Positions 1 to 64,000 of a stretch of 64,000 nt of DNA are shown piece after piece. The stretch is taken from the sequence record KY555145.1. One strand, written 5' to 3'. The number at the start of each line of letters is the position of its first letter. Positions within the stretch are counted from its first letter, which is position 1. Both the position numbers and the translations under genes were made by a program. The notes under the pieces are model-generated. The model was given only the letters and a program-made list of their open reading frames with translations. It was not told the DNA's origin and made no database searches.

Positions 1-2
1 GG

Positions 3-779
3 GCTCTGGGCGAAGTTTTGTGGGACTACTATGACTTGCATTATTTCAAGCGCAAGCGGTCCGAGTGGAAGTACCAAAGATTTGCTTTGGTTTATCAACA
101 ACTTGCCGACGCGGCCTCGGACACCTCCATCGCGTCCAAGTTTCAGACCTACGATCACCTGCCCCACCTGGAGCCGAAGGTGCTCAAGGCCCGGCTTGAC
201 GCGGGTCACGCCGACGAGCGCAGGCGGCCGATTCCGGACCGCAAGGAGCACTTCCGGCGGGTGGTGGTCAGCGTCGACTCGGCCAACAAGCCCGGCGCCC
301 GCAACGACTACAGCGTCGCCCAGGTCTGGGGGGAGACCCACGCCCGCAAGCACTACCTGATCTACCAGGAGCGCAAGAAGGTCGACATCACCGGCCTGAC
401 CGAGATGATCGAGCGGGTGGCCAAGCGCTACGAGGTCGACGCCATCCTGGTCGAAGACAAGGGCAACGGCACCGCCTACATCCAGGCGCGGGGCCAGACC
501 GACAGCCAGCGGCGGCTCGCCCCGGCCCCGATCGAGGCGATCCAGGTCCCGAGCACCTATTCCAAGGAGTTCCGCTTCAACGAGATCGTCCCGATGATCG
601 AGGCCGGCGAGGTCTTCCTGCCGGGCAAGGCTCCGTGGCTCGACCTGCTGATCCGTGAAATCGGTCAGTTCCCCGAAGGCGCCCATGACGACCAAGTCGA
701 CGCCATGACGCAGTACCTCCGCTGGGCCAAGTCCAAGCGCACGCGGTTCGGGGCGCGCAAGGTCGGCTCGATGGGCTGA
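3..779 (+). CDS. terL: terminase large subunit, C-terminal RNase H-like nuclease domain (5' partial)
   Basis: Frame open from the window edge; motifs VSVDSA..DYSVAQVWG, LVEDKGNG, FPEGAHDDQVDAMTQ. Confidence 0.93.
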   Translation, partial: ALGEVLWDYYDLHYFKRKRSEWKYQRFALVYQQLADAASDTSIASKFQTYDHLPHLEPKVLKARLDAGHADERRRPIPDRKEHFRRVVVSVDSANKPGARNDYSVAQVWGETHARKHYLIYQERKKVDITGLTEMIERVAKRYEVDAILVEDKGNGTAYIQARGQTDSQRRLAPAPIEAIQVPSTYSKEFRFNEIVPMIEAGEVFLPGKAPWLDLLIREIGQFPEGAHDDQVDAMTQYLRWAKSKRTRFGARKVGSMG

Positions 780-851
780 CGAGGCCCGTTAACCACGTTT
801 GTTAACCTCCGCCGGGGCCTTAACCCTAACACGGCGAGGGTTAACAGGCCA

Positions 852-1005
852 GGGACCCTGGGGAATTAACCCTCCGGGGACCCTTGGAAATCGAAAGACG
901 GGGACCCTGGGCATTTTCCGCCTGGGGACCCTCCAAAATCCACCGTCGGGGACCCTGGGAAATTCATCTTCCGGGGACCCTGGGAAATTCAAAGCCGGGG
1001 ACCCT
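852..1005 (+). repeat. 7 x GGGACCCT at ~24-bp period
   Basis: Starts at 852, 877, 901, 925, 949, 974, 998. Confidence 0.9.
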
Positions 1006-1013
1006 GGCGAATC

Positions 1014-1217
1014 ATGGAGCCGACGATGGCCGGATTTCTCAACCTGATCCCGAACCTCGCGCCGTTCGCGCTCTGGGGCGTCCTGCTCTGGATCGCGGCC
1101 GAGGTCGTCTGGTCGATCAGCCTGTGGGTCTATGGCCTGCGGACCCTGTTCAAGCTGCACCGCGACGATGTGGCCGAGGCCCTGACCCTGGAGCGGGCTC
1201 TGGCACCGTTCGACTGA
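1014..1217 (+). CDS. small membrane protein
   Basis: 67 aa, hydrophobic LAPFALWGVLLWIAAEVVWSISLW. Confidence 0.7.
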   Translation: MEPTMAGFLNLIPNLAPFALWGVLLWIAAEVVWSISLWVYGLRTLFKLHRDDVAEALTLERALAPFD

Positions 1218-1286
1218 CCCAAGTCACAGACTGTAGGTTTCATGACAAGGTGAGATATTTCACAACGATTTCAAGGGCTTATTGCC

Positions 1287-1523
1287 ATGTCGCTCCGCAC
1301 GTTCTTCCACGATCTGGCCGTCCGCTTCGTCGTTTTGGGGTGGATTTTTGCCCAAAAACCCCGAAAAACCCCTCCAAAAGGGCATAATTTTCAGCCCCAT
1401 CCGCCGGCCCAGGCCCGAGACCCGGACGACATCCTGATCTGGTCGATCTCACTCGCGGCGGCGGCCGTCTGGTTCGCGCTCACAGTCAGGCCGATTCGTC
1501 AAGCCATCTCGACCACCGCCTGA
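1287..1523 (+). CDS. small membrane protein
   Basis: 78 aa, two hydrophobic stretches; IWSISL shared with previous ORF (VWSISL). Confidence 0.6.
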   Translation: MSLRTFFHDLAVRFVVLGWIFAQKPRKTPPKGHNFQPHPPAQARDPDDILIWSISLAAAAVWFALTVRPIRQAISTTA

Positions 1524-1596
1524 CCTAAGTCATAGACCGTGGGCTTCGTGACAGGATCACGCTTTCGTTACCGCTCCAGCCCTTGTGAGGCCTCGG

Positions 1597-1701
1597 ATGT
1601 TCGCCTTTCTCCGCCGGCTCAGCCTCGCCGCCGTCCATGGCGCGCTCTGGGCGATCCTGCTGGCGATGGTCGCCGTGGGCGGCCCGCGCCGCGCGCCCTA
1701 A
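1597..1701 (+). CDS. 34-aa hydrophobic peptide
   Basis: MFAFLRRLSLAAVHGALWAILLAMVAVGGPRRAP; GAGG upstream. Confidence 0.55.
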   Translation: MFAFLRRLSLAAVHGALWAILLAMVAVGGPRRAP

Positions 1702-1783
1702 AGCGCCATATCTGACGCATAAGGCCCTCTAAGGCCTCATCTGTGAGACATTCAACGCCCTCGTGTTCCTCTGAACGCGGGGG

Positions 1784-1895
1784 CGTTTTGACGTCGGCGC
1801 GTTTTCGACTTGACGCGCGAGCGTTTTGACGCGGGCGCATTTTTGATTCGACGCGCGAGCGTTTTGACGTCCGCGCATTTTTCAACTTGACGTCG
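1784..1895 (+). repeat. 3 x 38-bp imperfect tandem repeat with TTGACG motifs and T-tracts
   Basis: CGTTTTGACG units at 1784, 1822, 1860. Confidence 0.85.
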
Positions 1896-1920
1896 TTTCA
1901 TTTACCGGGAGCGCCTTAGG

Positions 1921-2110
1921 GTTAACGCCGGCCGCCGAGCCCTGGGGCGATTTACCACCGCAGCGTTAACCTAACGCCTGTTAACCTATCGGTTGTTAAG
2001 GTTAACGCCCCGTTAGGGTTAACGCCCCGTTAGGGTTAACGCCCCTTAACCCTGCGCCCGTTAAGGTTAACGCGCCCCGGCCCCGGCCCAGGCCGCCGGC
2101 GTTAACCTTA
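1921..2110. repeat. GTTAAC-rich cluster with 17-bp repeats (CtrA half/full sites)
   Basis: GTTAACGCCCC at 2001, 2018, 2035; many more TTAAC. Confidence 0.8.
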
Positions 2111-2232
2111 ACCGCCAGACCCCCGCGCCCAGGCCATACCCGGTAGGGCCTGACGGCCCTACCGGGTATGACTCCGCCCCGGCCGGGGCCAGGGACTCGC
2201 GCGGCGAGCCCGGCGCTGATTTGCGCCCCGCG

Positions 2233-2262
2233 TTTACGGTTTGTTAACGTCTGGCCTCTAGG
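2233..2262 (+). promoter_or_regulatory. early promoter with CtrA-type box
   Basis: TTTA-CGGTTTG-TTAA followed by CTCTAGGG. Confidence 0.7.
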
Positions 2263-2311
2263 GTCGCCCTTGTCCCGGCGCGATCCCGCGCCATGCAAGG
2301 AGCCGCCCGCC

Positions 2312-2497
2312 ATGATCCCCGACTCGATCATGAACCCCCGCGACCATTTCCACCGCCTGCGCGAGGAAACCGCCCGCGCTCTGGTCGAGGCCTTCGCCGA
2401 AACCGACCCCGGCGAGGATTACCGCGCCGAAGAGAAGGCCGGCGCGTGGGTTGTCGCCTATTACGACGAGTCCGGCGCTTTCGTCGCCTATCTCTAG
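2312..2497 (+). CDS. hypothetical early protein
   Basis: AAGGAG RBS, 61 aa acidic. Confidence 0.7.
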   Translation: MIPDSIMNPRDHFHRLREETARALVEAFAETDPGEDYRAEEKAGAWVVAYYDESGAFVAYL

Positions 2498-2520
2498 CCG
2501 CCTTCGCCCCTGGCGCCGCG

Positions 2521-2552
2521 TTAACGGTTTGTTAACATGTTGGCGCCAGGGT
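2521..2552 (+). promoter_or_regulatory. early promoter with CtrA box
   Basis: TTAA-CGGTTTG-TTAA. Confidence 0.75.
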
Positions 2553-2595
2553 CGCCCTTGCCCGGCGCCGCCGCGCGCCTTCGGAGAAAAGCCCC

Positions 2596-3399
2596 ATGCT
2601 CTACACCCCCGCCGCTCGCCGCCTTCGCGCCTATCGCGAAACCGCCGCGAAGAACGCCGAAATTCACGCCCGCCCGCATATGGCCGGCAACGTCGCCGGC
2701 TATAACGAATCGGTTTGGCCGACGACGGCGCTAGGCGTCGCCGCCAAGGCCGGCGCCTTCAAGCGCCCCGAAACCGCCGGCAACTGGTCGGAAGATCGCA
2801 AGGCCTATCACGCCCCCGCGTGGCCGGCCGGCTGGCGCGTGCTGGGCACGGCCGAAGAGGTCTGCCGCAAGGAAGGATCGCGCCGGGTGGAACATTCGGG
2901 ATGGTACACGACGCCCGACGACTACAGCGCCACCCTTTCGGGCTATGTGCTGCAAATCCCCGCCCGCGACGGGGTCGCCCAATACGTCGCCGGGGTCGCC
3001 CATAGCGAGTTTGACAGGGTCACCGTCTACCCCTCGCGCCGTTTCGACAACCCGCTAGACGCGGCGAGCGCCGCCGACCAAATCGCCGAACGCGACGCCG
3101 AAGAGGAACGCGAATATCAAAGCGCGTGGCAAGCGGGCGTGCGCTTCGCCGAACTGGGCGCCGAGGTCAAGGAGGCCCGCGCCGAAGCCCTGGCGATCCT
3201 TGGCGAGCGCCGCAAGGTCAAGGGGCTGGAAACCCCCGCCTTGTGCGGCGCGATCCGGGCGCAAGTCGAGTCCTTGCTGGAGAAGATCGAAGAGGCCCGC
3301 GCCAAGCGCGACGCCCTGGCGCAAGGCAATGACCCCGGCCTCATGTTCTACCCCTCGCCGCGTCTGGTCGCGGCGTTCAATGAGGGGGCCGCGTCGTGA
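2596..3399 (+). CDS. hypothetical early protein
   Basis: 267 aa, GGAG RBS, typical codon bias. Confidence 0.8.
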   Translation: MLYTPAARRLRAYRETAAKNAEIHARPHMAGNVAGYNESVWPTTALGVAAKAGAFKRPETAGNWSEDRKAYHAPAWPAGWRVLGTAEEVCRKEGSRRVEHSGWYTTPDDYSATLSGYVLQIPARDGVAQYVAGVAHSEFDRVTVYPSRRFDNPLDAASAADQIAERDAEEEREYQSAWQAGVRFAELGAEVKEARAEALAILGERRKVKGLETPALCGAIRAQVESLLEKIEEARAKRDALAQGNDPGLMFYPSPRLVAAFNEGAAS

Positions 3400-3605
3400 G
3401 GGTCGCCCGCGATAGCTTCGCCGTGTTCTGGTCGCGTCCTGGCCAGAAATGGGGGTTTCACGCCGACATGAAACGGGCGCTTTACCCGACCCCCAAAGCC
3501 GCCGCCGACGCCTTCCGCGTCATGTTCCCGCGTGACGTGGTTCGGAGCGTCCGCGACGCTTCCGGCCGCTTCCTCGCCTTCAAGGAGTCCGCCCCGTGCG
3601 CCTGA
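3396..3605 (+). CDS. hypothetical protein
   Basis: GTGA overlap with upstream stop. Confidence 0.65.
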   Translation: MRVARDSFAVFWSRPGQKWGFHADMKRALYPTPKAAADAFRVMFPRDVVRSVRDASGRFLAFKESAPCA

Positions 3606-3877
3606 TCAGCTACAACGTCAACGGAACCGGTTTCAAGGGCGGCTCTGCCCCGCCCGCCCCATGCCCTGGCCTCGCCGGTCACGCCGACGACGCGGGGCTA
3701 TGGGTTCCCGACCGTGAGACGGTCGCCGCGCTTCTCCCCCGGCGCTGGCGCCACGCCTTCGCCCGCGCGGCGTTTTGGTATGACGCCCGCGACAACAAAA
3801 AGCCTTGCCGCGCCGACCTCTACGACGCGCGCGGCCGGTACCTGACTCAGGTCTGGGCGCATCCGGTTTTCGCCTGA
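3596..3877 (+). CDS. hypothetical protein
   Basis: AAGGAG RBS; terminator follows. Confidence 0.7.
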   Translation: MRLISYNVNGTGFKGGSAPPAPCPGLAGHADDAGLWVPDRETVAALLPRRWRHAFARAAFWYDARDNKKPCRADLYDARGRYLTQVWAHPVFA

Positions 3878-3883
3878 CCAGAC

Positions 3884-3909
3884 GCCCCGGAAAATCTTCC
3901 GGGGCATTT
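3884..3909 (+). terminator. intrinsic terminator
   Basis: GCCCCGG/CCGGGGC stem then ATTT. Confidence 0.55.
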
Positions 3910-3937
3910 ACCTTTTGTTAAGGAATGGCCTCTAGGT
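3907..3937 (+). promoter_or_regulatory. early promoter with CtrA-type box
   Basis: TTTA-CCTTTTG-TTAA ... CTCTAGGT. Confidence 0.7.
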
Positions 3938-3986
3938 TAGCCCTTGCCGCCGGGCAATCCCGCCCGCCGCTTCGGAGTTTCGGCCC

Positions 3987-4505
3987 ATGCCTCAATTCGT
4001 TCTGGACACGTCGGGCCAAGTCGCCCCGCCCGCTTCGGCCAAGCTTTGGCCCTATCCCCTCGCTTGGGATCAACTGAGCCCCTTCGCGCAAGGCTATATC
4101 GAGGCCCTGTTTTTCACCGAATCGTCGCTGGCCTATAATCGCGCCGAATGGTTCGGCGCCGAGTGTCAAGAGGCCTTGGAGGAAGGCACGTCGGGCGGGA
4201 ACATTCCGGGCGACGTCGGGTTTTCCGACCTCGCGCCCGACACCCTCAACCGCATCTTGAACGATTGCGCCCGCTTCCAACGCGAGCACGCCGACACCCT
4301 GGCCAAGGCCTATAACCACGGGGGCGACGCGGGCGACTATGACGAAACCGCCGCCGGCCGTGATTACTGGTACACCCGCAACGGCCATGGCGTCGGGTTC
4401 TGGGATCGCGGCCTAGGCGAGATTGGCGAGGCCCTGGCCAGCGCCGCCCGCTACAGCGAACAAAACGCCTCTTTTGAAGAGGACGGAAAAGTCTACCTCT
4501 CTTAA
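3987..4505 (+). CDS. conserved phage protein of unknown function
   Basis: Motif GRDYWYTRNGHGVGFWDR, recalled from many phage hypotheticals. Confidence 0.8.
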   Translation: MPQFVLDTSGQVAPPASAKLWPYPLAWDQLSPFAQGYIEALFFTESSLAYNRAEWFGAECQEALEEGTSGGNIPGDVGFSDLAPDTLNRILNDCARFQREHADTLAKAYNHGGDAGDYDETAAGRDYWYTRNGHGVGFWDRGLGEIGEALASAARYSEQNASFEEDGKVYLS

Positions 4506-4532
4506 CCTTTTGTTAAGACTTGTCCTCTAGGT
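4502..4532 (+). promoter_or_regulatory. early promoter with CtrA box
   Basis: TTAA-CCTTTTG-TTAA ... CTCTAGGT. Confidence 0.75.
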
Positions 4533-4588
4533 TTGACTTCGCCGCCGGGCAATCCCGCCCGGCGGTCCTCTTCTCAGGATCGCCCCTT

Positions 4589-5641
4589 ATGACCTCTCAT
4601 TCCATGGTTGCGCACCGTTGGGCGCAGGACGACGAGAACGGCCGCACCGCGCGCGGCTTCAACATGTATTTCGAGCGCTACGGACGCGGCGCCGACCGCG
4701 TCAACGTGATTTTTTCCTACGGGACTCACTTCCCGGCCGCCGCCTTCGTGACCGACGCGCACGGCCGCCGCGTGGTCCTCTACACGACGCGCCGCCGGAG
4801 CGTTTCGACCGCGAAACACCTTTCGCATATCCGCTACGCTATCCCGTCGGGCGTGCCGGTGTTTTCCGTGCCGAACGTGTCGCGGATGCACAAGCCGGGC
4901 GGCGCGGGCGACTTCCACGGGGACAACCTGCGCGCCTATATCGAGAGCGCCGCCGGCCTCGCCGAAAAGGCCAAGCGCGCCCGCGTCAACGGCCCTTGGC
5001 TGCTTAGCCAAGCCCGCGACCAACTCGCCGAAGCGCAACGCTACGCCGACGCCTTCAAGGTCAAGGGCTTCAAGGTCCCGGCCTTGGAAGACGTCGCCGG
5101 CCAATGGGCGAAGATGACGGCCGCCAAGGCGCGGGCCGAAGCCAAGGCCCGCAAGGAAGCCGAAAAGCGCGCCCGCGAAGCCCGCGAAGCCGAACGGCTC
5201 GCCGACGCCGAAGCCTTCGCCGCGTGGATGCGCGGCGAGCGCCAGAGCGCCCCGTTTAGCTACCGGGTGCGCGATGACGGGACCGTCTATCTTCGCCGCT
5301 TCCGGGGCGTGGTCCGCGACCTGCGCAGCCAAGAGCGCGACGGCTCGCGCGTCGATGAACTGCAAACCTCGCAAGGCGCGGCCGTGCCGTGGGAACACGC
5401 GGTCAAGGCCTTCCGGTTCATCAAGCTTTGCCGCGAACGCGGCGAGAGCTTCCACCGCAACGGCCGGGTGATTCGCGTCGGACACTTCCAAGTTGACGCG
5501 ATCAGCCCGAACGGGGACATGACGGCCGGTTGCCACCGGTTCGCGTGGGATGAAATCGAACGCATCGCCAGGGCCGAAGGGGTTTTCGACCTCCCCGCCG
5601 ACGCTGGCGCCGTCGAAACCCGGCAAGCCGAACCGGCCTAA
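4589..5641 (+). CDS. hypothetical early protein
   Basis: 350 aa, AGGA RBS; ATG at 4589 preferred to the upstream TTG. Confidence 0.8.
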   Translation: MTSHSMVAHRWAQDDENGRTARGFNMYFERYGRGADRVNVIFSYGTHFPAAAFVTDAHGRRVVLYTTRRRSVSTAKHLSHIRYAIPSGVPVFSVPNVSRMHKPGGAGDFHGDNLRAYIESAAGLAEKAKRARVNGPWLLSQARDQLAEAQRYADAFKVKGFKVPALEDVAGQWAKMTAAKARAEAKARKEAEKRAREAREAERLADAEAFAAWMRGERQSAPFSYRVRDDGTVYLRRFRGVVRDLRSQERDGSRVDELQTSQGAAVPWEHAVKAFRFIKLCRERGESFHRNGRVIRVGHFQVDAISPNGDMTAGCHRFAWDEIERIARAEGVFDLPADAGAVETRQAEPA

Positions 5642-5660
5642 GCCTCCCCGCCCCTCTCGC

Positions 5661-5686
5661 GCCCCGGCTCCCCGCCGGGGCGTTTT
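5661..5686 (+). terminator. intrinsic terminator
   Basis: GCCCCGGC/GCCGGGGC then GTTTT. Confidence 0.7.
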
Positions 5687-5696
5687 CGTGTACGCG

Positions 5697-5728
5697 GTAA
5701 CCTTTTGTTAACTTCTGGCTTCTAGGGT
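5697..5728 (+). promoter_or_regulatory. early promoter with CtrA-type box
   Basis: GTAA-CCTTTTG-TTAA ... TTCTAGGG. Confidence 0.7.
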
Positions 5729-5776
5729 GACTTTCGCCGCCGGGCAATCCCGCCCGCCGGCCAAGGATCGCAGACT

Positions 5777-6076
5777 ATGAATCTTTTCGTTGTCGCCATT
5801 GACCCCGCCCTCATCCCTTCGGCCGCCGGCTTCGTGGTCGCCTCCCCCTACGGGTGCGGCAAGTGGCGCGCGTGCGTCGGGAGCGAGGCGGACATGATCG
5901 CGCTTCGCGACAAGATGCGCCGCGCGCACCCGGCCCCGGAAGGCTACAGCGTCCAGCCCCTGGCGTCGTTCCTGGCCTATCTGGAGACGGTCGGGCAAAG
6001 CCCCTACGACCAGTTTCGCGCCCGCGACGCCGCCGCCCGCATCCTTGACACCCTGACAACGCACCTCGCCGCCTAG
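5777..6076 (+). CDS. hypothetical protein
   Basis: AAGGA RBS, 99 aa. Confidence 0.75.
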   Translation: MNLFVVAIDPALIPSAAGFVVASPYGCGKWRACVGSEADMIALRDKMRRAHPAPEGYSVQPLASFLAYLETVGQSPYDQFRARDAAARILDTLTTHLAA

Positions 6077-6083
6077 TCCCGCC

Positions 6084-6112
6084 GCCCCCGGCCGCGCGCC
6101 GGGGGCGCTTTT
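6084..6112 (+). terminator. intrinsic terminator
   Basis: GCCCCCGGC/GCCGGGGGC then TTTT. Confidence 0.65.
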
Positions 6113-6133
6113 CCCTCGAAAGGATCGCCGACC

Positions 6134-6442
6134 ATGACAACCCGTCTTATCGCCGTGCGCGGCCCGACCGCCGCCGAACTCGCCGACCCGTCCAGCCGCG
6201 CGGGCGGCGCCGAAGTCGTTTTCGAGCGGCGCGACCGCGAAGGCCGCACGCGCCTTGTGTTCGCCGCGACCTGCTACGGCTCATATCAGCAATGGGGCGA
6301 AACCCGCGACGTGCTCGCCGACAACGTCGAGGCGGTCACGCTCTGGGCCGAAGGCATGGCGGCCGTTGCCGCCCTCATCGACGAGAGCGACGACGACGAG
6401 GGCGACGACGCCCCGGCCGAAGATGACGACGGGGAGGCGTGA
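6134..6442 (+). CDS. hypothetical protein with acidic tail
   Basis: AAGGA RBS, 102 aa. Confidence 0.75.
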   Translation: MTTRLIAVRGPTAAELADPSSRAGGAEVVFERRDREGRTRLVFAATCYGSYQQWGETRDVLADNVEAVTLWAEGMAAVAALIDESDDDEGDDAPAEDDDGEA

Positions 6443-6445
6443 GCC

Positions 6446-6865
6446 ATGCGCACAACCAAGGCTCAACGCTTCGCCGCCATCGCCTTTGACGCCCTGGCCA
6501 AGGCCCTAAGCGAGCCGCGCCAAGCCGTCGCCCGCGTGACCAAATGGGAGGGCGCGGGCCATAGCTTCGCCAACCTGCAACGCGATTATGAGCGGTACGG
6601 CCCCGGCGCCCGCTCATGGTTCGGCCGGGCTGAAATGCGCTTCTTTGGGACGCGCCTAGAGGCCGCGCCGCTGGATTTCCCGGCGCTGGGCTGCACCCTC
6701 TTTCTGACCTCCGAAACCCCGCCCGGCGCCGGCCGGGTCTGGACCCTTCGCGCCTATGTCTGGGCTTCGGCCGATATCACCACGCTAACCCATGGCGACG
6801 AAACCGACGCGGCGACCGCGCAAGCGGCCTTTGACCTGCTTTGGCGGGTCCTTTCGCAGCGGTAA
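6446..6865 (+). CDS. hypothetical protein
   Basis: GGAGG RBS; SWFGRAEMRFFGTRL. Confidence 0.75.
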   Translation: MRTTKAQRFAAIAFDALAKALSEPRQAVARVTKWEGAGHSFANLQRDYERYGPGARSWFGRAEMRFFGTRLEAAPLDFPALGCTLFLTSETPPGAGRVWTLRAYVWASADITTLTHGDETDAATAQAAFDLLWRVLSQR

Positions 6866-6893
6866 CCTTTTGTTAACTTCTGCCCGCTAGGGT
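6862..6893 (+). promoter_or_regulatory. early promoter with CtrA-type box
   Basis: GTAA-CCTTTTG-TTAA ... CGCTAGGG. Confidence 0.7.
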
Positions 6894-6941
6894 CTTCTTG
6901 CGGCCGGGCAATCCCGCCCGGCCGCTCAAGGATTGGATCGC

Positions 6942-7214
6942 ATGACCCGCGCTCAAGCCCTCGCCGACATGAACGCCCTTCCCGGTATCATCGCCTCCTT
7001 TGAGCGCGAGACGGGTGAATATCGCGTCACCCTGCGCTTTGGCCTGCTCCCCATGGGGCGCGGCGCCCAAGAGTGGATGCACGCGCGCCGCGAAGCCGTC
7101 GCCAGCTACAGCGACGACAAGGCCGACGCCCTGGCCACCGCCCGCGACATGTCCGCCCGCTGGGAGGCGATGAGCGCCGAAGAGCGTTCGCGCCTCTATC
7201 ACAACCCCGCCTAA
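6942..7214 (+). CDS. hypothetical protein
   Basis: 90 aa after promoter and hairpin. Confidence 0.7.
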   Translation: MTRAQALADMNALPGIIASFERETGEYRVTLRFGLLPMGRGAQEWMHARREAVASYSDDKADALATARDMSARWEAMSAEERSRLYHNPA

Positions 7215-7279
7215 AGCCCCCGCGCCGCCCTGGCCTTCGCCGGGGCGGCTCCCTCAACCCCTCGCAAGGATCGCACCCC

Positions 7280-7564
7280 ATGACCGCCCGTAAGCCCCTG
7301 ACCAAGGAACAAAAGGCCCGCCGCCGCGCGACCCGTCGCGCCGCCCGCCTCAACTGGTCGGATGAGCGCCGCGCCCGCGAATTCGAGCGTCAAGCCCGCT
7401 TCTTCCTGATGATCGCCACCCGCGCCCAAGGCGCCGGCCAAGGCCGGGAAGCCGCCCGCCTCGCCACGGCCGCACAACGCAAGGTGACTAGCTGGCGCAT
7501 GGCGCAAGCCTGCGCCCGAATTAACGCCCTGGCCGCGCATCCTTGGGCGGGGGTCGCCGCCTGA
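7280..7564 (+). CDS. basic hypothetical protein (copy 1)
   Basis: MTARKPLTKEQKARRR; duplicated at 9825. Confidence 0.75.
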   Translation: MTARKPLTKEQKARRRATRRAARLNWSDERRAREFERQARFFLMIATRAQGAGQGREAARLATAAQRKVTSWRMAQACARINALAAHPWAGVAA

Positions 7565-7746
7565 TGGCCCGCCGCGTCCGCTACATGCCGTCCGAAGCTC
7601 TGGACCTCGCCGACGCGCTCGGCGAGGGGCTGGACCTCGTCAAGGCGATGAGCGAGGCCCGCCGCGCGGGCGCGCCGATCGCCGACACCCTCGCCGCCCT
7701 CGAAGACTGGGCTTTAACCGCCGTCAACCTCATCGAAGAGGACTAA
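7564..7746 (+). CDS. hypothetical protein (copy 1)
   Basis: TGATG coupling; duplicated at 10109. Confidence 0.75.
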   Translation: MARRVRYMPSEALDLADALGEGLDLVKAMSEARRAGAPIADTLAALEDWALTAVNLIEED

Positions 7747-7751
7747 ACCCG

Positions 7752-7934
7752 ATGACGCACCCTCACGCCCTGGCGCTGATCGCCCTCGCGGAAAAGGTGT
7801 TGCCGCTTACCCGGCTGCACCCGCTGGACCAACGCGCCGCCGCCGTCGATCTAATCGGCGACCTCTACGCCCTCGCCGACTCCATCGACGCCGACCCGCA
7901 ACCCGCCGCCTTGGCGCAACCGAAGGCCGCCTAA
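7752..7934 (+). CDS. hypothetical protein (copy 1)
   Basis: GAGGA RBS; duplicated at 10297. Confidence 0.75.
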   Translation: MTHPHALALIALAEKVLPLTRLHPLDQRAAAVDLIGDLYALADSIDADPQPAALAQPKAA

Positions 7935-7937
7935 GCC

Positions 7938-8522
7938 ATGACCGCACGCCCGACCCCCGCCGCCCTTCTCGCCGCGTCCGACACCCTGGCGAATTATCTT
8001 CGCGGTTCCGCCTCGCATCGCGCCTATCCGGCGCCGGTTCTCGCCGCCCTCGAAGTGCTCGAAGATGAGGGCGCAACCGGCGCCTTTGAGCGAGGCGACC
8101 CGGACTCCGAGCCGACCCCCGGCGCCCTGAAGCTCCTAGCCGGCATGGTTTCGGCCGCCGCGTCCAATGAGGCCGAAATCATCGCCGCGAACCTGACCAA
8201 ATCGGCGACACTGGCCGAAGCCGTGGCCAGTTATGACGCGATGAGCGATCTTGCCGCATGGCTGGAATACCAAGGCGAGGACGCCGCCGCCGACGAAATG
8301 CGCGGCTATTATCTCCCTCTGGAGGGCGAAGTGAACGCCGCCCGCGCGACGGGGGAAGCCCTCGCCGCCGCGATCAAGCCCGACCCGGACGCCATGTCAC
8401 GTCTAACGCAATCGCTCGCCGAATTCGTCGGACCCTCGCGCGCCCTGCAAATCGTTGGCGAACTCCCCGCCGCCCTCAATGACGCGGACCTGATTCTAGT
8501 CCGCAAGCCCAAGGAGGCTTAG
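7938..8522 (+). CDS. hypothetical protein, variable slot allele 1
   Basis: 194 aa, coupled. Confidence 0.75.
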   Translation: MTARPTPAALLAASDTLANYLRGSASHRAYPAPVLAALEVLEDEGATGAFERGDPDSEPTPGALKLLAGMVSAAASNEAEIIAANLTKSATLAEAVASYDAMSDLAAWLEYQGEDAAADEMRGYYLPLEGEVNAARATGEALAAAIKPDPDAMSRLTQSLAEFVGPSRALQIVGELPAALNDADLILVRKPKEA

Positions 8523-8525
8523 ACC

Positions 8526-9014
8526 ATGCCCCGCGACGTTTCCCGCTTCGCCACCCCTGAAAAGATCATCGGGGGTTACCTCATGACCGCCCAACGCGAC
8601 GGGGCCATGACTGAGGCCGCCGACGTCATCGCCACCCTAGAGGCGGCCGGCTATGTGATCGCCCGCCGCCGCGACGTCTACACCGACTCCGGGGTCAAGT
8701 TGGGCGACGCCCTGGCGGCGCTTTACGACGCCGTTCCTAACTACGCCGTGCGCTCGCAACGGCTCGCCGACGCCCTGACCCCGGCGCGGGATTACGTCTA
8801 TCAACCCCGGTTCCGGGTTAAGTTGGACGCCGCCCCCGGCGCGCGCCTGACTGACTGCGAAACCGGCGCGTGCGTCTATTTCCAGCCCGGTGACGACGCC
8901 GAAGCCTTCCGCGCCCTCTTCGCCCCCTGGCTTCGCGATAACGACGAGACGGGCGACGGTAAGGCCCTGGCCTCGATGATGAACGCCACGGCCGAAGAAT
9001 ACTTTTCCGGCTAA
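8526..9014 (+). CDS. hypothetical protein, allele 1
   Basis: AAGGAGG RBS; homologous to 11078..11656. Confidence 0.8.
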   Translation: MPRDVSRFATPEKIIGGYLMTAQRDGAMTEAADVIATLEAAGYVIARRRDVYTDSGVKLGDALAALYDAVPNYAVRSQRLADALTPARDYVYQPRFRVKLDAAPGARLTDCETGACVYFQPGDDAEAFRALFAPWLRDNDETGDGKALASMMNATAEEYFSG

Positions 9015-9124
9015 GTCATCATTCCTACCGTCTATGACTTGTCACCGGCCGAACTCTTGCCCGGTGACAGTCTGGGCAAGTAAAGCTCACTCTGGATTTT
9101 ATGACTTAGCGCAAAGGATTGAAA

Positions 9125-9199
9125 TTGCTCGAAAAATTCCTAGAAGCTCACAAAGTCGTTTTCTGGCTGCTCTTGCTGGCCTGTTTGTGGCGCTTTTAA
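9125..9199 (+). CDS. 24-aa membrane peptide (copy 1)
   Basis: AAAGGA RBS plus TTG; MLEKFLEAHKVVFWLLLLACLWRF. Confidence 0.45.
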   Translation: MLEKFLEAHKVVFWLLLLACLWRF

Positions 9200-9227
9200 C
9201 GGTTTGTTAACCCCTGGCCCTCTAGGG
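9196..9227 (+). promoter_or_regulatory. early promoter with CtrA box
   Basis: TTAA-CGGTTTG-TTAA ... CTCTAGGG. Confidence 0.75.
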
Positions 9228-9282
9228 TCGAATTCCCGGCGCGGCAATCCCGCCGCCCCGGCCTTCCTTCGGAGCTTCCAAA

Positions 9283-9729
9283 ATGTTCGCTTCCGTGACC
9301 CTTCCCGCCCATGACGCCCAAGGCCTGAGCCTCGAAACCGTCCACATGGTTTTCGCCCGCGAACTGGCGCAACATTTCGACCACGTGACTTCCGCCCCCG
9401 TGGTCGAAAGCTGGACCGACGAGGAAACCGGCGCCGACCACGCGCAAGCCGCCGTCTGCTTCACCGTTTCGGCGACCCCGGCCGCGTGGGAAGCCAAGGG
9501 CGGGCGGCTCGCGCGCCGGCTGGAAAACCTCGCCGCGCGCTATGCCGCCGACTGCGACGCCCCGGCCCTGACTGTCACCCATTGCGACGGGCAAACGGTC
9601 TATGTCGGCGCTCTGGAAGCCCTGGCGCGCCCCGCTCCGGTGCAAGGCCCGACCCGCGACGCGGACCCGGCTTTCCTCCCCCGCCAGCGTGAGGACAAGG
9701 CCGCCCGCTTCGATCGCCTGACCGCCTAG
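9283..9729 (+). CDS. hypothetical protein (copy 1)
   Basis: GGAG RBS; near-identical to 11925..12371. Confidence 0.8.
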   Translation: MFASVTLPAHDAQGLSLETVHMVFARELAQHFDHVTSAPVVESWTDEETGADHAQAAVCFTVSATPAAWEAKGGRLARRLENLAARYAADCDAPALTVTHCDGQTVYVGALEALARPAPVQGPTRDADPAFLPRQREDKAARFDRLTA

Positions 9730-9746
9730 CCCCTGGCCTTCCCCTA

Positions 9747-9780
9747 GCGCACCGCCCCTAGAAAGGCGGTGCGCTTTTCT
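9747..9780 (+). terminator. intrinsic terminator
   Basis: GCGCACCGCC/GGCGGTGCGC then TTTTCT. Confidence 0.8.
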
Positions 9781-9787
9781 GTGTCTG

Positions 9788-9820
9788 TTTACTTGTTGTT
9801 AAGGAATAGCCTGCTAGTGT
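9788..9820 (+). promoter_or_regulatory. early promoter with CtrA-type box
   Basis: TTTA-CTTGTTG-TTAA ... TGCTAGTG. Confidence 0.65.
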
Positions 9821-9824
9821 CTCC

Positions 9825-10109
9825 TTGACCGCCCGTAAGCCCCTGACCAAGGAACAAAAGGCCCGCCGCCGCGCGACCCGTCGCGCCGCCCGCCTCAACT
9901 GGTCGGATGAGCGCCGCGCCCGCGAATTCGAGCGTCAAGCCCGCTTCTTCCTAATGATCGCCACCCGCGCCCAAGGCGCCGGCCAAGGCCAGGAAGCCGC
10001 CCGCCTCGCCACGGTCGCACAACGCAAGGTGACAAACTGGCGCATGGCGCAGGCCTGCGCCCGGATTAACGCCCTGGCCGTGCATCCTTGGGCGGGGGTC
10101 GCCTCCTAA
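9825..10109 (+). CDS. basic hypothetical protein (copy 2, TTG start at the junction)
   Basis: Homolog of 7280..7564; RBS lost. Confidence 0.6.
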   Translation: MTARKPLTKEQKARRRATRRAARLNWSDERRAREFERQARFFLMIATRAQGAGQGQEAARLATVAQRKVTNWRMAQACARINALAVHPWAGVAS

Positions 10110-10291
10110 TGGCCCGCCGCGTCCGCTACATGCCGTCCGAAGCTCTGGACCTCGCCGACGCGCTCGGCGAGGGGCTGGACCTCGTTAAGGCGATGAGCGA
10201 GGCCCGCCGCGCGGGCGCGCCTATCGCCGACACCCTCGCCGCCCTCGAAGACTGGGCTTTAACCGCCGTCAACCTCATAGAAGAGGACTAA
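10109..10291 (+). CDS. hypothetical protein (copy 2)
   Basis: Identical protein to 7564..7746. Confidence 0.75.
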   Translation: MARRVRYMPSEALDLADALGEGLDLVKAMSEARRAGAPIADTLAALEDWALTAVNLIEED

Positions 10292-10296
10292 ACCCA

Positions 10297-10479
10297 ATGA
10301 CGCACCCTCACGCCCTGGCGCTGATCGCCCTCGCCGAAAAGGTGTTGCCGCTTACCCGGCTGCACCCGCTCGACCAACGCGCCGCCGCCGTCGACCTAAT
10401 CGGCGACCTCTACGCCCTCGCCGACTCCATTGACGCCACCCCGCAAGCCGCCGCCCTGGCGCAACCGAAGGCCGCCTAA
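10297..10479 (+). CDS. hypothetical protein (copy 2)
   Basis: Near-identical to 7752..7934. Confidence 0.75.
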   Translation: MTHPHALALIALAEKVLPLTRLHPLDQRAAAVDLIGDLYALADSIDATPQAAALAQPKAA

Positions 10480-10482
10480 GCC

Positions 10483-11073
10483 ATGAACCCGAACCGCTAC
10501 CGCCTCGCGCCCCGCGACCGCTTCAGCCGCGAGCTTGCCGAAACGCTCTATCAGGCGGCCGAAGCCGTCGCCCGCGTGATTCCGCTAGTGCCGGAGTCCG
10601 TCCCCGATGAGCGCCGCGCGCTGGGCAAGGTCCGCGCCGACCTGCTAACCCATAGCGCCGGCGCCCTTGTTCCCAAGCCGCCGGCCGCCGTGCTCGCAAC
10701 CCTCGTTTGGGTTGTCGAGATGGCGCAAGATCGCGCGACCAACGCCGATTTCAACACCGCCCAAGAGGGACTCGACGAACACGAGTCCCTAGCCTTTGTC
10801 GCCGACTGGCTGGAAGCCGAAGGCCAGGACGTGACGCCGATTCGCAACGCGCAACCGTCCGCCGACGCCCTGGCCGAACTCGCCGCCCGTCGCGACGCCG
10901 AACAAGAGGCGCTAGACGCCTTGGAGGCCGCCGCCCTGGCCGAAGCGCCGGGCGACGTGATCACCGAAGCCTTGCGCCCCTATCTGGGCGCCACCCTGGC
11001 CGAAAACCACGCCGACGACGTGCTAGACGCCCTCACGCGCGCCGGCTTCCAAATCACCCGCAAGGAGGCTTAA
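10483..11073 (+). CDS. hypothetical protein, variable slot allele 2
   Basis: 196 aa in the same slot as 7938..8522 but highly diverged. Confidence 0.75.
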   Translation: MNPNRYRLAPRDRFSRELAETLYQAAEAVARVIPLVPESVPDERRALGKVRADLLTHSAGALVPKPPAAVLATLVWVVEMAQDRATNADFNTAQEGLDEHESLAFVADWLEAEGQDVTPIRNAQPSADALAELAARRDAEQEALDALEAAALAEAPGDVITEALRPYLGATLAENHADDVLDALTRAGFQITRKEA

Positions 11074-11077
11074 GACC

Positions 11078-11656
11078 ATGTCCCGCGCCGTTTCCACCTT
11101 CGCCACCCCTGAAAAGCTCATCGGGGGTTACCTCATGTCGGCGGCCCGTCACGGGGCCATGACCGAAGCCGCCGAAGTCATCGCCACCCTAGAGGCGGCC
11201 GGCTATGTGATCGCCCGCCGCCGCGACGTCTTCACCGATGAGGGCGAGAAGCTGGGCGACCTGTTGGCGGCGCTTTATGACGCCGTCCCGAACTACGCCG
11301 TAAGATCGCAGCGCCTCGCCGACGCCCTCAAGCCGGCGCGAGACTACGTCTATCAGCCCCGGTTCCGGGTCAAGCTGGACGCCGCGCCCGGCGCGCGCCT
11401 GACCGACTGCGACACGGGCGCAACGGTCTATTTCCAGCCGGGCGACGACGCCGACGCCTTCCGGGCCGAATTCGCCCCGTGGGTTCACGACGCCAATGTG
11501 ACGGCCGAAGGCGCGGCCCTGGCCTCGATGATGAACCCGACGGCCGAAGAGTATTTCAGCGCCAGCGGGGAAGATGACGACTTGCCCGGCGCGCTTTCCG
11601 CCTTCGATTCCGCCGGCTCCGGCCAAAGACTGGGCTACGTTCGCCCGCCTCGCTAA
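11078..11656 (+). CDS. hypothetical protein, allele 2
   Basis: Homolog of 8526..9014 with a 30-aa extension. Confidence 0.8.
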   Translation: MSRAVSTFATPEKLIGGYLMSAARHGAMTEAAEVIATLEAAGYVIARRRDVFTDEGEKLGDLLAALYDAVPNYAVRSQRLADALKPARDYVYQPRFRVKLDAAPGARLTDCDTGATVYFQPGDDADAFRAEFAPWVHDANVTAEGAALASMMNPTAEEYFSASGEDDDLPGALSAFDSAGSGQRLGYVRPPR

Positions 11657-11766
11657 GTCATCATTCCTACCGTCTATGACTTGTCACCGGCCGAAGTCTT
11701 ACCCGGTGACAGTCTGGGCAAGTAAAGCTCACTCTGGATTTTATGACTTAGCGCAAAGGATTGAAA

Positions 11767-11841
11767 TTGCTCGAAAAATTCCTAGAAGCTCACAAAGTCG
11801 TTTTCTGGCTGCTCTTGCTGGCCTGTTTGTGGCGCTTTTAA
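11767..11841 (+). CDS. 24-aa membrane peptide (copy 2)
   Basis: Identical to 9125..9199. Confidence 0.45.
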   Translation: MLEKFLEAHKVVFWLLLLACLWRF

Positions 11842-11869
11842 CGGTTTGTTAACCCCTGGCCCTCTAGGG
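11838..11869 (+). promoter_or_regulatory. early promoter with CtrA box (copy 2)
   Basis: TTAA-CGGTTTG-TTAA. Confidence 0.75.
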
Positions 11870-11924
11870 TCGAATTCCCGGCGCGGCAATCCCGCCGCCC
11901 CGGCCTTCCTTCGGAGCTTCCAAA

Positions 11925-12371
11925 ATGTTCGCTTCCGTGACCCTTCCCGCCCATGACGCCCAAGGCCTGAGCCTCGAAACCGTCCACATGGTTTTCGCCC
12001 GCGAACTGGCGCAACATTTCGACCACGTGACTTCCGCCCCCGTGGTCGAAAGCTGGACCGACGAGGAAACCGGCGCCGACCACGCGCAAGCCGCCGTCTG
12101 CTTCACCGTTTCGGCGACCCCGGCCGCGTGGGAAGCCAAGGGCGGCCGGCTCGCGCGCCGGCTGGAAAACCTCGCCGCGCGCTATGCCGCCGACTGCGAC
12201 GCCCCGGCCCTGACTGTCACCCATTGCGACGGGCAAACGGTCTATGTCGGCGCTCTGGAAGCCCTGGCGCGCCCCGCCCCGGTGCAAGGCCCGACCCGCG
12301 CGGCGGACCCGGCTTTCCTCCCCCGCCAGCGCGAGGACAAGGCCGCCCGCTTCGATCGCCTGACCGCCTAG
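11925..12371 (+). CDS. hypothetical protein (copy 2)
   Basis: Near-identical to 9283..9729. Confidence 0.8.
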   Translation: MFASVTLPAHDAQGLSLETVHMVFARELAQHFDHVTSAPVVESWTDEETGADHAQAAVCFTVSATPAAWEAKGGRLARRLENLAARYAADCDAPALTVTHCDGQTVYVGALEALARPAPVQGPTRAADPAFLPRQREDKAARFDRLTA

Positions 12372-12389
12372 CCCCTGGCCTTCCCCCTA

Positions 12390-12423
12390 GCGCACCGCCC
12401 CTAGAAAGGCGGTGCGCTTTTCT
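12390..12423 (+). terminator. intrinsic terminator (copy 2)
   Basis: Same stem as 9747. Confidence 0.8.
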
Positions 12424-12430
12424 GTGTCTG

Positions 12431-12463
12431 TTTACTTGTTGTTAAGGAATAGCCTGCTAGTGT
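12431..12463 (+). promoter_or_regulatory. early promoter with CtrA-type box
   Basis: TTTA-CTTGTTG-TTAA ... TGCTAGTG. Confidence 0.65.
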
Positions 12464-12514
12464 CTCCTTGTCGGCGGACGCATCCCGCGCCCGCCCCTCT
12501 CTGGATCGCTCCCC

Positions 12515-12907
12515 ATGGCCCGCCCCTCTGACCTGCTCAACGTCAACGCCGCCCGCGTCCTGGCTTGCCTTGAGCCTATCGCCGCCGCCGCTAAGACGGC
12601 CCCGGCCGCCGACCGCGCCGCCCTTTCCTACCTGCTCGACGCTGGCGAGTATGTCGCCGCGTGGCGCCGCAACCTCACGGAAACCGACCGCCGCAAGGCC
12701 TATGGCGCGGCCTGCGCCGCCGAAGCCCTGGCGCTCGCCAACGCCTATCAGCCCGCCACCCTGCAAGGCGGCGCCGTCCGCCGCGCTCTGGGCGCCTATG
12801 CCGCCGCCCTAAAGGTCCTGCTAGACGGGGAGCCGGTCAAGGCGGTGCGCGCCGCCGAAGGCGCGGCGCTTTCGGTCCGCGCCCGCTACGCCAACACCCG
12901 CCTTTAA
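12515..12907 (+). CDS. Ala-rich hypothetical protein
   Basis: 130 aa, typical codon bias. Confidence 0.75.
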   Translation: MARPSDLLNVNAARVLACLEPIAAAAKTAPAADRAALSYLLDAGEYVAAWRRNLTETDRRKAYGAACAAEALALANAYQPATLQGGAVRRALGAYAAALKVLLDGEPVKAVRAAEGAALSVRARYANTRL

Positions 12908-12935
12908 CCTCTTGTTAACACCCCCCGGCTATGGT
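12904..12935 (+). promoter_or_regulatory. early promoter with CtrA box
   Basis: TTAA-CCTCTTG-TTAA ... GGCTATGG. Confidence 0.7.
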
Positions 12936-12961
12936 CGGGGGGTCGCAAGGAGACACCCGAC

Positions 12962-13156
12962 ATGACCCGCCCCGGCCCCGCCTCGCTCTTGACCCCGCAA
13001 GCCCGCTTCTCGTCGTCGCGCGTCCTGATCCTTCCGGGCGCGGCGCCTATGCCGATTCGCCAGCCGCGCGGCCTTAGCGCCGTCGAGTGCGTCGCCCTTG
13101 GCGTGACGCTGGGCGCGGCGCTCTACCTCGCCGCCCGCGTGTTCGGTCTGGTCTGA
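12962..13156 (+). CDS. small membrane protein
   Basis: AAGGAG RBS; C-terminal hydrophobic helix. Confidence 0.7.
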   Translation: MTRPGPASLLTPQARFSSSRVLILPGAAPMPIRQPRGLSAVECVALGVTLGAALYLAARVFGLV

Positions 13157-13499
13157 CCAGACCCCCGCCCCGGCCCTACCGGTAGGGCCGGGGGTGTGTC
13201 CCATAATGAGACACCCCCCGCCACCTAGTATCTTTTTTGATTCGGAGGGACCCAAAGGCCCCCTACGTTAACCATTTTTCGCGGCGCCCCCCGGCGCCTA
13301 CGGATCATTTTGAAAAATCGCGTTGACAAAACCAGCAATCAACGTCAAGGATCGTGACGTCGAGCAGCCCCGCCCGACACGGGCGGCCCGCCCCCCATTC
13401 GCCGCCCGACGGCCCCATCTCCGACGTCCACCGGGGGTGGGGCCTTTTCATTTTCCAGCCGGGGGACCCAAGGCCCCCTGGCTTTGTAAATCGGACCGC

Positions 13500-13571
13500 C
13501 AAAAGGTCCCTCCAAAAATTTTCAAAACCAGAAACGACAGGTTGACACTTCCAGACTTGGCTTCTAAGTGT
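13500..13571 (+). promoter_or_regulatory. sigma70-type promoter with A-tract UP element
   Basis: TTGACA 13542, 17 bp, TAAGTG. Confidence 0.7.
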
Positions 13572-13602
13572 TGCGCGACGACACGCAATCGAGGAGCCCG
13601 TC

Positions 13603-14349
13603 ATGACCGACGACATCGCCGCCGCCACCCCGCTGACCAAGTTCCAGCCCTACGACTGGCGCGGCTATATCGAGTTCCCCGCCACGCTCGATCTGGCCAA
13701 GCTGGTCCAGGCCGTCTACGCCCGCTCGGTCCCCAAGGGCCTGGGCTTCCTCCACTTCGCCCCCGGCGATCTGGACGAGGGCCGCGTCACCACCGCCATC
13801 TATGACGCCCAGGAGCGCTTCACCGAGGCCGAAGCCCAGTCGGCGCTCGATTTCAACGGCGAACCCCGCGACAGCCGTCACCGCTTCTTCGACTTCGACT
13901 ATGTCGACGGCCGGGCGGTGAAGTTCAACCTCTACCGCGACCTCAACGATCGCCGCTTCTACAGCGAACTCGACTGGTATGACCATTCCGAGTACGACGT
14001 CTTCGATCTGGTCGCCACCCTGCGCGACCTGTCCGATGCCGACACCAAGGCCTATCTTGACGCGGTCGCCGCCGCCAAGGCCCAGAAAAAGGCCGACGAG
14101 TTCGCCGCGACCGAAGCGCGCGCCCTCCTCCTGGTCCGCGCCCTGAAAAACGTCATGGGCGGCTCGGAGACCATCCCCCGCGAGGAGTTCTATCGCCGCT
14201 ATGGCGGCAAGCCGAGCGTCATGTACGCCGCCGACGCCCAGGATCGCCCCTATTTCGACTACGCGTTCAACCGCGACCACACCATTGTCACCGTCCGGCC
14301 GGACGAGGGCGGCGAGACCCTCTACGCCCGCGACGCCGTCCCGGCCTGA
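13603..14349 (+). CDS. hypothetical protein
   Basis: GAGGAG RBS, 248 aa. Confidence 0.85.
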   Translation: MTDDIAAATPLTKFQPYDWRGYIEFPATLDLAKLVQAVYARSVPKGLGFLHFAPGDLDEGRVTTAIYDAQERFTEAEAQSALDFNGEPRDSRHRFFDFDYVDGRAVKFNLYRDLNDRRFYSELDWYDHSEYDVFDLVATLRDLSDADTKAYLDAVAAAKAQKKADEFAATEARALLLVRALKNVMGGSETIPREEFYRRYGGKPSVMYAADAQDRPYFDYAFNRDHTIVTVRPDEGGETLYARDAVPA

Positions 14350-14353
14350 TCCC

Positions 14354-14581
14354 ATGAGCGACGAACGCGGCCCCGGCCACACCAAGTTCTACGCCTCCGA
14401 GGACGGCAAGCACGTCATGCGCTGCCTGAACAACGACCCGGCCTGGGTCAGTCCGGTCGTCCATGACGAGGCCCCGTTGCCGGCCTGGAAGATCGCCTCG
14501 ATGTTGCAGGACGCCTATAATCTCGGCCGGCGCGAGCAGCAGGAGATCATCCGCCGCGCCATTGGAGCCTCTTCGAAATGA
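14354..14581 (+). CDS. hypothetical protein
   Basis: 75 aa, coupled. Confidence 0.7.
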   Translation: MSDERGPGHTKFYASEDGKHVMRCLNNDPAWVSPVVHDEAPLPAWKIASMLQDAYNLGRREQQEIIRRAIGASSK

Positions 14582-15252
14582 CCGACCTGACCCTTGGCGA
14601 GCGCTATGCGCGGGAGGCCCTGGCGGTCGCCCTGTTCAGTCTGCGGAGCATGCCCGCGACGATTGGCGGCGCCTCGACCGCGTTCTGGCACGAGATCACA
14701 CCCCAGCAGCGCGGAAGCTGGCGCGAGCAGGCCGATCGCCTCGTCGCCGAGCAGGGCGGCGACGCCACGGCCGTCACCAAGGACCAGAAGCGCAAGCTGG
14801 AGCGCTGGGAAGGCGAACTGCTCGCCCTGGCCAGCGGCCTGGACCCGGACGGCTATCACGACGCCAAGGACCACCGCGCCGACAAGGACATCGCCTCCTA
14901 CTATCAGGAGATGCAGCCCTACGACTACAAGCTCTCCAACGAGGTGCTGCTGAACGCCCACTCGCACGCCGACGCCCTGGGCCTGGACCTCCCGGCCTTT
15001 CCGACCGACTACTTCTCGCCCCAAGCGGTCGAGTCGGTCAGCCGGCGCGTCCTGACCGACTGGGAGGCCTGCGTCATGGCCGTGTCGCAGAAAGACATCC
15101 CGCGCCGCTACGAGAACTACAAGTTCTCCGTCCCCTTCGCCTTCCGCTTCACCGAAGAGACCCTGGCCCTCTTCAACGCCGTCATTCCCCTGGGAACCGA
15201 CCGCGACGTCCCCAACCGCACGCCGGCCGACAACAAGAGGTACCCCGCCTGA
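14578..15252 (+). CDS. hypothetical protein
   Basis: 224 aa, ATGA overlap. Confidence 0.8.
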   Translation: MTDLTLGERYAREALAVALFSLRSMPATIGGASTAFWHEITPQQRGSWREQADRLVAEQGGDATAVTKDQKRKLERWEGELLALASGLDPDGYHDAKDHRADKDIASYYQEMQPYDYKLSNEVLLNAHSHADALGLDLPAFPTDYFSPQAVESVSRRVLTDWEACVMAVSQKDIPRRYENYKFSVPFAFRFTEETLALFNAVIPLGTDRDVPNRTPADNKRYPA

Positions 15253-15524
15253 TGCGCCGTCTCGCCATCCTGACCCTCGCCGCGATCACCCTGACCGCCT
15301 GCGCCGAGCAGACCAAGGTGGACGATCAGGTCTACGCCACGCTGGAGAACGGCTGCGTCGTCCACAAGATCGTCCGCCAGGAGAAGGGCAGCATGTTCGT
15401 CGAGGAGGTCTTCACCACCGTCTGCCCCAACGGGGCGACCCGGACGGAGTGGGAGATCACCAAGATGGTCGGCAAGACGGTGACCGTCGAACGACACGCC
15501 ACCGAAACCCCGGCGGTGCGCTAA
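15252..15524 (+). CDS. predicted lipoprotein
   Basis: MRRLAILTLAAITLTA-C: signal peptide with lipobox. Confidence 0.7.
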   Translation: MRRLAILTLAAITLTACAEQTKVDDQVYATLENGCVVHKIVRQEKGSMFVEEVFTTVCPNGATRTEWEITKMVGKTVTVERHATETPAVR

Positions 15525-16060
15525 TGACCGCCGCCCTGACCCTCGCCCGCCGCTTCACCCCCACCGATCTGGCCGGGGCGATGAAAATGGTCGCCCCTTA
15601 CGGCATCCTGGCCGATCCCCGCGCCGCCAGCCTCGCCGCCTCCATGGGGATGGCCTCGGGCGACGCCCGGCACGAAGACACCATCCTGGGCCTCAAGGTC
15701 CTGCTGTTCAAGAACGTCCCGGTCTGGACCGAGGCGGCGCTGACCCTGGCGCCCGAGCCGCCGCTGGGCGAGGTCCTGCGCTTTCTGATCCTCGGCCGCG
15801 CGGCCCACACCAAATTCATCGCCCGCCGGGCCGAGGCCTGGGGCTGGCGCGAGCAGTACGACCCGATGTTCGCCACGCCCGAGAACTACTGCGCCCTGCG
15901 CGACCAGTTCCAAGCCGACTTCCCCGAGCGCCACTTTGGCGGGACCCACGGACTGAACAAGCAGGGCCTCGCCGATCTCCTGGCCCGTGACGATGTCTTG
16001 GATGTCCAGTTCCACGTCCCCGCCGCCCCGGCCGACGCCATCGAAGACTTCAACCCGTAG
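15524..16060 (+). CDS. hypothetical protein
   Basis: 178 aa, TAATG coupling. Confidence 0.75.
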   Translation: MTAALTLARRFTPTDLAGAMKMVAPYGILADPRAASLAASMGMASGDARHEDTILGLKVLLFKNVPVWTEAALTLAPEPPLGEVLRFLILGRAAHTKFIARRAEAWGWREQYDPMFATPENYCALRDQFQADFPERHFGGTHGLNKQGLADLLARDDVLDVQFHVPAAPADAIEDFNP

Positions 16061-16067
16061 GCGTATC

Positions 16068-16439
16068 ATGAGCGTCAACTACTATATCGAGCGCGCCGTC
16101 CGGGCGCCGGAGAAGGGCTTCGCCAGGGTCCGCCACATCGGGCAGTGGGCCGACGGCCGCTTCCTCTTCCAGGGCGCGACCTTCCGGACCACGCGGGCGT
16201 GGCGTGACCATCTCCGAACCCTGACGGACGACGAGCGCATCGCCAGCGAGAACGGCGTGGTCATGACCCCGAACGAGTTCTGGACCATGGTCGGCCAGAC
16301 CCTGGCCAACGACACCACGCTCGACTACGCTCTGAACGTCGCCCAGGGCTTTGAGCAATACAGCCTCGCGCGCGGCTTCCTGGAGGGACGCTACTGGATG
16401 GACGGCCCCTTCGCCTTCACCAGCAACGAATTCCATTGA
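16068..16439 (+). CDS. hypothetical protein
   Basis: 123 aa. Confidence 0.7.
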   Translation: MSVNYYIERAVRAPEKGFARVRHIGQWADGRFLFQGATFRTTRAWRDHLRTLTDDERIASENGVVMTPNEFWTMVGQTLANDTTLDYALNVAQGFEQYSLARGFLEGRYWMDGPFAFTSNEFH

Positions 16440-16864
16440 TGCCCGGATTTTTCGCCCGCCTGCTTTACCGGATCGCCGGCGTCGCCCCGATTAACACGCC
16501 CAGGACCGCCGCCCTGGTCGCGGCGGTCTGGTGGACGACCCGGATGAACATCGACGCCGCCGTCGACCCTGGCACGAGCGATGCCGAAAAGCTCCAACTG
16601 GCCGACGCCTTCCAGGACGAGCTTTGCCGGCTGATCGACGGGCGCCTGGGGCGGATCGGTAAGCGTTCCGAGGGGCTGGCGATCGACTTCGACTACACGC
16701 CCGACCCGTTGCTGGCCGAGGCCCTGCGCAAGGCCGGCGTCTCGCGCAGCGTCTGGAGCGATCTGTGGCTCAACAAGACCCGCATGGTCGTCCAGTCCCA
16801 CCAGATCAGCGTCAAGCCCGGACTGGCGGGCCAGCGCTACACCATCCCCATCGGAGAGGCCTGA
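16436..16864 (+). CDS. hypothetical protein
   Basis: Coupled, typical codon bias. Confidence 0.75.
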   Translation: MMPGFFARLLYRIAGVAPINTPRTAALVAAVWWTTRMNIDAAVDPGTSDAEKLQLADAFQDELCRLIDGRLGRIGKRSEGLAIDFDYTPDPLLAEALRKAGVSRSVWSDLWLNKTRMVVQSHQISVKPGLAGQRYTIPIGEA

Positions 16865-17166
16865 TGCCCTACTACCGCAAGAAGCCCGTCGTGATCGAGG
16901 CGATCACCTTCGACGAACTCGTCGCCCACGGGATCGCCGAGTACAAGGCCGGGCGGGGGAACTACGTCAACGGCATGCCCTGGTCGTTCGACTACAAGGG
17001 CCAGCGGATCACCCACGAGGACGATGACACCTATCTGATCCCGACTCTGGAGGGGACCATGACCTTCAGCCGAGGCGCGATGCTGATCACCGGGGTCCAG
17101 GGCGAAGTCTACCCGTGCGCGATGGACATCTTCGAAGCAACCTACGAGCGCGTGGAGGCCCCGTGA
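16864..17166 (+). CDS. conserved phage protein (YRKKPVVIEA family)
   Basis: YRKKPVVIEA..IPTLEG..GEVYPC..IFEATYE. Confidence 0.8.
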   Translation: MPYYRKKPVVIEAITFDELVAHGIAEYKAGRGNYVNGMPWSFDYKGQRITHEDDDTYLIPTLEGTMTFSRGAMLITGVQGEVYPCAMDIFEATYERVEAP

Positions 17167-17432
17167 GCAAGTCCCAGCCCAGCAAGGCCGAACTGATGGC
17201 GGTCGGCGAGCGCAAGCACGAGACCTGCCGCTACGGCCGCCTGACCGAGATGTGGACCACCAACCTCGTCACCAACAAGGAGACGGCGGGCGTGGCGCCG
17301 CTCTGCACCTTCGATCCGCCCGGCGATCTCCCGCCGGCCCTCAAGCGGGTCTGGGGCGGCATCATCGACCTGGATCGCGACTGCGCCGTCTGTCTGGCCC
17401 ATCGCGAGGTGCCGGCGGAGCCGCTCCCGTGA
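17163..17432 (+). CDS. hypothetical protein
   Basis: GTGA coupling. Confidence 0.65.
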   Translation: MSKSQPSKAELMAVGERKHETCRYGRLTEMWTTNLVTNKETAGVAPLCTFDPPGDLPPALKRVWGGIIDLDRDCAVCLAHREVPAEPLP

Positions 17433-17725
17433 GCAAGACCTGGGACCACCGCGTCTTCTGCCCTTGCGGCCACAATGACGAGCACTATGGCGGCGATCCG
17501 GCCCTGGCCGGGTACTGGTACAAGAACGACGTCTGCCCCCGCTGCGCCACGCGCGGCGACCGCTGGCGCGTCTTCACCGTCCGCTGGGTCTCGAAGGCCA
17601 AGCTCTGGGCGCCGTGGACCTGGGGCCGGGGCTATTGGGAGGCCGACACCGGCGAGGCGCGCAAGCCCCTGACCGAGGTCTGGCCGGTGCTCGCGGGCAA
17701 GGAGGCGATCCATGCCGAAATCTGA
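17429..17725 (+). CDS. putative Zn-binding protein
   Basis: CPCGH ... CPRC. Confidence 0.65.
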   Translation: MSKTWDHRVFCPCGHNDEHYGGDPALAGYWYKNDVCPRCATRGDRWRVFTVRWVSKAKLWAPWTWGRGYWEADTGEARKPLTEVWPVLAGKEAIHAEI

Positions 17726-18113
17726 GGTCGACGGCGTCCTTGACGCGGCCTTCCCGCCGCTGGTCAAGGTCTGGACCTACGACAAGGCCCCGCGCTACCG
17801 CGCCAAGCGAGTCCTGCGCATGGAGCACCACGCCGCCCCAAGGACCATCTGGGTCGTCGGCCGGCGCCTGCCGCTTCCGTGGATCAACCTCTACTGGCCG
17901 CTGCGCTACTGGTATGTCGAGCCGGGCGAGAAGCCCATCAAGCTCGCCGCCCAGTTCAGCACCCCCGAGGCCGCCGCCAAGTTCATCGTCTCCAAGCCGG
18001 ACTTCTTCCCTCACCGCCCGGCCGTGCGCCTGGATGATGTCCACTACTTCACCCAGCGGGGCGATCCGGCCATCCTGGGCGAGCCCAAGCCCCGCAAGGA
18101 GCGTGTCTTTTGA
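17712..18113 (+). CDS. hypothetical protein
   Basis: AAGGAGG RBS. Confidence 0.75.
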   Translation: MPKSEVDGVLDAAFPPLVKVWTYDKAPRYRAKRVLRMEHHAAPRTIWVVGRRLPLPWINLYWPLRYWYVEPGEKPIKLAAQFSTPEAAAKFIVSKPDFFPHRPAVRLDDVHYFTQRGDPAILGEPKPRKERVF

Positions 18114-18775
18114 GCATCCGGATCGGCGAGCGCCACCTCGAATACACCACCGACAAGGTCTACTGGCTCCCGCGCGGCTATTCCAAGCGGAGCGGCCGGT
18201 ACGTCTACCCGCACCAAGGCTGGTCGTGGACCGAGTGGCGCTCGGAGGTCACCGACACCTACGAGACCCTGGAGCGCGCCCAGCAGGCGATCTCCGGCGG
18301 CTATCTCAAGGACATGATCAAGTCCCAGGAGATCGTCGACATCGTCATCCTCCAGGTTCGCACGGTCCGGGAGATCGTCGAGGACCGCACCATCGTGGCC
18401 CATGACCTCGCCGGCAAGCCACTCGACCGAGCCGAGCCGTCGGTGAGCGCCCAGGGTCATGTCCTGGAGCCGGGCGCCTATGTCTTCCTCAACTATGACG
18501 GCGACGCGGACCCGACCACCTATGCGGTCTATGGCAAGGTCCTGGCCATCCACGAGGACCGCGTCAGCCTGTGGGTGGTCAACGGGGCCTGGACCATGGT
18601 CCTGACCGCCGCCGACGGGACCTTGCGGGTCGCGCCCGAGAGCCACGGCCCCGCCGGGCGCGAGGTCTTCATCCTCTATGCCGGCGAGCCGCCCAACCCC
18701 TTGACCGGGTCGGACTTCTACACCGACCAGTTCAACGCCTATCTCAAGTTGCGCGGCCTGGAAGCCGCCGCCTGA
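18110..18775 (+). CDS. hypothetical protein
   Basis: 221 aa, AAGGAG RBS. Confidence 0.75.
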   Translation: MSIRIGERHLEYTTDKVYWLPRGYSKRSGRYVYPHQGWSWTEWRSEVTDTYETLERAQQAISGGYLKDMIKSQEIVDIVILQVRTVREIVEDRTIVAHDLAGKPLDRAEPSVSAQGHVLEPGAYVFLNYDGDADPTTYAVYGKVLAIHEDRVSLWVVNGAWTMVLTAADGTLRVAPESHGPAGREVFILYAGEPPNPLTGSDFYTDQFNAYLKLRGLEAAA

Positions 18776-18783
18776 AGGACATC

Positions 18784-19395
18784 ATGACCGACTCGCCTCT
18801 TCACCCGACCGACCGCGCGATCCTCGACCTCCTCCAGGAGGAGGCCGCCGAGACCCTGCTGGAATTCGCCCCGGTGATCGGCCGGCTGATCAAGATCGCC
18901 TCCAAGGTCAAGCGCTTCGGCAACGGGACCAACCCGTTCGAGCCGGACGCCAAGCCCAACTTCGAACTCCTCGAAGACGAGATCGGCGATCTGGAGGCCC
19001 TGGTCGACCTCCTGTCCGAGCGCGGTCTGGTCTCTCGCGAGCGGATCAACGCCCGCAAGGTCTGGAAGCGCGGCATGCTCAAGGTCCACAAGACCCTTCC
19101 CGAGGACGCCTTCTCGGTCGAAAACCTCCCGCCGCCCACCGTGCAGGGCCTTGACCTGGACCCGTCCAACCCCATTGTCGCTCTGGCGGCGCACGTCCGC
19201 AACGGCGGCTACACCGCCCTCTTTGGCGGTCACGCCCCGTCGGCCGAGCCGCCCGAGCCGGGCAAGCCGCTCTACATCCGCTACATCGACAGCCAGTCGA
19301 TCCATTCCAACCGCTTCCTGTCCTGGGAAGAACTGAGCAGCGCCGACCGCCGGCGGTGGAACGACGCGGCCCAGGCCGGCAAGATCGCTCCGTAA
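18784..19395 (+). CDS. MazG-like NTP pyrophosphohydrolase domain protein
   Basis: LQEEAAE ... SKVKRFG ... LEDEIGDL pattern. Confidence 0.6.
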   Translation: MTDSPLHPTDRAILDLLQEEAAETLLEFAPVIGRLIKIASKVKRFGNGTNPFEPDAKPNFELLEDEIGDLEALVDLLSERGLVSRERINARKVWKRGMLKVHKTLPEDAFSVENLPPPTVQGLDLDPSNPIVALAAHVRNGGYTALFGGHAPSAEPPEPGKPLYIRYIDSQSIHSNRFLSWEELSSADRRRWNDAAQAGKIAP

Positions 19396-19407
19396 CGAGG
19401 ACCCCCC

Positions 19408-19977
19408 ATGACCCAACTTCTCCCCGACACCCTCTATGTGACGGCCCAGGACCTGCCCGAGGGTCCCGTCTACAGCGCCACGACCCAAGAAGGCCTGTCC
19501 GACGCCGTGCGCTACACGCGGTTCGATCACGACCAGCATATCAAGGCCGCTCAAATGCTTCTGGCCGGCGCCACGATCCACGAGGCCCACGGGCAGTACG
19601 GCATCGCCGCCGGTCTGAAGGCGGCCGTGACCGAGGCCGGCGTCAACATCGTCGGCGAGGCCACCGACATCCTCAAGGCCCAGGAACTGACGATCGCCCA
19701 GATGCGTCGCCAGCGCAACGACCTCCTGGTCGCCAACAACCACTATCTGGCCGACGCCCGCGCCGCGCGGGCCGGCGAGCCGTCCCCGCCGGTGACCCCG
19801 GAGGTCGCCGACGCCATCCGGGCGATCGGGATCGACGCCCTTCAGCGCAAGGCCAAGGACTACCTGGAGGACTACGAGTACCGGGGCGAGTTCGGGACCT
19901 TCCAGCCCGGCCCGCAGGAACGGGTCGTGCTCGACGATCTCCTGCAAGGTTTCCTGGCCCTGATCACCGAGGCCTGA
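19408..19977 (+). CDS. hypothetical protein
   Basis: GAGGA RBS, 189 aa. Confidence 0.75.
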   Translation: MTQLLPDTLYVTAQDLPEGPVYSATTQEGLSDAVRYTRFDHDQHIKAAQMLLAGATIHEAHGQYGIAAGLKAAVTEAGVNIVGEATDILKAQELTIAQMRRQRNDLLVANNHYLADARAARAGEPSPPVTPEVADAIRAIGIDALQRKAKDYLEDYEYRGEFGTFQPGPQERVVLDDLLQGFLALITEA

Positions 19978-19978
19978 C

Positions 19979-20209
19979 ATGGACGAGGCGGCCATCCGAG
20001 AGGAGTTCGAGCGCCGGATGTTGACGCTGATGCGCAACGCCCCGCCCGGCTATGTCCAAGCCGCGCTGGAGCGCCGGCCGGATGGTCGCTACGTCCAGAT
20101 GACCATCCAGCGCAACTACCGCCACTTCCGGATCGGCTTCGAGATGGGCTACATCGCCCGCGCCAAGGACGACGCCCTGAAGGGCATGAAGAAGGGCTCC
20201 AAGCGGTGA
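19979..20209 (+). CDS. hypothetical protein
   Basis: 76 aa, coupled. Confidence 0.7.
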   Translation: MDEAAIREEFERRMLTLMRNAPPGYVQAALERRPDGRYVQMTIQRNYRHFRIGFEMGYIARAKDDALKGMKKGSKR

Positions 20210-20424
20210 TCCCCTACGATCTGCGCCGGCAGCATGACGAGTGGGGTAACGCCGAGCACCTCCTGTCGCCGCTCGACGCGGGCAAGCTGCGCGACAACGA
20301 CTGGCGCCGCGTCTCGGGCGATTGCGTCTGCGCGGTCTGTGGCAAGCTCTACTACGACCATCCGCCCGTCCTGGGCGCGCTCTGGCTCAACCGCATCTGC
20401 GATGGGAACTTGGTGAAGCTCTGA
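20206..20424 (+). CDS. small Zn-ribbon protein
   Basis: CVCAVCG ... ICDG. Confidence 0.65.
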   Translation: MIPYDLRRQHDEWGNAEHLLSPLDAGKLRDNDWRRVSGDCVCAVCGKLYYDHPPVLGALWLNRICDGNLVKL

Positions 20425-20591
20425 TGAAGGACGACAAGGGCCTCCCCATGGCCTTCACCCTGATCGGGGCGATCGCCCTGATCATCATCCTGTCGACGAT
20501 CTTCCTCGGGGTCGCGCGGCGCTATGGCTGGACCGAGCCGAAGCTGGACCTGAATCTGGACCCGCCCGAAACTGTGAGGCCCATTCGATGA
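20424..20591 (+). CDS. small membrane protein
   Basis: 55 aa with one TM helix. Confidence 0.6.
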   Translation: MKDDKGLPMAFTLIGAIALIIILSTIFLGVARRYGWTEPKLDLNLDPPETVRPIR

Positions 20592-20794
20592 TCAATCCCG
20601 ACGGCGTTCTGATCAAGACCTGGGAGGTCCACTGTCGGGCCTGCCAGGAGCCCTATCTGGGCATCCGGGGCGACATGTCCCAGGCCCAGGCGGAGCTTCG
20701 CAAGATGGGCTGGCGCACGCGCGGCGGTCGCTGGGTCTGCGCGGACTGCGAGCCGGGCGTGCCGATCGGCCACCGGTGGACAGATGAGCCCTGA
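20588..20794 (+). CDS. small Zn-finger protein
   Basis: CRAC ... CADC. Confidence 0.65.
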   Translation: MINPDGVLIKTWEVHCRACQEPYLGIRGDMSQAQAELRKMGWRTRGGRWVCADCEPGVPIGHRWTDEP

Positions 20795-20885
20795 ATGACT
20801 TACCTGTCGTCCATATAGGGCCATTACGCCTTACCTGTAAGGCGCCCGGAAATGGGCTAGTCGCGGCTCCAAGCCCTCTGGAGGG

Positions 20886-21089
20886 CTACTTTTCCATGAA
20901 TTTCCGCACCTGGAGGTAGCGCCCAAGCAAGTCGTGCAGCACCTCCGCCTCCCGGAGCGTGATGATCTGCTCGCCGAGCGAGGTCGGCCCCTCTAGGGCG
21001 ACCAGTACCTGATCGTCGACCGCATCCTCGATCGTCACCACGATGGGGTTGCCAAGTTCGTTGATGAACGCCTTCTGAAGCTGTCGCAC
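20886..21089 (-). CDS. hypothetical protein
   Basis: AAGGAG RBS on the minus strand, just downstream of the protease gene. Confidence 0.65.
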   Translation of the reverse strand: MRQLQKAFINELGNPIVVTIEDAVDDQVLVALEGPTSLGEQIITLREAEVLHDLLGRYLQVRKFMEK

Positions 21090-21093
21090 GGTG

Positions 21094-21840
21094 CTACTCC
21101 TTGAGGTAGCCGGCGGCGATCGCCTCGGCCCTGGTGTCGGCTTTGCTCAGGACCGAATAGCCCCGCGCCTGGATGAAACGGACGTCCTCGTAAAGCTGGA
21201 CCTCCAGCTTGCCGTCGAGCGCGATGCGCCCCAGCCGAACGGGCGAGGCCACGAACGGCGCCGGCTCTCCGCCCTTCCAGACATTGATCTCGACCTCGCC
21301 GCGATCGGCCGTCGCCACCACCAGCGAGGCGTGGCCGCCGATCCAGTTGGGATTCCAGATTTCCAGCCACATCGTGTCGCCGCCCGCGCCGGCGTCGGCC
21401 AAGCGGCGCGCCAGCGTCAGGGCGTAGTCCTCGCAGTCGCCGCAGAAGGCGTTTTCGGCCCAAAAATCGCTCTTTTGGTACATCGTGCGGTCGGAAGTGT
21501 ACTGAAAAGTGCTCCTGAGCGCCTTGTCTTGCTCAAAAACCTCTGAAAATGCCAATTTTTGCCCCTTCCTGACCTCGCAGAGGGGATTTTTGGCCCATTT
21601 TTCGCAGAAAACCCGCAGATCGGGGATCGCCACCGCCACTTCGCCGCCATAGGCGGGCGTCTCGTCGCCCGAGCCGCTGGATTTCGGGTCGGCGGGGCAT
21701 TGGTGGTCGACGGCGGCCGGCGCGGTGACGAACGGCAAGTCCTGGCCCGGCGCGGCGAGGGAAAGAGCGCTCCAGGCGAACAAGCCCAGGGCGCCAAACA
21801 GGATCGTTGCGATCGCGACGACGACAAGCCAGAAACGCAT
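21094..21840 (-). CDS. transglutaminase-like cysteine protease (BTLCP/LapG family), N-terminal membrane or signal segment
   Basis: GDCEDYAL catalytic Cys motif, GHASLVV His motif; ATG 21840 (or GTG 21849). Confidence 0.75.
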   Translation of the reverse strand: MRFWLVVVAIATILFGALGLFAWSALSLAAPGQDLPFVTAPAAVDHQCPADPKSSGSGDETPAYGGEVAVAIPDLRVFCEKWAKNPLCEVRKGQKLAFSEVFEQDKALRSTFQYTSDRTMYQKSDFWAENAFCGDCEDYALTLARRLADAGAGGDTMWLEIWNPNWIGGHASLVVATADRGEVEINVWKGGEPAPFVASPVRLGRIALDGKLEVQLYEDVRFIQARGYSVLSKADTRAEAIAAGYLKE

Positions 21841-21910
21841 GATCGACACCCCTTAAGTGTCATTAACCATGACACAAGATGTCGTGAATCGCAACATTCG
21901 CGCATAAGAA

Positions 21911-21943
21911 GAGCCCCGCCTGTCGTGATTCCAGGCGGGGCTC
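21911..21943. terminator. 12-bp hairpin
   Basis: GAGCCCCGCCTG/CAGGCGGGGCTC. Confidence 0.6.
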
Positions 21944-21953
21944 GTGCTGCTTA

Positions 21954-22001
21954 GGAGAAACAGAAGAGAAGAGGTCGATCCCTGGGTGGCGGATCAACCT
22001 C
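21954..22001 (-). terminator. intrinsic terminator (minus strand)
   Basis: 11-bp stem 21971-81/21991-22001 then UUCUCUUCUGUUUCU. Confidence 0.65.
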
Positions 22002-22009
22002 TCGACAGT

Positions 22010-22021
22010 TTACTTGAGCAT
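22010..22021 (-). other. minigene Met-Leu-Lys-stop
   Basis: AAGGAAGGAG RBS then ATG CTC AAG TAA. Confidence 0.5.
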
Positions 22022-22083
22022 ACCGGTCTCCTTCCTTGGTCTGGTCTGTCTGGCGGCCTTGCGTGGCCCCTTGTGCAGATTTG

Positions 22084-22112
22084 AAGCTAAACCGGCAACG
22101 AAACGGCGTCAA
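22084..22112 (-). promoter_or_regulatory. sigma70-type promoter (minus strand)
   Basis: TTGACG, 17 bp, TAGCTT. Confidence 0.6.
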
Positions 22113-22142
22113 GACCTAAATGTGCTGATTCACGACTTCGAA

Positions 22143-22159
22143 TGTCGTGAATCTTGACA
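22143..22159 (+). promoter_or_regulatory. late promoter motif upstream of portal
   Basis: TGTCGTGAATCTTGACA. Confidence 0.75.
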
Positions 22160-22267
22160 ACCGGGCGTTAACCATGCCATTTTCCCGCCTACCTGCCCCA
22201 CCGGTAGGGCCTCCAACGTCAACTTGGGGAGGATGCGTGCGTCCTCCCCTCCTTCTCCGGGCGCCGC

Positions 22268-24166
22268 ATGGCCGGTCAGACGCCGAACTCCCTGAACATC
22301 TCGCGGGTCGCCCGCGCGACCTCGCAGGCCATCTATCTGGTCACCCATCCCGAGTACCAGCACTGGCGCTCGGAGTGGACCAAGCTGCGCGACGTCCTGG
22401 CGGGTCAGCGCGAGATCAAGCGCAAGGGCGAGGCCTATCTGCCGGCCATGAAGGGCGCCGACAAGGACGACTACAAAATCTACCTGGAGCGGGCGACCTT
22501 CTTCAACATGCTCGCCCAGACGCGCGATGGCATGACCGGCATGGTCTTCCGCCGCGACCCGTCGATCAAGAACCTGCCGCCCAAGTTCAAGGACGCCGTG
22601 CGGCGCTTCGCCAAGGACGGCTCCTCGCACGCCACTTTCGCCAAGGCGGTCCTGTCGGACCAGTCGGGCATTGGCCGCTACGGCGTCCTGGTCGACGTCA
22701 CCGATTCCCCGGTCCGCAACGCCCAGCCGTCGAGCTTCGCGGTCGGCTACGCGGCCGAAAACATCCTCGACTGGGACGAGGTGGTCGACACCGCCGGCTT
22801 CTATGTCCCCAGCCGCGTCCTGCTGCGCGAATTCGTCCGCGACCTGCGCTGGAAGAGCGACATCGAGCCCCTGACCACCGCCAAGGCCCGCAAGGCGCGC
22901 GCCGAGGCCCTGGCCTCCGGCTCCTCGTCCAGCCCCCTGGTGCGCCAGACCGCCCGCACCCTGGGCGGCTACAGCTACATCACCGTCTATCGGGAACTGA
23001 AGCTCGAAGAGATCGAGTGGCCGTCCGGCGAGGTCAAGCCCGCCTACGTCCAGTACCTCTACGAAGAAGACCCCGAGTCGACGCCGATCGCCCGCCTCGT
23101 CCCCAATGTCCGGGGCGAGCCGCTCGACTTCATCCCCTTCAAGTTCTTCGGCGCCTCGGGCAACACCGCCGACGTCGAAAAGCCGCCGCTGCTCGACATC
23201 TGCGACCTCAACCTGTCGCACTACCGCACCTACGCCGAACTCGAATACGGCCGCCTGTTCACCGCCCTGCCGGTCTATTACGCGCCGGGCACCGACAGCG
23301 AGGGCACCGGCGAATACCACATCGGCCCGAACATGGTCTGGGAAGTCCCGCAGGGCTCCGAGCCGGGCATCCTGGAATATACCGGCCAGGGCCTGAAGGC
23401 CCTCGAAACCGCCCTCAACGACAAGGAGCGGCAGATCGCCGCGATCGGCGGCCGGATGATGCCCGGCGCCTCCAAGTCGGTGTCGGAGAGCAACAACCAG
23501 ACGACCCTTCGCGAGGCCAACGAGCAGTCGCTGCTCCTCAACATCATCCAGGCCTGCGAGGCGGGGATGACCGACGTCGTCCGCTGGTGGCTGATGTGGC
23601 GCGACGTGCCGCTCGCCGAGACCCAGGACCTGCGCTATGAGATCAACACCGACTTCCTGTCGACGCCGATCGGCGCGCGCGAGATGCGGGCGATCCAGCT
23701 TATGGCCAACGACGGCCTGCTGCCCGACCCGGTCTTCTACGAGTACATGCGCAAGGCCGAGGTCATCTCCTCGGACATGACCTTCGAGGAGTTCCAGGAA
23801 CTGCGCGCCGATCCGGATTCGTTCATCAACAACCCGGACGCCCAGGCCCGCCAGCGCGGCTTCACCAACCGCAGCCAGGAACTCGAACAGACCCGCATGG
23901 CGCGCGAGGCCGACTTCACCCAGCAGAAGATCGACATCCAGGAGCGCGCCGTCGCCGTCCAGGAAGGTCACGCCGAAGTCGCCCACTCCGTCGGTTCGAC
24001 CTCGGTTTCGGCCTCGCGCAAGCTGGGCGATCCCGAGCAGGCCAAGCCGGCGCAGGCCGAGGCCGCCCAGATCGCCAACCAGCGCCGCCAGATCAGCAAC
24101 GCCGCCAAGACCCCGCCGGCGGCGCCGGGCGCTCCCCCCGCCCCGAACCCGAGGACCGCCCGATGA
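22268..24166 (+). CDS. portal protein
   Basis: 632 aa; YLERATFFN, PPLLD...NLSHY motifs; position. Confidence 0.88.
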   Translation: MAGQTPNSLNISRVARATSQAIYLVTHPEYQHWRSEWTKLRDVLAGQREIKRKGEAYLPAMKGADKDDYKIYLERATFFNMLAQTRDGMTGMVFRRDPSIKNLPPKFKDAVRRFAKDGSSHATFAKAVLSDQSGIGRYGVLVDVTDSPVRNAQPSSFAVGYAAENILDWDEVVDTAGFYVPSRVLLREFVRDLRWKSDIEPLTTAKARKARAEALASGSSSSPLVRQTARTLGGYSYITVYRELKLEEIEWPSGEVKPAYVQYLYEEDPESTPIARLVPNVRGEPLDFIPFKFFGASGNTADVEKPPLLDICDLNLSHYRTYAELEYGRLFTALPVYYAPGTDSEGTGEYHIGPNMVWEVPQGSEPGILEYTGQGLKALETALNDKERQIAAIGGRMMPGASKSVSESNNQTTLREANEQSLLLNIIQACEAGMTDVVRWWLMWRDVPLAETQDLRYEINTDFLSTPIGAREMRAIQLMANDGLLPDPVFYEYMRKAEVISSDMTFEEFQELRADPDSFINNPDAQARQRGFTNRSQELEQTRMAREADFTQQKIDIQERAVAVQEGHAEVAHSVGSTSVSASRKLGDPEQAKPAQAEAAQIANQRRQISNAAKTPPAAPGAPPAPNPRTAR

Positions 24167-24489
24167 GCTACCTCCTGTCGCCCTACAAGGCCCCCGAGCC
24201 CGACGCGGTCGCCGCCCACGCCAAGACCCTCCTGGCCCAGCAGGGCTACAGCGCCCGTGACGCGCTGATCGGGCGCTGCCAGGAAGCGAGCGTCGATCTG
24301 GCCCGCACCGCCGGTCTCAACGCCGCCGAGGCCGCCGAGGTCGAGGCGGAGATCGCCAACTTGCAGCGGCTGATCGCCGAACTGGTCGCCACCCAAGCCA
24401 AGCTGGAGGCCGAGGGCCGCAGCGCCTACGAAGCCGCCGCCCTCAACGCCGCGACGGCCGTCTATCTGTCGCGCGGCCTGACGCCGTAA
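24163..24489 (+). CDS. hypothetical protein
   Basis: ATGA overlap with portal. Confidence 0.75.
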   Translation: MSYLLSPYKAPEPDAVAAHAKTLLAQQGYSARDALIGRCQEASVDLARTAGLNAAEAAEVEAEIANLQRLIAELVATQAKLEAEGRSAYEAAALNAATAVYLSRGLTP

Positions 24490-24508
24490 CCCTAGCTTGT
24501 AGAGTAAC

Positions 24509-24688
24509 ATGCCCTCGCGCTACGATTCCCTGGAAGACCTGCTGCACGACCTCGATCACGAGGGCATCGTGGACGATGGCTTTGGCGAACTGGACGAGGA
24601 GGACCTATCCCTTCTCGCCCCGCCGGGCAAGAAGACCGCGCCCGCGCCGGCCGCCAAGAAGCGGGGCCGCCCCAAGAAGGCGACCTGA
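24509..24688 (+). CDS. 59-aa acidic protein with AT-hook-like tail
   Basis: D/E-rich N-half, KKRGRPKK C-terminus. Confidence 0.6.
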   Translation: MPSRYDSLEDLLHDLDHEGIVDDGFGELDEEDLSLLAPPGKKTAPAPAAKKRGRPKKAT

Positions 24689-24927
24689 TGCGCCACGCCT
24701 CCGCTCGCTGGAACGTCCTGACCGTCCGCCTGGACGACGTCGCCCATTGGGTCGACGAGGTCGACGTGGTCATCACCGATCTGGAGACGGGCGAGCACCC
24801 GCGCGGCGAGGACGGCGAGTTCCTCCCCATCCTGTCGGCGACTCCTGAAACCATCACCCTCTACAACGGCCACGCCATCGCCGGCCGCTACGAGATCACC
24901 TCCAGCCTTGAGGCGCCCCGTGTCTGA
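24688..24927 (+). CDS. hypothetical protein
   Basis: TGATG coupling. Confidence 0.65.
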   Translation: MRHASARWNVLTVRLDDVAHWVDEVDVVITDLETGEHPRGEDGEFLPILSATPETITLYNGHAIAGRYEITSSLEAPRV

Positions 24928-25093
24928 GACGACCCTGGTCGGCGATCCGAACGCCGAGCGGACCATCGAGGTCCTGGCCATGCACCCCGACGAGGCTGCG
25001 ACCTTCGTCCCCACGCCCGAGCAGGCCGCCAAGATCGCGGCGGGCGACATGATCATCGGGATCATCCGCTACGGCCCCCCGCCGACGTCGTGA
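24920..25093 (+). CDS. hypothetical protein
   Basis: GAGG RBS, 57 aa. Confidence 0.6.
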   Translation: MSETTLVGDPNAERTIEVLAMHPDEAATFVPTPEQAAKIAAGDMIIGIIRYGPPPTS

Positions 25094-25102
25094 ATCTTGA
25101 CA
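25087..25102 (+). promoter_or_regulatory. late promoter motif
   Basis: GTCGTGAATCTTGACA. Confidence 0.7.
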
Positions 25103-25153
25103 CACCATGTCAGGTGTGATGACGTAGCCCTCGTTAACCACGAGGGCTTTTCC

Positions 25154-25411
25154 ATGACCACCGCCGTCGACATCCAAGCCGCCGGGCACAACCTGATCGT
25201 CTACCTGACGGACATCTATGTCGAAGACGGCGAGGCCCAGGAGCGCGACTCCATCGAGTTCGTCCGCAAGGGCGCCAAGCGGACCTTCCACGTTCACCAG
25301 ACCCGCGACCTCTATGTGACCGAGGTCCGCGACGCCGAGACCGATCTCAACGCCCTGATCGACGCCGGCGACGAGGCGGCGGCCCGCCAGTACATCGCCG
25401 AGGCGACTTAA
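25154..25411 (+). CDS. hypothetical protein
   Basis: 85 aa, GAGGG RBS. Confidence 0.7.
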   Translation: MTTAVDIQAAGHNLIVYLTDIYVEDGEAQERDSIEFVRKGAKRTFHVHQTRDLYVTEVRDAETDLNALIDAGDEAAARQYIAEAT

Positions 25412-25601
25412 GTTCATAGCGGCGCCGATTGCCCAGCGGGCGCATGCCGGACACGCGCTGGGAAACCAAATCGGCCGCGATGCGCGCGAGGGCTTTTTGA
25501 TGCAGGCCTAGCGCGTCAACAGGTGGCGCCGGCTCCTGGGTTCCAGGGGTTCCTTTCAACCTGAATCGCGGCAAGTCCGGGCTCCTTTCCCAGAGGGCTC
25601 C

Positions 25602-26180
25602 ATGAGCGACGATTTCGACAAGCGTTTCGACGAGATGAAGGCGGCCCTGGACGGCGTCGCGCCGGGCCAGCTTCGGCTCCCCTTCCCCGGATCGGCCTCG
25701 GCTTCGGCCGAGGAGTTGATCCGCCGCTTCTCGGCCCTCAATCCCGCCCCGGCCTTCGTGCTCGGGGCGGCCGTCAAGCTCTCGGACGCCCCGCCCGAGC
25801 CGCTGCTGCGCGACGGCCACGCCGACGAGGTCTTCGTCGACCTGCCGTTCGACCACAAGACGGTGGCCGACTGCAAGGCCAAGTTCGTCGACAGCCACAA
25901 GGTTCTCCAGGGCTTTTCGGGCGGGGCGGTCGAGGAAGCGGCGCCCAAGATCACGATCCAGGTCTATCTCAAGAACGGGCAGGTGCGCGAGTACGACGTC
26001 GACACCCAGGCCGCCGCCCGCGAGCACGCCTACGAGATCATCCAGACCGGCTACCGCGCCGTCGACGAGGCCGATCCCTGCACCCTGACCCACTGGCCGC
26101 CGCACGAGATCAAGAAGGTCAAGCTCAAGGCCGCCAAGCCGTGGACGACCCGCTTTTTCGACCGCGTGCGGGGCACCTGA
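25602..26180 (+). CDS. hypothetical protein
   Basis: 192 aa, GAGGG RBS. Confidence 0.75.
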   Translation: MSDDFDKRFDEMKAALDGVAPGQLRLPFPGSASASAEELIRRFSALNPAPAFVLGAAVKLSDAPPEPLLRDGHADEVFVDLPFDHKTVADCKAKFVDSHKVLQGFSGGAVEEAAPKITIQVYLKNGQVREYDVDTQAAAREHAYEIIQTGYRAVDEADPCTLTHWPPHEIKKVKLKAAKPWTTRFFDRVRGT

Positions 26181-26416
26181 TGACCACCGCGTTCGACGCC
26201 GTCCTCGCCCGGATCGAGTCCGGCGAGCCCTTTACCTATGCCGGCCTGAGCGCGGTCAACGACGCGGCTGGCGGGAACGAGGCGCGCGACCGGCTGGCCG
26301 ACCGCACGATCCAGAAGTACCGCCGCAAGGGCTGGATCACCTTCACCCGCGAGGGCCGCTACGTGGTCTGGCGTCCGACGCCGGCCGGCGCCGCCCAGTT
26401 CAACCTCCAAGCTTAG
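26180..26416 (+). CDS. hypothetical protein, possibly winged-helix-like
   Basis: TIQKYRRKGWITF. Confidence 0.65.
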   Translation: MTTAFDAVLARIESGEPFTYAGLSAVNDAAGGNEARDRLADRTIQKYRRKGWITFTREGRYVVWRPTPAGAAQFNLQA

Positions 26417-26426
26417 GAGCCCGTCC

Positions 26427-26810
26427 ATGTGCGTTGTTTCCGCCGTGATGGACTACGGCCGCCGGCAATGGCCCGACCTGATGGGGCCGGGCGGTCCGAC
26501 CATTGTGCCGGGCGTGGATCAGCCCTGGTTCGAGATCGTCTCGCCCGGCCTGCCGCCGGCCCCGGTCCGTCCCCAGCCCAAGGTCCCGACCCGCGCCGAG
26601 ATCGAGGCTTTCCGCCGGCTGGTCCAGGCCGCCAATGAATTCGACCAGCAGACCGGCCAGCCGCACTGCGAGGACCCCGAGAAGATCAAGCTGCTCGACG
26701 CGATCAACAAGCTGGCCGATCGCCTCGACGCCATCGAAAAGCGTCTCGCCGCCCAGGACAGCGCCGACGCCGAGGACGCGGCGGCGATCACCGCCTCGGT
26801 CAAGACGTGA
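26427..26810 (+). CDS. hypothetical protein
   Basis: AGGAG RBS. Confidence 0.75.
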   Translation: MCVVSAVMDYGRRQWPDLMGPGGPTIVPGVDQPWFEIVSPGLPPAPVRPQPKVPTRAEIEAFRRLVQAANEFDQQTGQPHCEDPEKIKLLDAINKLADRLDAIEKRLAAQDSADAEDAAAITASVKT

Positions 26811-27052
26811 GCGTCTTTGATCTCCCGGCCGACGGCTTTGATCGCCGCAAGCCGCTCTATCGGGTCTTCAACATCGACGGCGAGAAGCAGTGGTGGACGG
26901 TGATCGCCGCCCTCAACGCGCCGGGCCGCCGCTGCACCAAGCAGGAGGCCATGGGCTGCGAGGACTATGTCGCCGCCCATGCCTGGGCCGAGCACTTCTG
27001 GAACTGTTACGCCGCCACTGGCAAGGCGACCATCTACGAGAGCACGCGATGA
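26807..27052 (+). CDS. hypothetical protein
   Basis: Coupled. Confidence 0.7.
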   Translation: MSVFDLPADGFDRRKPLYRVFNIDGEKQWWTVIAALNAPGRRCTKQEAMGCEDYVAAHAWAEHFWNCYAATGKATIYESTR

Positions 27053-27333
27053 AACTCACCGTCAGCGGTCAGGACATGAGCGGGACCGAGACCGTCTATC
27101 TGATGCTGGTCCCCCGCGTGGGCGTGCGCCTGGAGAGCGACAAGCCCGTCACCCTGACCTTCGATCCGCTGCCCGGCGCGGCCGGCGCCGTCAGGGTCGA
27201 TCCCAAGACCCCCCTGACCCTGGCCGAGAACCCCAAGCCGAGCGAACTGCGGCTGCTGCCGGCCGGCGCCGAGCAGGTCTTCTACCTCAACGCCAATGGC
27301 CGCTGGATGGTGACCTTCCGGGAGGAGCCGTGA
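27049..27333 (+). CDS. hypothetical protein
   Basis: ATGA coupling. Confidence 0.7.
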   Translation: MKLTVSGQDMSGTETVYLMLVPRVGVRLESDKPVTLTFDPLPGAAGAVRVDPKTPLTLAENPKPSELRLLPAGAEQVFYLNANGRWMVTFREEP

Positions 27334-27569
27334 AACCGGCCCAGCCCATGCCCAACGGCATGCCGTTCGGGCGCGACGGCTTCCCGCGCGTCGAGAAGAT
27401 CGACGCGGTGCGCAACATCGTCACCTTCCACACCGGCGAGACGGCCCCGATCACCAGTTACCTCGCCGGCGGCGAGGAGGTCGGCAACCCGCTGCGCGCC
27501 CAGGTCATCGTCTGCGGCCCCTATCGCGGTAAGTGGCTGGTCATTCCGGTCGAGGAGGGTGACATTTGA
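27330..27569 (+). CDS. hypothetical protein
   Basis: GGAGGAG RBS. Confidence 0.7.
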   Translation: MKPAQPMPNGMPFGRDGFPRVEKIDAVRNIVTFHTGETAPITSYLAGGEEVGNPLRAQVIVCGPYRGKWLVIPVEEGDI

Positions 27570-27805
27570 GCCGCCCCCGCAGCGTCACCGAAGTCCTCTG
27601 CGACGACTTCCGCGCCCTCCTGACCACGGGCTTCTACGTCACCGACGAGCATGGCGAGGTCCATGGGCCGGGCACGCCGCTGGGCGATGCGGCCCTGGCG
27701 GCGACCAAGGCGTGGCGCGGCGATCTCTGGAAGGCCTTCCGCCCGATCGACGACAGCATGTGCCCGGTCCGCGTCCACGAGCGCGAAGCCGCCAAGCGTC
27801 CGTGA
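27566..27805 (+). CDS. hypothetical protein
   Basis: GAGGAGG RBS. Confidence 0.7.
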   Translation: MSRPRSVTEVLCDDFRALLTTGFYVTDEHGEVHGPGTPLGDAALAATKAWRGDLWKAFRPIDDSMCPVRVHEREAAKRP

Positions 27806-28173
27806 CCCATCGTCCCTCGGCCTATCTCCGGACCCCGCCGATGCGCTATCCCGGCCCTTCCGGCTTCGACGAACGGCTGCACCGGGCCGACGGGCGCGCG
27901 ACGCGGCTTTTGGTCGCGCCGCATCTGGCCTGGGCGCTCCACCAGCTACGGCGCTATGGTTCGCCGATCGACTGGCTCTTGCCGGCGACGCGCGAGGGCC
28001 TCGCCGCGCCGGGCGATCGCCCATTCGGCCAGAAGACGGTGCGTCTCAAGCTCGGGCGCCGGCGGCTGACCCGCCTGGGCGACTACCTCGAATACATGCA
28101 GTTCGCGAGTGATGTGGACCTTGCAACCTACAAGCAGTGGCTGAAGGAGACGCCGATTTTTCCGGTGTCGTGA
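27802..28173 (+). CDS. hypothetical protein
   Basis: GTGA coupling; start uncertain. Confidence 0.6.
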   Translation: MTHRPSAYLRTPPMRYPGPSGFDERLHRADGRATRLLVAPHLAWALHQLRRYGSPIDWLLPATREGLAAPGDRPFGQKTVRLKLGRRRLTRLGDYLEYMQFASDVDLATYKQWLKETPIFPVS

Positions 28174-28182
28174 TTCTTGACA
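28166..28182 (+). promoter_or_regulatory. late promoter motif
   Basis: TGTCGTGATTCTTGACA. Confidence 0.7.
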
Positions 28183-28218
28183 CCCTATGTCGTCTGTGGT
28201 GACATCCGCTCGTTAACC

Positions 28219-28584
28219 ATGACGGGCTCCCCGATGATCCGCCTGACCAAATCCCAGCACTACACGAACACGGCGGAGAACGACCGTAGCTGGTATCTCG
28301 ATCCGGGCCTGACCTTCGAGGTCCACGGCCTGCCTCCCGTCAAGCCGGAGCAGAAGATTGGCTACCCGGACGCCGGCGCCCTGGTCGTCCTTCATGGCGA
28401 GGCCCACTATGTCGACGAGGATGTCGAAACCATCCTCACCTTGATCAAGATCGCGCGGAACCCGCAGCGCTATCGACTGGCGACGACCGAGGGGAAGCTG
28501 ATCGCCCACGAGGACCTGATCTACCTCGGCTACTCGGACGGCTCGTTCGATTACGGCCTGATGGGCGAGGAGCGCTACCAGTGA
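28219..28584 (+). CDS. hypothetical protein
   Basis: Follows promoter; start uncertain. Confidence 0.65.
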   Translation: MTGSPMIRLTKSQHYTNTAENDRSWYLDPGLTFEVHGLPPVKPEQKIGYPDAGALVVLHGEAHYVDEDVETILTLIKIARNPQRYRLATTEGKLIAHEDLIYLGYSDGSFDYGLMGEERYQ

Positions 28585-29261
28585 TTGGCAACCTCATCGC
28601 GCTTCGTCAGAACGAAGCCCTGGCCCTGGCGCGCGGCGTGCTGTCGAGCCCCGATCCGGTCGGTCACATCACCCGCAAGCTGGCCCAGGCCCTGGTTGAC
28701 GAAGCCGCGCTCTACGAGGACCGGCGCCTCGCCTTCATGCACCCTTCGATCCTTTGCGCCAACGGTGAGTATTACGACTTCACCGATCCGGACGCCTTTT
28801 CCTGGGACATCGAGGTGATCGCCGCTGGCCTGCGCGCCCCGCGCTTCACCGCCCAGACCCGGAGCCTGGGGACCTATTCGATCCTCCAGCACTCGGTCCT
28901 GGCCAGCTACATCGTCCCCAAGGGCTTCGAACTGGAGGCCCTGCTGCACGACGCCCAGGAGAGCGTGCTCGGCGACAAGGCCACGCCGTTCAAAATCCTC
29001 CTGCCCGACTACAAGCACTACGAGGACGCGGCCGAGCGCGCCGTGCGGCGCAAGTACGGCCTGCCCGAGACGATGTCGCGCGAGGTCAAGCACGCCGACG
29101 TCGTCATGCTCGCCACCGAGAAGCGGGACATCATGCCCAACCCCGAGGACGAGTGGGAAATGCTCAGGGATATCAAGCCCTTGGACTTCCCGATCGAGGT
29201 TTGGGACGTCGAGCACGCCCGCAAGGTCTTCCTCGACCGCTTCGCCGATCTGACGGCCTGA
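28581..29261 (+). CDS. HD-domain 5'-deoxynucleotidase (YfdR/YfbR-like)
   Basis: RFTAQT..YSILQHS..ALLHDAQESVLGD..KHAD..LATEKRD. Confidence 0.85.
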   Translation: MIGNLIALRQNEALALARGVLSSPDPVGHITRKLAQALVDEAALYEDRRLAFMHPSILCANGEYYDFTDPDAFSWDIEVIAAGLRAPRFTAQTRSLGTYSILQHSVLASYIVPKGFELEALLHDAQESVLGDKATPFKILLPDYKHYEDAAERAVRRKYGLPETMSREVKHADVVMLATEKRDIMPNPEDEWEMLRDIKPLDFPIEVWDVEHARKVFLDRFADLTA

Positions 29262-29300
29262 CGTCCGCTCCTGACGTAGAACGATACGAGAACATCCGCT

Positions 29301-29825
29301 ATGCGCCATGTCACCCTCACCCTGGATGGTCCGATCGCCGTCGGCAAGTCGCGGCTGCTGCGCACCATCGCCTTCGCCCTGGAGAAGACCTATCCGGGCA
29401 AGTTCGCCTTCACCGGCGACGTGGTCGACTGCGCGCCCCTGGCGGTCAACACCATCGAGCCGATGACCATCACCGTGGTCGAGAAGACCGACGGCCGCGC
29501 CTATCCCGTGACCCAGGCCGCGCTCTTGAGCGCCGAGGCGGCGCGCGAACTGACCGCCGGCCTGACCAGCGACGAACTCGTGGCCGAAATCTCCAAGGCC
29601 GTCGGCGCCGCCGCCCGCGCCGGCCTGAGCCGCGCGGTGATCGGCAAGGACATCGTGCGCGGGGTCTCCGACTGGAACGGCGACGCCAACGACACCGTGA
29701 TCGGCCGGGCCGCCAAGCAGGCGCGCGCCGCCGGCTACGCGGTCAAGAAGGGCATGGATGGCGACCTCGTCATCGAGTGGAAGACCAAGGTCGCTCCGCC
29801 CTTCGCCGGCTATCTGGACCGCTGA
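29301..29825 (+). CDS. hypothetical protein
   Basis: 174 aa. Confidence 0.75.
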   Translation: MRHVTLTLDGPIAVGKSRLLRTIAFALEKTYPGKFAFTGDVVDCAPLAVNTIEPMTITVVEKTDGRAYPVTQAALLSAEAARELTAGLTSDELVAEISKAVGAAARAGLSRAVIGKDIVRGVSDWNGDANDTVIGRAAKQARAAGYAVKKGMDGDLVIEWKTKVAPPFAGYLDR

Positions 29826-29829
29826 GCCG

Positions 29830-30033
29830 ATGTCGACCCGCATCCAGCCGCATGACCTTCGCCTCCAGTCGGCGATCGCCGACTTCCACGAGCGCAACCT
29901 GATGTGCCCGGAGCCGGACTGCGACTGGGGCGTGATCGAGACCGGGGAAGAGGACCCCGACACCTGCATCCCCATCACCAAGACCTGTCCGGTGTGCGCC
30001 GGCCGGGGCTTCCTGCCGAAGAAGGCCGCCTGA
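29830..30033 (+). CDS. small Zn-finger protein
   Basis: CPEPDC ... CPVC. Confidence 0.65.
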   Translation: MSTRIQPHDLRLQSAIADFHERNLMCPEPDCDWGVIETGEEDPDTCIPITKTCPVCAGRGFLPKKAA

Positions 30034-31091
30034 TGACCGACGTCTACGCCCCCGATCTCTGCATCTACCATGGCAACTGCGCCGACGGGTTCACCGCCGC
30101 CTGGGCGGTCTACCGCCGCTTCGAGGGCGCGGTGCAGTTCCTGCCCGGCGTCTACGGCCGCCAGATCAGCGACGACGTCGTGCTGGGCCGCCACGTCCTG
30201 CTGGTCGACTTCTCCTTCAAGAAGGAGGAGTTGAAGCGCATCGCCCAGATCGCCGCCTCGGTGACCATCATCGACCACCACAAGTCGGCGGCCGAGGACC
30301 TCAAGGACTTCATCGTCTCCGAGGCGCTGATGGACCTGACCCCGGCCGAATACGCCGAACTCTGCCATTTCGCCGGGCGCCTGCCGATCCGCGCCCTGTT
30401 CGACATGGATCGCTCGGGCGCGGGCATGACCTGGGACTTCTTCCACCGCGACACCCCGCGCATGAAGATCATCGACTATGTCGAGGACCGCGACCTGTGG
30501 CGCTTCGACCAGGAAGGCTCGCGCGAGGTCTCGGCCTACATCTTCGCCCACGACTACCGCTTCGACAACTGGGACGCCCTGGCCGGCGAGATCGAGATCG
30601 ACCTCCCGACGGTGATCGCCGCCGGCGCGGCGATCGAGAAGAAGCACCACAAGGACATCGGCGAGCTTCTGCGCCAGACCCAGCGCGAGATGATCATCGG
30701 CGGCTACCGCGTGCCGGTCGCCAACATGCCCTACACCCTGGCCAGCGACGCGGCCAACAAGATGGCCTCCACCCCGCGCGCCGACGGCACCCTGCCGGCC
30801 TTCGCCGCCTGCTACTTCGACAACAACGCCGGCAAGCGGGCCTTCTCGCTGCGGGCGATCGATGGCGGCGCCGACGTCTCGCAGATCGCCAGCCAGTACG
30901 GCGGCGGCGGGCACGCCAAGGCCGCCGGCTTCTCGGCCGACCAGGGCTGGGAGGGCGAGGGCGACGAGGCCTATGACGCGTGGCTGAAGACCAGGGTCGC
31001 CGCCAGCATCGCCGAACTGGAAGCCGGCAAGGGCATCCCCGGCGAACTGGTCGAGGCCGAGTTCGCCAAGCGCCGGGCGGGGACGGCGTGA
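30033..31091 (+). CDS. DHH/DHHA1 phosphoesterase with antitoxin-like C-terminal tail
   Basis: YHGNCADG, VDFS, IDHHKSA, GGGGHAKAAGF. Confidence 0.88.
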   Translation: MTDVYAPDLCIYHGNCADGFTAAWAVYRRFEGAVQFLPGVYGRQISDDVVLGRHVLLVDFSFKKEELKRIAQIAASVTIIDHHKSAAEDLKDFIVSEALMDLTPAEYAELCHFAGRLPIRALFDMDRSGAGMTWDFFHRDTPRMKIIDYVEDRDLWRFDQEGSREVSAYIFAHDYRFDNWDALAGEIEIDLPTVIAAGAAIEKKHHKDIGELLRQTQREMIIGGYRVPVANMPYTLASDAANKMASTPRADGTLPAFAACYFDNNAGKRAFSLRAIDGGADVSQIASQYGGGGHAKAAGFSADQGWEGEGDEAYDAWLKTRVAASIAELEAGKGIPGELVEAEFAKRRAGTA

Positions 31092-31264
31092 CCGAGACCC
31101 GCACCCGGATCGCCAAGGCCGTCCACACCCTCGTCAAGGTGCTGACCGCGCCCGACGTCCCGGACGAACTGACCAAGAAGCTCGTCCTCGCCGATATCAA
31201 ACGCGCCCGCTGGGAACTCCAGGAGATCGAGCAAATCTGCCAACAGGAGATCGCCGGTGGCTGA
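31088..31264 (+). CDS. hypothetical protein
   Basis: GTGA coupling, 58 aa. Confidence 0.65.
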   Translation: MTETRTRIAKAVHTLVKVLTAPDVPDELTKKLVLADIKRARWELQEIEQICQQEIAGG

Positions 31265-31733
31265 TCTGACGATCAATCTCGACGCCCTGCCGGCTCCGCC
31301 CGAGCCGCCGGCCTATGATTTCCGGGACGATCACAACCTCGTCCCCCGAGCCCGGATGATCGCCGACGGCCTCCTGGCCGGCCGCCACATCCTCCATGGC
31401 GACGAGCACACCCTGGCGCGCGCCGTGATCGTGCTGCTGGAGGAGCGGGAGAAGAAGGCCAATTCGCCCTGCACCCTGATCGTCGTCGAGGGCGTGGTCG
31501 AGCGCGATCGGCTGCAAAAGCTGCTCGACCCGACCACCAAGGCCTTCCACGTCATCACCCCGATGCAGCGCGGCGACGCCACGCGGGGCCGGCGCTATGC
31601 GGCGATCTTCGTCCGCTATCCCTCGGCCGCGTGGTTCGACGCCAAGAACGTCGAGACCCACCAGTTCCAGGCCTGGGAACGCGAGCACCTTTTCCCCCGC
31701 CTCCTCAAGGGCGGTCACTTCCAGCACATCTAG
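31257..31733 (+). CDS. hypothetical protein
   Basis: AGGAG RBS. Confidence 0.7.
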   Translation: MADLTINLDALPAPPEPPAYDFRDDHNLVPRARMIADGLLAGRHILHGDEHTLARAVIVLLEEREKKANSPCTLIVVEGVVERDRLQKLLDPTTKAFHVITPMQRGDATRGRRYAAIFVRYPSAAWFDAKNVETHQFQAWEREHLFPRLLKGGHFQHI

Positions 31734-31739
31734 GACCCC

Positions 31740-31904
31740 ATGCAACAGCCCGAAACCATCACCGTCGACGTCCAGCCGGCCGAAGTCCCCGCGCCCAAGC
31801 CGCGCCCGCGCGCCAAGGTCCACGAGCCCCAGCGGTTCAACACCTTCAAGGCCGCCCTGTTCGGCACCACGTCCCTGATCCAGATCACCCGCTACGCCGG
31901 ATGA
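31740..31904 (+). CDS. hypothetical protein
   Basis: 54 aa, AGGA RBS. Confidence 0.55.
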   Translation: MQQPETITVDVQPAEVPAPKPRPRAKVHEPQRFNTFKAALFGTTSLIQITRYAG

Positions 31905-32170
31905 ACCCCTCCCGCCGCCGCGCGATGCTGGCCCAGATCGAGACCTGCAAGCAGTCGAGCTTGGTCGTCGAGGAGGCGACCAAGCACTGGCGGCGCGATT
32001 ACGAGGCCTATCACCACGTGATGGTCTCCGGGCAGGTGGGACGCTATTCCGACGAGGCCATGAAGGCGCTTACCCTCCAAGCCTCCGCCACCTATGAGGC
32101 CCTTCTGGACGCGCTCCGCGTACACGCCAACAACCTCGAACGCCTGCGTTCGCTGCGAGGCTCCTTCTGA
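31901..32170 (+). CDS. hypothetical protein
   Basis: ATGA coupling. Confidence 0.65.
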   Translation: MNPSRRRAMLAQIETCKQSSLVVEEATKHWRRDYEAYHHVMVSGQVGRYSDEAMKALTLQASATYEALLDALRVHANNLERLRSLRGSF

Positions 32171-32610
32171 TGCGCTACTATCTCGACACCGAGTTCAATG
32201 GCTTTGGCGGGGAGTTGATCTCCCTGGCCCTGGTCCGCGAGGACGGCAAATGGCTGTACCTCGTCTACGAGACGCCCAAGGCGGTCGATCCGTGGGTCGC
32301 CGAGAACGTGATCCCGATTGTTCACCTGCCGGGCCTGCTGCCGATCCACGTCTCCCACGAGGCGGGGGCGGAATTCCTCGCCCAGTTCCTGGCGGGCGAC
32401 GACTCGGTCGAGATCATCACCGACTGGCCCGACGACATCCGCTACTTCTGTCAGGCGATCATCGCCGGCCCCGGCATGCTATCGCCCATGGTCCCGAATC
32501 TGAAGTTCTCCATGGTGCGGACCGACGCCTACCCGACCACCTTGCCGGGCGCGGTGCAGCACAACGCCGTCTGGGATGCGCGCGCCCTGCGCCACCTCAT
32601 GCTCTCGTGA
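32170..32610 (+). CDS. DEDDh 3'-5' exonuclease
   Basis: YYLDTEF ... DWPDD ... HNAVWDA. Confidence 0.8.
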   Translation: MRYYLDTEFNGFGGELISLALVREDGKWLYLVYETPKAVDPWVAENVIPIVHLPGLLPIHVSHEAGAEFLAQFLAGDDSVEIITDWPDDIRYFCQAIIAGPGMLSPMVPNLKFSMVRTDAYPTTLPGAVQHNAVWDARALRHLMLS

Positions 32611-33137
32611 GGCCCACGGCTCGGCGCCGGCGTAAGAAGCCGGCGCGCAACTTCCGGATGATGGCGGCGACCTCGACCACGAGCGTCGCCACCCACCGCA
32701 CCTATCCGGGCAAGCTGATCGCCCCGGCGCCGGGCCACTGCCGCTGGTGTACTGGCCCCATCCTCAAACCGGACGGCTCGATCAACCGCCGCAAGACCTT
32801 CTGCTCGCAGGTCTGCGTCTCCCACTACCTGCTGCGCGCCGATCCCGCCGAGATGCGCCGCCACGTCTTCTTCCGCGACCAGGGCGTCTGCGCCATGTGC
32901 AAGAAGCGCTGGCTCTACCTCGACGACGCGTGGCAGGCCGACCACATCGAGCCCCTCTTCCTGGCCTTCGGGGACCTCGCCTACTGGGAGCCGGAGAACG
33001 TCCAGGTCCTCTGCACCGACCCCTGCCACAAGCAGAAATCGGCCGACGACATGCGCAAATACGGCTTCGTCCTGAAGCTGACCCGCGAGCAAAAGAAGCC
33101 CCAGGAGCGGCGCCGGTTAGCCGAAAGGTTGGGTTAA
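32607..33137 (+). CDS. HNH endonuclease with N-terminal Zn finger
   Basis: CRWC..CSQVC; RDQGVCAMC..ADHIEP..NVQVLC..CHKQK. Confidence 0.85.
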   Translation: MRPTARRRRKKPARNFRMMAATSTTSVATHRTYPGKLIAPAPGHCRWCTGPILKPDGSINRRKTFCSQVCVSHYLLRADPAEMRRHVFFRDQGVCAMCKKRWLYLDDAWQADHIEPLFLAFGDLAYWEPENVQVLCTDPCHKQKSADDMRKYGFVLKLTREQKKPQERRRLAERLG

Positions 33138-33150
33138 GTCAAGCGCGTAG

Positions 33151-33167
33151 TGTCGTGAATCTTGACA
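33151..33167 (+). promoter_or_regulatory. late promoter motif upstream of head operon
   Basis: TGTCGTGAATCTTGACA. Confidence 0.75.
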
Positions 33168-33295
33168 TTCGGCGTATTTTTTGCTAGGTTCCCCAGCATC
33201 CCGATAGAGGTTGGCACATCCCGACGCCGCCAGCCGTCTCGCAACGCGACGGGTCGTCGCCCATACCACGGGGTCCGTGGGTAGAGAGAAACTGT

Positions 33296-34087
33296 ATGCC
33301 TGTTCTGTCCTACGATACGCTCGACATGGTCCCCGAGGGCCTGCGCGAGTTCGCGAAGCAAGTCGACGGCAGCGAGAAGTTCCAAGTGAACGTCGTCAGC
33401 GCCGCGAAGATCGACGAGTTCCGCGACAACAACATCAAGATTTCGAAGGAGCGTGACGCGCTCCTGGAGAAGGTGGCCCGGCTGGAGCCGATCGTCGGCG
33501 AAGACCCGGACGCCTTCAGCGCCAAGCTGACGGAACTGCAAGCGATCGCTCAGCGCGTCGCCGACGGTGACCTGAAGGAAGGCCGCGCCCTCGAAGAAGC
33601 GCTCCAGAAGCGCACCGAGGAGATGCGGAAGCAGTACGACGACCGTCTCCAGCAGACGGGCAAGGAACGGGCCGCGTGGCAGTCCAAGCACGATGAACTG
33701 GAGCGCCGGTTCAAGCAGTCGCTGGTCAGCAACGCGATCACCGCCGCCGCGATGGCGCAGGGTTCGGGCATCGACCCGACCGCGATCAGCGAGGTGGTCC
33801 GCTCGGGCCTGGACGTGTTCAAGGCCGACGATCAGGGCCGTCTGACCCCCTATGTGGGCGACGCTCCGCTCTACGGCGCCGACGGTGTCACGCCGATGAC
33901 GCCGAAGGAATGGCTGCAAAAGCTGAAGGAGGAGAAGCCGTTCTTCTTCCTCAACAGCAGCGGCGGCGGGGCCGGCGGCGACAAGACCAAGACGGTTCAC
34001 GGCGTCACGCCGGAGCGTCTGAAGGGCATGTCGGCGGCCGAGCGTCTGGCCATCGCCAATGGCGAGAAGTCGGCGCGGCTGCGCTAA
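33296..34087 (+). CDS. head scaffolding protein
   Basis: Coiled-coil 263 aa directly before capsid; ends FF..SSGGGAGG. Confidence 0.7.
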   Translation: MPVLSYDTLDMVPEGLREFAKQVDGSEKFQVNVVSAAKIDEFRDNNIKISKERDALLEKVARLEPIVGEDPDAFSAKLTELQAIAQRVADGDLKEGRALEEALQKRTEEMRKQYDDRLQQTGKERAAWQSKHDELERRFKQSLVSNAITAAAMAQGSGIDPTAISEVVRSGLDVFKADDQGRLTPYVGDAPLYGADGVTPMTPKEWLQKLKEEKPFFFLNSSGGGAGGDKTKTVHGVTPERLKGMSAAERLAIANGEKSARLR

Positions 34088-34350
34088 GTCACGAAACCCT
34101 GGTTTCGTGATCTGATCTAGGCCCCTCGGGGCGGAGTTGCCGGGCTCTCTTGCAAAAGCCCGGACCGATTTCGCCCGCACGGGCCAGAGCTTGAGCGCCG
34201 ATCCTGGCGATCGCTCGAACAAGTCAAGTCACGAAACTCTGGTTTCGTGACAAGAGAATTCCCTCGGTGACGGCCGGTCGACCGAGGGGCAGACCGAGAC
34301 GGGGTCCGTCTCTCAACCAGACCGGTGCGAACACCAAGAGGAGCAAGCCA

Positions 34351-35286
34351 ATGGCTGCTGTGACCCTGCTGCAAGCGTCCGAAATGGCGCTCGGCAACGA
34401 CGAAGTCAAGCGCGCCGCGATCATCGAACTTTTCGCGACGCCCGACATCCTGCGCGTGATCCCGTTCCTGGACATCCAGGGCGGCGCGTACACCTACCTG
34501 CAAGAAGGCCAGCTCTCGGGCGTCGCCTTCCGGGGTATCAACGAGTCCTACGACACGTCGACCGGCGTGATCAACCCGCAAGTCGAGCGCCTGCGCATCG
34601 TCGGCGGTGACCTGGACGTCGACAAGTCCCTGCTGAAGACCCACGGCGCCAACGTGCGTTCGCAGCAGGAGCGCATGAAGGTCAAGGCCCTGAGCCTGTA
34701 CCTCGCCGGCAAGATCATCAACGGCGACTCGGAAGCCGACCCCCGCGAGTTCGACGGTCTGCGCAAGCGCATCACCGGTTCGCAACTGTTCCCGGCCGGC
34801 GCGACCGCTGGCGGTGACGCCCTGTCGCTGGCCGTCCTGGACGAAGCCATCGACGCGGTCGACGGCGCCACGCACCTGATCATGTCGAAGCGCATGCGCA
34901 ACCTGCTCGCGCAGTCGGCCAACAACCCCAACGTCACCGGCTACGTGACCTGGGACAAGGACGAGTTCGGCATGCGCGTGATGCGCTACGCTGACCTGCC
35001 GATCCTGGTCACCGACTACGACGACAAGAACCAGCAGGTCATCGACTTCAACGAAGCCTGCCCTGGCGGCGGCTCGGCGGTCGGCACCTCGATCTACGTC
35101 GTCAACATCGGCGACGAAGGCGTGGTCGGCCTCCAGAACGGCGTCATGGAGATCGAAGACCTCGGCGAGATCGACGCCAAGCCGGTTCTGCGCACCCGCG
35201 TCGAATGGCTGGTCTCGCTGGCCGTCCTGAGCGGTCGCTCCGCCGCTCGCGTCTGGGGCATCAAGAAGGCCGCCGTCACCCGCTAA
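34351..35286 (+). CDS. major capsid protein
   Basis: GAGGAG RBS, 311 aa, HK97-type pattern (FRGINESY, REFDGL), strong codon bias. Confidence 0.88.
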   Translation: MAAVTLLQASEMALGNDEVKRAAIIELFATPDILRVIPFLDIQGGAYTYLQEGQLSGVAFRGINESYDTSTGVINPQVERLRIVGGDLDVDKSLLKTHGANVRSQQERMKVKALSLYLAGKIINGDSEADPREFDGLRKRITGSQLFPAGATAGGDALSLAVLDEAIDAVDGATHLIMSKRMRNLLAQSANNPNVTGYVTWDKDEFGMRVMRYADLPILVTDYDDKNQQVIDFNEACPGGGSAVGTSIYVVNIGDEGVVGLQNGVMEIEDLGEIDAKPVLRTRVEWLVSLAVLSGRSAARVWGIKKAAVTR

Positions 35287-35363
35287 GGGTGATGGCTCAG
35301 GGGGCTCCTAGCCCCCTGACCTTCCTGGTCCTCTCCACCCCCATCTAAGCAGGAAATCCCCAG

Positions 35364-35810
35364 ATGGAATCCAAGATTCGTCACCAGTACGACGCGCTCC
35401 TGGCGCTTCAGCCGGTCGGCACCGCTGCGGTGACCGCCGACGGCTCGTCCGTCAACGCGGTGGACATCTACCGCATCGCCAACGGTCGCGGCGACGTCGC
35501 CGGCCGCTACGGCATCGGTTCGTTCGACATCGTGTTCTACTTCAAGTCGGCCGTCACCGGCGGCGCGACCCCGGAGACCTACACGATCAACGTCGTGACC
35601 ACCGACGCCGACGGCGCCAACCCCGTGGTGCAGGAGACCTTCACGGTCGAAAGCACCATGATCGGCGACCCCTACGTCCTGGCCTTCCACCCGGCCACGC
35701 TGAAGCTGAAGGACGCCGACGCCGCCAAGGTGAAGCTGACCATCGACGTGGCCGGCACCGCGCCGTCGCTCGACTTCTACGCCTTCGTGGCCCCGCACTC
35801 GCACCAGTAA
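35364..35810 (+). CDS. probable minor capsid/decoration protein
   Basis: Beta-rich 148 aa after capsid. Confidence 0.6.
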   Translation: MESKIRHQYDALLALQPVGTAAVTADGSSVNAVDIYRIANGRGDVAGRYGIGSFDIVFYFKSAVTGGATPETYTINVVTTDADGANPVVQETFTVESTMIGDPYVLAFHPATLKLKDADAAKVKLTIDVAGTAPSLDFYAFVAPHSHQ

Positions 35811-35845
35811 TGGGCGAGCCGGGTTCCCGGCGTTCGGTCAAAGTC

Positions 35846-35878
35846 AACCCCCGGACCCTGGTCCGGGGGTTTTCTTTT
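35846..35878 (+). terminator. intrinsic terminator after head genes
   Basis: CCCCGGAC/GTCCGGGG then T-run. Confidence 0.75.
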
Positions 35879-35897
35879 GGGCGATACGGCCCAGAAA

Positions 35898-35914
35898 TGT
35901 CGTGAATCTTGACA
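35898..35914 (+). promoter_or_regulatory. late promoter motif
   Basis: TGTCGTGAATCTTGACA. Confidence 0.75.
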
Positions 35915-36001
35915 CAAGGGCCGTTTCATGCCAGAAGTCAAGTCTCTTTTGAGCGCGGCATAGAAGGGCCGTGCCGGTCTCCCCCGAAACGGAAAATCCC
36001 C

Positions 36002-36388
36002 ATGAGCAACAAGAACCTCGTGCCCGTCTACTCGCCGGAAGGCAAGAAGGAACTGCACACCCGCCTGAACGCCTACGACCTCGTCAATGGCGCCGGCTGG
36101 ACCTGGAAGCCGGGCATCGAGACCACGCCGGCCGCGATCCCGCCCTACCGCGCTCCGGCCGTCGGCGCTGAACCGGCCCAAGCCGTGCTGGATCGCGCCG
36201 GTCACCGCAACGATCGCACCCTGACCGAAGTGGTCGGCGACGAAGCCGAGGCCGACGCTGATCTGGACGTCGCCGAGGACGAAGTCGTCGAGGACGCCGC
36301 TGACGAGGCTCCGGTCGCCGAAGAAGCCCCCGCCGCCCCTGCCGCCCCGGCGGCGCGCGGTCGTGGCCGTAAGCCCACGGCGGCCTAA
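36002..36388 (+). CDS. hypothetical late protein
   Basis: 128 aa, acidic/Ala-rich then basic tail. Confidence 0.7.
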   Translation: MSNKNLVPVYSPEGKKELHTRLNAYDLVNGAGWTWKPGIETTPAAIPPYRAPAVGAEPAQAVLDRAGHRNDRTLTEVVGDEAEADADLDVAEDEVVEDAADEAPVAEEAPAAPAAPAARGRGRKPTAA

Positions 36389-36391
36389 GCC

Positions 36392-36673
36392 ATGGTGGAA
36401 CTCGGCTACTTCAGCAAGACCTGGGTCGTGGACGTCACCTCGACCTCCGACGTCTTCCCCAACCCCGGCAACGGGCAGACCTTCATGCTGCGCGCCGACC
36501 GCAAGATTCACCTCGCGCGGTCGGTGGACAACAACGCCGAGGCCACCACGGGCGACTGCCTCCTCCTGGCCGACGAGCCCGCCAGCTTCGCTATGGAAGT
36601 CGGCGGCTCGATCGCCTTCATCCTGGCCGCCGGCGAGACCGACGGCAAAATCTTCATCACCCAGGTGAACTAA
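36392..36673 (+). CDS. probable virion protein
   Basis: 93 aa in late operon. Confidence 0.65.
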   Translation: MVELGYFSKTWVVDVTSTSDVFPNPGNGQTFMLRADRKIHLARSVDNNAEATTGDCLLLADEPASFAMEVGGSIAFILAAGETDGKIFITQVN

Positions 36674-36676
36674 GCC

Positions 36677-37069
36677 GTGGCGAACCAGTCCTACAAGCTG
36701 CACGACGTGATCATCGCCTACGTCAAGGCCAGCAACCCGGAACTCGGGCTGCTGACCGCCGCCCCGAGCCCGGACGGCACCGGCGTGGTCGAGCCCAACA
36801 GCGTCTTTGGCTACGGACGTCAACCCATCGTGTTTGGCACGACCGTGCGCATGACCGGCGTCGACGCCGGCAAGTCCTCGATCTCCAACACCGTGCCGAT
36901 CGTCTTCGGCCCGACCGTCACCGACGGCTGGCCGACGGTCACCCACTGGGGCGTGTTCGACGAGAACGGCGACCTGCTCGACTACGGCCCGCTGCCGGCG
37001 ACCCGCACCCTGCCGGTCGGCGACTCGATCTCGTTCGGTGTGGGGGCGGTGCAACTCCGCTACGCCTAA
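36677..37069 (+). CDS. probable virion structural protein
   Basis: YGRQPI..N...F....W.TVTHWGVFD pattern of phage tail-associated proteins. Confidence 0.7.
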   Translation: MANQSYKLHDVIIAYVKASNPELGLLTAAPSPDGTGVVEPNSVFGYGRQPIVFGTTVRMTGVDAGKSSISNTVPIVFGPTVTDGWPTVTHWGVFDENGDLLDYGPLPATRTLPVGDSISFGVGAVQLRYA

Positions 37070-37072
37070 GTC

Positions 37073-39016
37073 ATGGCCCGCGTCTGGACCGCACGCGCTG
37101 GCGCCCTGGTCCGCTCCGAAGCGGTCCTGGTCTCCAATCTCCAGCAGGCGACCGAGTTCGTCGGCGAGATCGCGTTCGACGCCACCCTCAAGCCCTATTC
37201 GGGGCAGTCCTCCACCATCGTCGCCGAGTTCGGCCTCGATGGCGACTCGGTCTGGTGGCCGGGCTATCCGGTCGCGTTCGATCCGCCGTTCCTGATCATC
37301 GGCGAGTTCGGGCTGAGCCTGTCGAAGGGCGCCTCGTCGATCTTCCCGTTCGAGTTCGACCGGGGCATCGACGACAAGACCTCCCTGGTCCAGGCCCTGA
37401 ACGACGCCGGCTACACGGGCGGCGGGGGCGGCACGCCCTTCGATGACAGCTTCGACATCGTCCTGAGCGACGGCGACGAGGATGTCTCGCAAGGCGCACT
37501 GGACCTCACCGGCCTGTCGGTCGGCGAGTCGATCGTCAATCTCGACGTCCTGCTCGGCAAGCTGATCCCGCCGATGCCGCCGGCCTTCCCGAACGGCACC
37601 CTGTCGATCAGCAACACCGCCGGCAACGACCCGCGACTGGCGAGCGGCTTCACCGACAACATCGGCTCGGGCCTGACGGCGGGGACCTCGGTCACCCGCA
37701 TCACCGCCGCCGGCGTCTCGACCTTCGCCTTCAACGATGTCGGTCCGGGCAACACCGGCGTCCTACAGGCCCTGCTCAACGGCGCGGTCGCCGCCACCCG
37801 CACCCTGACCGGGACGGATGAAGGGACCTATTCGGGGCTGGTGATCGCCGACCAGAAGGACTACCCGACCGATCGGCCGGGCTTCTGGAAGTCGATGGAC
37901 GTCAGCCTCAACCTGCTGGCGGTTCCGGTCGGGGTCGACAAGATCAGGCTCAATCATACGGCGGCGGGCCAGACCAACGAGGTCGTGTTCATCCGTGACA
38001 CCCTGACGGCGACCCCGACGGTGACGGCCGGCAGCGTGGTGCAGGAGACCGCCGGAACCCTGGCCTATTCGTCGAGCGTGCCTCACTACGGGACGGGCGC
38101 CACCCTGACGGTGGGCATGTCCTACAACAACATCGCAGGGGAGACCTATTACGGCGGCGCGGACCCAGTGTCCATCTCCGGCTCCAACTCGATCATGACG
38201 ACCAAGACGCTGAGCTACGGCGCCATTGGCTTCACCACGCCGTTCGCGCGCAACACCACCGCCGCCCAGGCCATCACGCCCCAATCGGTCGCCATCGACG
38301 GCACCAACGTCCACACCTCGGGCGTGATCCAGGGCACGGCGCGCAACGTCAACGGGGCCTCGGCCACGGCGACCCTGTCGTCGACGGTGATCCTGGTCAA
38401 GCGAGGCACGGCGACCGGCAAGCTCGACGAGCTTTCGATCCCGGTCACGGGCATGGGCTCCACCCCCAACGGCCTCAACGCCATCCGGGTGGGCCTGGGC
38501 GCGGGCGACACCCCGGCCGGCACGCCTCAGTCCTGGGATCAGACGGCGGCGCTCGCCTCGCATGAAGCGGCGGTCGTCGCCGGCATCATGGGGCACAACC
38601 AGAACAACTACGCCACCGGCTACCTCCCGGTGGGTCCCAACCTCTCGGTGGGCCGCACCGGGGCGCAGTACGTCACCCTGTCGTTCAAGCGCGCCTCGCG
38701 TTCGACGTTCCGGATCGCCATCACCGGGTCCTACGCGGGCTGCTGGATCAAGCTGCCGGGCGTCTCGGACGTCCAGCCCAACGCCCCGAACGGCTGGTGG
38801 AATGGCTTCCAGGCCTATGATGGCGCCGGCATCCCCGGCGAGGCCGGCGACCCGAACGCCGGCTGCGCGCTCGGCGCGGTCATGACCGGAGCCTCCGGGA
38901 CGTTCCAGATGACCTTCGGTACGGAGTCCTCGACCAACGCGACCAACAACGAAATCCTGGTCCGCTTGAAGTTCAACGCGGGCCAGAGCCTCACGGCTCT
39001 GTCGTTCACGAGCTAA
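37073..39016 (+). CDS. probable virion structural protein
   Basis: 647 aa Thr/Gly-rich beta protein. Confidence 0.75.
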   Translation: MARVWTARAGALVRSEAVLVSNLQQATEFVGEIAFDATLKPYSGQSSTIVAEFGLDGDSVWWPGYPVAFDPPFLIIGEFGLSLSKGASSIFPFEFDRGIDDKTSLVQALNDAGYTGGGGGTPFDDSFDIVLSDGDEDVSQGALDLTGLSVGESIVNLDVLLGKLIPPMPPAFPNGTLSISNTAGNDPRLASGFTDNIGSGLTAGTSVTRITAAGVSTFAFNDVGPGNTGVLQALLNGAVAATRTLTGTDEGTYSGLVIADQKDYPTDRPGFWKSMDVSLNLLAVPVGVDKIRLNHTAAGQTNEVVFIRDTLTATPTVTAGSVVQETAGTLAYSSSVPHYGTGATLTVGMSYNNIAGETYYGGADPVSISGSNSIMTTKTLSYGAIGFTTPFARNTTAAQAITPQSVAIDGTNVHTSGVIQGTARNVNGASATATLSSTVILVKRGTATGKLDELSIPVTGMGSTPNGLNAIRVGLGAGDTPAGTPQSWDQTAALASHEAAVVAGIMGHNQNNYATGYLPVGPNLSVGRTGAQYVTLSFKRASRSTFRIAITGSYAGCWIKLPGVSDVQPNAPNGWWNGFQAYDGAGIPGEAGDPNAGCALGAVMTGASGTFQMTFGTESSTNATNNEILVRLKFNAGQSLTALSFTS

Positions 39017-39025
39017 GGGGCGGCC

Positions 39026-39724
39026 ATGGCGATCAACAGCACTGAACTCGTCGACCGGCTGATCAAGCTGGTCGCCTTCGGGGTCACCAAGACCGGCAAG
39101 GCCTCCGACAAGACCGGCTCCAACGAGTCGATCCCCTCGCCGACCGTGGTGTTCCCCGAGAACATCTGGAACGAGAAGGCGCTGCTGCCGGCGACGCCGC
39201 CGACGGCCGACACCGCCCAGGTCAAGGTCTATTCAGGCGCCACCCGCATCCGGGCGACCGCCGATCCGACCGCCCAGCCCAACGAGACGTGGCTGGCGAC
39301 CTCGACCTTCGGCACGCCGTCCACCCGGCTGACGAACTTCATCGCCCCCTCGGTGGCGGGCTCGGGCTACGCGGCCCGCGTCTTCATCGGGGACCCCAAT
39401 ACCGGCCCGGCGGCCCGTATCTTCCCCGACACCACGGGCGAGGAATGGACCTTCGACTACATCGCCGGCGTCCTCAACTTCCCGACCGCCGTGCCGGGCT
39501 CCAAGACCGCCACCATCGGTTCGGGGAGCGTGAGCATCGCGGCCAACGGCATCTATCTCGAACTCTACCGCTACATCGGGGCTACCGGCGGCGGCGGAGG
39601 CGGGGTCGACCCCGGCAGTCTCGGCACCATGGCCTACCAGGACGCCGACGCGGTCGCCATCACCGGAGGCGACATCAGCAATGTCGTCTTCACCAACGTC
39701 ACCATCGACGGTGGAACCTTCTAA
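39026..39724 (+). CDS. probable virion structural protein
   Basis: 232 aa, ends LGTMAYQDA..VAITGG fibre-like repeat. Confidence 0.7.
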   Translation: MAINSTELVDRLIKLVAFGVTKTGKASDKTGSNESIPSPTVVFPENIWNEKALLPATPPTADTAQVKVYSGATRIRATADPTAQPNETWLATSTFGTPSTRLTNFIAPSVAGSGYAARVFIGDPNTGPAARIFPDTTGEEWTFDYIAGVLNFPTAVPGSKTATIGSGSVSIAANGIYLELYRYIGATGGGGGGVDPGSLGTMAYQDADAVAITGGDISNVVFTNVTIDGGTF

Positions 39725-39743
39725 CCCCCAGGAGCCCTGAACC

Positions 39744-40160
39744 ATGGCCTCTCTCGTCTATAACTCCATGCTGCACGATCTGGTCAACGGCGACATCGCC
39801 TTTGACACCGACACCTTCAAGGTGATGCTGGTGACCTCGGCCTACACGCCGAACAAGGACACCCACACCCGCAAGAACCAAGTCACCAACGAGGTGACGG
39901 GCGCGGGCTACACCGCTGGCGGACAGAACTCGGCCGTGACCATCACGCCCGACACCGCCAACGACCGCGAGGACCTGTCCTTCGCCACGGTCACCTGGAC
40001 CAGCGCCACCATCACCGCCCGCGCGGCCGTGATCTACAAGGACACCGGCACGGCCGCGACCTCGCCGCTGATCGCCTATGTCGACTTCGGCACGGACGTG
40101 TCGTCGACCAACGCGAACTTCGCCGTGTCGTTCTCGTCGCCGCTGCGCTTCCAGAACTAA
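39744..40160 (+). CDS. probable virion structural protein
   Basis: DTDTFKVML..NEV.G.GYTAGG..ITARAAVIY..LIAYVDF. Confidence 0.75.
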   Translation: MASLVYNSMLHDLVNGDIAFDTDTFKVMLVTSAYTPNKDTHTRKNQVTNEVTGAGYTAGGQNSAVTITPDTANDREDLSFATVTWTSATITARAAVIYKDTGTAATSPLIAYVDFGTDVSSTNANFAVSFSSPLRFQN

Positions 40161-40233
40161 GCCCTAAGTCACGATCCTCTGAGATCGTGACTTAGTCCGC
40201 CTCCTCGTCTCCGCCGCCTCAAGGGTCTTCGCG

Positions 40234-43200
40234 TTGGTCGATATCGTCGCCGGCACGCCTGTGTCCGTCTCCTATTCGGGGGCGTCGACGACCTATGTCG
40301 CGGCGGAAACGGGCCAGATGACCGTCCACCTGTGGGGCGGCGCGGGCGCGGGCGGCTACTATTCGAATGGCGCGGGCGCCGCCAACAAGTACGGCGGCGC
40401 GGGCGGCTACGCCACGCTCTCCTTCCTGGTCAAGCAAGGCGATATCCTGACGATCGAGGTTGGCCAGGGCGGGCAGGTCGCCACGGGCTCGGGCACCACG
40501 GCGACGGCGGGTGGCGCCGGAGGCTGGCCCGATGGCGGCTATGGCGGCAAGTCGACCAACGCCTATATCGGCTTTGGCGGCGGCGGCGGCTCGACCCGCC
40601 TCTACCGCAACGGCGAACTGATCGGCGTCGCGGGCGGCGGCGGCGGCGCGACCGGTCTCTATAACGGCGGCAATGGCGGCGGTGTTGCCGGCTTGGCCTC
40701 GGCCGACGCCAACTCCGGTGCGGGCGGCACCCAGAGCGCGGGGGGCACGGCGGGTACGGGCACCCTGGCGATCCAGACCGGCCTTGGGTTCCAAGGCGGT
40801 CGCGGCGGCACGACCGCCTCGACCGCCCATGCCTATGCTGGCGGCGGCGGCGGCGGCGGCCTTTACGGCGGGGCCTCTAACGGCGGCGGGTCGCTGGGCG
40901 GCGGCTCGGGCGGCGGCGGCTCGGGCTACATCAACCAGAACCTCCTCTACACCGGACGCCTCCAGGCGGCGCGGGCTGATACGAACGGCGTGCCGTTCGA
41001 TGTCGCCGGCATCCGTCCTGCCGGGGTCGCCGAGGGCGGCACGGGACCGACGGTCGCGAGCACCGGCTGGGGCTCGATCACGCCGGGCGGTGACGGTTTC
41101 GCCTATCTGTCCCTGACCTCCGTGGCTTCGGCGACGGCCTTCCCGACCACGGGTACGACCACGCTCGCCTATAGCGGCGCGCGGCAGGTCTACACCGTCA
41201 CCCAGCTTTCCACGGTCGACATCGAGATGTGGGGTGCGGGTGGTGGCGGCGGCTTCTACACCACCGGCGGCGCTTCGCCGCGCTACGGCGGGGCGGGCGG
41301 CTATACCAAGTTCACCAAGGTCTTGTTCCCCGGTGATGTCGTCGAGATCGAGGTGGGTCAGGGCGGGCAGGCCCCGGACGGGGTCGGCGGCAATATCGGC
41401 GGCGCGGGCGGCTGGCCCAATGGCGGGGACGCGGGACGTCCGTCCGCTAACGTCAATGCCTATATGGGCGGCGGCGGCGGCTCGACCAACATCTACGTCA
41501 ACGGGCGGCTGCTGGGCGTGGCCTCGGGCGGCGGCGGCGGGACCGGCTTCCTGAACGGCGGCAACGGCGGTGGCAAGTGGGGCCTCGCCGACGCCAATGG
41601 CGCGTCCGGCACGGCCGCCACCTGGGCGCGGGACAACAGCACCAGCACGGGTCTGGCGCGTGGCTTCCTGCTGCGCGGCGGCCACGGCTCGCCGAACGAA
41701 ACCCGTGACATCGCCCACGCCAATGCGGGCGCGGGCGGCGGCGGCGGTTACTGGGGCGGCGGCGGCGCGCGGGGCAGTGTCGGCGGCGGCGGCGGCGGCT
41801 GCGGCTACATCAACGGCGACCTGACCTGGAATCGCGATTATCAGTGGGGCACCCAAGGCACCGGCCAGCCTTACACCGGCGGCGCCTATGCGTCTGGCGT
41901 GGGCGTGGGAGGCACGTGCGGCACCAGCGCCGGCACCACGACCAATGGCGGCGACGGCCAGATCGTCTTCACCGTCACGGCCGCCAGCACCACGACCCTG
42001 CCGACCGACAAGAACGCCCTGACCTATAGTGGCGCGGTCCAGCACTATGACGTCCCGTCCGCCGGCGTGATCGACCTGAAGATGTGGGGCTCGGGCGGCG
42101 GCTCGGCGGTGCGCTCCACTGGCACGCCAGCGCGGGGCGGCGGTGGCGGCTGCACGCAGGTCCCCTTCATTCCGATCAAGCCGGGTGACATCATCACCTT
42201 CGTCGTGGGGCAGGGGGGACGCGGCGCGGTCGACGCCAACTCCATCTCGCCGGGTGGCTGGCCTAACGGGGGCTATTCGGGACCTTCGGCCTCGGCGGGC
42301 GGCGGCGGTGCCAGCCTGTGCTACCTCAACGGCGAACTGGTCGCGGTCGCCGGCTCGGGCGCGGGCGCGGGTATCTCCAACGGCGGGTTCGCCGGCGGCG
42401 CGGCCTCGTGCGATCCCGGCTATGTCAACTTCACCTCGCATGGCGGCACCCAGACCACCGCCGGCTGGTGCCCGACGCGCGTGCTCGAAGGCACCACCTA
42501 CGGCACCTACATGCTGGGCGGCGATGGCCAGATCGACGGCGTCGCGCCCAACAACGTCAACGTCAACACGGGCGGCGGCGGCGGCGGCGGCTATTATGGC
42601 GGCGGCGGCAACGCCACCAACTCCAGCCGCTATTGGGGCGGCGGTGGCGGCTCGGGCTACATCAACCCGAAGTTCGCCGGCACCATCACCGGCTCGACCA
42701 GCGTCAACGCCGCCAACAACACCGATCCCGACTATGTCGCGGGCGTCGGCGTCGCGGGCGTCGGCTCGACGACCTATAACAACCCCGTCACCAATGGCGG
42801 CGATGGCCGGATCGTCTTCACCTATGATATCCCGCCCAATCTGGTCGAAAGCCTGACCACGGCGGTGCCGGTCGACGGTACGGTCAAGACCTATATCGTT
42901 GGCGCCGACGGCGATCTTGTCCTCGATCTGTGGGGCGGCGGTGGCGGCGCGGCGACCATGTTGGCCGCCGGCGGCAGCGAGCGCGGCGGCGGCGGCGGCT
43001 ATGTCGGCGGTACCTACCCGGTCACCGCCGGGCAGGTCATCCGGTTCTATAATGGTCGCGGCGGCGGCGGTGGGGTCTATACCAGCGGCACGGCCACGAC
43101 CCTGGTCGGGACGGGTGGTCCTGGCGGCTGGCCCGACGGTGGTCCTGGCGGTTATTACGCTGGTGCGGTGAGCCCGGCTCAGAACGGCATCCTGGCGGGC

Positions 43201-46200
43201 GCTGGCGGTGGCTCGTCGCGGGTCTATGTCGACGATCAACTGATCCTGGTGGCTGGTGGTGGAGGCGGCGGCGGTGACGGGGGGACTACCCGCACGCCGG
43301 GCGGCGGCGGCGGCCTGACGGGTGGAGATTCCGATGCGCCGTCGGGGCGTAACTTTGGCGCCACGCAAATTAGAGGGGGCTATAATAGTAACCGACCGAC
43401 TGATCAAACGTCGTCTGGTGGGCTGCTGCGTGGCGGCTCGGGCTTTGCTACTGGTGCTTCGAATAGCACCAGCAGCGCCTCGGCAGGCGGTGGCGGCGGC
43501 GGCGGCCTGTTTGGTGGCGCTGGTTCTGGTAACTCGGTCATCTTCATTGGCGGCTCTGGCGGCTCGGCCTTCATCTACGACGGTCTGACGGTCGCGAAGA
43601 GCGATCCTTTCCGCGCCGAGGTCATCGCCCAGATGACCTTTGAAAGCGGCGGGGTCATTGACGATGGCCGGCTCCGTGAAATCTTGCCGGTCGATACTGC
43701 ACCGACGGCTGTCACCACTTCGCCCAAGTACGGTACCTATTGTGGCAACTACCCCGGTAGCGGCCATACTACCATGTCCGTGCCGGCCTTCGGCTTGCAG
43801 AATTTCACGATCGAAGCTTGGTTCAACCCACCTTCGCTGAGCAATGGCGTGCTGTTCGCCTACGGCAACAGTGGTGTCGGCGGGTTTACGCTGCACTATG
43901 CGGGCACGACGCTCTACCTGCGTCACAATGGTGACGCGGCGACCGATGTGACCTGGGCCGACACGGGGCGCACCGCCAACGTCTGGGCGCACTACGCTGT
44001 CGTGCGCGACATGGCGGGCACCCGCGTCTACAAGGATGGCCGGCTGGTCATTACCTATGTCAACTCGATCGGCACGAGCTTCACCGCCACCCAACTAACC
44101 CTGGCCAACTACACTGGTGCCTCGGGCAACAGCACGCGCTTCACCGGTCGGATCGACGAGTTCCGCGCCACCCTCGGCGCGGCGCGTTATGTCAAGCCGT
44201 TCACCCCGGCGTCGTTCGCGGCGACGTCCCCGGCGGTTCCGACGTTGACGTCCACCGTCCAGGCCCCGCAGGGCTCGTCGGGCAACGCAGCCAACAATAC
44301 CTCGCCCAATTATATCGCCGGACGCGGCGTCGGCGCTCAGACGCGTCTGTCGGCGGGCACCGCCCCGTCGGGCGGCGATGGTCAGATCAGTTATTTCATC
44401 GCCACCTCGACCATCTCGGCGTCCGGGCCGATCGGCACGGTCACGGTCTCGGGCCTGACCGACGCCGCCGCCGGCGCCTTCTATCCCCTGCCCGGCGTGG
44501 GCTCGGTCGTCGTCGAGCCCTACACGGGCGCACGCGTCAACTACGAGGTCACCGAGCCCGGCGGCGCGCGGATCAAGGTCGAGATGTGGGGTGCCGGGGG
44601 CGGCGGCAGTTCGGCCAATAACACCCTGACCACCAACGGCGGCGGCGGCGGCGGGTACACCGTCATCGAACTCGATCTCGTCCAGGGCGACCGGATCACC
44701 GTCCAGACGCCGTCGGGCGGCGCGGGCGGCGTCAACGCCGGCAGTGGTTCGGCGATCAACCTCGGCGGCTACCCCGACGGTGGCGATGGTTATCGTCCGG
44801 CCTTCACGGCGCTCAACTGCGGCGGCGGCGGCTCGGCGCGCCTGTGGGCGCAAGGCAATCTGGCGGCGGTCGCCGGCGGCGGCGGCGGCGCGGCCTATGG
44901 CGGCGGCGGCTATGACTTCCCTGGCGGCGCGGGCGGCGGCAACCTCGGCGGCCCTGGCGCCTATGACGGCGTCAACGCCCCCTTCCCCAATGGCGGCGGC
45001 ACCCAGGTCGCGGGCGGCGCGGGTACGGCCAACGGCGTCAATGGGACGTCGCTGCAAGGCGGGCACGGCGGCACCGTTTCGGGGATCGCCAACAACGGCT
45101 GCGGCGGCGGCGGCGGCTATTATGGCGGCGGCGGCGGCGGCGCCTATAAGTCGGGTGGCGGCGGCTCGGGCTACGTCAACACGGGCCTGCCGGGCTACCG
45201 CACGGGCTCCACCACGGGCGGCTCGGGCAACTTGCCGGCCGGCATGTCCTCGCCCAACTACGTTTCGGGCATTGGCGTCGGCTCGAACGGCAAGGGCGGG
45301 GCGTTCACCAACGGCGGCAACGGCCGGATCGTCATCTCGGTCATCACCCCGACGCCGGGCAACGCGTCGGGCTCGATCGGCACCGTCAACGTCTCGGGCC
45401 TGAACAATTTCGGTCTGTTGATCGGCGTTCCGACCGGGCCGCTCGACACCATCGACGTCGTTGTTCCGGTCGGCGTCTCGGGCCAGCCCGGTTTCGCCGA
45501 AGGCCCGCTGACCACCATTGGCGTCGGCCCGGCCGAGACGATTCCCCGGGCCCAGGCGATCGTCATCGTCCCGATCAACGATCAGACCTCGATCCTGATC
45601 GAACCGCCGATCAACGCGCCACTGGAGGTCCCTGGCGACGGGATCGGCGAGCTTGACACGATCCTCGTCTCGCCGTTCGATTCGACCCAGACGGCGGGTG
45701 TCGCCTTCGATGTGGCGGACCTGCCGACCATCATCCTGACCGCGCCCGAGGGCGAGGCGGTCGAGATTCCCCCGGTCTTGACGTCCGGCGATATCGGCAC
45801 GGTCGTGGTCACCACGCCCGAGGCGACGACCCAGATCATTCCGCCGGTCGAGACCAGCGGGGCCATCGGCACCATCACCGTGGTGACGGTGACGGGCGAG
45901 GCGTCGTGGAATAACAACGTCTCGGCCTCGGGCGATATCGGCACGATCACCCTCGCCGCGCCGACCGCCGACGCCGTGGGCGACGATCTAGCCATGGGCG
46001 ATATCGGCACGATCACGGTGATCGCGCCCGAGGGCGTGGCGCTCCAGGACGCCGCCGTCGCGGCCGACATCGGCACCATCTCGGTCTATCCGATCGAGGG
46101 TGGTCAACCCGGCGACGCGGTCGGCGACATCCCCTATATTCAGGTGGTCACGCCGGGCGCGACGGTCAACGCCTCGTCGGGCGACGACATCTCGCTCTAC

Positions 46201-47787
46201 GCCGATATCGGCACGATCTATGTCCTTCAGGTCTACGGCCAGGGCTTCTGGATTTCCGAGGACAACTACGTCCACGCCCTGCCGGACCCGCTGATCGTCA
46301 GCATCACCGCCGCGCCGCAAGCCTCGGCGCGCGGCGACGTCCATATCGTCCAGCCGCTGCCGACCATCGTCGTCACCGCGCCGGTCCCGGTCGCGGCCGG
46401 TAATGCCCTGGCCGACGCCTATACGGGCGATTTCATCATCCTGGTCGCCGCGCCGGTTCCGCAAACGGAACTGAACGCGAACGTCAACGTGGCGATGCCG
46501 CCGCCGATCGTCATCAACGGCAATGACGCGGAAGCCTCGCTTGACGTCACCGTCCCGTTCAGCGACACGGCGGTGTTCATCACCGGCCCCGAGGCTCTGG
46601 GTCTGGGCTTCCACGGGGCGGACCTTGGTCCGCCGATCGTGGTCACGCCGCCGCAGGGCGGTCCGGAGATTTCGGTCGAAATCTTTGTCGATCCCGGCAC
46701 GATCCTGGTGGAGGCCCCGCGCTTCCACTATATCCCGCCGATCACGGTTCTGCCGCCCGAAGGCGTGGCGCTCGACGCCAAGTCGGCCGAGGCCTCCGGT
46801 GATCTCGGCACCATCACCATCGGGGTCCCGACCGGCGGCTACCAAGCCAACGTCGCCATCAACCTGCCGCTGCCGACGATCTTCGTCAACGTCCCGCAGG
46901 TCATGGTCTTCGCCTCGGTCGCCGTCTCGGGCGACATCGGGACGATCACCCTCACCCCGCCGGCCGCCACCCTGACCACCGGCGCGGACGCGGCCTTCAC
47001 CCTGCCCGGCCCGATCGTCGTCACCGCGCCCGAGGCGACGGCGACGGCGGGCACGGCGGCGGCGACCTCCGGCGCCCTGACCACGATCACCCTGACGTCA
47101 ACGCCGGTAGTGGCTCGGCGATCAACCTCGGTGGTTATCCCGACGGCGGTGACGGTTATCGGCCGGCCTTCACGGCGCTCAACTGCGGTGGCGGCGGCTC
47201 GGCGCGTCTGTGGGCGCAAGGCAATCTGGCGGCCGTCGCCGGCGGCGGCGGCGGCGCGGCCTATGGCGGCGGCGGCTATGACTTCCCTGGCGGCGCGGGC
47301 GGCGGCAACCTCGGCGGCCCTGGCGCCTATGACGGCGTCAACGCCACCTTCCCCAATGGCGGCGGCACCCAGATCGCCGGCGGCGTCGGCACGGCCAACG
47401 GCGTCAACGGAACGTCGCTGCAAGGCGGTCACGGCGGCACCGTTTCGGGGATCGCCAACAACGGCTGCGGCGGCGGCGGAGGCTATTACGGCGGCGGCGG
47501 CGGCGGCGCCTACAAATCTGGCGGCGGCGGCTCGGGCTACGTCAACACCGGCCTGCCGGGCTACCGCACGGGCTCGACCACGGGTGGCTCTGGCAACCTG
47601 CCGGCCGGCATGTCCTCGCCCAACTATGTCTCGGGCATCGGCGTCGGCTCGAACGGCAAGGGCGGGGCGTTCACCAACGGCGGCAACGGCCGTATCGTCA
47701 TCTCGGTCATCACCCCGACCCCCGGCAATGCCTCAGGTACGATCGGCACTGTTGACGTCTCGGGCCTGGACAACTTCGGCCTGCTGA
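40234..47787 (+). CDS. giant Gly-rich fibre protein with LamG-like domain, N-terminal part (out of frame after 47096)
   Basis: Five W-G-x-GGG modules, LamG-like FTIEAWFNP..WAHYAVVR..GRIDEFR; last ~230 codons are frameshifted. Confidence 0.75.
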   Translation: MVDIVAGTPVSVSYSGASTTYVAAETGQMTVHLWGGAGAGGYYSNGAGAANKYGGAGGYATLSFLVKQGDILTIEVGQGGQVATGSGTTATAGGAGGWPDGGYGGKSTNAYIGFGGGGGSTRLYRNGELIGVAGGGGGATGLYNGGNGGGVAGLASADANSGAGGTQSAGGTAGTGTLAIQTGLGFQGGRGGTTASTAHAYAGGGGGGGLYGGASNGGGSLGGGSGGGGSGYINQNLLYTGRLQAARADTNGVPFDVAGIRPAGVAEGGTGPTVASTGWGSITPGGDGFAYLSLTSVASATAFPTTGTTTLAYSGARQVYTVTQLSTVDIEMWGAGGGGGFYTTGGASPRYGGAGGYTKFTKVLFPGDVVEIEVGQGGQAPDGVGGNIGGAGGWPNGGDAGRPSANVNAYMGGGGGSTNIYVNGRLLGVASGGGGGTGFLNGGNGGGKWGLADANGASGTAATWARDNSTSTGLARGFLLRGGHGSPNETRDIAHANAGAGGGGGYWGGGGARGSVGGGGGGCGYINGDLTWNRDYQWGTQGTGQPYTGGAYASGVGVGGTCGTSAGTTTNGGDGQIVFTVTAASTTTLPTDKNALTYSGAVQHYDVPSAGVIDLKMWGSGGGSAVRSTGTPARGGGGGCTQVPFIPIKPGDIITFVVGQGGRGAVDANSISPGGWPNGGYSGPSASAGGGGASLCYLNGELVAVAGSGAGAGISNGGFAGGAASCDPGYVNFTSHGGTQTTAGWCPTRVLEGTTYGTYMLGGDGQIDGVAPNNVNVNTGGGGGGGYYGGGGNATNSSRYWGGGGGSGYINPKFAGTITGSTSVNAANNTDPDYVAGVGVAGVGSTTYNNPVTNGGDGRIVFTYDIPPNLVESLTTAVPVDGTVKTYIVGADGDLVLDLWGGGGGAATMLAAGGSERGGGGGYVGGTYPVTAGQVIRFYNGRGGGGGVYTSGTATTLVGTGGPGGWPDGGPGGYYAGAVSPAQNGILAGAGGGSSRVYVDDQLILVAGGGGGGGDGGTTRTPGGGGGLTGGDSDAPSGRNFGATQIRGGYNSNRPTDQTSSGGLLRGGSGFATGASNSTSSASAGGGGGGGLFGGAGSGNSVIFIGGSGGSAFIYDGLTVAKSDPFRAEVIAQMTFESGGVIDDGRLREILPVDTAPTAVTTSPKYGTYCGNYPGSGHTTMSVPAFGLQNFTIEAWFNPPSLSNGVLFAYGNSGVGGFTLHYAGTTLYLRHNGDAATDVTWADTGRTANVWAHYAVVRDMAGTRVYKDGRLVITYVNSIGTSFTATQLTLANYTGASGNSTRFTGRIDEFRATLGAARYVKPFTPASFAATSPAVPTLTSTVQAPQGSSGNAANNTSPNYIAGRGVGAQTRLSAGTAPSGGDGQISYFIATSTISASGPIGTVTVSGLTDAAAGAFYPLPGVGSVVVEPYTGARVNYEVTEPGGARIKVEMWGAGGGGSSANNTLTTNGGGGGGYTVIELDLVQGDRITVQTPSGGAGGVNAGSGSAINLGGYPDGGDGYRPAFTALNCGGGGSARLWAQGNLAAVAGGGGGAAYGGGGYDFPGGAGGGNLGGPGAYDGVNAPFPNGGGTQVAGGAGTANGVNGTSLQGGHGGTVSGIANNGCGGGGGYYGGGGGGAYKSGGGGSGYVNTGLPGYRTGSTTGGSGNLPAGMSSPNYVSGIGVGSNGKGGAFTNGGNGRIVISVITPTPGNASGSIGTVNVSGLNNFGLLIGVPTGPLDTIDVVVPVGVSGQPGFAEGPLTTIGVGPAETIPRAQAIVIVPINDQTSILIEPPINAPLEVPGDGIGELDTILVSPFDSTQTAGVAFDVADLPTIILTAPEGEAVEIPPVLTSGDIGTVVVTTPEATTQIIPPVETSGAIGTITVVTVTGEASWNNNVSASGDIGTITLAAPTADAVGDDLAMGDIGTITVIAPEGVALQDAAVAADIGTISVYPIEGGQPGDAVGDIPYIQVVTPGATVNASSGDDISLYADIGTIYVLQVYGQGFWISEDNYVHALPDPLIVSITAAPQASARGDVHIVQPLPTIVVTAPVPVAAGNALADAYTGDFIILVAAPVPQTELNANVNVAMPPPIVINGNDAEASLDVTVPFSDTAVFITGPEALGLGFHGADLGPPIVVTPPQGGPEISVEIFVDPGTILVEAPRFHYIPPITVLPPEGVALDAKSAEASGDLGTITIGVPTGGYQANVAINLPLPTIFVNVPQVMVFASVAVSGDIGTITLTPPAATLTTGADAAFTLPGPIVVTAPEATATAGTAAATSGALTTITLTSTPVVARRSTSVVIPTAVTVIGRPSRRSTAVAAARRVCGRKAIWRPSPAAAAARPMAAAAMTSLAARAAATSAALAPMTASTPPSPMAAAPRSPAASARPTASTERRCKAVTAAPFRGSPTTAAAAAEAITAAAAAAPTNLAAAARATSTPACRATARARPRVALATCRPACPRPTMSRASASARTARAGRSPTAATAVSSSRSSPRPPAMPQVRSALLTSRAWTTSAC

Positions 47788-49462
47788 TTGGTGTCCCGAC
47801 GGGTGACATCGGGACGATCGATGTCGTCGTTCCGGTGGGGCAGTCGGGCCAGCCGGGCTTTGCCGAAGGTCCGCTGACCACCATTGGCGTGGGTCCGCCG
47901 GAAACGATTCCCCAGGCCCAGGCCGTCGTCATCGTTCCGATCAACGATCAGACCTCGATCCTGATCGAGCCGCCGATCAACGCGCCGCTGGAGGTTCCTG
48001 GCGAGGGCATTTGCGAGCTTCCGACGATCGTCGTCACGGGATTTGAGTCCAGCCTCGAAGCGGGCGCGACCTTCGACGCCACCGATCTCGGGACGATCCT
48101 CCTCGTCGCCCCTGAGGCCGATGCGGTCGAGATTCCGCCGGTCGAAACCAGCGGCGCCATCGGCACGGTCATCGTCACCGCGCCCGAGGCGTCGACCCAG
48201 GTCATTCCGCCGGTCGAAACCAGCGGCGACATCGGCACCATCACCGTTGTGACGGTGACGGGCGCGGCGTCGTGGAACAACGATGTCTCGACCAGCGGCG
48301 ACATCGGCACGATCGTCGTCACCTCGCCGGAGGCCGATGCCGTTGGCGACGATCTGGCCACGGGGGACCTCGGCACGATCATCGTGACCGCGCCCGAAGG
48401 CGTCGCACATCAGGACGCCAATGTTTCGAGTGACATCGGCACCATCTCGGTCTATCCGATCGAGGGTGGCCAGCCTGCCGACGTGGTCGGTGATGTTCCT
48501 TATATTCAGGTCGTCACGCCGGGCGCCACGGTTAGTGCCTCGTCGGGCGACGATATCGCGCTCTATGCCGACATCGGCACGATCTATCTTCTGCAAGTCT
48601 ACGGCCAGGGCTACATCATCTCGGACGACAACTTCGTCCACGCCCTGCCCGACCCGCTGATCATCAGCATCACGGCCGCACCCGAGGCCTCGGCGCGCGG
48701 CGACGTCCACGTCGTCCAGTCGCTGCCGGTCATTAACGTCGACCCGCCGGTCCCGCTGTCGACGGGCGAGGGTTTTGTTGACGGTTACACGGGCGACTTC
48801 ATCATCCTGGTCGACCCGCCGGTTCCGCTGACGGAACTGAACGCGAACGTCAACGTGGCGATGCCGCCGCCGATCGTCATCAATGGCAATGACGCGGAAA
48901 CCTCGCTCGACGTCACGATCCCGTTCAGCGATACGGCGGTGTTCGTCTCCGGTCCCGAGGCCCTGGGCCTGGGCTTCCATGGCGGCGAGATGGGGCCGCC
49001 GATCCTGGTCACGCCGCCGGAAGGCGGGCCTGAGATTTCGGTCGAAATCTTTGTTGACCCCGGCACGATCCTGGTGGAGGCCCCGCGCTTCCACTACATC
49101 CCGCCGATCACGGTGCTCCCGCCTGAAGGGGTGGCGCTGGACGCGCACTCGGCCGAGGCCTCCGGCGATCTGGGCACCATCACCATCGGGGTCCCGACTG
49201 GCGGCTATCAAGCCAACGTCGCCATCAACCTGCCGCTGCCGACGATCTTCGTCAATGTCCCGCAGGTCGTGGTCTTCGCCTCGGTCGCCGTCTCAGGTGA
49301 CGTCGGGACCATCACGCTCACGCCGCCTGACGCCACGCTGACGGCGGGCGTCGATGCGTCGTTCGCCCTGCCCGGCCCGATTGTCGTCTCGACGCCCGAA
49401 GCCACGGCGACGGCGGGCTCCTCGGCGGCGACGTCCGGCGCCCTGGGCACGATCACGATCAC
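44731..49462 (+). repeat. 2366-bp tandem duplication of diverged alleles inside the fibre gene
   Basis: Offset 2366 at 44731/47097, 45244/47610 and 47074/49440. Confidence 0.92.
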
Positions 49463-50993
49463 GCCGCCCGAGGGCTTGGTCTCGACCGGCACGGCAGCGG
49501 CGACCTCGGGCGCGATCGGCACGATCGTCGTGTCGCCGTTCGACGGCAGCGTCTTCATCTCCTATCCGGGCAACGCGTCGGGCGCGATCGGCACGATCAT
49601 CGTCACCCCGCCGGCGGTGAGCCTCACCCACGGGCACGACCTGTCGATCGCCCTGCCCGGCCCGATTATCATCACCGCGCCTGAGGCTCAACCGCAGGCG
49701 GGCGCGACGGTCTCGGGTGATATCGGCACGATCATCGTCACCCCGCTCGACGGGCATGCCACCGGCGATACCGTCCTGGCTTCGGGGGATATCGGCACGA
49801 TCGTCGTCTCCACCCCGGACGGCGAGGCGACGGGACGTGGTCTGGGCTCGGGTGCGATCGGCACGATCGTCATCACCCCGCCGGCCGCGACCCTGACGGC
49901 GGAGGCCAACAAGGCGGTCGCCCTGCCCGGCCCGATCATCGTCACCCCGCCGACCGGCGTGGGTCAGGTCCCCGCTGCGGCGGCGGGTGATCTGGCGACG
50001 ATCACGATCACCAGCGTCCCCGAGGCGACGCTGTCGATCGGCCAGGACATCTCGGGCCAGATCGGAACCATCACGGTCACCCCGCCTGAGGCGTTCCCGC
50101 AAGGCTCGGTGTTCGTCGATCCGACCGACGAGATGGTCGTGCAGCTTCTGCCGCCGCAGGCCATCCTCTTCCAGGAAGCCACGGTCATCGTCGGCTTCCC
50201 GACGGTCTACCTGATCGCGCCCGAGGCCATCACCTATTCGCTGGCCGAGTTCGCCTCGATCACCTTGCTGCCGCCGGACGCCTATGTCGACGTTCCGCTG
50301 CCGCTGGGCAAGAACCGCATCCGCTATCGCCGCAACAACACCGCCGGGCTCGCTCCGACCAGCCTGCGGCCCAACGAAATCGCGCTGAACGAGACCGACG
50401 GCCTGCTGTTCACGCGTGACGGGTCCGGCGCGGTCAAGGCCACGCCGCTGGGCTTCCTGACTGGCGCAGGCGTGCCGCCGCCGGTCACCGACAACGGCAA
50501 GGTCCTGTCGGGCGGCCTGTCGTGGGAAACGCCCAACACCCGCTATCTCCTGCCGGTGCGCAACGCGCCGCCGGCTGGTACGCGCATCGCCCTGGGCGAG
50601 GGCGTCGTGGGGGTCTCGACCTTCACCCCGACGGTCGACGTCGTCTATACGCGGCCGTTCTTCGTGGCCAAGACCATCGACATCCAGGCGCTGTCGGTCG
50701 ACGTCGTCACCGCCGCCGCCGCCACCGCCGAACTTGGGCTGATCGGCTGGTCCCTGGCCGGCGCGCCCGGCGCGACCCTGGCTCTGGGCACGGTCAGCAC
50801 GGCGACCACGGGGATCAAGACCGCGACCGGCACGGCCGTGACCTTGACGCCGGGCTGGTATGCCTCCACCTTCAAGGTCACCGGCGCGGCGGGGGCGGCG
50901 TTCCGGGCTCCGACCGCACCGACGGCGATCGCGCCGGACTTCACCGTGACGCCGGGCGCCCCGGCGCCGGTCATGGCTGACCTGGAGGCCTAA
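47610..50993 (+). CDS. giant fibre protein, C-terminal part (frame open from 47097)
   Basis: Second allele continues into SGDIGTITV repeats and the C-terminal domain. Confidence 0.7.
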   Translation: MSSPNYVSGIGVGSNGKGGAFTNGGNGRIVISVITPTPGNASGTIGTVDVSGLDNFGLLIGVPTGDIGTIDVVVPVGQSGQPGFAEGPLTTIGVGPPETIPQAQAVVIVPINDQTSILIEPPINAPLEVPGEGICELPTIVVTGFESSLEAGATFDATDLGTILLVAPEADAVEIPPVETSGAIGTVIVTAPEASTQVIPPVETSGDIGTITVVTVTGAASWNNDVSTSGDIGTIVVTSPEADAVGDDLATGDLGTIIVTAPEGVAHQDANVSSDIGTISVYPIEGGQPADVVGDVPYIQVVTPGATVSASSGDDIALYADIGTIYLLQVYGQGYIISDDNFVHALPDPLIISITAAPEASARGDVHVVQSLPVINVDPPVPLSTGEGFVDGYTGDFIILVDPPVPLTELNANVNVAMPPPIVINGNDAETSLDVTIPFSDTAVFVSGPEALGLGFHGGEMGPPILVTPPEGGPEISVEIFVDPGTILVEAPRFHYIPPITVLPPEGVALDAHSAEASGDLGTITIGVPTGGYQANVAINLPLPTIFVNVPQVVVFASVAVSGDVGTITLTPPDATLTAGVDASFALPGPIVVSTPEATATAGSSAATSGALGTITITPPEGLVSTGTAAATSGAIGTIVVSPFDGSVFISYPGNASGAIGTIIVTPPAVSLTHGHDLSIALPGPIIITAPEAQPQAGATVSGDIGTIIVTPLDGHATGDTVLASGDIGTIVVSTPDGEATGRGLGSGAIGTIVITPPAATLTAEANKAVALPGPIIVTPPTGVGQVPAAAAGDLATITITSVPEATLSIGQDISGQIGTITVTPPEAFPQGSVFVDPTDEMVVQLLPPQAILFQEATVIVGFPTVYLIAPEAITYSLAEFASITLLPPDAYVDVPLPLGKNRIRYRRNNTAGLAPTSLRPNEIALNETDGLLFTRDGSGAVKATPLGFLTGAGVPPPVTDNGKVLSGGLSWETPNTRYLLPVRNAPPAGTRIALGEGVVGVSTFTPTVDVVYTRPFFVAKTIDIQALSVDVVTAAAATAELGLIGWSLAGAPGATLALGTVSTATTGIKTATGTAVTLTPGWYASTFKVTGAAGAAFRAPTAPTAIAPDFTVTPGAPAPVMADLEA

Positions 50994-50996
50994 GAC

Positions 50997-51665
50997 ATGC
51001 CGACCAACATCAACATGCCGCCGGACTCCACCCTGCTGGCGGACATCCTGCTCAATGGTGGGGCGGGCGCGCCGGCGGACCTGGAGGACGGCGAACTCTA
51101 CATCGACGAGGCGGGCCGCACGCTCTATGTCGAGACCGTGGTCGGCGTCCAGCCTATCCCACTCGACGTCGGCTATGTCCCGCGCCGCCCCAGCGGCACG
51201 CCGCTCGACTACGTGGTCAACAAGACCGAGACGGGCGCCGAGTGGGGGCCGCTGGACGGCGGCGCGGGCGGCTCGCCGTTCGATGCGGCCGAGTTCCGCG
51301 TCCCCGGTCTGGCTCCCACGGGCCTGGACACGGTCGTCATGCCCGGCGCGTCCGGTGGGCTGGGATTGTTCGAGATGCCGATCCAGGACGTGCTCCTGAG
51401 CATCCGCGTACACGCTTCGGCCGGCGCGGGGTCCGTCACCGTCGCGCTCTACCCGTTCAACGGCTCGCTGGGCTCGTTGATCTTCAGCCAGACCCTGACG
51501 TTCGCCGCGCCCGAAGCCCAGGTCGTGCCTGTGTCCGTGCCTCTCCCTCCCGGAATCTACGCCTGGGTCTGGACCGGGACCGATGGGCTGACCCTCGACG
51601 CGGTCAAGGGATCGTTGCCCTGGGCGACGCGCGAGCAAGTCCATCCCGTGGCGATGAAGTTCTAA
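50997..51665 (+). CDS. fibre-associated protein
   Basis: GGAGG RBS; DGELYIDE..LY motif. Confidence 0.7.
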   Translation: MPTNINMPPDSTLLADILLNGGAGAPADLEDGELYIDEAGRTLYVETVVGVQPIPLDVGYVPRRPSGTPLDYVVNKTETGAEWGPLDGGAGGSPFDAAEFRVPGLAPTGLDTVVMPGASGGLGLFEMPIQDVLLSIRVHASAGAGSVTVALYPFNGSLGSLIFSQTLTFAAPEAQVVPVSVPLPPGIYAWVWTGTDGLTLDAVKGSLPWATREQVHPVAMKF

Positions 51666-51667
51666 AG

Positions 51668-52444
51668 ATGGCCATCCAGAACCCCCATTCCACGACGCCG
51701 GGCGTGATGCCGCACCTGACTCCCGGAGAGGTCGGCGTCAACAAGGCCGACGACATTCTCTGGTTCCGCTCCCAGGGCCGGCGCGTGCCGATCATCCTGA
51801 GCGACCTCACCCGCGCCCCGCCGGCGGACGGCTATGTGGGCGCGCCCCTGGCCCTGGAGGGCGGCGCGCCGGTCTGGAACGTCAAGCTCTTGCCGTCCTC
51901 GATTGTCGCCGGCGCGGTCAAGGTCGACCTGCCGCCCGCCGCCGGCCTGCACGCCATGCCCAGCGTCCTGCTCCAAGGCCTGGGAACCGACCGCGTCCTG
52001 GCGGCCAACGACCTGGACCTCACCCCCTTCTATGTCCGCTCCGACTCCATCACCCTGACCCATCTGGCCTTCAGCGTGCGCTCGGCGGGCGCGCCGGCCA
52101 TGCGCGTGGGGATCGTCGATAGCTTCGGCGTCGTCCAGGCCGACATCCTGGTCGCCGCGCCGGTCGTGGGGGCCAATGTCGTGGCGCTCTCGCCGGTCCT
52201 GACCCTCCAGCGCGGCGTCTACCGCACCATCCTGGCGACGACCGGAGCGGTGACCGTGGGGATCGCCACGGGCGCGCGCATGGAACAGGGCTGGGACATC
52301 ATCGCCGACGCCCCGTCGTTCATCCACGGCTACAGCGGCAGCAAGAACACCGCTGGCGGCATCGGGAGCCTGCCGGCGCTGACCCCGCGCCGCGACCCCG
52401 CGCCGGGCCAGGATCACGCCGTCCTCCTGCGCTGGACGGCGTGA
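51668..52444 (+). CDS. fibre-associated protein
   Basis: PGEVGVNKADDILWF motif, paralogous C-domain. Confidence 0.7.
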   Translation: MAIQNPHSTTPGVMPHLTPGEVGVNKADDILWFRSQGRRVPIILSDLTRAPPADGYVGAPLALEGGAPVWNVKLLPSSIVAGAVKVDLPPAAGLHAMPSVLLQGLGTDRVLAANDLDLTPFYVRSDSITLTHLAFSVRSAGAPAMRVGIVDSFGVVQADILVAAPVVGANVVALSPVLTLQRGVYRTILATTGAVTVGIATGARMEQGWDIIADAPSFIHGYSGSKNTAGGIGSLPALTPRRDPAPGQDHAVLLRWTA

Positions 52445-52453
52445 ATCTTGACA
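52439..52453 (+). promoter_or_regulatory. late promoter motif
   Basis: GCGTGAATCTTGACA, TTAACC downstream. Confidence 0.7.
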
Positions 52454-52506
52454 CTCGGTCGAAATACGGTTAACCTGCGCGCTCATCTGGAGTTTCGAGC
52501 GCCAAC

Positions 52507-52773
52507 ATGGCCGAGCTTGTCCGCATCTATCACCCCGAGACGAACGAGCCGTTCGACGTGATTCCGTCGACCGCCGAACGTCTGCGCCTGGGTCAAGGTC
52601 TGGACGGTCTGGTGTGGCTCTCGCAGCCCTTCTCCCGCGCCGCTGCCGAAGAGCCGGCGCCGGAAGCCCCCAAGGGGCGAGGTCGTAAGCGCGTCGCCGC
52701 GCCCGTCTCGGACGAAGCCGAAGACGATGGCTGGCGTGACGCGCCGACCGAGGACGCTTCCGAAGCCGCGTAA
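52507..52773 (+). CDS. hypothetical protein
   Basis: 88 aa. Confidence 0.7.
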   Translation: MAELVRIYHPETNEPFDVIPSTAERLRLGQGLDGLVWLSQPFSRAAAEEPAPEAPKGRGRKRVAAPVSDEAEDDGWRDAPTEDASEAA

Positions 52774-52817
52774 GGCGCTTCCCCGTCCACTCTGCTGAAA
52801 TTCGGTCTCAGTCCCAT

Positions 52818-52893
52818 GTCGGTCTAGCTCATGGGGTAGAGCGGCGGTCTCCAAAACCGCGCGTGGCAGGTTCGAGTCCTGCGACCGGCGCCA
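52818..52893 (+). tRNA. tRNA-Trp(CCA)
   Basis: Cloverleaf, loop CT-CCA-AA, CCA end. Confidence 0.9.
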
Positions 52894-52898
52894 TTTCC

Positions 52899-52973
52899 GC
52901 GTCCATCGTATATGGGTTATTGCTTCGCGTTGCCAACGCGACGAACCGGGTTCGAGTCCCGGTGGACGCTCCA
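52899..52973 (+). tRNA. tRNA-Gly(GCC)
   Basis: Loop TT-GCC-AA, CCA end. Confidence 0.9.
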
Positions 52974-52979
52974 ATTCAT

Positions 52980-53053
52980 GCGGGTATAGCTCAAAGGGAG
53001 AGCTACTGCCTTCCAAGCAGAAGATGCGGGTTCGAGCCCCGCTATCCGCTCCA
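52980..53053 (+). tRNA. tRNA-Gly(TCC)
   Basis: Loop CT-TCC-AA, CCA end. Confidence 0.9.
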
Positions 53054-53074
53054 AATTTTTCTTCCACGACAAGC

Positions 53075-53103
53075 TTGACAGCCGTCGAGTTTTGTGAGAG
53101 CCT
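53075..53103 (+). promoter_or_regulatory. sigma70-type promoter, tRNA operon 1
   Basis: AAATTTTT UP tract, TTGACA, TTGTGAGAGCCT. Confidence 0.65.
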
Positions 53104-53112
53104 TCAACCACT

Positions 53113-53175
53113 ATGACGCACCTCCTGACCCGTTACGAACGCGAGGCCACCGGCCTCGATACCACCACCGCCTAA
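53113..53175 (+). CDS. leader peptide 1 (20 aa)
   Basis: MTHLLTRYEREATGLDTTTA overlapping the terminator hairpin. Confidence 0.6.
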   Translation: MTHLLTRYEREATGLDTTTA

Positions 53176-53202
53176 AAGCGGTTCTGGTAACCGAGGCCTT
53201 TT
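53152..53202 (+). terminator. attenuator terminator 1
   Basis: GGCCTCG/CGAGGCC outer stem, ACCA/TGGT and ACCGC/GCGGT inner stems, TTTT. Confidence 0.6.
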
Positions 53203-53209
53203 GTCATGT

Positions 53210-53287
53210 GGCCCGGTCGTCTAGCGGTTTGCAGGATTCGTGACTTTCAATCACGAGAGCGGAGTTCGAGTCTCCGTCGGGCCTCCA
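53210..53287 (+). tRNA. tRNA-Glu(TTC)
   Basis: Loop CT-TTC-AA, CCA end. Confidence 0.9.
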
Positions 53288-53308
53288 CCCAAAGTCTCCT
53301 CTGAGCTT

Positions 53309-53383
53309 GGTGCGTTCGTATATCGGTCAATACTCCGGATTGTCGATCCGGCAAGAGGGGTTCGATTCCCCTACGCACCGCCA
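53309..53383 (+). tRNA. tRNA-Asp(GTC)
   Basis: Loop TT-GTC-GA, CCA end. Confidence 0.9.
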
Positions 53384-53395
53384 GGGCTCCTCCCT

Positions 53396-53554
53396 ATGCC
53401 TCTTCAGTCGGGTTCGAGCGACGCCGTCGTCTCGCACAACATCGCCAAGCTGATCGACGAAGGCTACTCCAAGGAGCAGGCCGTGGCGATCGCCCTGTCC
53501 CAGGCGCGCAAGCCGCGCCGTCCGAAGGTCTCGCGCGGCTCACGCCGGCGCTGA
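53396..53554 (+). CDS. small basic protein (52 aa)
   Basis: [31 protein letters not shown], recalled phage family. Confidence 0.7.
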
Positions 53555-53623
53555 CCTCGCCTCGCTAAAGCACCCCAGTTCCCGGCCTCGTCGTGAGGCC
53601 GCCTGCGGTCGCGCGAGGCTTCC

Positions 53624-53848
53624 ATGACCTTTCTTGATCTTCGTTCGCAGTCGAGCGCCGCGCTCCTGCGCCATGTGTCTTCCCGATCCCCGATGGCGGA
53701 AGCGGCTCGCACCGAGTTGCTGACCCGAGGCCTCGTCCCGCTCCTCACGCGGCACAACGGCTGGCGCCTCGCCCCGAGCGAGCCCTTTCCGCAGCATCTC
53801 ATCCCGCGCCCCGATCCGCTCGCGAGGTTCACGTGGCGGGCGGGATGA
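53624..53848 (+). CDS. hypothetical protein
   Basis: GAGG RBS, 74 aa. Confidence 0.55.
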   Translation: MTFLDLRSQSSAALLRHVSSRSPMAEAARTELLTRGLVPLLTRHNGWRLAPSEPFPQHLIPRPDPLARFTWRAG

Positions 53849-53868
53849 AGATTTTTCTCACGACATGC

Positions 53869-53897
53869 TTGACATCCGTCTGAAGTTGTGAGAGCCT
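53869..53897 (+). promoter_or_regulatory. sigma70-type promoter, tRNA operon 2
   Basis: TTGACA ... TTGTGAGAGCCT, same design as 53075. Confidence 0.65.
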
Positions 53898-53991
53898 GTC
53901 CAACGTCACGGGTCACGACACTCCTCGTAGTGCAAAAGCGCGATCCTTCGTTATTCCCAGGCCGCCAGCGGGCGGCCGTTCGAGAGTCATC

Positions 53992-54138
53992 ATGTTCGCC
54001 TTGTCGCATAACAGCCTGAGCCTGAAAGCCGCCTCTCCGGCGACGCTTTCGCTTGCGCTGTCTCCGACGGCCGCGACGGCCGCGACGCCCTCGACCAAGC
54101 CGACCCACTCGGCCTCGCACTCGACGGATCACCTCTAG
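53992..54138 (+). CDS. leader peptide 2 (48 aa)
   Basis: MFALSHNSLSLKAASPATLSLALSPTAATAATPSTKPTHSASHSTDHL. Confidence 0.65.
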   Translation: MFALSHNSLSLKAASPATLSLALSPTAATAATPSTKPTHSASHSTDHL

Positions 54139-54203
54139 GGTATCTCGTCTCAGGTGCAGGCCTTGGAGCCGCACCCGCTACCAACATCCTGTTGACCTAG
54201 CGC

Positions 54204-54240
54204 AAGGCGGCTCCCAGCAAGGAGACCGCCTTTTCTTTTT
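54204..54240 (+). terminator. attenuator terminator 2
   Basis: AAGGCGGCTCC/GGAGACCGCCTT then TTCTTTTT. Confidence 0.8.
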
Positions 54241-54252
54241 CGCGTTGATCAT

Positions 54253-54328
54253 CGGGGTGTAGCTCAGTCGGTAGAGCGCTCGGTTCGGGACCGAGAGGCC
54301 GTGGGTTCGAGTCCCGCCACCCAGACCA
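54253..54328 (+). tRNA. tRNA-Pro(CGG)
   Basis: Loop TT-CGG-GA, CCA end. Confidence 0.9.
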
Positions 54329-54335
54329 ACGCCAT

Positions 54336-54410
54336 CGGGATGTAGCTCAGCGGTAGAGCGCGCGGCTGGGGGCCGCGAGGCCGCAGGTTCGAGACCTGCC
54401 ACCCCGACCA
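54336..54410 (+). tRNA. tRNA-Pro(GGG)
   Basis: Loop CT-GGG-GG, CCA end. Confidence 0.88.
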
Positions 54411-54415
54411 ACAAC

Positions 54416-54488
54416 GCTGCTGCGCCTGGATCGGCGCCGGCCCCTTGGTATGGGGAAGTAGAAGGTTCAATTCCTTCCAGCAGCACCA
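54416..54488 (+). tRNA. atypical tRNA-Thr(GGT)
   Basis: Perfect 7-bp acceptor G1-C72/C2-G71, loop TT-GGT-AT, aberrant D-arm. Confidence 0.6.
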
Positions 54489-54493
54489 ACAAC

Positions 54494-54563
54494 GCCGATG
54501 CCTCTAGGAGGACACGTCTTTCGTAATGACGTCAGGTGGGTGCGATCCCCACTTTCGGCTCCA
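54494..54563 (+). tRNA. atypical tRNA-Thr(CGT)
   Basis: GCC/GGC acceptor, ACGTC/GACGT stem, TT-CGT-AA closed by a T.T pair, small D-arm, CCA end. Confidence 0.55.
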
Positions 54564-54600
54564 TCAAGAGATGATCAAGGAGAGATCAGACGAAACAAAT

Positions 54601-54687
54601 GGATGTGTCACCTCAGTGGCGAGAGGACCGGGCTCTTAATCCGGCAGCGAAAGCTCATCGTGGGTTCGAGTCCCACCACATCCTCCA
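54601..54687 (+). tRNA. tRNA-Lys(CTT) with long variable arm
   Basis: Loop CT-CTT-AA; variable arm AGC-GAAA-GCT. Confidence 0.8.
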
Positions 54688-54692
54688 ATAAT

Positions 54693-54783
54693 GCACGAGT
54701 GACCCGAGTGGCGAAGGGCGTCGACTTTTAATAGACTAGGCGTCCGCGCCTCACCGAGGGTTCGAGTCCCTCCTCGTGCTCCA
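54693..54783 (+). tRNA. tRNA-Lys(TTT) with long variable arm
   Basis: Loop CT-TTT-AA; variable arm AGGCG-TCCG-CGCCT. Confidence 0.8.
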
Positions 54784-54789
54784 GGTTGT

Positions 54790-54873
54790 GCGAAAGTGGC
54801 GGAACGGCAGACGCACTGGTCTCAGGTACCAGCGACTTCGGTCATGAGGGTTCGAATCCCTCCTTTCGTACCA
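54790..54873 (+). tRNA. tRNA-Leu(CAG)
   Basis: Class II cloverleaf, CCA end. Confidence 0.9.
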
Positions 54874-54880
54874 ACGACAT

Positions 54881-54965
54881 GCCGGTCTGGCGGAAATGGC
54901 AGACGCAGTGGCTTCAAGTCCCACCGCCTTCGGGCGTCCCGGTTCGAGGCCGGGGACCGGCACCA
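54881..54965 (+). tRNA. tRNA-Leu(CAA)
   Basis: Class II cloverleaf, CCA end. Confidence 0.88.
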
Positions 54966-54970
54966 TTTGA

Positions 54971-55059
54971 TGCGAAGTGGCGGAACTTTGGTAGACGCAC
55001 CGGCATGAGAGGCCGGCGCCCTTCGGGGCGTGAGGGTTCGAGTCCCTTCTTCGCGACCA
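54971..55059 (+). tRNA. tRNA-Leu(GAG)
   Basis: Class II cloverleaf, loop AT-GAG-AG. Confidence 0.88.
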
Positions 55060-55066
55060 ATATAAT

Positions 55067-55138
55067 GCCGGACGGCGCAGGCGCGCGGGGGAGGTTGTGT
55101 CCCTCCTTGGCTCCGATCGTTACGGAGGTTCGGTTCCA
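55067..55138 (+). tRNA. atypical tRNA-His(GTG)
   Basis: GGAGG/CCTCC stem, loop TT-GTG-TC; non-canonical T-loop ATCGTTA. Confidence 0.55.
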
Positions 55139-55142
55139 TTAC

Positions 55143-55213
55143 GGGGTATGCGCAGGGCGCAGGCATCCTTTGCAAGGAAGTCGGGGTGGGTTCGAGTCCC
55201 ACATACTCCACCA
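55143..55213 (+). tRNA. tRNA-Ala(TGC)
   Basis: G3:U70 identity pair, loop TT-TGC-AA. Confidence 0.82.
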
Positions 55214-55217
55214 ACAT

Positions 55218-55305
55218 GGTAGGTTGGCTGAGAGGCCGAAGGCGCCCGTTTCGAAAACGGGAGGACCGCAAGGTTCCGTGGGTTCGAATCCCACACCTAC
55301 CTCCA
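55218..55305 (+). tRNA. tRNA-Ser(CGA)
   Basis: Class II cloverleaf. Confidence 0.9.
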
Positions 55306-55309
55306 ACAT

Positions 55310-55397
55310 GGATGTATGGCTGAGAGGCCGAAGGCGCCCGCTTGGAAAGCGGGTGAACCGCAAGGTTCCGTAGGTTCGAATCCTACTGCATCCGCCA
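55310..55397 (+). tRNA. tRNA-Ser(GGA)
   Basis: Class II cloverleaf. Confidence 0.9.
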
Positions 55398-55401
55398 ATA
55401 T

Positions 55402-55488
55402 GGTAGGTGGTTCCGGCCTGGGGCCGGACCCGGTTGCTAACCGGCCGGAGCCGCAAGGCTTGGGGTTCGATTCCTCCTCCTACCGCCA
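55402..55488 (+). tRNA. tRNA-Ser(GCT)
   Basis: Class II cloverleaf. Confidence 0.85.
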
Positions 55489-55531
55489 CTTCGATGTTGA
55501 CACCCGCAACGCGGCCTGTCATACGTCACGA

Positions 55532-55745
55532 CAGAGCGAACACCCCCCGGCCGGGTTTGTTGTCATACCGGGTCGTCACGCCCCGTCGGGGCTCTAGTAG
55601 CTCTTCGTGTGGAGTTTTCCGCCTCCCTCCCAGACAAGGAGGCGGACCCAACCAACATCGCGATCTCCCGTGATCGTCGGCGACGGGCGCCGTCAGAGAC
55701 CTTTGCCTGCGCGGCTTCGCTGCGGCCCTGGTCTCGTCCCGACCA
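55532..55745 (+). ncRNA. candidate structured small RNA
   Basis: Own promoter (TTGACA 55497, CATACG 55520); several hairpins; no convincing ORF. Confidence 0.4.
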
Positions 55746-55764
55746 AATTTTTTCGTCGTGGTGC

Positions 55765-55793
55765 TTGACACTGCGAAACTGTTCTGCTAGGGT
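55765..55793 (+). promoter_or_regulatory. sigma70-type promoter, tRNA operon 3
   Basis: AAATTTTTT, TTGACA, GCTAGGGT. Confidence 0.7.
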
Positions 55794-55800
55794 TCACGTC

Positions 55801-55899
55801 ATGAGCAAGACCTATCGTCAATTTGTGCGCCAGATTCAGGTCGTCCGGAATATCCGGGCGGGCCGCTCGCGCATGGCTGACGAAGGGTTCCGGGACTAG
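55801..55899 (+). CDS. leader peptide 3 (32 aa)
   Basis: MSKTYRQFVRQIQVVRNIRAGRSRMADEGFRD, nearly leaderless ATG. Confidence 0.7.
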   Translation: MSKTYRQFVRQIQVVRNIRAGRSRMADEGFRD

Positions 55900-55928
55900 G
55901 TCCCACTCCACGTTCAACCAGTTTCGCG

Positions 55929-55960
55929 AAGGCCCGCCTGGACACCCAGGCGGGCCTTTT
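55929..55960 (+). terminator. attenuator terminator 3
   Basis: AAGGCCCGCCTGG/CCAGGCGGGCCTT then TT. Confidence 0.85.
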
Positions 55961-56001
55961 CGCATTTCAGCTTCAGATCACGGAGATCGCCAAACAGACA
56001 C

Positions 56002-56086
56002 GGATGCTTAAAGCTGGAGGGCTCCAGCCGGGGACTGTAAATCCCCTCTCTTCGGAGGAGTGGTTCGATCCCACAAGCATCCACCA
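56002..56086 (+). tRNA. tRNA-Tyr(GTA)
   Basis: Loop CT-GTA-AA, long variable arm. Confidence 0.85.
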
Positions 56087-56091
56087 ACCAC

Positions 56092-56167
56092 GGACTCGTA
56101 GCTCAGCAGGTAGAGCGCCGGCTTGAAACCCCGGAGGTCGGAGGTTCGACTCCTCCCGTTTCCACCA
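56092..56167 (+). tRNA. tRNA-Phe(GAA)
   Basis: Cloverleaf, two acceptor mismatches. Confidence 0.85.
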
Positions 56168-56172
56168 ACAAC

Positions 56173-56248
56173 GCCCGATGAGCCAGATGGGAAGGCGCCG
56201 CCGCGACATGGCGGGATTGAGAAGGTTCGATTCCTTCATCAGGCACCA
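56173..56248 (+). tRNA. tRNA-Val(GAC)
   Basis: Loop GC-GAC-AT. Confidence 0.85.
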
Positions 56249-56250
56249 AT

Positions 56251-56326
56251 GCAAGTGTAGCTCAGTTGGTAGAGCAGCGGACCGATAATCCGCCCGTCCC
56301 TGGTTCGAGTCCAGGCATTTGCACCA
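56251..56326 (+). tRNA. tRNA-Ile(GAT)
   Basis: Loop CC-GAT-AA. Confidence 0.88.
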
Positions 56327-56333
56327 ATTCTGA

Positions 56334-56408
56334 TGTGGCATAGCTCAGGGGTAGAGCGCGCGCTTGATAAGCGTGAGGACGGGGGTTCGAAGCCCTCTGC
56401 CACTACCA
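56334..56408 (+). tRNA. tRNA-Ile(GAT)
   Basis: Loop TT-GAT-AA. Confidence 0.88.
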
Positions 56409-56441
56409 GTTTCCAGGCCGGCGGAGATGCGCCGGACCTGA

Positions 56442-56517
56442 TGGCGTTTAGCATAGTGGGAGTGCAGGGGTGTCACATACCTCGATCGAACTGGTTCGAT
56501 TCCAGTAACGCCAACCA
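56442..56517 (+). tRNA. tRNA-Val(CAC)
   Basis: Loop GT-CAC-AT. Confidence 0.85.
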
Positions 56518-56522
56518 ATCGT

Positions 56523-56596
56523 TGAGGGTTCGTCTAACGGTAGGACGGCTGGGTCTGGTCCAGCTAATCTAGGTTCGAGTCCTAGCCCCTCATCCA
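56523..56596 (+). tRNA. tRNA-Gln(CTG)
   Basis: Loop GT-CTG-GT. Confidence 0.87.
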
Positions 56597-56604
56597 AATA
56601 CTGT

Positions 56605-56680
56605 TCAGGGTTAGTTTAGCTGGTAAAACACTGGGTTTTGGCCCCGGCGTCGCTAGGTTCGAAGCCTGCACCCTGATCCA
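56605..56680 (+). tRNA. tRNA-Gln(TTG)
   Basis: Loop TT-TTG-GC. Confidence 0.85.
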
Positions 56681-56691
56681 TTTGAGTTTAT

Positions 56692-56766
56692 TCCAGTCAA
56701 TGCACAAGGTGTGCAGCGGCACTGTTAATGCCTGTGAGCCCGGTTCGATTCCGGGGTCTGGAGCCA
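56692..56766 (+). tRNA. tRNA-Asn(GTT)
   Basis: Loop CT-GTT-AA. Confidence 0.87.
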
Positions 56767-56792
56767 ACACGCCGGCCGAGGCCGGCACAAGC

Positions 56793-56875
56793 GCCCTGGT
56801 AACCGAGGGGGACTACGAATCCCTTAGTCGTAGCAGGAGTTGAAAAGGGTGGTTCGAATCCACTCCAGGGTGCCA
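56793..56875 (+). tRNA. atypical tRNA-Arg(ACG)-like, D-arm-less
   Basis: 7-bp acceptor, GGGGA/TCCCT with loop CT-ACG-AA, canonical T-loop, CCA end. Confidence 0.5.
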
Positions 56876-56882
56876 AATTCAT

Positions 56883-56965
56883 AGCGCGCAGGCCGAGCAG
56901 GATCATCGTCAGGCGTCGCCCTCCGAAGGCGAAGAGGCCCGGTTCGAGTCCGGGGCGCGCTGCCA
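56883..56965 (+). tRNA. tRNA-Arg(CCG) with enlarged D-loop
   Basis: Loop CT-CCG-AA; 17-nt D-loop. Confidence 0.8.
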
Positions 56966-56968
56966 TTC

Positions 56969-57046
56969 GCGCAGGTAGCTCAACGGACCCAGAGCGACCG
57001 TCTTCTACACGGAGGGTTGGGGGTTCGAATCCCTCCCTGCGCGCCA
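56969..57046 (+). tRNA. tRNA-Arg(TCT)
   Basis: Loop CT-TCT-AC. Confidence 0.9.
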
Positions 57047-57327
57047 AGCTTGACGAGTGATGCCGAATCGCTCAGCCTCCCGATCGGCTCTCGATGGGCC
57101 TCCACAAACCCAGTTCCGGACGATCTTCGAACGCGGCCTGCCGTGGAGGGGTGCTGGAAGGGCCGGGGTTGTGGAAACCGTCGAGCATCTCCTACATCCG
57201 GATCGGGCCTCCTGGGGGCTCCTCCGGTCAACCAGGGCCTGACCCGACCCCGGAGATGCGCCGTCTACGATCACCCAGGACCGTCCTGGCGGTGGAAAGG
57301 GTCTGAAATTTTTCTGGCGCTGATGTG

Positions 57328-57460
57328 TTGACACTCCTCGGAGGTTCGTCTAAAACCAGCAGCGTCAGAGCGGCGTTGGACCACGAGGTCCGCCGCGAGC
57401 TTCTGCGTTGTCGTCAGGAACGGCCCGTCAGCAATCCCGCTGGCGGGTCGTTTCGTTTTG
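57328..57460 (+). ncRNA. candidate ~100-nt small RNA with promoter and AAUCCC-loop terminator
   Basis: TTGACA, 17 bp, TAAAAC; hairpin CCCGTCAGC-AATCCC-GCTGGCGGG then T-rich tail. Confidence 0.5.
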
Positions 57461-57494
57461 GGCGCAATGCGACGTTCAGTCCAACCATGGGTAG

Positions 57495-57511
57495 TGTCAT
57501 GAATCTTGACT
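57495..57511 (+). promoter_or_regulatory. late promoter motif
   Basis: TGTCATGAATCTTGACT. Confidence 0.65.
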
Positions 57512-57579
57512 TTCGGCACTTATTCCGGTAGCTTTCCCGACATCAGCAAACGCTCACAAGTCGGGGACCGAGAGCCGTC

Positions 57580-57996
57580 ATGTCGCAAGACCACAACGGC
57601 TCGTCCTCGGGCCAAGAACGCATCTACCAGAAACTGGATGAGCTTGGCTCCATGCACGCGCGCACCCGTGAAGATATTGCCCGCATCCAGGAGATGATGC
57701 GAGCGGTCGGTTCGTCGCAGGAGCGGATCGAAAAGCGCCAGGATCATTTCGAGCGCGAAATCTGGCGTGAGATGGAAGACCGCGCCGCGCGCACGAGCGC
57801 CCAACTCGACGAAATCAAGAGCCACACCAACCTGCGCATCGAGGAGATCGAGGCCAAGGTCGACACGATCCGCGAGGAACGGATCGCCGAGAAGGCCCAG
57901 TGGCGCGGCCCCGAGAAGGCCATCGCCGCCCTGGTCGCCGTCGCCGGGGCCATCGCCGCCTTCGCCACGATCCTCACTTTCCTGAAGGGACACTAA
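57580..57996 (+). CDS. coiled-coil protein with C-terminal TM helix (holin/XhlA-like candidate)
   Basis: Coiled coil plus AIAALVAVAGAIAAFATILTFL. Confidence 0.6.
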   Translation: MSQDHNGSSSGQERIYQKLDELGSMHARTREDIARIQEMMRAVGSSQERIEKRQDHFEREIWREMEDRAARTSAQLDEIKSHTNLRIEEIEAKVDTIREERIAEKAQWRGPEKAIAALVAVAGAIAAFATILTFLKGH

Positions 57997-58088
57997 GGCT
58001 TATAGTCAAGCTTGCGCACCTGCGGCCAGAAGTCGCGCTTCTTGACACCCGATCTGGGCCGGCATAACCATAGGGCCATCGTTCCTGG

Positions 58089-58310
58089 GTGGAGTTTTCC
58101 CTAATGGCTGTCGCGCTTACTGTCGTCTCGGTTGAGACCGAATCTACCATCCAAGGTGTTGACCCCGACGCGGCGCATGGGCGCCTGATCGAGGTCCTGC
58201 ATACCGCCGCAGAAGCGGGTCTTGGGGAAATGACGTTGGAAGTCAAAGCGGAGATCGCGGCGCTGCTCCAGCAGGCGTCCGTGGAACTCTCCCACTGCCG
58301 GCCGGTGTAG
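58089..58310 (+). CDS. hypothetical protein
   Basis: 73 aa; start may be ATG 58104. Confidence 0.5.
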   Translation: MEFSLMAVALTVVSVETESTIQGVDPDAAHGRLIEVLHTAAEAGLGEMTLEVKAEIAALLQQASVELSHCRPV

Positions 58311-58344
58311 GGGTCCCGTAAATCGCCATCCCAGAGGGAGCGAC

Positions 58345-59211
58345 GTGTCCGAGTCTGCTGAGTTCAACCCGCTCGACCAAAATCAGTTCCCTCCTCGCCT
58401 CACCAAGGCTGCTGCGCGACAGGCGCGGCGCCAGGAGCGCAGCCAGAAAAAGGACCCCACGGCCAACAAGCCGAACTACAAGGCGCTCGAAGCCAAGACC
58501 GAACGCCAACGTCGCTATATCCAGGCCCTCAAGGCCGGTGAAAGCGTCATCGCCATTGGCGGAGCCGGCACGGGGAAGACCTATATCCCGTCCCGGCTCT
58601 TCGCCAAGAAGCTGATCGAGGCGAAGATCGAACGCCTGATCATCGCCCGCGTCACCGCCTCGCGCCCCAAGCACGCCCTGGGCTTCCTGCCCGGCAAGCT
58701 GGAAGCCAAGCTCGCGCCGTGGCTCGTCCCGGTGATCGAGGGCGTCAAGGCCGAGATGAACGCCCAGACCTACACGCAGTTGCAGGAAGCCGGCAAGATC
58801 GAGTTCGCCTCGTTCGAGCACATGCGCGGGCGGACTTTCGCCGAGTGCTGCGTCCTGCTCGACGAGGCCCAGAACGCCGACTACAAGGACCTGAAGATGG
58901 TCCTGACCCGCTGGGGCGAGAACGCCCAATACGCGGTCACCGGCGACATCGACCAGATCGACGTCGACGATTCGGGCCTGGAGACGGTCGTCGACATCGT
59001 CGAGACCCACGACATCCCGATCCACGTGATCGAGTTCACCGACGAGGACGTGGTCCGCTCGCCCATGGCCAAGGCCTGGGTCAAGGCGTTCTCCGCCCAC
59101 GAAGGCAAGGACGAACGGGCGCGGCGCTTCCACCGTCCCGCTGTCAGGAATCTTGACGTCCTGCCAGCTTTTATCGATAATGGCCGTGTCACGAAACCCG
59201 TGGCGTCGTGA
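58345..59211 (+). CDS. phoH: PhoH-family ATPase
   Basis: GGAGTGKT Walker A, LGFLPG, HMRGRTF, LDEAQNA, TRWGE, GDIDQID, DVVRS. Confidence 0.93.
   Translation: MSESAEFNPLDQNQFPPRLTKAAARQARRQERSQKKDPTANKPNYKALEAKTERQRRYIQALKAGESVIAIGGAGTGKTYIPSRLFAKKLIEAKIERLIIARVTASRPKHALGFLPGKLEAKLAPWLVPVIEGVKAEMNAQTYTQLQEAGKIEFASFEHMRGRTFAECCVLLDEAQNADYKDLKMVLTRWGENAQYAVTGDIDQIDVDDSGLETVVDIVETHDIPIHVIEFTDEDVVRSPMAKAWVKAFSAHEGKDERARRFHRPAVRNLDVLPAFIDNGRVTKPVAS
59142..59158 (+). promoter_or_regulatory. late promoter motif inside phoH
   Basis: TGTCAGGAATCTTGACG. Confidence 0.55.
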
Positions 59212-59228
59212 CAAAGACGTAGCGCACC

Positions 59229-59750
59229 ATGGCCTTCACCTTCGTTGTTGAGACTGGCGCCGGGGACCCGGCCGCGAACTCGTACTGCGACGTGCAGTTC
59301 GCGGACGACTACATCTACGCCAATGTCTACGCCAACACCGCCTGGGACGCGCTGGATCAGGACGGCAAGGAACGCTTCCTGGTCCGGGCGTCCAAGTACC
59401 TGGACCGGTCGATCGCCTGGGCCGGGGAGAAGGTCGATGAGGACTCCGGCCTGCGCTGGCCGCGCGCTGGCGTCTATGACGTCGACGGCTTCCTGATCCC
59501 CAGCGACGCCATCCCGCAGCAACTCATGGAGGCCACCGCCGAGATGGCGGCGGCCCTCATGAACAACGACTGGACCTCGCCGCAGACCACGCGCGGCATG
59601 AAGGAAATCCAGGTCGACGTCATCGAACTGAAGTTCGACAGCGAAATCCAGCGCGGCTCCATGCCCGACATCGTCATGTCGATCCTCGAAGGTCTGGGGG
59701 TCGTCAAGACCGGCACCCGTCCGGCCTTCAAGAAGATCATCCGCCACTAA
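59229..59750 (+). CDS. head-tail adaptor (DnaT-like family)
   Basis: ANSYCDV..ADDY..RASKYLD..GLRWPR..IPQQLMEAT. Confidence 0.8.
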   Translation: MAFTFVVETGAGDPAANSYCDVQFADDYIYANVYANTAWDALDQDGKERFLVRASKYLDRSIAWAGEKVDEDSGLRWPRAGVYDVDGFLIPSDAIPQQLMEATAEMAAALMNNDWTSPQTTRGMKEIQVDVIELKFDSEIQRGSMPDIVMSILEGLGVVKTGTRPAFKKIIRH

Positions 59751-60142
59751 TGGCCCTCGAAGCCTTCATCCGTTCGCAGGTCGTCGTCGCCTTCAACCAG
59801 CTAGACGACATCGCCAAGCGTTGGACCTACGTCCAGCGCTCGGGCGATCCGGTGCGTGACGTCGAGACCGGCGTGACCACCTACCCGTCGACCGAGATCG
59901 TCATTCCCAAGGCGGTCAAGGTCCGGTTCAAGAAGGACGAGAAGGACGCCCACGGCCAGACCCTGGTGGGCGAGAAGGTCCTGTTCCCCCGCGTCTACCT
60001 GCCGGGGGATTTCGAGACCGCCACGTCCGACTATCTCGTCGACGAGAAGGACATCATCTGGGAGATCATGAGCGACCTGGGCGACCCGGCCTCGGCGCTG
60101 GCGATGTTCCAGGTCCGCAGCACGCGGAAGAAGACCCCGTGA
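59750..60142 (+). CDS. head-closure/head-tail joining protein
   Basis: Position and size. Confidence 0.6.
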   Translation: MALEAFIRSQVVVAFNQLDDIAKRWTYVQRSGDPVRDVETGVTTYPSTEIVIPKAVKVRFKKDEKDAHGQTLVGEKVLFPRVYLPGDFETATSDYLVDEKDIIWEIMSDLGDPASALAMFQVRSTRKKTP

Positions 60143-60612
60143 AGACGGGCGGAGCCAAGCTCAGCTTCTACACCGACGGGAACCTGGAGGCGGCGTTCAA
60201 GCGCTTCTTCGCCACCGCCGAGAAGCGCTATGACGAGCGCGCCGATCGCCTGCTGATCAAGCTGAACGAACTGATCCTGGCGCGCACGCCCGTCTGGGAG
60301 GGCGACACGATCCACAACTGGCGCTGGTCGACGCGGGCGCCGGACATGCGTCACGAAGCCCCGCTCGACAATGGCGATCCGGGCCGCACGAGCGAGATGA
60401 GCCTGGGCGAGGAGCCGCGCCGCCGCGTCAACGAGACGCGCCCGCGCCAGTCTCTGGCCGGCGCGCTGCGCGCCAAGGAGCCGATCGACATCTATCTGAC
60501 CAACACCGCCGAGAGCGCGGTCGATCTCGAATACGGCCTGCTCCCGACCAGGGCGCAGAGCCGAAACAAAATGGGCATGGTCCGAATCTCCATTAAAGAG
60601 GTGTTCGGGTGA
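60139..60612 (+). CDS. neck/tail completion protein (HK97 gp10-like)
   Basis: RTPVWEG...NW..S ... IYLTN...Y/LEYG. Confidence 0.7.
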   Translation: MKTGGAKLSFYTDGNLEAAFKRFFATAEKRYDERADRLLIKLNELILARTPVWEGDTIHNWRWSTRAPDMRHEAPLDNGDPGRTSEMSLGEEPRRRVNETRPRQSLAGALRAKEPIDIYLTNTAESAVDLEYGLLPTRAQSRNKMGMVRISIKEVFG

Positions 60613-60683
60613 TCCCCGCCCTCATCATTCTGCCGCGCGTCTATCTCGCCGCGTGGCTGTCGTTCTGGCTGGGAGAGGACTGA
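60609..60683 (+). CDS. 24-aa hydrophobic peptide
   Basis: MIPALIILPRVYLAAWLSFWLGED, coupled at both ends. Confidence 0.4.
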   Translation: MIPALIILPRVYLAAWLSFWLGED

Positions 60684-61138
60684 TGCTCGAACACGACATG
60701 CTCCGGCAAGTCCTGGAGCAGCAGGCGGTCACCGCCGCCCCGACGATCGGGCTGAAGCTGAGCTTCGACAACTCCGAATTCGTCCAGCCGAAGGATGGCC
60801 TGCACTGGGCCGAGTTCTGGGTCCAGACGGGCAACACCGTCCCGTGCGAGGTCGCCGGCCCGCGCGGCTACGAAAAGACCTCCGGGCTGATCCAGTTCAC
60901 CCTCAAGGCTCCGGAGGAAGAGGGCAACGGCGCGATCCTCAAGAAGGCGGGCGCGCTCAAGAAGGTCTTCAACCGCCGGCAATGGGTCGTGCCGCCGGAT
61001 GGCTATGTCACCCTCGACCCGATCTCGGTTCAGTCGCACGGCAAGCCGATCGACGGCTTCTATAATGTCGTGGTCTGGGCGACCCTCTGGTTCCACCACC
61101 GCGATCCCGACGCCGACGATCGCTGGATTCGCGGTTGA
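60683..61138 (+). CDS. tail terminator protein
   Basis: DNSEF..P, G.IQFTLKAP..EG; position before tail tube. Confidence 0.7.
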   Translation: MLEHDMLRQVLEQQAVTAAPTIGLKLSFDNSEFVQPKDGLHWAEFWVQTGNTVPCEVAGPRGYEKTSGLIQFTLKAPEEEGNGAILKKAGALKKVFNRRQWVVPPDGYVTLDPISVQSHGKPIDGFYNVVVWATLWFHHRDPDADDRWIRG

Positions 61139-61160
61139 CCACGTCTTTCACGCCGGCTAA

Positions 61161-61177
61161 GGTCGTGAATCTTGACA
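61161..61177 (+). promoter_or_regulatory. late promoter motif upstream of tail tube
   Basis: GGTCGTGAATCTTGACA. Confidence 0.75.
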
Positions 61178-61281
61178 TTTCCCAAAGTCTAGGGTAGGGT
61201 CACCACACTTGCGATGCAGGGCCGGGTCGGCACGCTCGCTGACCCCCTTTTGTCACAAAACCGTGGATTGGTGACCTGCCC

Positions 61282-63114
61282 ATGGCTGCATCGTTCTTCG
61301 CCGACTCCAACCGCGCGCGGATGCGCTACATCAAGGAGAACAACGTTGTCTGGGGCGTGACCCCCGCCAGCGGCGTCTCCCGTGAACTGCGGTACACCGG
61401 CTCCACCGTCAACGCCCAGAAGGACACGACCCTCTCGGAAGAAATCCGTGCTGACCGCATGGTGTCCGAGATCGTCGAGGTCGCCGCGCGCACGACGGGC
61501 GAAATCAACATCGAATTCTCGGCCGGCTCGCACGACGACCTGCTGGAAGCCTTCATGTATGGCGCCTGGACGCGCCCGATGACCTTCGACTCGGTCCAAG
61601 GCGTCTCGCTCGAATGGGGCGACACCGACACCCTGTACGTCAAGGGCAAGAACGTCACGCCCTACTTCTTCGCCGGCCGCCGCGTCCGCACCCAGGGCTT
61701 CATCAACGTCGCCAACAACGGCTACTGGCAGATCGACACGATCACCTTCAACGCCGGCGCCAACCGCACCGAGATCAACATGTCGACGTCGACCGCTGTC
61801 GCTGAGCGCGGCACGGCCTACTCGGCGCTGTACGACGCCAACGACGTCATCGTGCTGAACAACACCGCCATCCGCGCCGGCACCGCCGGCGAGGCGGCGT
61901 TCGACTCCAACGGCTCCAACGCCTTCGCTGCGGCGATCGCGGCGGGCCAACTGTCGGTCGGCCAGAAGATTTTCGTCGAAGGCCTGGGCTTCGAGACCGG
62001 CACGGTCGTCCTGGCTGGTCTGCCGACCGCCGGAGCCCGCGTCCAGATCAGCGACGGCGTCAAGACGGTGCCCTTCCAGTTCGGCGGCTCGGCGGCTCAG
62101 CCGACCGTGGTCGTCACCCTCGGCGCCGACGAGACGGAGACCGCCCAGAACCTCGCCGACGCGATCAACAAGCTGCGCGTGCGCAAGCAACTGGAAGTCG
62201 GGGCCTCGGCCGCGACCGGCACCGTGACCCTGCGCAACCTGCTGGTCACCGGCGGCTCGATCATCGAGACCGTGGCCGACGCCAATGTCACCGTGACCAA
62301 CTTCTCGGGCGGCGACGCCTCGCTGCGCGGCGTGTTCACGATCGAAGCGCTGACCGACGACAAGATCACCGTCAACCCCGCGCCCGCGACCCTGGCCAAC
62401 ACGACGGCCAAGGTCAACATCAAGGGCTCGATGCTCCGCAACCCGTTCGACCCGGACGTGATCACGGCGCAGTCGTTCACCTTCGAGACCGGCTTCGAGG
62501 ACGTCGACCAATACTACCTCGCCGACGGCATGCGGATCGGCACGATCGCGCTGAACATCGCCGCCAACTCGATCCTGACGGGCTCGTTCGGTCTGCAAGG
62601 CCGCGCCTCGACCCGCCAGAACACCTCCAAGCTCGGCGAAGCGCCCTACACCGCGCTCCAGACGACCGCGACGCCCGTGGCCAACGCCACCGTCAACGTC
62701 GGCAAGATCGCGATGAACGGCGAAGAACTGTCGACCGCCGTGCAGTCGATCGCCATCAACGGCACGAACAACCTGCGTGACCAGATGGCCGTGGGCTACA
62801 AGTTCCCCGCCGGCATCGGCGCGGGCCGCATGGAAATCTCCGGCTCGCTGGTCGCCTACTTCGCCGACGGCAACCTGTGGGACAAGTTCATCAACCACGA
62901 GACCGTCTCGGTGAGCTTCCCGCTGACCGACGTGCTGGGCAACCACTACGAGTTCACGATCCCGGCGGCGAACTTCTCGACCGACACCGTGAACCCGGCC
63001 GGCGGCAACCAGGACATCATGGAGAACCTGGAATACACCGCCAAGCGCGACCCGGTCACCGACTGCCAGTTCCAGATCGACCGCTACTCGTCGATCTTCG
63101 CGAACACGAACTAA
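61282..63114 (+). CDS. major tail tube protein
   Basis: 610 aa; WGVTP..LRYTG, SEEIRADR, GRMEISGSL..YF. Confidence 0.85.
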   Translation: MAASFFADSNRARMRYIKENNVVWGVTPASGVSRELRYTGSTVNAQKDTTLSEEIRADRMVSEIVEVAARTTGEINIEFSAGSHDDLLEAFMYGAWTRPMTFDSVQGVSLEWGDTDTLYVKGKNVTPYFFAGRRVRTQGFINVANNGYWQIDTITFNAGANRTEINMSTSTAVAERGTAYSALYDANDVIVLNNTAIRAGTAGEAAFDSNGSNAFAAAIAAGQLSVGQKIFVEGLGFETGTVVLAGLPTAGARVQISDGVKTVPFQFGGSAAQPTVVVTLGADETETAQNLADAINKLRVRKQLEVGASAATGTVTLRNLLVTGGSIIETVADANVTVTNFSGGDASLRGVFTIEALTDDKITVNPAPATLANTTAKVNIKGSMLRNPFDPDVITAQSFTFETGFEDVDQYYLADGMRIGTIALNIAANSILTGSFGLQGRASTRQNTSKLGEAPYTALQTTATPVANATVNVGKIAMNGEELSTAVQSIAINGTNNLRDQMAVGYKFPAGIGAGRMEISGSLVAYFADGNLWDKFINHETVSVSFPLTDVLGNHYEFTIPAANFSTDTVNPAGGNQDIMENLEYTAKRDPVTDCQFQIDRYSSIFANTN

Positions 63115-63264
63115 GGGCTTAGTCACGATTCCCCCGAATCGTGACAGCCCCACCCGCTTCCCCCGATAGACCAAAGTCCCCAGGACAGAAGTCTCAGCGC
63201 TGAGCAGGGCCGCCCGGAAATCGGGGCCGGGCGGCCCACCCTCCCCGATACGGAATCCCCGAAC

Positions 63265-63693
63265 ATGACCGACAAGATCAAGATCGACATGCTGGACCTC
63301 TTCTCGACCGATCGCGAGTCGGAAGAAGCGGGCGTCTGGATTTACCTGGACGAGGCCGAGCAGACCGGTTTCAAGATTCGCGCCCTGGGCGCCAAGGCGG
63401 TCCTCGACCTGCGCGAGGAACTGACCAAGAAGTACCAGTCTCTGATCCGCGCGGGCGGCAAGCTCCCGGACGAGAAGGTCGAGGAAATCAACCTGAAGGT
63501 CATCGCCGGCGGCGTGCTGGCGGACTGGAAGGGTATCATCGTCGGCGGCGAGGAAATCCCCTACAGCGCCGAGGCGGCCTATACGGTCCTGAGCAACCCG
63601 AAGCTGGGCAAGATGTCCGCCTTCATCGCCCAGCACTCGATGGACGCCCAGAACTATCGCGACGACGCCCGTGAGGACGCCGCAAAAAACTAA
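63265..63693 (+). CDS. tail assembly chaperone (gpG-like)
   Basis: After tail tube; ends GCA AAA AAC TAA. Confidence 0.8.
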   Translation: MTDKIKIDMLDLFSTDRESEEAGVWIYLDEAEQTGFKIRALGAKAVLDLREELTKKYQSLIRAGGKLPDEKVEEINLKVIAGGVLADWKGIIVGGEEIPYSAEAAYTVLSNPKLGKMSAFIAQHSMDAQNYRDDAREDAAKN

Positions 63694-64000
63694 CGGCGGC
63701 TCTGGAGTTCACGCTCAGCCAGAAGCACGGGGGCAGTGGGCGCGTCAAGTCGGCGGCCCGCGCCCCCAATGCTGAATCGCCTGACGACTGGCTGGCGCGG
63801 ATCAAGGCTCAGAACTCCGCTCCTCCGCCGAGCGCGGACGACGAGTTCGACCTGAACGCAGAGCCGAAGGGGATTGAGCCCTATCCGGACCTCCTGTGGG
63901 TCTGGGACGGTTTCTGGCGCCTCTCGAACAAACGCCCCAACGGCATGTCCGGCCCGATGCGGATTCCGACCTCGGAGATCGAGGCCTTCACCCGCATCCG
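63684..64000 (+). CDS. -1 frameshift extension (gpGT-like), 3' partial
   Basis: Slippery A-AAA-AAC; -1 frame open to the window end, WDGFWRLSNKRPNGMSGPMRIPTSEI. Confidence 0.8.

Follow-up and report, generated by a model that had tools for sequence, protein, structure and literature searches.

The closest described system comes from the same phage group. In phiCbK, the promoters of CbK_gp005 and CbK_gp018 bind CtrA in EMSA and show CtrA-dependent lacZ activity (Mascolo 2022, PMC9437464), and Ccr29, the phage considered here, which preys on Caulobacter swarmer cells and belongs to the phiCbK-like group, was itself part of that comparison, with CtrA boxes lying in the repeat before small genes of unknown function. 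That study treated full CtrA sites alone and saw no preference of position among GcrA or SciP motifs; absent from it are the GTCGTGAATC-TTGACA family, the sigma-73 family and the half-sites of morphogenesis and replication genes, and its lytic-deferment model has delayed firing, the opposite of immediate firing in swarmer cells. The phi29/Spo0A pair cited there is alike in that a host developmental master regulator keeps lytic genes back while the cell is in an unsuitable state, but host, regulator and site architecture differ, and in Ccr29 one regulator would activate one tier and repress another. Two host systems are also related: GcrA, a sigma-70 cofactor at methylated YGAKTCK sites (Haakonsen 2015, PMC4647560; Wu 2018, PMC5887438; Wu 2023, PMC9976885), where GANTC lies in sigma-70-type promoters as it does in the phage, and the SciP/CtrA promoters (Fumeaux 2014, PMC4083442), which share with Ccr29 a 10-nt consensus overlapping core promoter elements. 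In the host, however, the SciP motif is usually found in CtrA-activated promoters, next to a full CtrA box, whereas in Ccr29 it stands alone with a normal -35. Among other phages, T4 serves its middle and late promoters with a host polymerase re-aimed by MotA/AsiA, and T5 has a long terminal repeat that houses its pre-early genes. Ccr29 resembles them in its tiered families on host polymerase, an additional box upstream, at -35/-40, and a long repeat full of self-promoted, terminated small genes (A1 of T5 is discussed in PMC3556154), but differs in retaining the -35 and in its candidate activator, a homolog of a host cell-cycle factor binding sigma domain 2 rather than 4.

The window analysed comprises bases 1-64000 of Ccr29 (KY555145.1), with coordinates unchanged; the terminase large-subunit gene, which reads into the right-hand repeat copy, has its 3' end in bases 1-779. 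Three promoter families were found in Ccr29 (Table 1), namely CtrA-box (class A), plain sigma-73 (class B) and 'GANTC' promoters (class C), all with motif counts far above chance against shuffles and by k-mer enrichment. Within the window, the CtrA-box promoters are confined to 2233-12935 and the GTCGTGAATC-TTGACA copies to 22144-61177. The spatial exclusion of these two classes claimed in the preliminary description thus stands, and it follows from the layout of the genome into direct terminal repeat (DTR) and modules. The labels 'early' and 'late' do not follow from the sequence itself.

Table 1. Terminal repeat and promoters of the three families in the Ccr29 window
Position	Strand	Feature	Context or basis
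1..13292	+	Left DTR	Annotation and whole-genome scan; site of all CtrA-box promoters in the genome
2233..2264	+	Class A, variant box TTTA-N7-TTAA, TAGGGT -10	Upstream of gp004
2521..2552	+	Class A, perfect CtrA box, CAGGGT -10	Upstream of gp005; ortholog of CbK_gp005 promoter (EMSA, lacZ in PMC9437464)
3907..3938	+	Class A, variant box	Upstream of gp008; immediately 3' of terminator 3884-3905
4502..4533	+	Class A, perfect CtrA box, TAGGTT -10	Upstream of gp009
9196..9228	+	Class A, perfect box	Upstream of gp019; sequence equals tested CbK_gp018 promoter (PMC9437464)
9788..9820	+	Class A, variant box	Upstream of gp020; 3' of terminator 9746-9775
11838..11870	+	Class A, copy of 9196 promoter by internal duplication	Upstream of gp025
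12431..12463	+	Class A, variant box	Upstream of gp026; 3' of terminator 12389-12418
12904..12935	+	Class A, perfect box, TATGGT -10	Upstream of gp027
13542..13570	+	Class B: TTGACA, 17 nt, TAAGTG, leader CGACGACAC, ribosome-binding site	Heads gp028-gp045
22144..22176	+	Class C, portal gene: GTCGTGAATC, TTGACA, 8 nt, GTTAACCATG in spacer	Motif scan, cross-phage comparison
25087..25142	+	Class C; GTTAACCACG at 25133-25142	Upstream of gp053
28167..28221	+	Class C, sole copy with GATTC; GTTAACCATG at 28212-28221	Upstream of gp062
33152..33167	+	Class C, without half-site	Upstream of gp073
35899..35914	+	Class C, without half-site	Upstream of gp077; 3' of terminator 35846-35871
52438..52477	+	Class C; TTAACCTG at 52470 overlapping -10 (TAACCT)	Upstream of gp087 and tRNA array
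57496..57511	+	Class C	Upstream of gp090
59143..59158	+	Class C	Within 3' end of phoH; upstream of gp092
61162..61177	+	Class C, TAGGGT -10	Upstream of gp096 (tail module)

Tentatively, and with a likelihood somewhat short of even, these families would make up a transcription programme of three tiers, run on the host's RNA polymerase with sigma-73. In tier A, the nine DTR promoters, whose CtrA box replaces the -35, would be activated by phosphorylated host CtrA, as is shown for identical phiCbK sequences. In tier B, plain promoters of sigma-73 consensus type, sharing a conserved leader, would drive the two long arms of small genes, including tgrL and the arm with gcrA. Tier C heads morphogenesis, lysis, packaging and replication genes, and because of the breadth of these gene sets it is regarded as a general non-early class rather than a strictly late one. 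It is probably activator-dependent, the best candidate activator being the phage's own GcrA homolog gp235, in which the sigma-binding domain is kept and the recognition helix appears altered. In about half of its promoters a putative CtrA/SciP-type half-site GTTAACCA(T/C)G lies within the spacer, across the -10 or at +1, where CtrA and/or SciP, once bound, would get in the way of RNA polymerase in G1 swarmer cells.

In class A, TTAA-N7-TTAA occurs five times in the window (2521, 4502, 9196, 11838 and 12904) against 0.02 expected, and four TTTA-N7-TTAA variants (2233, 3907, 9788 and 12431) bring the class to nine, all inside the DTR; a whole-genome scan of Ccr29 revealed no full CtrA box beyond the two DTR copies. 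In each case 11-12 nt separate the box from a TAGGGT-like -10 downstream, and a start codon on the + strand follows the box at 55-75 nt. Similar CtrA boxes occur in the terminal repeats of relatives, 12 in Colossus and 14 in CcrPW. The box and core promoter of the tested CbK_gp005 and CbK_gp018 probes are identical to Ccr29 2521, 9196 and 11838, so that the CtrA binding and activation shown in PMC9437464 concern sequences identical to three Ccr29 promoters. In four RNA runs from phiCbK-infected cells (unsynchronised infections, runs without time labels), contigs covered the genes downstream of class A promoters; they started at ~2290-2306 in two of the four runs, in accordance with the 2233 promoter, and at 4536-4538 in all four, ~4 nt or less from the predicted +1 of the 4502 promoter. 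The CtrA-activated DTR promoters are real, and for phiCbK they are already published (Mascolo 2022, PMC9437464).

When these promoters fire is a separate matter. According to the lytic-deferment model (Mascolo 2022), which we regard as possible but on the doubtful side, the CtrA-box genes would stay silent in a newly infected swarmer cell and fire in the predivisional cell after CtrA is remade and activated, and would thus not be the earliest. It draws on the demonstrated CtrA-dependent activation and on the argument that host genes under CtrA activation stay off during G1 (PMC9437464), and the class B family could then provide the true early genes, including tgrL. Against it, the class A boxes lack the SciP-type extension TTAACCAT, and the RNA contigs indicate that unsynchronised infections transcribe the repeat genes well. 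In T5, terminal-repeat genes enter first, an analogy that also counts against deferment, though none of these points fixes the timing.

The plain sigma-73 family behind tier B was overlooked in the preliminary description. Its members in the window are at 13542 and 57328, with a looser match at 55497, while another class B promoter, at 165662, lies upstream of tgrL (phiCbK gp216, matching Ccr29 gp229), whose expression peaks at 15 min (PMC10688885). The class B promoter probably drives tgrL, and gcrA, encoded outside the window in an arm driven by class B, would likewise be expressed early, 'early' being demonstrated for tgrL alone.

Class C is represented by nine copies of GANTCTTGAC in the window (22149, 25092, 28172, 33157, 35904, 52443, 57501, 59148 and 61167), on the + strand only, against 0.34 expected, and by 19 copies genome-wide, each oriented toward its downstream genes. 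The architecture consists of the 10-mer GTCGTGAATC, with its GANTC adjoining a perfect -35 (TCTTGACA), and a weak -10, the reason why an E. coli-type promoter scan detected none of the class. Four copies (whole genome) sit in the replication module, which is called early by RNA-seq (PMC10688885) and has a class B promoter at its head as well (117650). Class C is therefore not late-specific, contrary to the 'GANTC/GcrA late' of the preliminary description; an early module with class C promoters is a point against the three-tier scheme as well.

GANTC adjoins the -35 in all class C promoters of the GcrA-encoding phages (Ccr29 19/19, Rogue 6/6) but only in 4/11 of Bajun, 2/4 of Colossus, 2/4 of CcrPW and 0/4 of CcrSC, which encode no GcrA, and the exact 15-mer is repeated many times per genome only where GcrA is encoded. 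Thus, GANTC invariance co-occurs with phage-encoded GcrA, although this co-occurrence amounts to one or two evolutionary events between lineages that differ in many other genes. The phage protein, gp235, matches Pfam GcrA (E 5e-25) and solved GcrA chains, has DNA-binding and sigma-interacting domains as the host protein does, and strongly conserves the latter. Of the six base contacts defined for the host protein (PMC5887438), however, four are changed, R33, N34, I37 and H41 being K, S, C and D, invariantly in three phage GcrAs of 63-67% identity.

A different phage or host factor might read the 10-mer, or it might be an UP-like element, with GANTC incidental and phage GcrA acting on host genes only (Gill et al.); we hold this to be rather unlikely. 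The conserved upstream block of 10-11 nt does exceed the 7-bp GcrA site, its version differs by lineage, its GTCG part is kept in Bajun, which is devoid of GcrA, and host targets have been proposed for phage GcrA (PMC3556154). The block is also quasi-palindromic (TGTC-NN-GANTC-NN-GACA), suggesting a dimer, and its TGTCGTG is 1 base off the in vitro SciP motif TGTCGCG (PMC4083442), a resemblance of little information since TGTCG[CT]G is common (125 copies). A fixed dimer fits poorly with the inverted 10-mer in a promoter spacer (102417) and with the additional copies upstream of the portal promoter at 21881 and 21922 (+) and 22127-22136 (-); the varied position and both orientations are what a tethered monomeric domain would give, as in the host GcrA system. 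GANTC is also invariant only together with phage GcrA and relaxed elsewhere.

The second cell-cycle element is the half-site. TTAACC lies close downstream of the four class C promoters named in the preliminary description, at 22168, 25134, 28213 and 52470 (given there as 52472). Genome-wide, TTAAC/GTTAA occurs at +6 to +60 of the -35 in 10/19 class C promoters vs 0/12 strict class B promoters (binomial P ~5e-12), and outside the repeat TTAAC is very rare (38 positions in 203 kb). CtrA binding is weak on isolated half-sites, which counts against a brake of this kind. In the portal promoter, both the -35 and GTTAACCATG are invariant across six phages from five lineages, and GTTAACCATG equals the SciP ChIP consensus (G/A)TTAACCAT(A/G) and contains the CtrA 8-mer (consensus from PMC4083442, PMC4426382). 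The 10-nt consensus is exact at 22167 and 28212 and has one mismatch at 25133, where GTTAACCACG overlaps the loop of a 7-bp inverted repeat starting near the predicted +1.

We consider it unlikely that GTTAACCATG is instead part of the core promoter (a spacer and extended -10 element, TG at -15/-14) or the target of a factor common to these phages other than CtrA or SciP. The portal-type motif always ends in TG, 1 base before a CATCC-like -10 and at a fixed 7-8 nt from the -35, and it is conserved in both Caulobacter and Brevundimonas phages. Elsewhere, however, the motif lies over the -10, at +1 or right after the -35, and neither its 10/10 match to the host consensus nor the rarity of TTAAC outside the repeat suits a core-promoter role.

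The cascade as first drawn, in which host GcrA on CcrM-methylated GANTC fires late promoters after CtrA clearance from the infected swarmer, appears very improbable. It could appeal to the GANTC beside every class C -35, to the half-sites overlapping half of the core promoters and to the ~two-fold depletion of GANTC in coding sequence, intergenic GANTC showing no depletion, as in the host. Of the 125 GANTC in the window, however, only 9 are part of the promoter motif, with 19 inside tRNA genes and 76 in coding sequence. Host GcrA requires m6A. CcrM is normally absent in swarmer and stalked cells, and its mRNA goes up only ~1.3-1.5-fold during infection. The copy at 28172 reads TGATTCT and conforms to YGAKTCK, but the other 18 of 19 have TGAATCT (= AGATTCA), the worst of 32 host GcrA contexts and the one used as a mutant for abolishing binding and activation (PMC4647560). 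Moreover, the GANTC centre at ~-38 is without precedent for GcrA, whose known site windows are -20, -30 and +5 to +30 (PMC9976885), related phages have retained the promoter and lost GANTC, and class C also precedes the replication genes reported early. Judged by its sites, host GcrA is a poor candidate activator of class C. Least probable of all is a methylation mark that would separate parental from new phage DNA and couple class C to replication without GcrA: the invariant position beside the -35 and the coding-sequence depletion suggest that the sites matter, but the phage has no annotated methyltransferase and relatives dispense with the site.

Of the CtrA/GcrA cascade, the CtrA-activated DTR promoters (phiCbK, PMC9437464) therefore remain, while GANTC as a host-GcrA late class, with its TGAATCT context and ~-38 position, fits poorly. 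A link to the cell cycle via the phage's own GcrA and via CtrA/SciP appears plausible, because strict GANTC co-occurs with phage GcrA and the half-site is conserved across five lineages. The class B family, the class C family and the half-sites are not part of the published CtrA work, and class C may be read by the altered phage GcrA, with the conserved CtrA/SciP half-site as a brake.

By Megablast, the window corresponds to bases 1-64000 of Caulobacter phage Ccr29 (KY555145.1), and the two share their numbering. This phiCbK-like siphophage (Shapirovirus) has a genome of 229,319 bp, and motifs were judged genome-wide, with the rest of the genome included beside the window. The direct terminal repeat (DTR) of 13,292 bp is followed by a small-gene block (13.6-20.8 kb), the portal, capsid and tail modules and a 22-tRNA array. 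Against a third-order background, k-mer enrichment gave three signals: CTCTAGGGT, which is the -10 element of the promoters with a CtrA box (class A), the block GTCGTGAATCTTGAC, and GTGTTGACA, the marker of the plain sigma-73 promoters (class B). In a further family (class C), GANTC is fused to the -35 hexamer. An E. coli-type promoter scan missed all class C and all class A promoters; its one use is to indicate that the -10 elements are weak. The preliminary description had class A and class C as spatially exclusive, and this was confirmed: class A was found only in the DTR and class C from 22149 to 61167, the exclusivity reflecting how the genome is divided into the repeat and the gene modules. 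The coordinates of these and related features are collected in the table.

Promoters and associated sequence features of Ccr29 (genome numbering; transcription starts used to place half-sites were inferred)
Feature	Position	Strand	Remarks
Class A promoters	2233, 2521, 3907, 4502, 9196, 9788, 11838, 12431, 12904		CtrA box, perfect or TTTA variant
Class B or B-like promoter	13542		heads gp028-045
Class B or B-like promoter	57328		
Class B or B-like promoter	55497		looser match
Class C promoters, window	22149-61167	plus	nine
Class C promoters, tail and lysis modules			three
Class C promoter, packaging genes			one, before the genes
Class C promoters	117-120 kb		two
Class C promoters, replication module		minus	four, before ribonucleotide reductase, polymerase-region, A1-like and helicase genes
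Half-site	22167		exact SciP consensus; in spacer
Half-site	25133		one mismatch to SciP consensus; at ~+1
Half-site	28212		exact SciP consensus; at ~+1
Half-site	52470		weaker match to SciP consensus; overlaps -10
Half-site	105646		in spacer
Half-sites	98388, 91310		overlap -10
Half-site	111601		at ~+1
Isolated TTAACC/GGTTAA half-sites, DTR	789-866, 2046-2108		
GGGGACCCTGG array, DTR	852-1007		~seven copies, spacing ~24 nt
TTTTGACG-type repeats, DTR	1762-1903		about five or six
17-nt unit containing GTTAAC, DTR	1912-2076		five copies
Tandem duplication, DTR	7278-9824, 9823-12467		~2.5 kb, 87.7% identity
DTR, left copy	1-13292		
Terminase large-subunit gene	214074-216806		extends 779 nt into right-hand repeat
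tRNA genes	52818-57043		22 genes
Inverted repeat	25127-25147		perfect, 7 bp, GC-rich, 7-nt loop
Similar arrangement	111590-111615		
Promoter-like site (locus L003)	102340-102460	minus	10-mer inverted in spacer; GTTAACCAT as -10
gp047 as annotated	21094-21483	minus	looks truncated
ORF of ~250 aa at gp047	21094-21839	minus	signal-peptide-like N-terminus

Five perfect TTAA-N7-TTAA boxes were found against 0.02 expected, all within the DTR, and four TTTA variants bring class A to nine members. Each box sits at the -35 position with a TAGGGT-like -10 hexamer 11-12 nt past it and a start codon 55-75 nt later, and strong terminators immediately precede several of the promoters. With nine promoters and strong terminators between its transcription units, the 13.3-kb repeat resembles in its layout the pre-early block of T5-like phages: both are long, non-permuted terminal repeats in which short transcription units are densely packed. 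The concentration of CtrA sites in the DTRs of phiCbK-like phages, Ccr29 named among them, has been reported (Mascolo et al., 2022; PMC9437464). In the same study, CtrA~P bound upstream of CbK_gp005 and CbK_gp018 in EMSA, and both promoters were nearly silent in a ctrA(ts) host, while matrix scans for GcrA, SciP and DnaA showed no positional pattern (PMC9437464). The boxes and core promoters of the tested phiCbK pair are identical to those of Ccr29 at 2521 (gp005) and 9196/11838 (gp019/gp025). Hence the CtrA-ON half of the programme put forward in the preliminary description stands as regards CtrA activation, but it was already established and is not new. The Ccr29 class A promoters would likewise sense CtrA~P, as demonstrated for phiCbK. 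As to when they fire, the preliminary description made them early genes in swarmer cells, read here as immediate firing, whereas the authors of the phiCbK study favour lytic deferment, in which firing is put off until the predivisional cell (Mascolo et al., 2022; PMC9437464).

In four RNA-seq runs, all of the same study, 74% of the sampled words of a stretch 98.6% identical to phiCbK were present, and the runs are thus infections with phiCbK or a near relative. They were placed on window 1-6000 as assembler contigs of flat depth and without time labels, so that no time course can be drawn from them. The contigs span genes behind class A promoters, which shows transcription of the repeat genes. 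Each of the four runs has a contig start at 4536-4538, about 4 nt or less from the +1 predicted for the 4502 box. The contig over the 3' end of the terminase gene stops near 1745 in three runs, at the place matching a terminator annotated in phiCbK, and near 797 in the fourth. The gp009/terminase depth ratio varied from 0.55 to 1.64 between runs and was not counted as evidence.

Several other features of the repeat were recorded. Since the terminase gene reaches into the right-hand repeat, the left genome end (1-779) is a promoterless 3' fragment of that gene. The tandem duplication inside the DTR takes in six genes along with two class A promoters and accounts for the length of the Ccr29 repeat, 13.3 kb vs 10.3 kb in phiCbK. 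Three separate repeat arrays lie near the inner start of the DTR (780-2112) and could represent a replication origin, a packaging site or a CtrA-binding array; contig coverage in the four RNA runs was absent at 1801-2200.

Class B corresponds to the sigma-73 consensus (TTGACA, 17 nt, GCTAGAAG-like -10) followed by a conserved leader, CGACGACAAC, and a ribosome-binding site; about twenty copies are distributed along two arms diverging from ~169.3 kb. The leader is untranslated and lies just before the ribosome-binding site, and the class B promoters also have an upstream CTGGC element in common (genome 117650-207026; window 13542). In the published infection time course, ~41% of genes were early, tgrL (gp216) peaked at 15 min, replication genes were early, and structural and lysis genes were middle to late (McLaughlin et al., 2023; PMC10688885). 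Class B would drive most of the early programme, with tgrL and probably also the phage gcrA among its genes.

In the window, nine sites have GANTC fused to TTGAC, against 0.34 expected, and at each it is part of a sigma-70-type promoter; genome-wide, class C has 19 members. Conservation of their consensus is limited to about -45 to -30; the -35 is perfect and the -10, in most, is weak. The promoter motif accounts for just 9 of the window's 125 GANTC sites. In coding sequence GANTC is about two-fold depleted (76 vs 158 expected), and between genes it is not (30 vs 31). The tRNA genes hold 19 of the 125 sites, or 11 per kb; many of these are apparently conserved T-arm sequence (GTTCGAATC / GTTCGAGTC), which raises the GANTC density across the array. 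A scan of bacterial genomes for the 15-mer of the family gave no sign of a host regulon among the matches listed, nearly all of which were single and in unrelated organisms, as chance predicts.

The preliminary description had assigned class C to the host GcrA and to late genes, and neither part is supported as it stands. In the ranking of the 32 NGANTCN contexts by Haakonsen et al., the consensus is YGAKTCK, and AGATTCA, the last in rank (32), served to abolish GcrA binding and activation. Read on the other strand, this is TGAATCT, the class C site in 8 of the 9 window promoters and in 18 of 19 genome-wide; the sole class C site fitting the consensus is 28172 (TGATTCT). In direct targets the GcrA box has its centre at -20, -30 or +5 to +30, whereas the class C GANTC would lie at about -40 to -36, counting from the -35 hexamer and a 17-nt spacer to an inferred start. 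The worst-ranked context and the position outside the known windows argue against the host GcrA as the driver. The host ccrM mRNA changed only ~1.3-1.5-fold during infection. With four copies in the replication module the class is not late-specific. A class B promoter (117650) heads that module too, so its timing cannot be assigned from sequence alone.

The preliminary description further proposed that CtrA represses late promoters through a TTAACC half-site downstream. TTAACC is present at 22168, 25134 and 28213 as described; the fourth site is at 52470 instead of 52472, a slip of 2 nt. Outside the DTR, TTAAC/GTTAA has only 38 positions in 203 kb, and it lies within +6 to +60 of the -35 in 10 of 19 class C promoters, including all four in the replication module, vs 0 of 12 strict class B promoters (binomial P ~5e-12 for the class C excess). 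Moreover, CGTTAACCA is among the most over-represented 9-mers (11 vs 0.41 expected), and GTTAACCAYG has four matches vs 0.08 expected. The full form, GTTAACCATG, equals the consensus under SciP ChIP peaks, (G/A)TTAACCAT(A/G) (PMC4083442), and includes the CtrA 8-mer, TTAACCAT. Six phages, representing five lineages, carry the half-site unchanged at the portal promoter; their portal proteins share 47-92% identity with the Ccr29 one, and the intervening 7-8 nt to the -35 are variable.

A reading as the loop of an RNA hairpin was considered, and at 25133 the hairpin does begin at about +1; the portal-type copies, however, are in the untranscribed spacer, so the explanation fails in general. A degenerate full CtrA box, with the half-site as its 3' half, is discounted by the TTAA 11 nt upstream, which is matched at only 1-2 of 4 positions, and by the spacing to the -35, which also differs between phages. 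TGTCGTG as the SciP motif of Tan et al. is too uninformative, with 125 TGTCG[CT]G matches in the genome. Repression by CtrA is a reasonable reading of these half-sites, taken as candidate sites, and one that should also take in SciP, the partner specific to G1; judged by the motif, the chances that CtrA/SciP bind there are about even. Many class C promoters would then probably be held down in G1.

The half-site at 25133 overlaps the loop of an inverted repeat that is followed by a T run 7 nt before the gp053 start codon; the element could be a protein-binding palindrome or attenuator-like. At gp047, the longer uninterrupted ORF, with a start near 21839, is the counterpart of a transglutaminase-like cysteine peptidase annotated in phiCbK and Rogue, and has an inverted GTCGTGAATC and an inverted TTAACCA upstream.

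With their weak -10 elements, class C promoters probably need help, and the best candidate activator is the phage's own GcrA, gp235, encoded outside the window. Such a homolog was pointed out earlier and proposed to act on host genes (Gill et al., 2012; PMC3556154); a literature search found no study of its function or of phiCbK promoter motifs. In tblastn, homologs were found only in Shapirovirus and Poindextervirus phages. The 182-aa gp235 has DNA-binding and sigma-interacting domains (Pfam PF07750, E 5.4e-25) and matches 7ye1_G, 5yix_B and 5yiu_A, with the sigma-interacting domain strongly conserved. The base contacts R33, N34, I37, G38, H41 and R42 of the host protein are K, S, C, G, D and R in the phage, so that four of six differ, and the K, S, C and D replacements are invariant in three phage GcrAs only 63-67% identical overall. 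The phage gcrA is found six genes away from tgrL, on an arm that class B promoters serve, and its upstream region carries TTGTCA, 17 nt and TAGGGT; from this placement, early production of the phage GcrA is likely.

The promoter family was compared across six phages for GANTC abutting the -35. It does so in 19 of 19 promoters in Ccr29 (upstream element GTCGTGAATC) and in 6 of 6 in Rogue (GTCGTGA(A/T)TC), both of which encode GcrA. In the phages lacking it, the counts were 4 of 11 for the Brevundimonas phage Bajun, where ACGTCG is kept and the next six bases are relaxed, 2 of 4 each for Colossus and CcrPW (both TGCCAG-NNN), and 0 of 4 for CcrSC (GC(A/G)TT(T/A)T-like). Within the viral collection, the exact 15-mer was multi-copy only in GcrA-encoding genomes. 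This is a correlation over few independent lineages and not proof, and the link between phage GcrA and class C is rated below an even chance. One promoter spacer (102417) holds the 10-mer in inverted orientation, and the portal promoter is preceded by additional copies, as would suit a monomeric domain that is flexibly tethered. The promoter-like site at 102340-102460 has an ATG a few bases past its -10 and precedes an unannotated ORF in a 730-nt annotation gap; its transcript is possibly leaderless.

Overall, the observation made in the preliminary description is confirmed, its interpretation is partly supported, and its CtrA tier is already known. Confidence is high in the three promoter families and the CtrA part; the whole, with three tiers, a phage GcrA and a CtrA/SciP brake, falls somewhat short of an even bet. 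Less likely than not is the further reading that the phage GcrA is an orthogonal sigma-73 cofactor, giving the phage a private copy of the CtrA-to-GcrA switch and not just an ear for that of the host. Such a protein would keep the clamp on the host sigma with a rebuilt recognition helix (K-S-x-x-C-G-x-x-D-R) that would read the upstream element of class C, the GANTC context worst bound by the host GcrA. It would redirect host polymerase to ~19 weak-(-10) promoters of replication, morphogenesis, lysis and packaging genes, many of which the conserved CtrA/SciP half-site would shut during the G1 swarmer stage.

While the use of host CtrA by phiCbK-like phages is known, the second tier with a possible private GcrA may be a new, testable form of phage use of the cell-cycle circuit. 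If true, phiCbK-like phages would be the first viruses to copy a host cell-cycle transcription cofactor and change its DNA specificity, using the copy to time their own genes. This would give a function to the phage GcrA homolog, unexplained since 2012, whose DNA-binding domain would be a naturally occurring specificity variant of that of GcrA. Through the conserved CtrA/SciP half-sites, whether and how infection is subject to G1-S gating would become directly testable with strains, reporters and RNA-seq data that already exist.

Follow-up and report, generated by a model that had tools for sequence, protein, structure and literature searches.

The early messages of Caulobacter phage Ccr29, a relative of phiCbK, carry a GC-rich leader hairpin element that is real and apparently undescribed. 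Together with a CtrA promoter and a ribosome-binding site it is a cassette of about 90 bp, copied ahead of most early operons. Judged from sequence, the element looks more like a protecting or controlling device for early messages than like a lambda-style antitermination site. Our preferred reading, to which we give a probability of roughly 35%, is a 5'-terminal stem-loop that would shield early mRNA from 5'-end-dependent decay and whose apex would additionally be read by a trans-acting factor.

The window analyzed comprises positions 1-64000 of Ccr29 (64 kb), and the hairpin family sits inside the long terminal repeat of this phage. CtrA-dependent promoters in the terminal repeats of phiCbK-like phages have already been published (Mascolo et al. 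2022, PMC9437464). That study demonstrated both the binding of CtrA and CtrA-dependent activity for the phiCbK gp005 and gp018 promoters, with EMSA and lacZ evidence in the case of gp018. The promoters considered here are the same, whereas the published work treats DNA sites only. We defined a promoter unit as TTAA-N7-TTAA, allowing one mismatch at most, and a TAGGGT-type -10 element downstream of it. The window contains 13 CtrA boxes against 1.2 expected; as in CtrA-activated promoters, the TTAA-N7-TTAA box overlaps the -35 region, and the spacing to the -10 is constant. Eleven units (at 2233, 2521, 3907, 4502, 5697, 6862, 9196, 9788, 11838, 12431 and 12904) have this box and -10-like architecture in common, and the hairpin is present in eight of them. 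A duplication specific to Ccr29 produced the unit pairs 9196/11838 and 9788/12431, so that the independent hairpin sites of Ccr29 number seven. The relevant features are listed below (bits, covariance model score; energies in kcal/mol with z-score; ATG, downstream start codon).

2233-2264, + strand: unit 1, CtrA box TTTACGGTTTGTTAA (2233-2247) and -10-like TAGGGT (2259-2264), the architecture common to all units
2277-2292, + strand: unit 1 leader hairpin GGCGC-GAUCCC-GCGCC; 29.7 bits; -12.3 kcal/mol, z -2.7; ATG 2311
2521-2579, + strand: CtrA promoter lacking the motif; the hairpin here, GGCGC-CGCCGC-GCGCC (2564-2579), differs in its loop and has a stability no better than shuffles (z -0.13)
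3907-3921, + strand: unit 2 CtrA box (box and -10 scan)
3946-3970, + strand: unit 2 hairpin, core CGGGC-AAUCCC-GCCCG (3951-3966) and interrupted outer stem (C.C mismatch); 37.4 bits; ATG 3987
4502-4516, + strand: unit 3 CtrA box (box and -10 scan), within which the preceding gene ends with its stop codon
4541-4566, + strand: unit 3 hairpin, 10-bp stem, GCCGCCGGGC-AAUCCC-GCCCGGCGGU; 41.9 bits; -23.5 kcal/mol, z -4.5; ATG 4589
5697-5711, + strand: unit 4 CtrA box (box and -10 scan)
5736-5761, + strand: unit 4 hairpin GCCG.CGGGC-AAUCCC-GCCCG.CGGC with C.C mismatch, core 5741-5756; 40.6 bits; -17.1, z -2.6; ATG 5777
6083-6107, + strand: the sole strong intrinsic terminator within an operon; genes 6134-6442 and 6446-6865 behind it have no promoter of their own
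6862-6876, + strand: unit 5 CtrA box (box and -10 scan), within which the preceding gene ends with its stop codon
6900-6925, + strand: unit 5 hairpin, 10-bp stem, GCGGCCGGGC-AAUCCC-GCCCGGCCGC; 42.5 bits; -25.5, z -4.5; ATG 6942
7280-7564, + strand: 94-aa early ORF with arginine-rich N-terminal helix KEQKARRRATRRAARLNW, a speculative candidate for the hairpin binder; second copy at 9825-10109
9196-9210, + strand: unit 6 CtrA box (scan), orthologue of the phiCbK gp018 promoter (PMC9437464)
9236-9261, + strand: unit 6 hairpin CCGG.GCGGC-AAUCCC-GCCGC.CCGG, core 9241-9256; 38.1 bits; -17.8, z -3.0; ATG 9283
9788-9827, + strand: copy of a CtrA promoter that lost its hairpin at a duplication junction and is joined, at the predicted start site, to a TTG-initiated 94-aa ORF copy
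11838-11903, + strand: duplicate of unit 6, box 11838-11852 and hairpin 11878-11903 (core GCGGC-AATCCC-GCCGC, 11883-11898); ATG 11925
12431-12445, + strand: unit 8 CtrA box (box and -10 scan)
12473-12495, + strand: unit 8 hairpin GGCGG.CGC-AUCCC-GCG.CCGCC, pentaloop variant; 30.0 bits; -14.6, z -2.2; ATG 12515
12904-12943, + strand: class-II CtrA promoter (promoter scan) with inverted repeat ACCCCCCGG / CGGGGGGT flanking the -10, without leader hairpin

All eight hairpins reported in a preliminary description of this DNA are present. A covariance model (R1) recovered exactly these sites and no further match elsewhere in the 64-kb window; their scores range from 29.7 to 42.5 bits, the next best stretch being a terminator at 18.7 bits. 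All eight lie on the + strand; counted from the first base of the CtrA box, their loops start at a distance of 46-52 nt (mode 50). When the sequence was scanned exactly for [A/G]ATCCC or ATCCC loops with at least four perfect closing pairs, the + strand gave eight matches, seven of which are the claimed sites, and the - strand none. In first-order Markov simulations the same scan gave a mean of 1.7 for both strands together and a maximum of 5. The scan of relatives with the covariance model (303 kb) gave a similar picture, 73 of 74 matches lying behind a CtrA box and all of them on the sense strand. There are 8-12 hairpins per repeat, one per promoter, and the motif is also carried by Colossus and Bajun.

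The covariation was evaluated in 14 related phages, which supplied 46 distinct copies. Compensation between the stem arms, suspected from Ccr29 alone, is evident in this set: 82% of the cells are paired as opposed to 36-52% with slid partners, double-change cells number 71 versus 32 in shuffles, compensatory changes occur in nine of the ten pairs, and none of 500 shuffles reached the covariation score. The stem sequences differ completely among copies (GGGC, GCGGC, GGCGC, GAGGC, GGCGGCGC and others), and there is hardly any variation in the apex, G-C / A(N)UCCC / G-C, with A15, U17, C18-C20 and the two closing pairs 90-100% conserved over three phage genera. The loop had been described as near-invariant. 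AAUCCC is indeed dominant, but relatives also use AUCCC, GAUCCC, ACUCCC, ACUUCC and ACCCC. In most copies a C.C mismatch or bulge recurs 3-5 bp beneath the loop. The 3' flank has no conserved columns and the 5' flank only a weak (at least 70%) YTTG tendency. The data bear out a family of strand-specific hairpins tied to CtrA promoters, in which the stems compensate and the apex is conserved. Given the invariant G-C/A(N)UCCC/G-C core, it is reasonable to suppose that a trans-acting factor may recognize the apex of the RNA element.

An E-value search of window positions 1-14000 against Rfam gave four weak matches, all under the gathering scores and none at a hairpin. The words hairpin, stem-loop and secondary structure are absent from PMC9437464 and from the phiCbK genome paper. 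ANTAR substrates, as far as the motif definition in PMC3369931 goes, consist of two tandem hairpins having hexaloops in which the first base is A and the fourth is G. We rejected this assignment, as the hairpin here is single and has C at loop position 4.

The -10 element occupies unit positions 27-32, so that a start 6-9 nt later would fall at positions 38-41 (to within about 3 nt). The hairpin cores start at positions 39-45, which suggests that the stem begins at about the predicted transcript start. A spacer of 2-22 nt separates the end of the hairpin from the downstream Shine-Dalgarno (SD) sequence, which is left free, and the hairpin lies 17-35 nt ahead of the start codon. This distance corresponds to the 5' edge of the region covered by a bound ribosome.

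In the mechanism that we propose, host RNA polymerase and CtrA~P would transcribe the pre-early mRNAs out of the phage terminal repeat, and the cis-acting stem-loop would form their first ~25 nt. Having few or no unpaired 5' nucleotides, these mRNAs would be protected from pyrophosphate removal and, subsequently, from RNase E entry. Messages made while CtrA is briefly active in the swarmer cell might thereby persist. The invariant apex (closing G-C and C-G pairs, A(N)UCCC) would be read by a putative trans-acting factor, whatever its identity, and stability or translation tuned in this way. 5'-terminal stem-loops that stabilize mRNA are well established, the leader of E. coli ompA being an example. 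Stems of this type begin some 0-4 nt from the 5' end and lengthen mRNA half-life in a manner dependent on RNase E and RppH. The Ccr29 element resembles the ompA type in having a stable hairpin no more than a few nucleotides from the predicted 5' end, a free ribosome-binding site and a structure kept by compensatory change. Other hairpins can also take its place: BL57:6879 and seven Colossus promoters have the replacement hairpin GGGCGGCGG-AUCGG-CCGCCGCCC at orthologous promoters, which argues that a stable hairpin at that place is itself selected. Nevertheless, a plain, passive stabilizer needs no conserved loop, whereas here both loop and closing pairs are conserved in sequence across genera. 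Also unlike the ompA type, the element recurs as a cassette at the promoters of a single transcription factor, and its effect on half-life is putative. In Brevundimonas-infecting relatives (Marchewka) the leaders behind the CtrA promoters are short and unstructured, and Gurke and the Caulobacter phage CcrSC have TTGACA-type promoters behind CtrA-box arrays, again with unstructured leaders; the hairpin is therefore not generally required. In phiCbK, the gp018 hairpin (L001:8871-8904) lies between promoter and gene. A plac290 clone of the amplified phiCbK gp018 promoter region gave robust CtrA-dependent expression in uninfected cells, that is, without phage proteins (PMC9437464), as would suit a stabilizer; that the insert spans the hairpin is an assumption.

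It is possible, if on the unlikely side, that the hairpin is instead an operator: a phage or host RNA-binding protein would read the apex and, acting on translation or by targeted decay, turn the whole early class off or on together. The preliminary description had offered such coordinated control of translation or decay as the alternative to antitermination, and it is plausible. Early messages of phage T4 are under comparable post-transcriptional control (RegA repression, RegB cleavage), exerted by means other than a shared hairpin. Such a role would fit the nearly invariant apex on variable stems, the recurrent interruption under the loop, the position at the edge of the ribosome-covered region and the fact that the element marks one temporal gene class. 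The T4 gene 43/RegA sites and the MS2/PP7 operator are likewise small hairpins in which the loop rather than the stem sequence is conserved, and at which one protein could control a gene or gene class after transcription. However, those operators overlap the SD sequence or the start codon, whereas the hairpin here stops short of the SD sequence. The same block encodes a candidate binder, the conserved arginine-rich 94-aa protein. It folds as a helical hairpin, its best PDB sequence match is not significant (E 0.56), and it is found only in 26 phiCbK-type genomes; against its candidacy, it was not found in Colossus or Bajun, which carry the motif. Three look-alike units occur outside the phiCbK group, in unrelated elements and one bacterial chromosome. 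They argue for a host rather than a phage factor and hint that a factor reading the apex would be host-encoded.

The original proposal, a boxB/nut-like site, is doubtful. According to it, the nascent hairpin would bind a phage protein that makes RNA polymerase resistant to the terminators of the block. Lambda boxB has a 5-bp stem and a GNRA-like pentaloop (GAAAA-type), with boxA a few nucleotides away. The likeness is that a short stem-loop, whose loop is small and conserved, directly follows the promoter of an early phage transcript in a block containing terminators. However, none of the loops AAUCCC, AUCCC, GAUCCC, ACUCCC and ACUUCC is a GNRA-like pentaloop. The search for boxA (CGCTCTTTA-like; YGCTCTTTAAC, at most two mismatches) gave 15 matches versus 12 expected, none beside a hairpin. 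Lambda has one or two nut sites per genome, further downstream, whereas here the hairpin is predicted to lie at the extreme 5' end and stands at the start of nearly every short transcription unit. With one site per promoter, read-through is largely unnecessary. Intrinsic terminators, said to be many, do include six strong ones on the + strand, but only that at 6083-6107, with two promoterless genes behind it, is inside an operon and speaks for read-through. The other five are at operon ends, immediately ahead of the next promoter, so that read-through would be required at one terminator at most. Moreover, hairpin presence is uncorrelated with a downstream terminator. The arginine-rich helix of the 94-aa ORF ends in Trp and presumably recalls the lambda N RNA-binding motif, a lead and not a test; unlike the disordered N, the protein is a folded helical hairpin, and its absence from Colossus and Bajun counts against it here as well. 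No N homologue was found: none of the ten early proteins scanned had a Pfam match, and neither Pfam nor PDB gave a sequence match to N-type proteins. If the gp018 construct spans the hairpin, its expression in uninfected cells means that the hairpin is no attenuator needing a phage factor.

We consider it improbable that the C-rich loop acts by base pairing, with UCCC as an anti-SD seed either in cis (a pseudoknot with its own GGA(U/G)) or in trans (5' fragments titrating sites). UCC(C) is always in the loop, and about half of the downstream SD regions read GGAU(U/C), of which 4-5 nt are complementary to (A)AUCC. A precedent is the Caulobacter RNA CcnA, whose CCCC Loop A binds GGGG near ribosome-binding sites (PMC8959179). 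UCCC-motif sRNAs and CcnA share with the element an exposed UCCC/CCCC loop, a CtrA-linked context and complementarity to G-rich ribosome-binding regions, but here the loop is in an mRNA leader and not in an sRNA, and it was not found to covary with a target. The type of SD sequence does not change with the loop variant (downstream of AAUCCC there are 15 cases of GGAG, 16 of AGGA and 4 of GGAA), GGAUCGC-type sites also precede hairpin-less genes (window positions 6120 and 7263), no complementary partner of the loop is enriched in the window, and the pairing would span 3-5 bp only. In the trans version, abundant 5' fragments would titrate G-rich ribosome-binding sites.

Least probable of all is a role at the DNA level, with a protein binding just past the start or a hairpin extruded there (for example, an operator shutting off early promoters): the fixed distance from the promoter and the second promoter class, with its covarying inverted repeat around the -10 and thus outside the promoter's own transcript, would agree with it, but a dimeric operator would keep its arms and not an asymmetric center, whereas the arms here vary freely with compensation. 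G.U pairs in the hairpins also speak for RNA, although this is a weak test, as composition alone predicts a similar excess. Furthermore, the motif follows the direction of transcription at the metagenomic locus L327, where two divergent CtrA units each have AAUCCC on their own sense strand and one of the two hairpins includes a G.U pair.

The window contains eleven promoter units, in which a TTAA-N7-TTAA CtrA box (at most one mismatch) stands at a fixed distance before a TAGGGT-type −10 hexamer. The preliminary description had reported hairpins behind eight of these eleven promoters, and all eight were found where it had placed them. A search of both strands for exact (A/G)ATCCC or ATCCC loops with a closing stem of four or more perfect pairs returned eight matches, every one of them on the + strand, compared with a mean of 1.7 matches in simulated sequence of the same composition. 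The eight sites score 29.7–42.5 bits with R1, a covariance model built from 46 distinct hairpin copies, while the next match in the 64 kb, a terminator, scores 18.7 bits. Their folding energies range from −12 to −25.5 kcal/mol, with z values of −2.2 to −4.5 in seven of the eight. The three promoters without the motif are as follows:

2521: promoter followed by a hairpin with another loop, no better than shuffled sequences
9788: promoter that has lost its leader at a duplication junction
12904: promoter with an inverted repeat around the −10 instead

The first 12 kb of the window are identical (100%) to positions 1–12000 of Ccr29 (KY555145.1) and are matched at 80–99% by phiCbK, Magneto, Karma, Swift, Rogue and other phiCbK-type phages, in whose genomes the first ~10–13 kb are annotated as a long direct terminal repeat. 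In Caulobacter cell-cycle research phiCbK serves as the standard phage; its early promoters that depend on CtrA were described only lately. CtrA-binding sites in the terminal repeat of phiCbK-type phages have already been published, and the phiCbK gp005 and gp018 promoters bind CtrA and direct CtrA-dependent lacZ expression (Mascolo et al. 2022, PMC9437464). The hairpin family itself is described neither in Rfam, where no family matches the element, nor in the accessible literature; the words hairpin, stem-loop and secondary structure are absent from the text of PMC9437464, as are hairpin, stem-loop and inverted repeat from the phiCbK genome paper (PMC3556154).

We took the terminal-repeat regions of 16 other phages and listed every CtrA-box unit. 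The hairpin family occupies the same place in 81 of 157 units of 14 genomes, which belong to Shapirovirus, Poindextervirus, Colossus and Brevundimonas phage Bajun (the raw loop scan counted 83 units, two of which were false ACCCC matches and were removed). The loop is AAUCCC in 52 units, AUCCC in 18, ACUCCC in five, ACUUCC in four, and GAUCCC and ACCCC in one each. It starts 46–52 nt (mode 50) from the first base of the CtrA box. R1 found 74 matches in 303 kb of relatives, none of them antisense; a CtrA box precedes 73 of them, and the remaining one is a weak additional match. No R1 match was obtained in CcrSC, Marchewka or Gurke.

The loop is conserved on stems of different sequence. Inner stems include GGGC/GCCC, GCGGC/GCCGC, GGCGC/GCGCC, GGCGGCGC/GCGCCGCC, GGCGG/CCGCC and, in Bajun, GAGGC/GCCUC, and the outer stems are more variable still. 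In an alignment of the 46 copies (A1), 82% of the cells of a 10-pair helix are paired, compared with 36–52% when the partners are slid by 1–3 columns; these values are to be read with the caveats that the copies were chosen for at least three pairs adjoining the loop and that GC-rich sequence pairs readily (66% after shuffling). The outer seven pairs, which were not part of the selection, are still 61–87% paired. Double-change cells number 71, versus 32 ± 3.6 in column shuffles, compensatory changes occur in nine of the ten pairs, and the covariation score was reached by none of 500 shuffles. The conserved core reads G-C, C-G, A, (N), U, C, C, C, G-C, C-G. The stem covariation around a conserved loop proposed in the preliminary description is thus borne out on the larger alignment, and the hairpins make up a real family of strand-specific, covarying leader elements tied to CtrA-dependent promoters.

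The arrangement of promoter, hairpin and ribosome-binding site is tight. Counted from the first base of the CtrA box, the −10 hexamer occupies positions 27–32 and the hairpin cores begin at 39–45. Judged from the promoter sequence, transcription is predicted to start 6–9 nt past the −10, at positions 38–41, usually at the G of a conserved YTTG or TTCG, so that transcription would begin with the hairpin, leaving the 5′ end with at most a few unpaired nucleotides. Its 3′ arm ends 2–22 nt before the Shine-Dalgarno sequence (SD; GGAG, AGGAU or GGAA) and 17–35 nt before the start codon, and most copies carry an interruption (a C.C mismatch or a bulge) 3–5 pairs below the loop. Promoter, hairpin and SD together make up a cassette of ~90 bp, a compact expression module. 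Two phiCbK cassettes, at 3980 and 5178, are nearly identical over 64 nt, indicating that recent copying within a genome adds to the uniformity; the apex is common to cassette subfamilies whose promoter spacers differ strongly. We also considered whether the C/U-rich 5′ flank and the SD pair in an outer helix; as a specific structure this was rejected (own-pair −6.3 vs cross-pair −6.2 kcal/mol, permutation p 0.25). This flank probably lies upstream of the start site.

At some orthologous promoters other hairpins take the place of the AAUCCC type. The gene at window position 6942 is preceded by an AAUCCC hairpin in ten phages and by GGGCGGGGG-AUCG-CCCCCGCCC in the BL57 orthologue, and in Colossus seven promoters carry GGGCGGCGG-AUCGG-CCGCCGCCC and three carry GGCGGGA-CGG-UCCCGCC. 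Such substitution indicates that selection acts on the presence of a stable GC-rich hairpin where the leader begins, and that this hairpin comes in a few flavours. Many CtrA promoters of Brevundimonas phage Marchewka have short unstructured leaders, and in Bajun the motif is present at one of ~20 CtrA promoters. In uninfected cells, a phiCbK gp018 promoter construct, which may or may not include the hairpin, gives robust CtrA-dependent expression (PMC9437464). The hairpin is not required for CtrA-dependent transcription as such.

Most likely, the role of the hairpin is post-transcriptional and is exerted on the message that carries it. A second conserved signal, on the RNA and directly behind the CtrA promoters, means that early expression is probably controlled at two levels, and the common apex offers one handle by which all early messages could be switched, stabilised or destroyed. 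In the mechanism that we prefer, with a probability of roughly one in three, the hairpin would protect the 5′ end of the message and its apex would additionally be read by a trans-acting factor. The closest alternative, somewhat less probable, is that the hairpin serves as an operator controlling translation or decay across the early class. Analogies with FlbT, aconitase/IRE and ANTAR systems were considered and set aside for want of support at the sequence level.

The reader of the apex might be a host protein. Pattern scans of IMG/VR and genomes requiring a CtrA box and GCAATCCCGC gave, among the matches listed, mostly chance occurrences, and the strict pattern in IMG/VR returned known phiCbK-type isolates only. 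Three loci stand out by features that the search did not impose, namely a long stem, a −10 at positions 27–32, and an SD and ATG soon after (L-numbers denote fetched sequences):

L327:8045–8961, metagenome contig FRDC01001212.1: a divergent pair of CtrA-box units, both carrying AAUCCC on their respective sense strands
L228:3150–3240, chromosomal intergenic region of Acetobacteraceae MAG CAIRCM010000157.1: CtrA-type box, −10, AAUCCC, 12-bp stem (z −5.5) and SD
L135/L198 (L198:9815–9895), prophage-like contig: imperfect box, −10 at the same spacing, AAUCCC, 6-bp CCGGGC stem and SD

The stems of L327 are CGGGGC/GCCCCG and CCCG.GGC/GUC-CGGG, the second with a G.U pair, and both hairpins lie directly before TTATGGAG-type ribosome-binding sites. 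The region is phage-like (terminase-like ORFs, arrays of CtrA half-sites or boxes) and shows no detectable protein relationship to phiCbK. The L228 unit, located between a GMC-oxidoreductase-like gene and an ABC-transporter binding protein, and the L135/L198 unit both precede a small hydrophobic ORF. The spread over unrelated elements, seen in a small sample from searches biased by design, hints at a host-encoded reader. It is conceivable, though rather unlikely, that the AAUCCC hairpin supplies the RNA part of a two-part CtrA cassette and that its apex is read by an RNA-binding host factor conserved across the Alphaproteobacteria, adding a post-transcriptional layer to the CtrA regulon, and that unrelated phages and some chromosomal genes have adopted it independently. 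If the loop reader is a host protein, the hairpin could reveal a new post-transcriptional arm of the CtrA regulon. In three further metagenome sequences (L324, L325 and L328), GGGGCGGGGCAATCCCGCCCCG precedes a U tract and can adopt the alternative fold GGGGCGGG-GCAAU-CCCGCCCC, a terminator; GGCAATCCCGCC occurs in unrelated hairpins too.

Antitermination of the lambda nut/boxB kind, the analogy drawn in the preliminary description, found no support. The boxA search stayed at chance level, with no boxA-like sequence beside the hairpins, whose 3′ flank is unconserved in A1, and the loops are not GNRA-like. Moreover, five of the six strong + strand terminators in the first 14.5 kb stand at operon ends, directly before the next promoter. 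The only operon-internal one, and the early ORF that could supply a binding protein, are:

6083–6107, + strand: strong intrinsic terminator with 10 G-C pairs and a weak U tract, between genes 1 and 2 of the operon of P5697 (the unit with its CtrA box at 5697)
7280–7564, copy at 9825–10109: 94-aa early ORF with a conserved Arg-rich N-terminal helix, KEQKARRRATRRAARLNWSDERRA

The terminator is kept in phiCbK (annotated there at 5566–5590), and the two genes behind it (6134–6865) have no promoter of their own. The N-terminus of the 94-aa protein (KEQKARRRxxRRAARLxW, ending in Trp) resembles the RNA-binding motif of lambda N, a likeness that serves as a lead for a binding test only. The protein belongs to no Pfam family, and its best PDB sequence match is not significant (E 0.56). 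Its predicted structure is a confident two-helix hairpin (pLDDT 87), for which Foldseek returned generic helical hairpins only (E > 0.7). The 26 phiCbK-type genomes are the only ones in which the protein is detectable; Colossus and Bajun gave no match. Ten early proteins compared with Pfam and PHROGs yielded no informative annotation, all belonging to families without an assigned function; one carries DUF7447. Taking the loops, the missing boxA, the terminator positions and the weaknesses of the 94-aa ORF together, we rate antitermination as possible but unsupported, and improbable.

Base-pairing of the loop is less likely again, since loop variants do not covary with SD type, leaving no pseudoknot signal, and no antisense partner above chance was found in the window. 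A DNA-level role is the least likely; the L327 motif flips with the direction of transcription, which speaks for a function in the RNA or, at the least, one oriented with transcription. The excess of G.U over A.C pairs (20 vs 6) was discarded as proof of RNA, because base composition predicts a similar bias.

Several other features of the terminal repeat were noted. In a second class of CtrA promoters an inverted repeat flanks the −10, which thus sits in the 'loop':

window 12904–12943; L006:6258; L007:9939; L010:4277; L012:20039–25634; L202:26415; L202:39325: promoters with a −10-flanking inverted repeat

The arms covary (GACCTCCCGG/CGGGAGGTC, GACCCCCTGG/CAGGGGGTC, GACCCGGCC/GGCCGGGTC, GACCTCCCCC/GGGGGAGGTC). 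As every plausible start site lies downstream of the 5′ arm, the structure could form only from DNA or from RNA reading through from the upstream gene. A tandem duplication of ~2.6 kb of the repeat (7270–9800 vs 9826–12420) is specific to Ccr29. At its junction (9826) a copy of the P12431 promoter, cut exactly at the 5′ edge of the hairpin, is joined to codon 2 of the 94-aa ORF, with TTG in place of ATG at the predicted start site; this ORF copy is possibly leaderless or silent. The stretch from the terminase fragment to the first early promoter holds three repeat arrays (840–1010, 1780–1890 and 1920–2110), comprising GGGGACCCTGGGAAATTC-type repeats, GCGTTTTGACG(C/T)-type repeats and tandem GTTAACGCCCCGTTAGG units of CtrA half-sites. 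Finally, an AT-richer non-coding stretch of ~180 bp with the inverted repeat GTCACCGGCCGAA...CCCGGTGAC precedes promoter P9196 (9014–9195) and was duplicated along with it (11656–11837).
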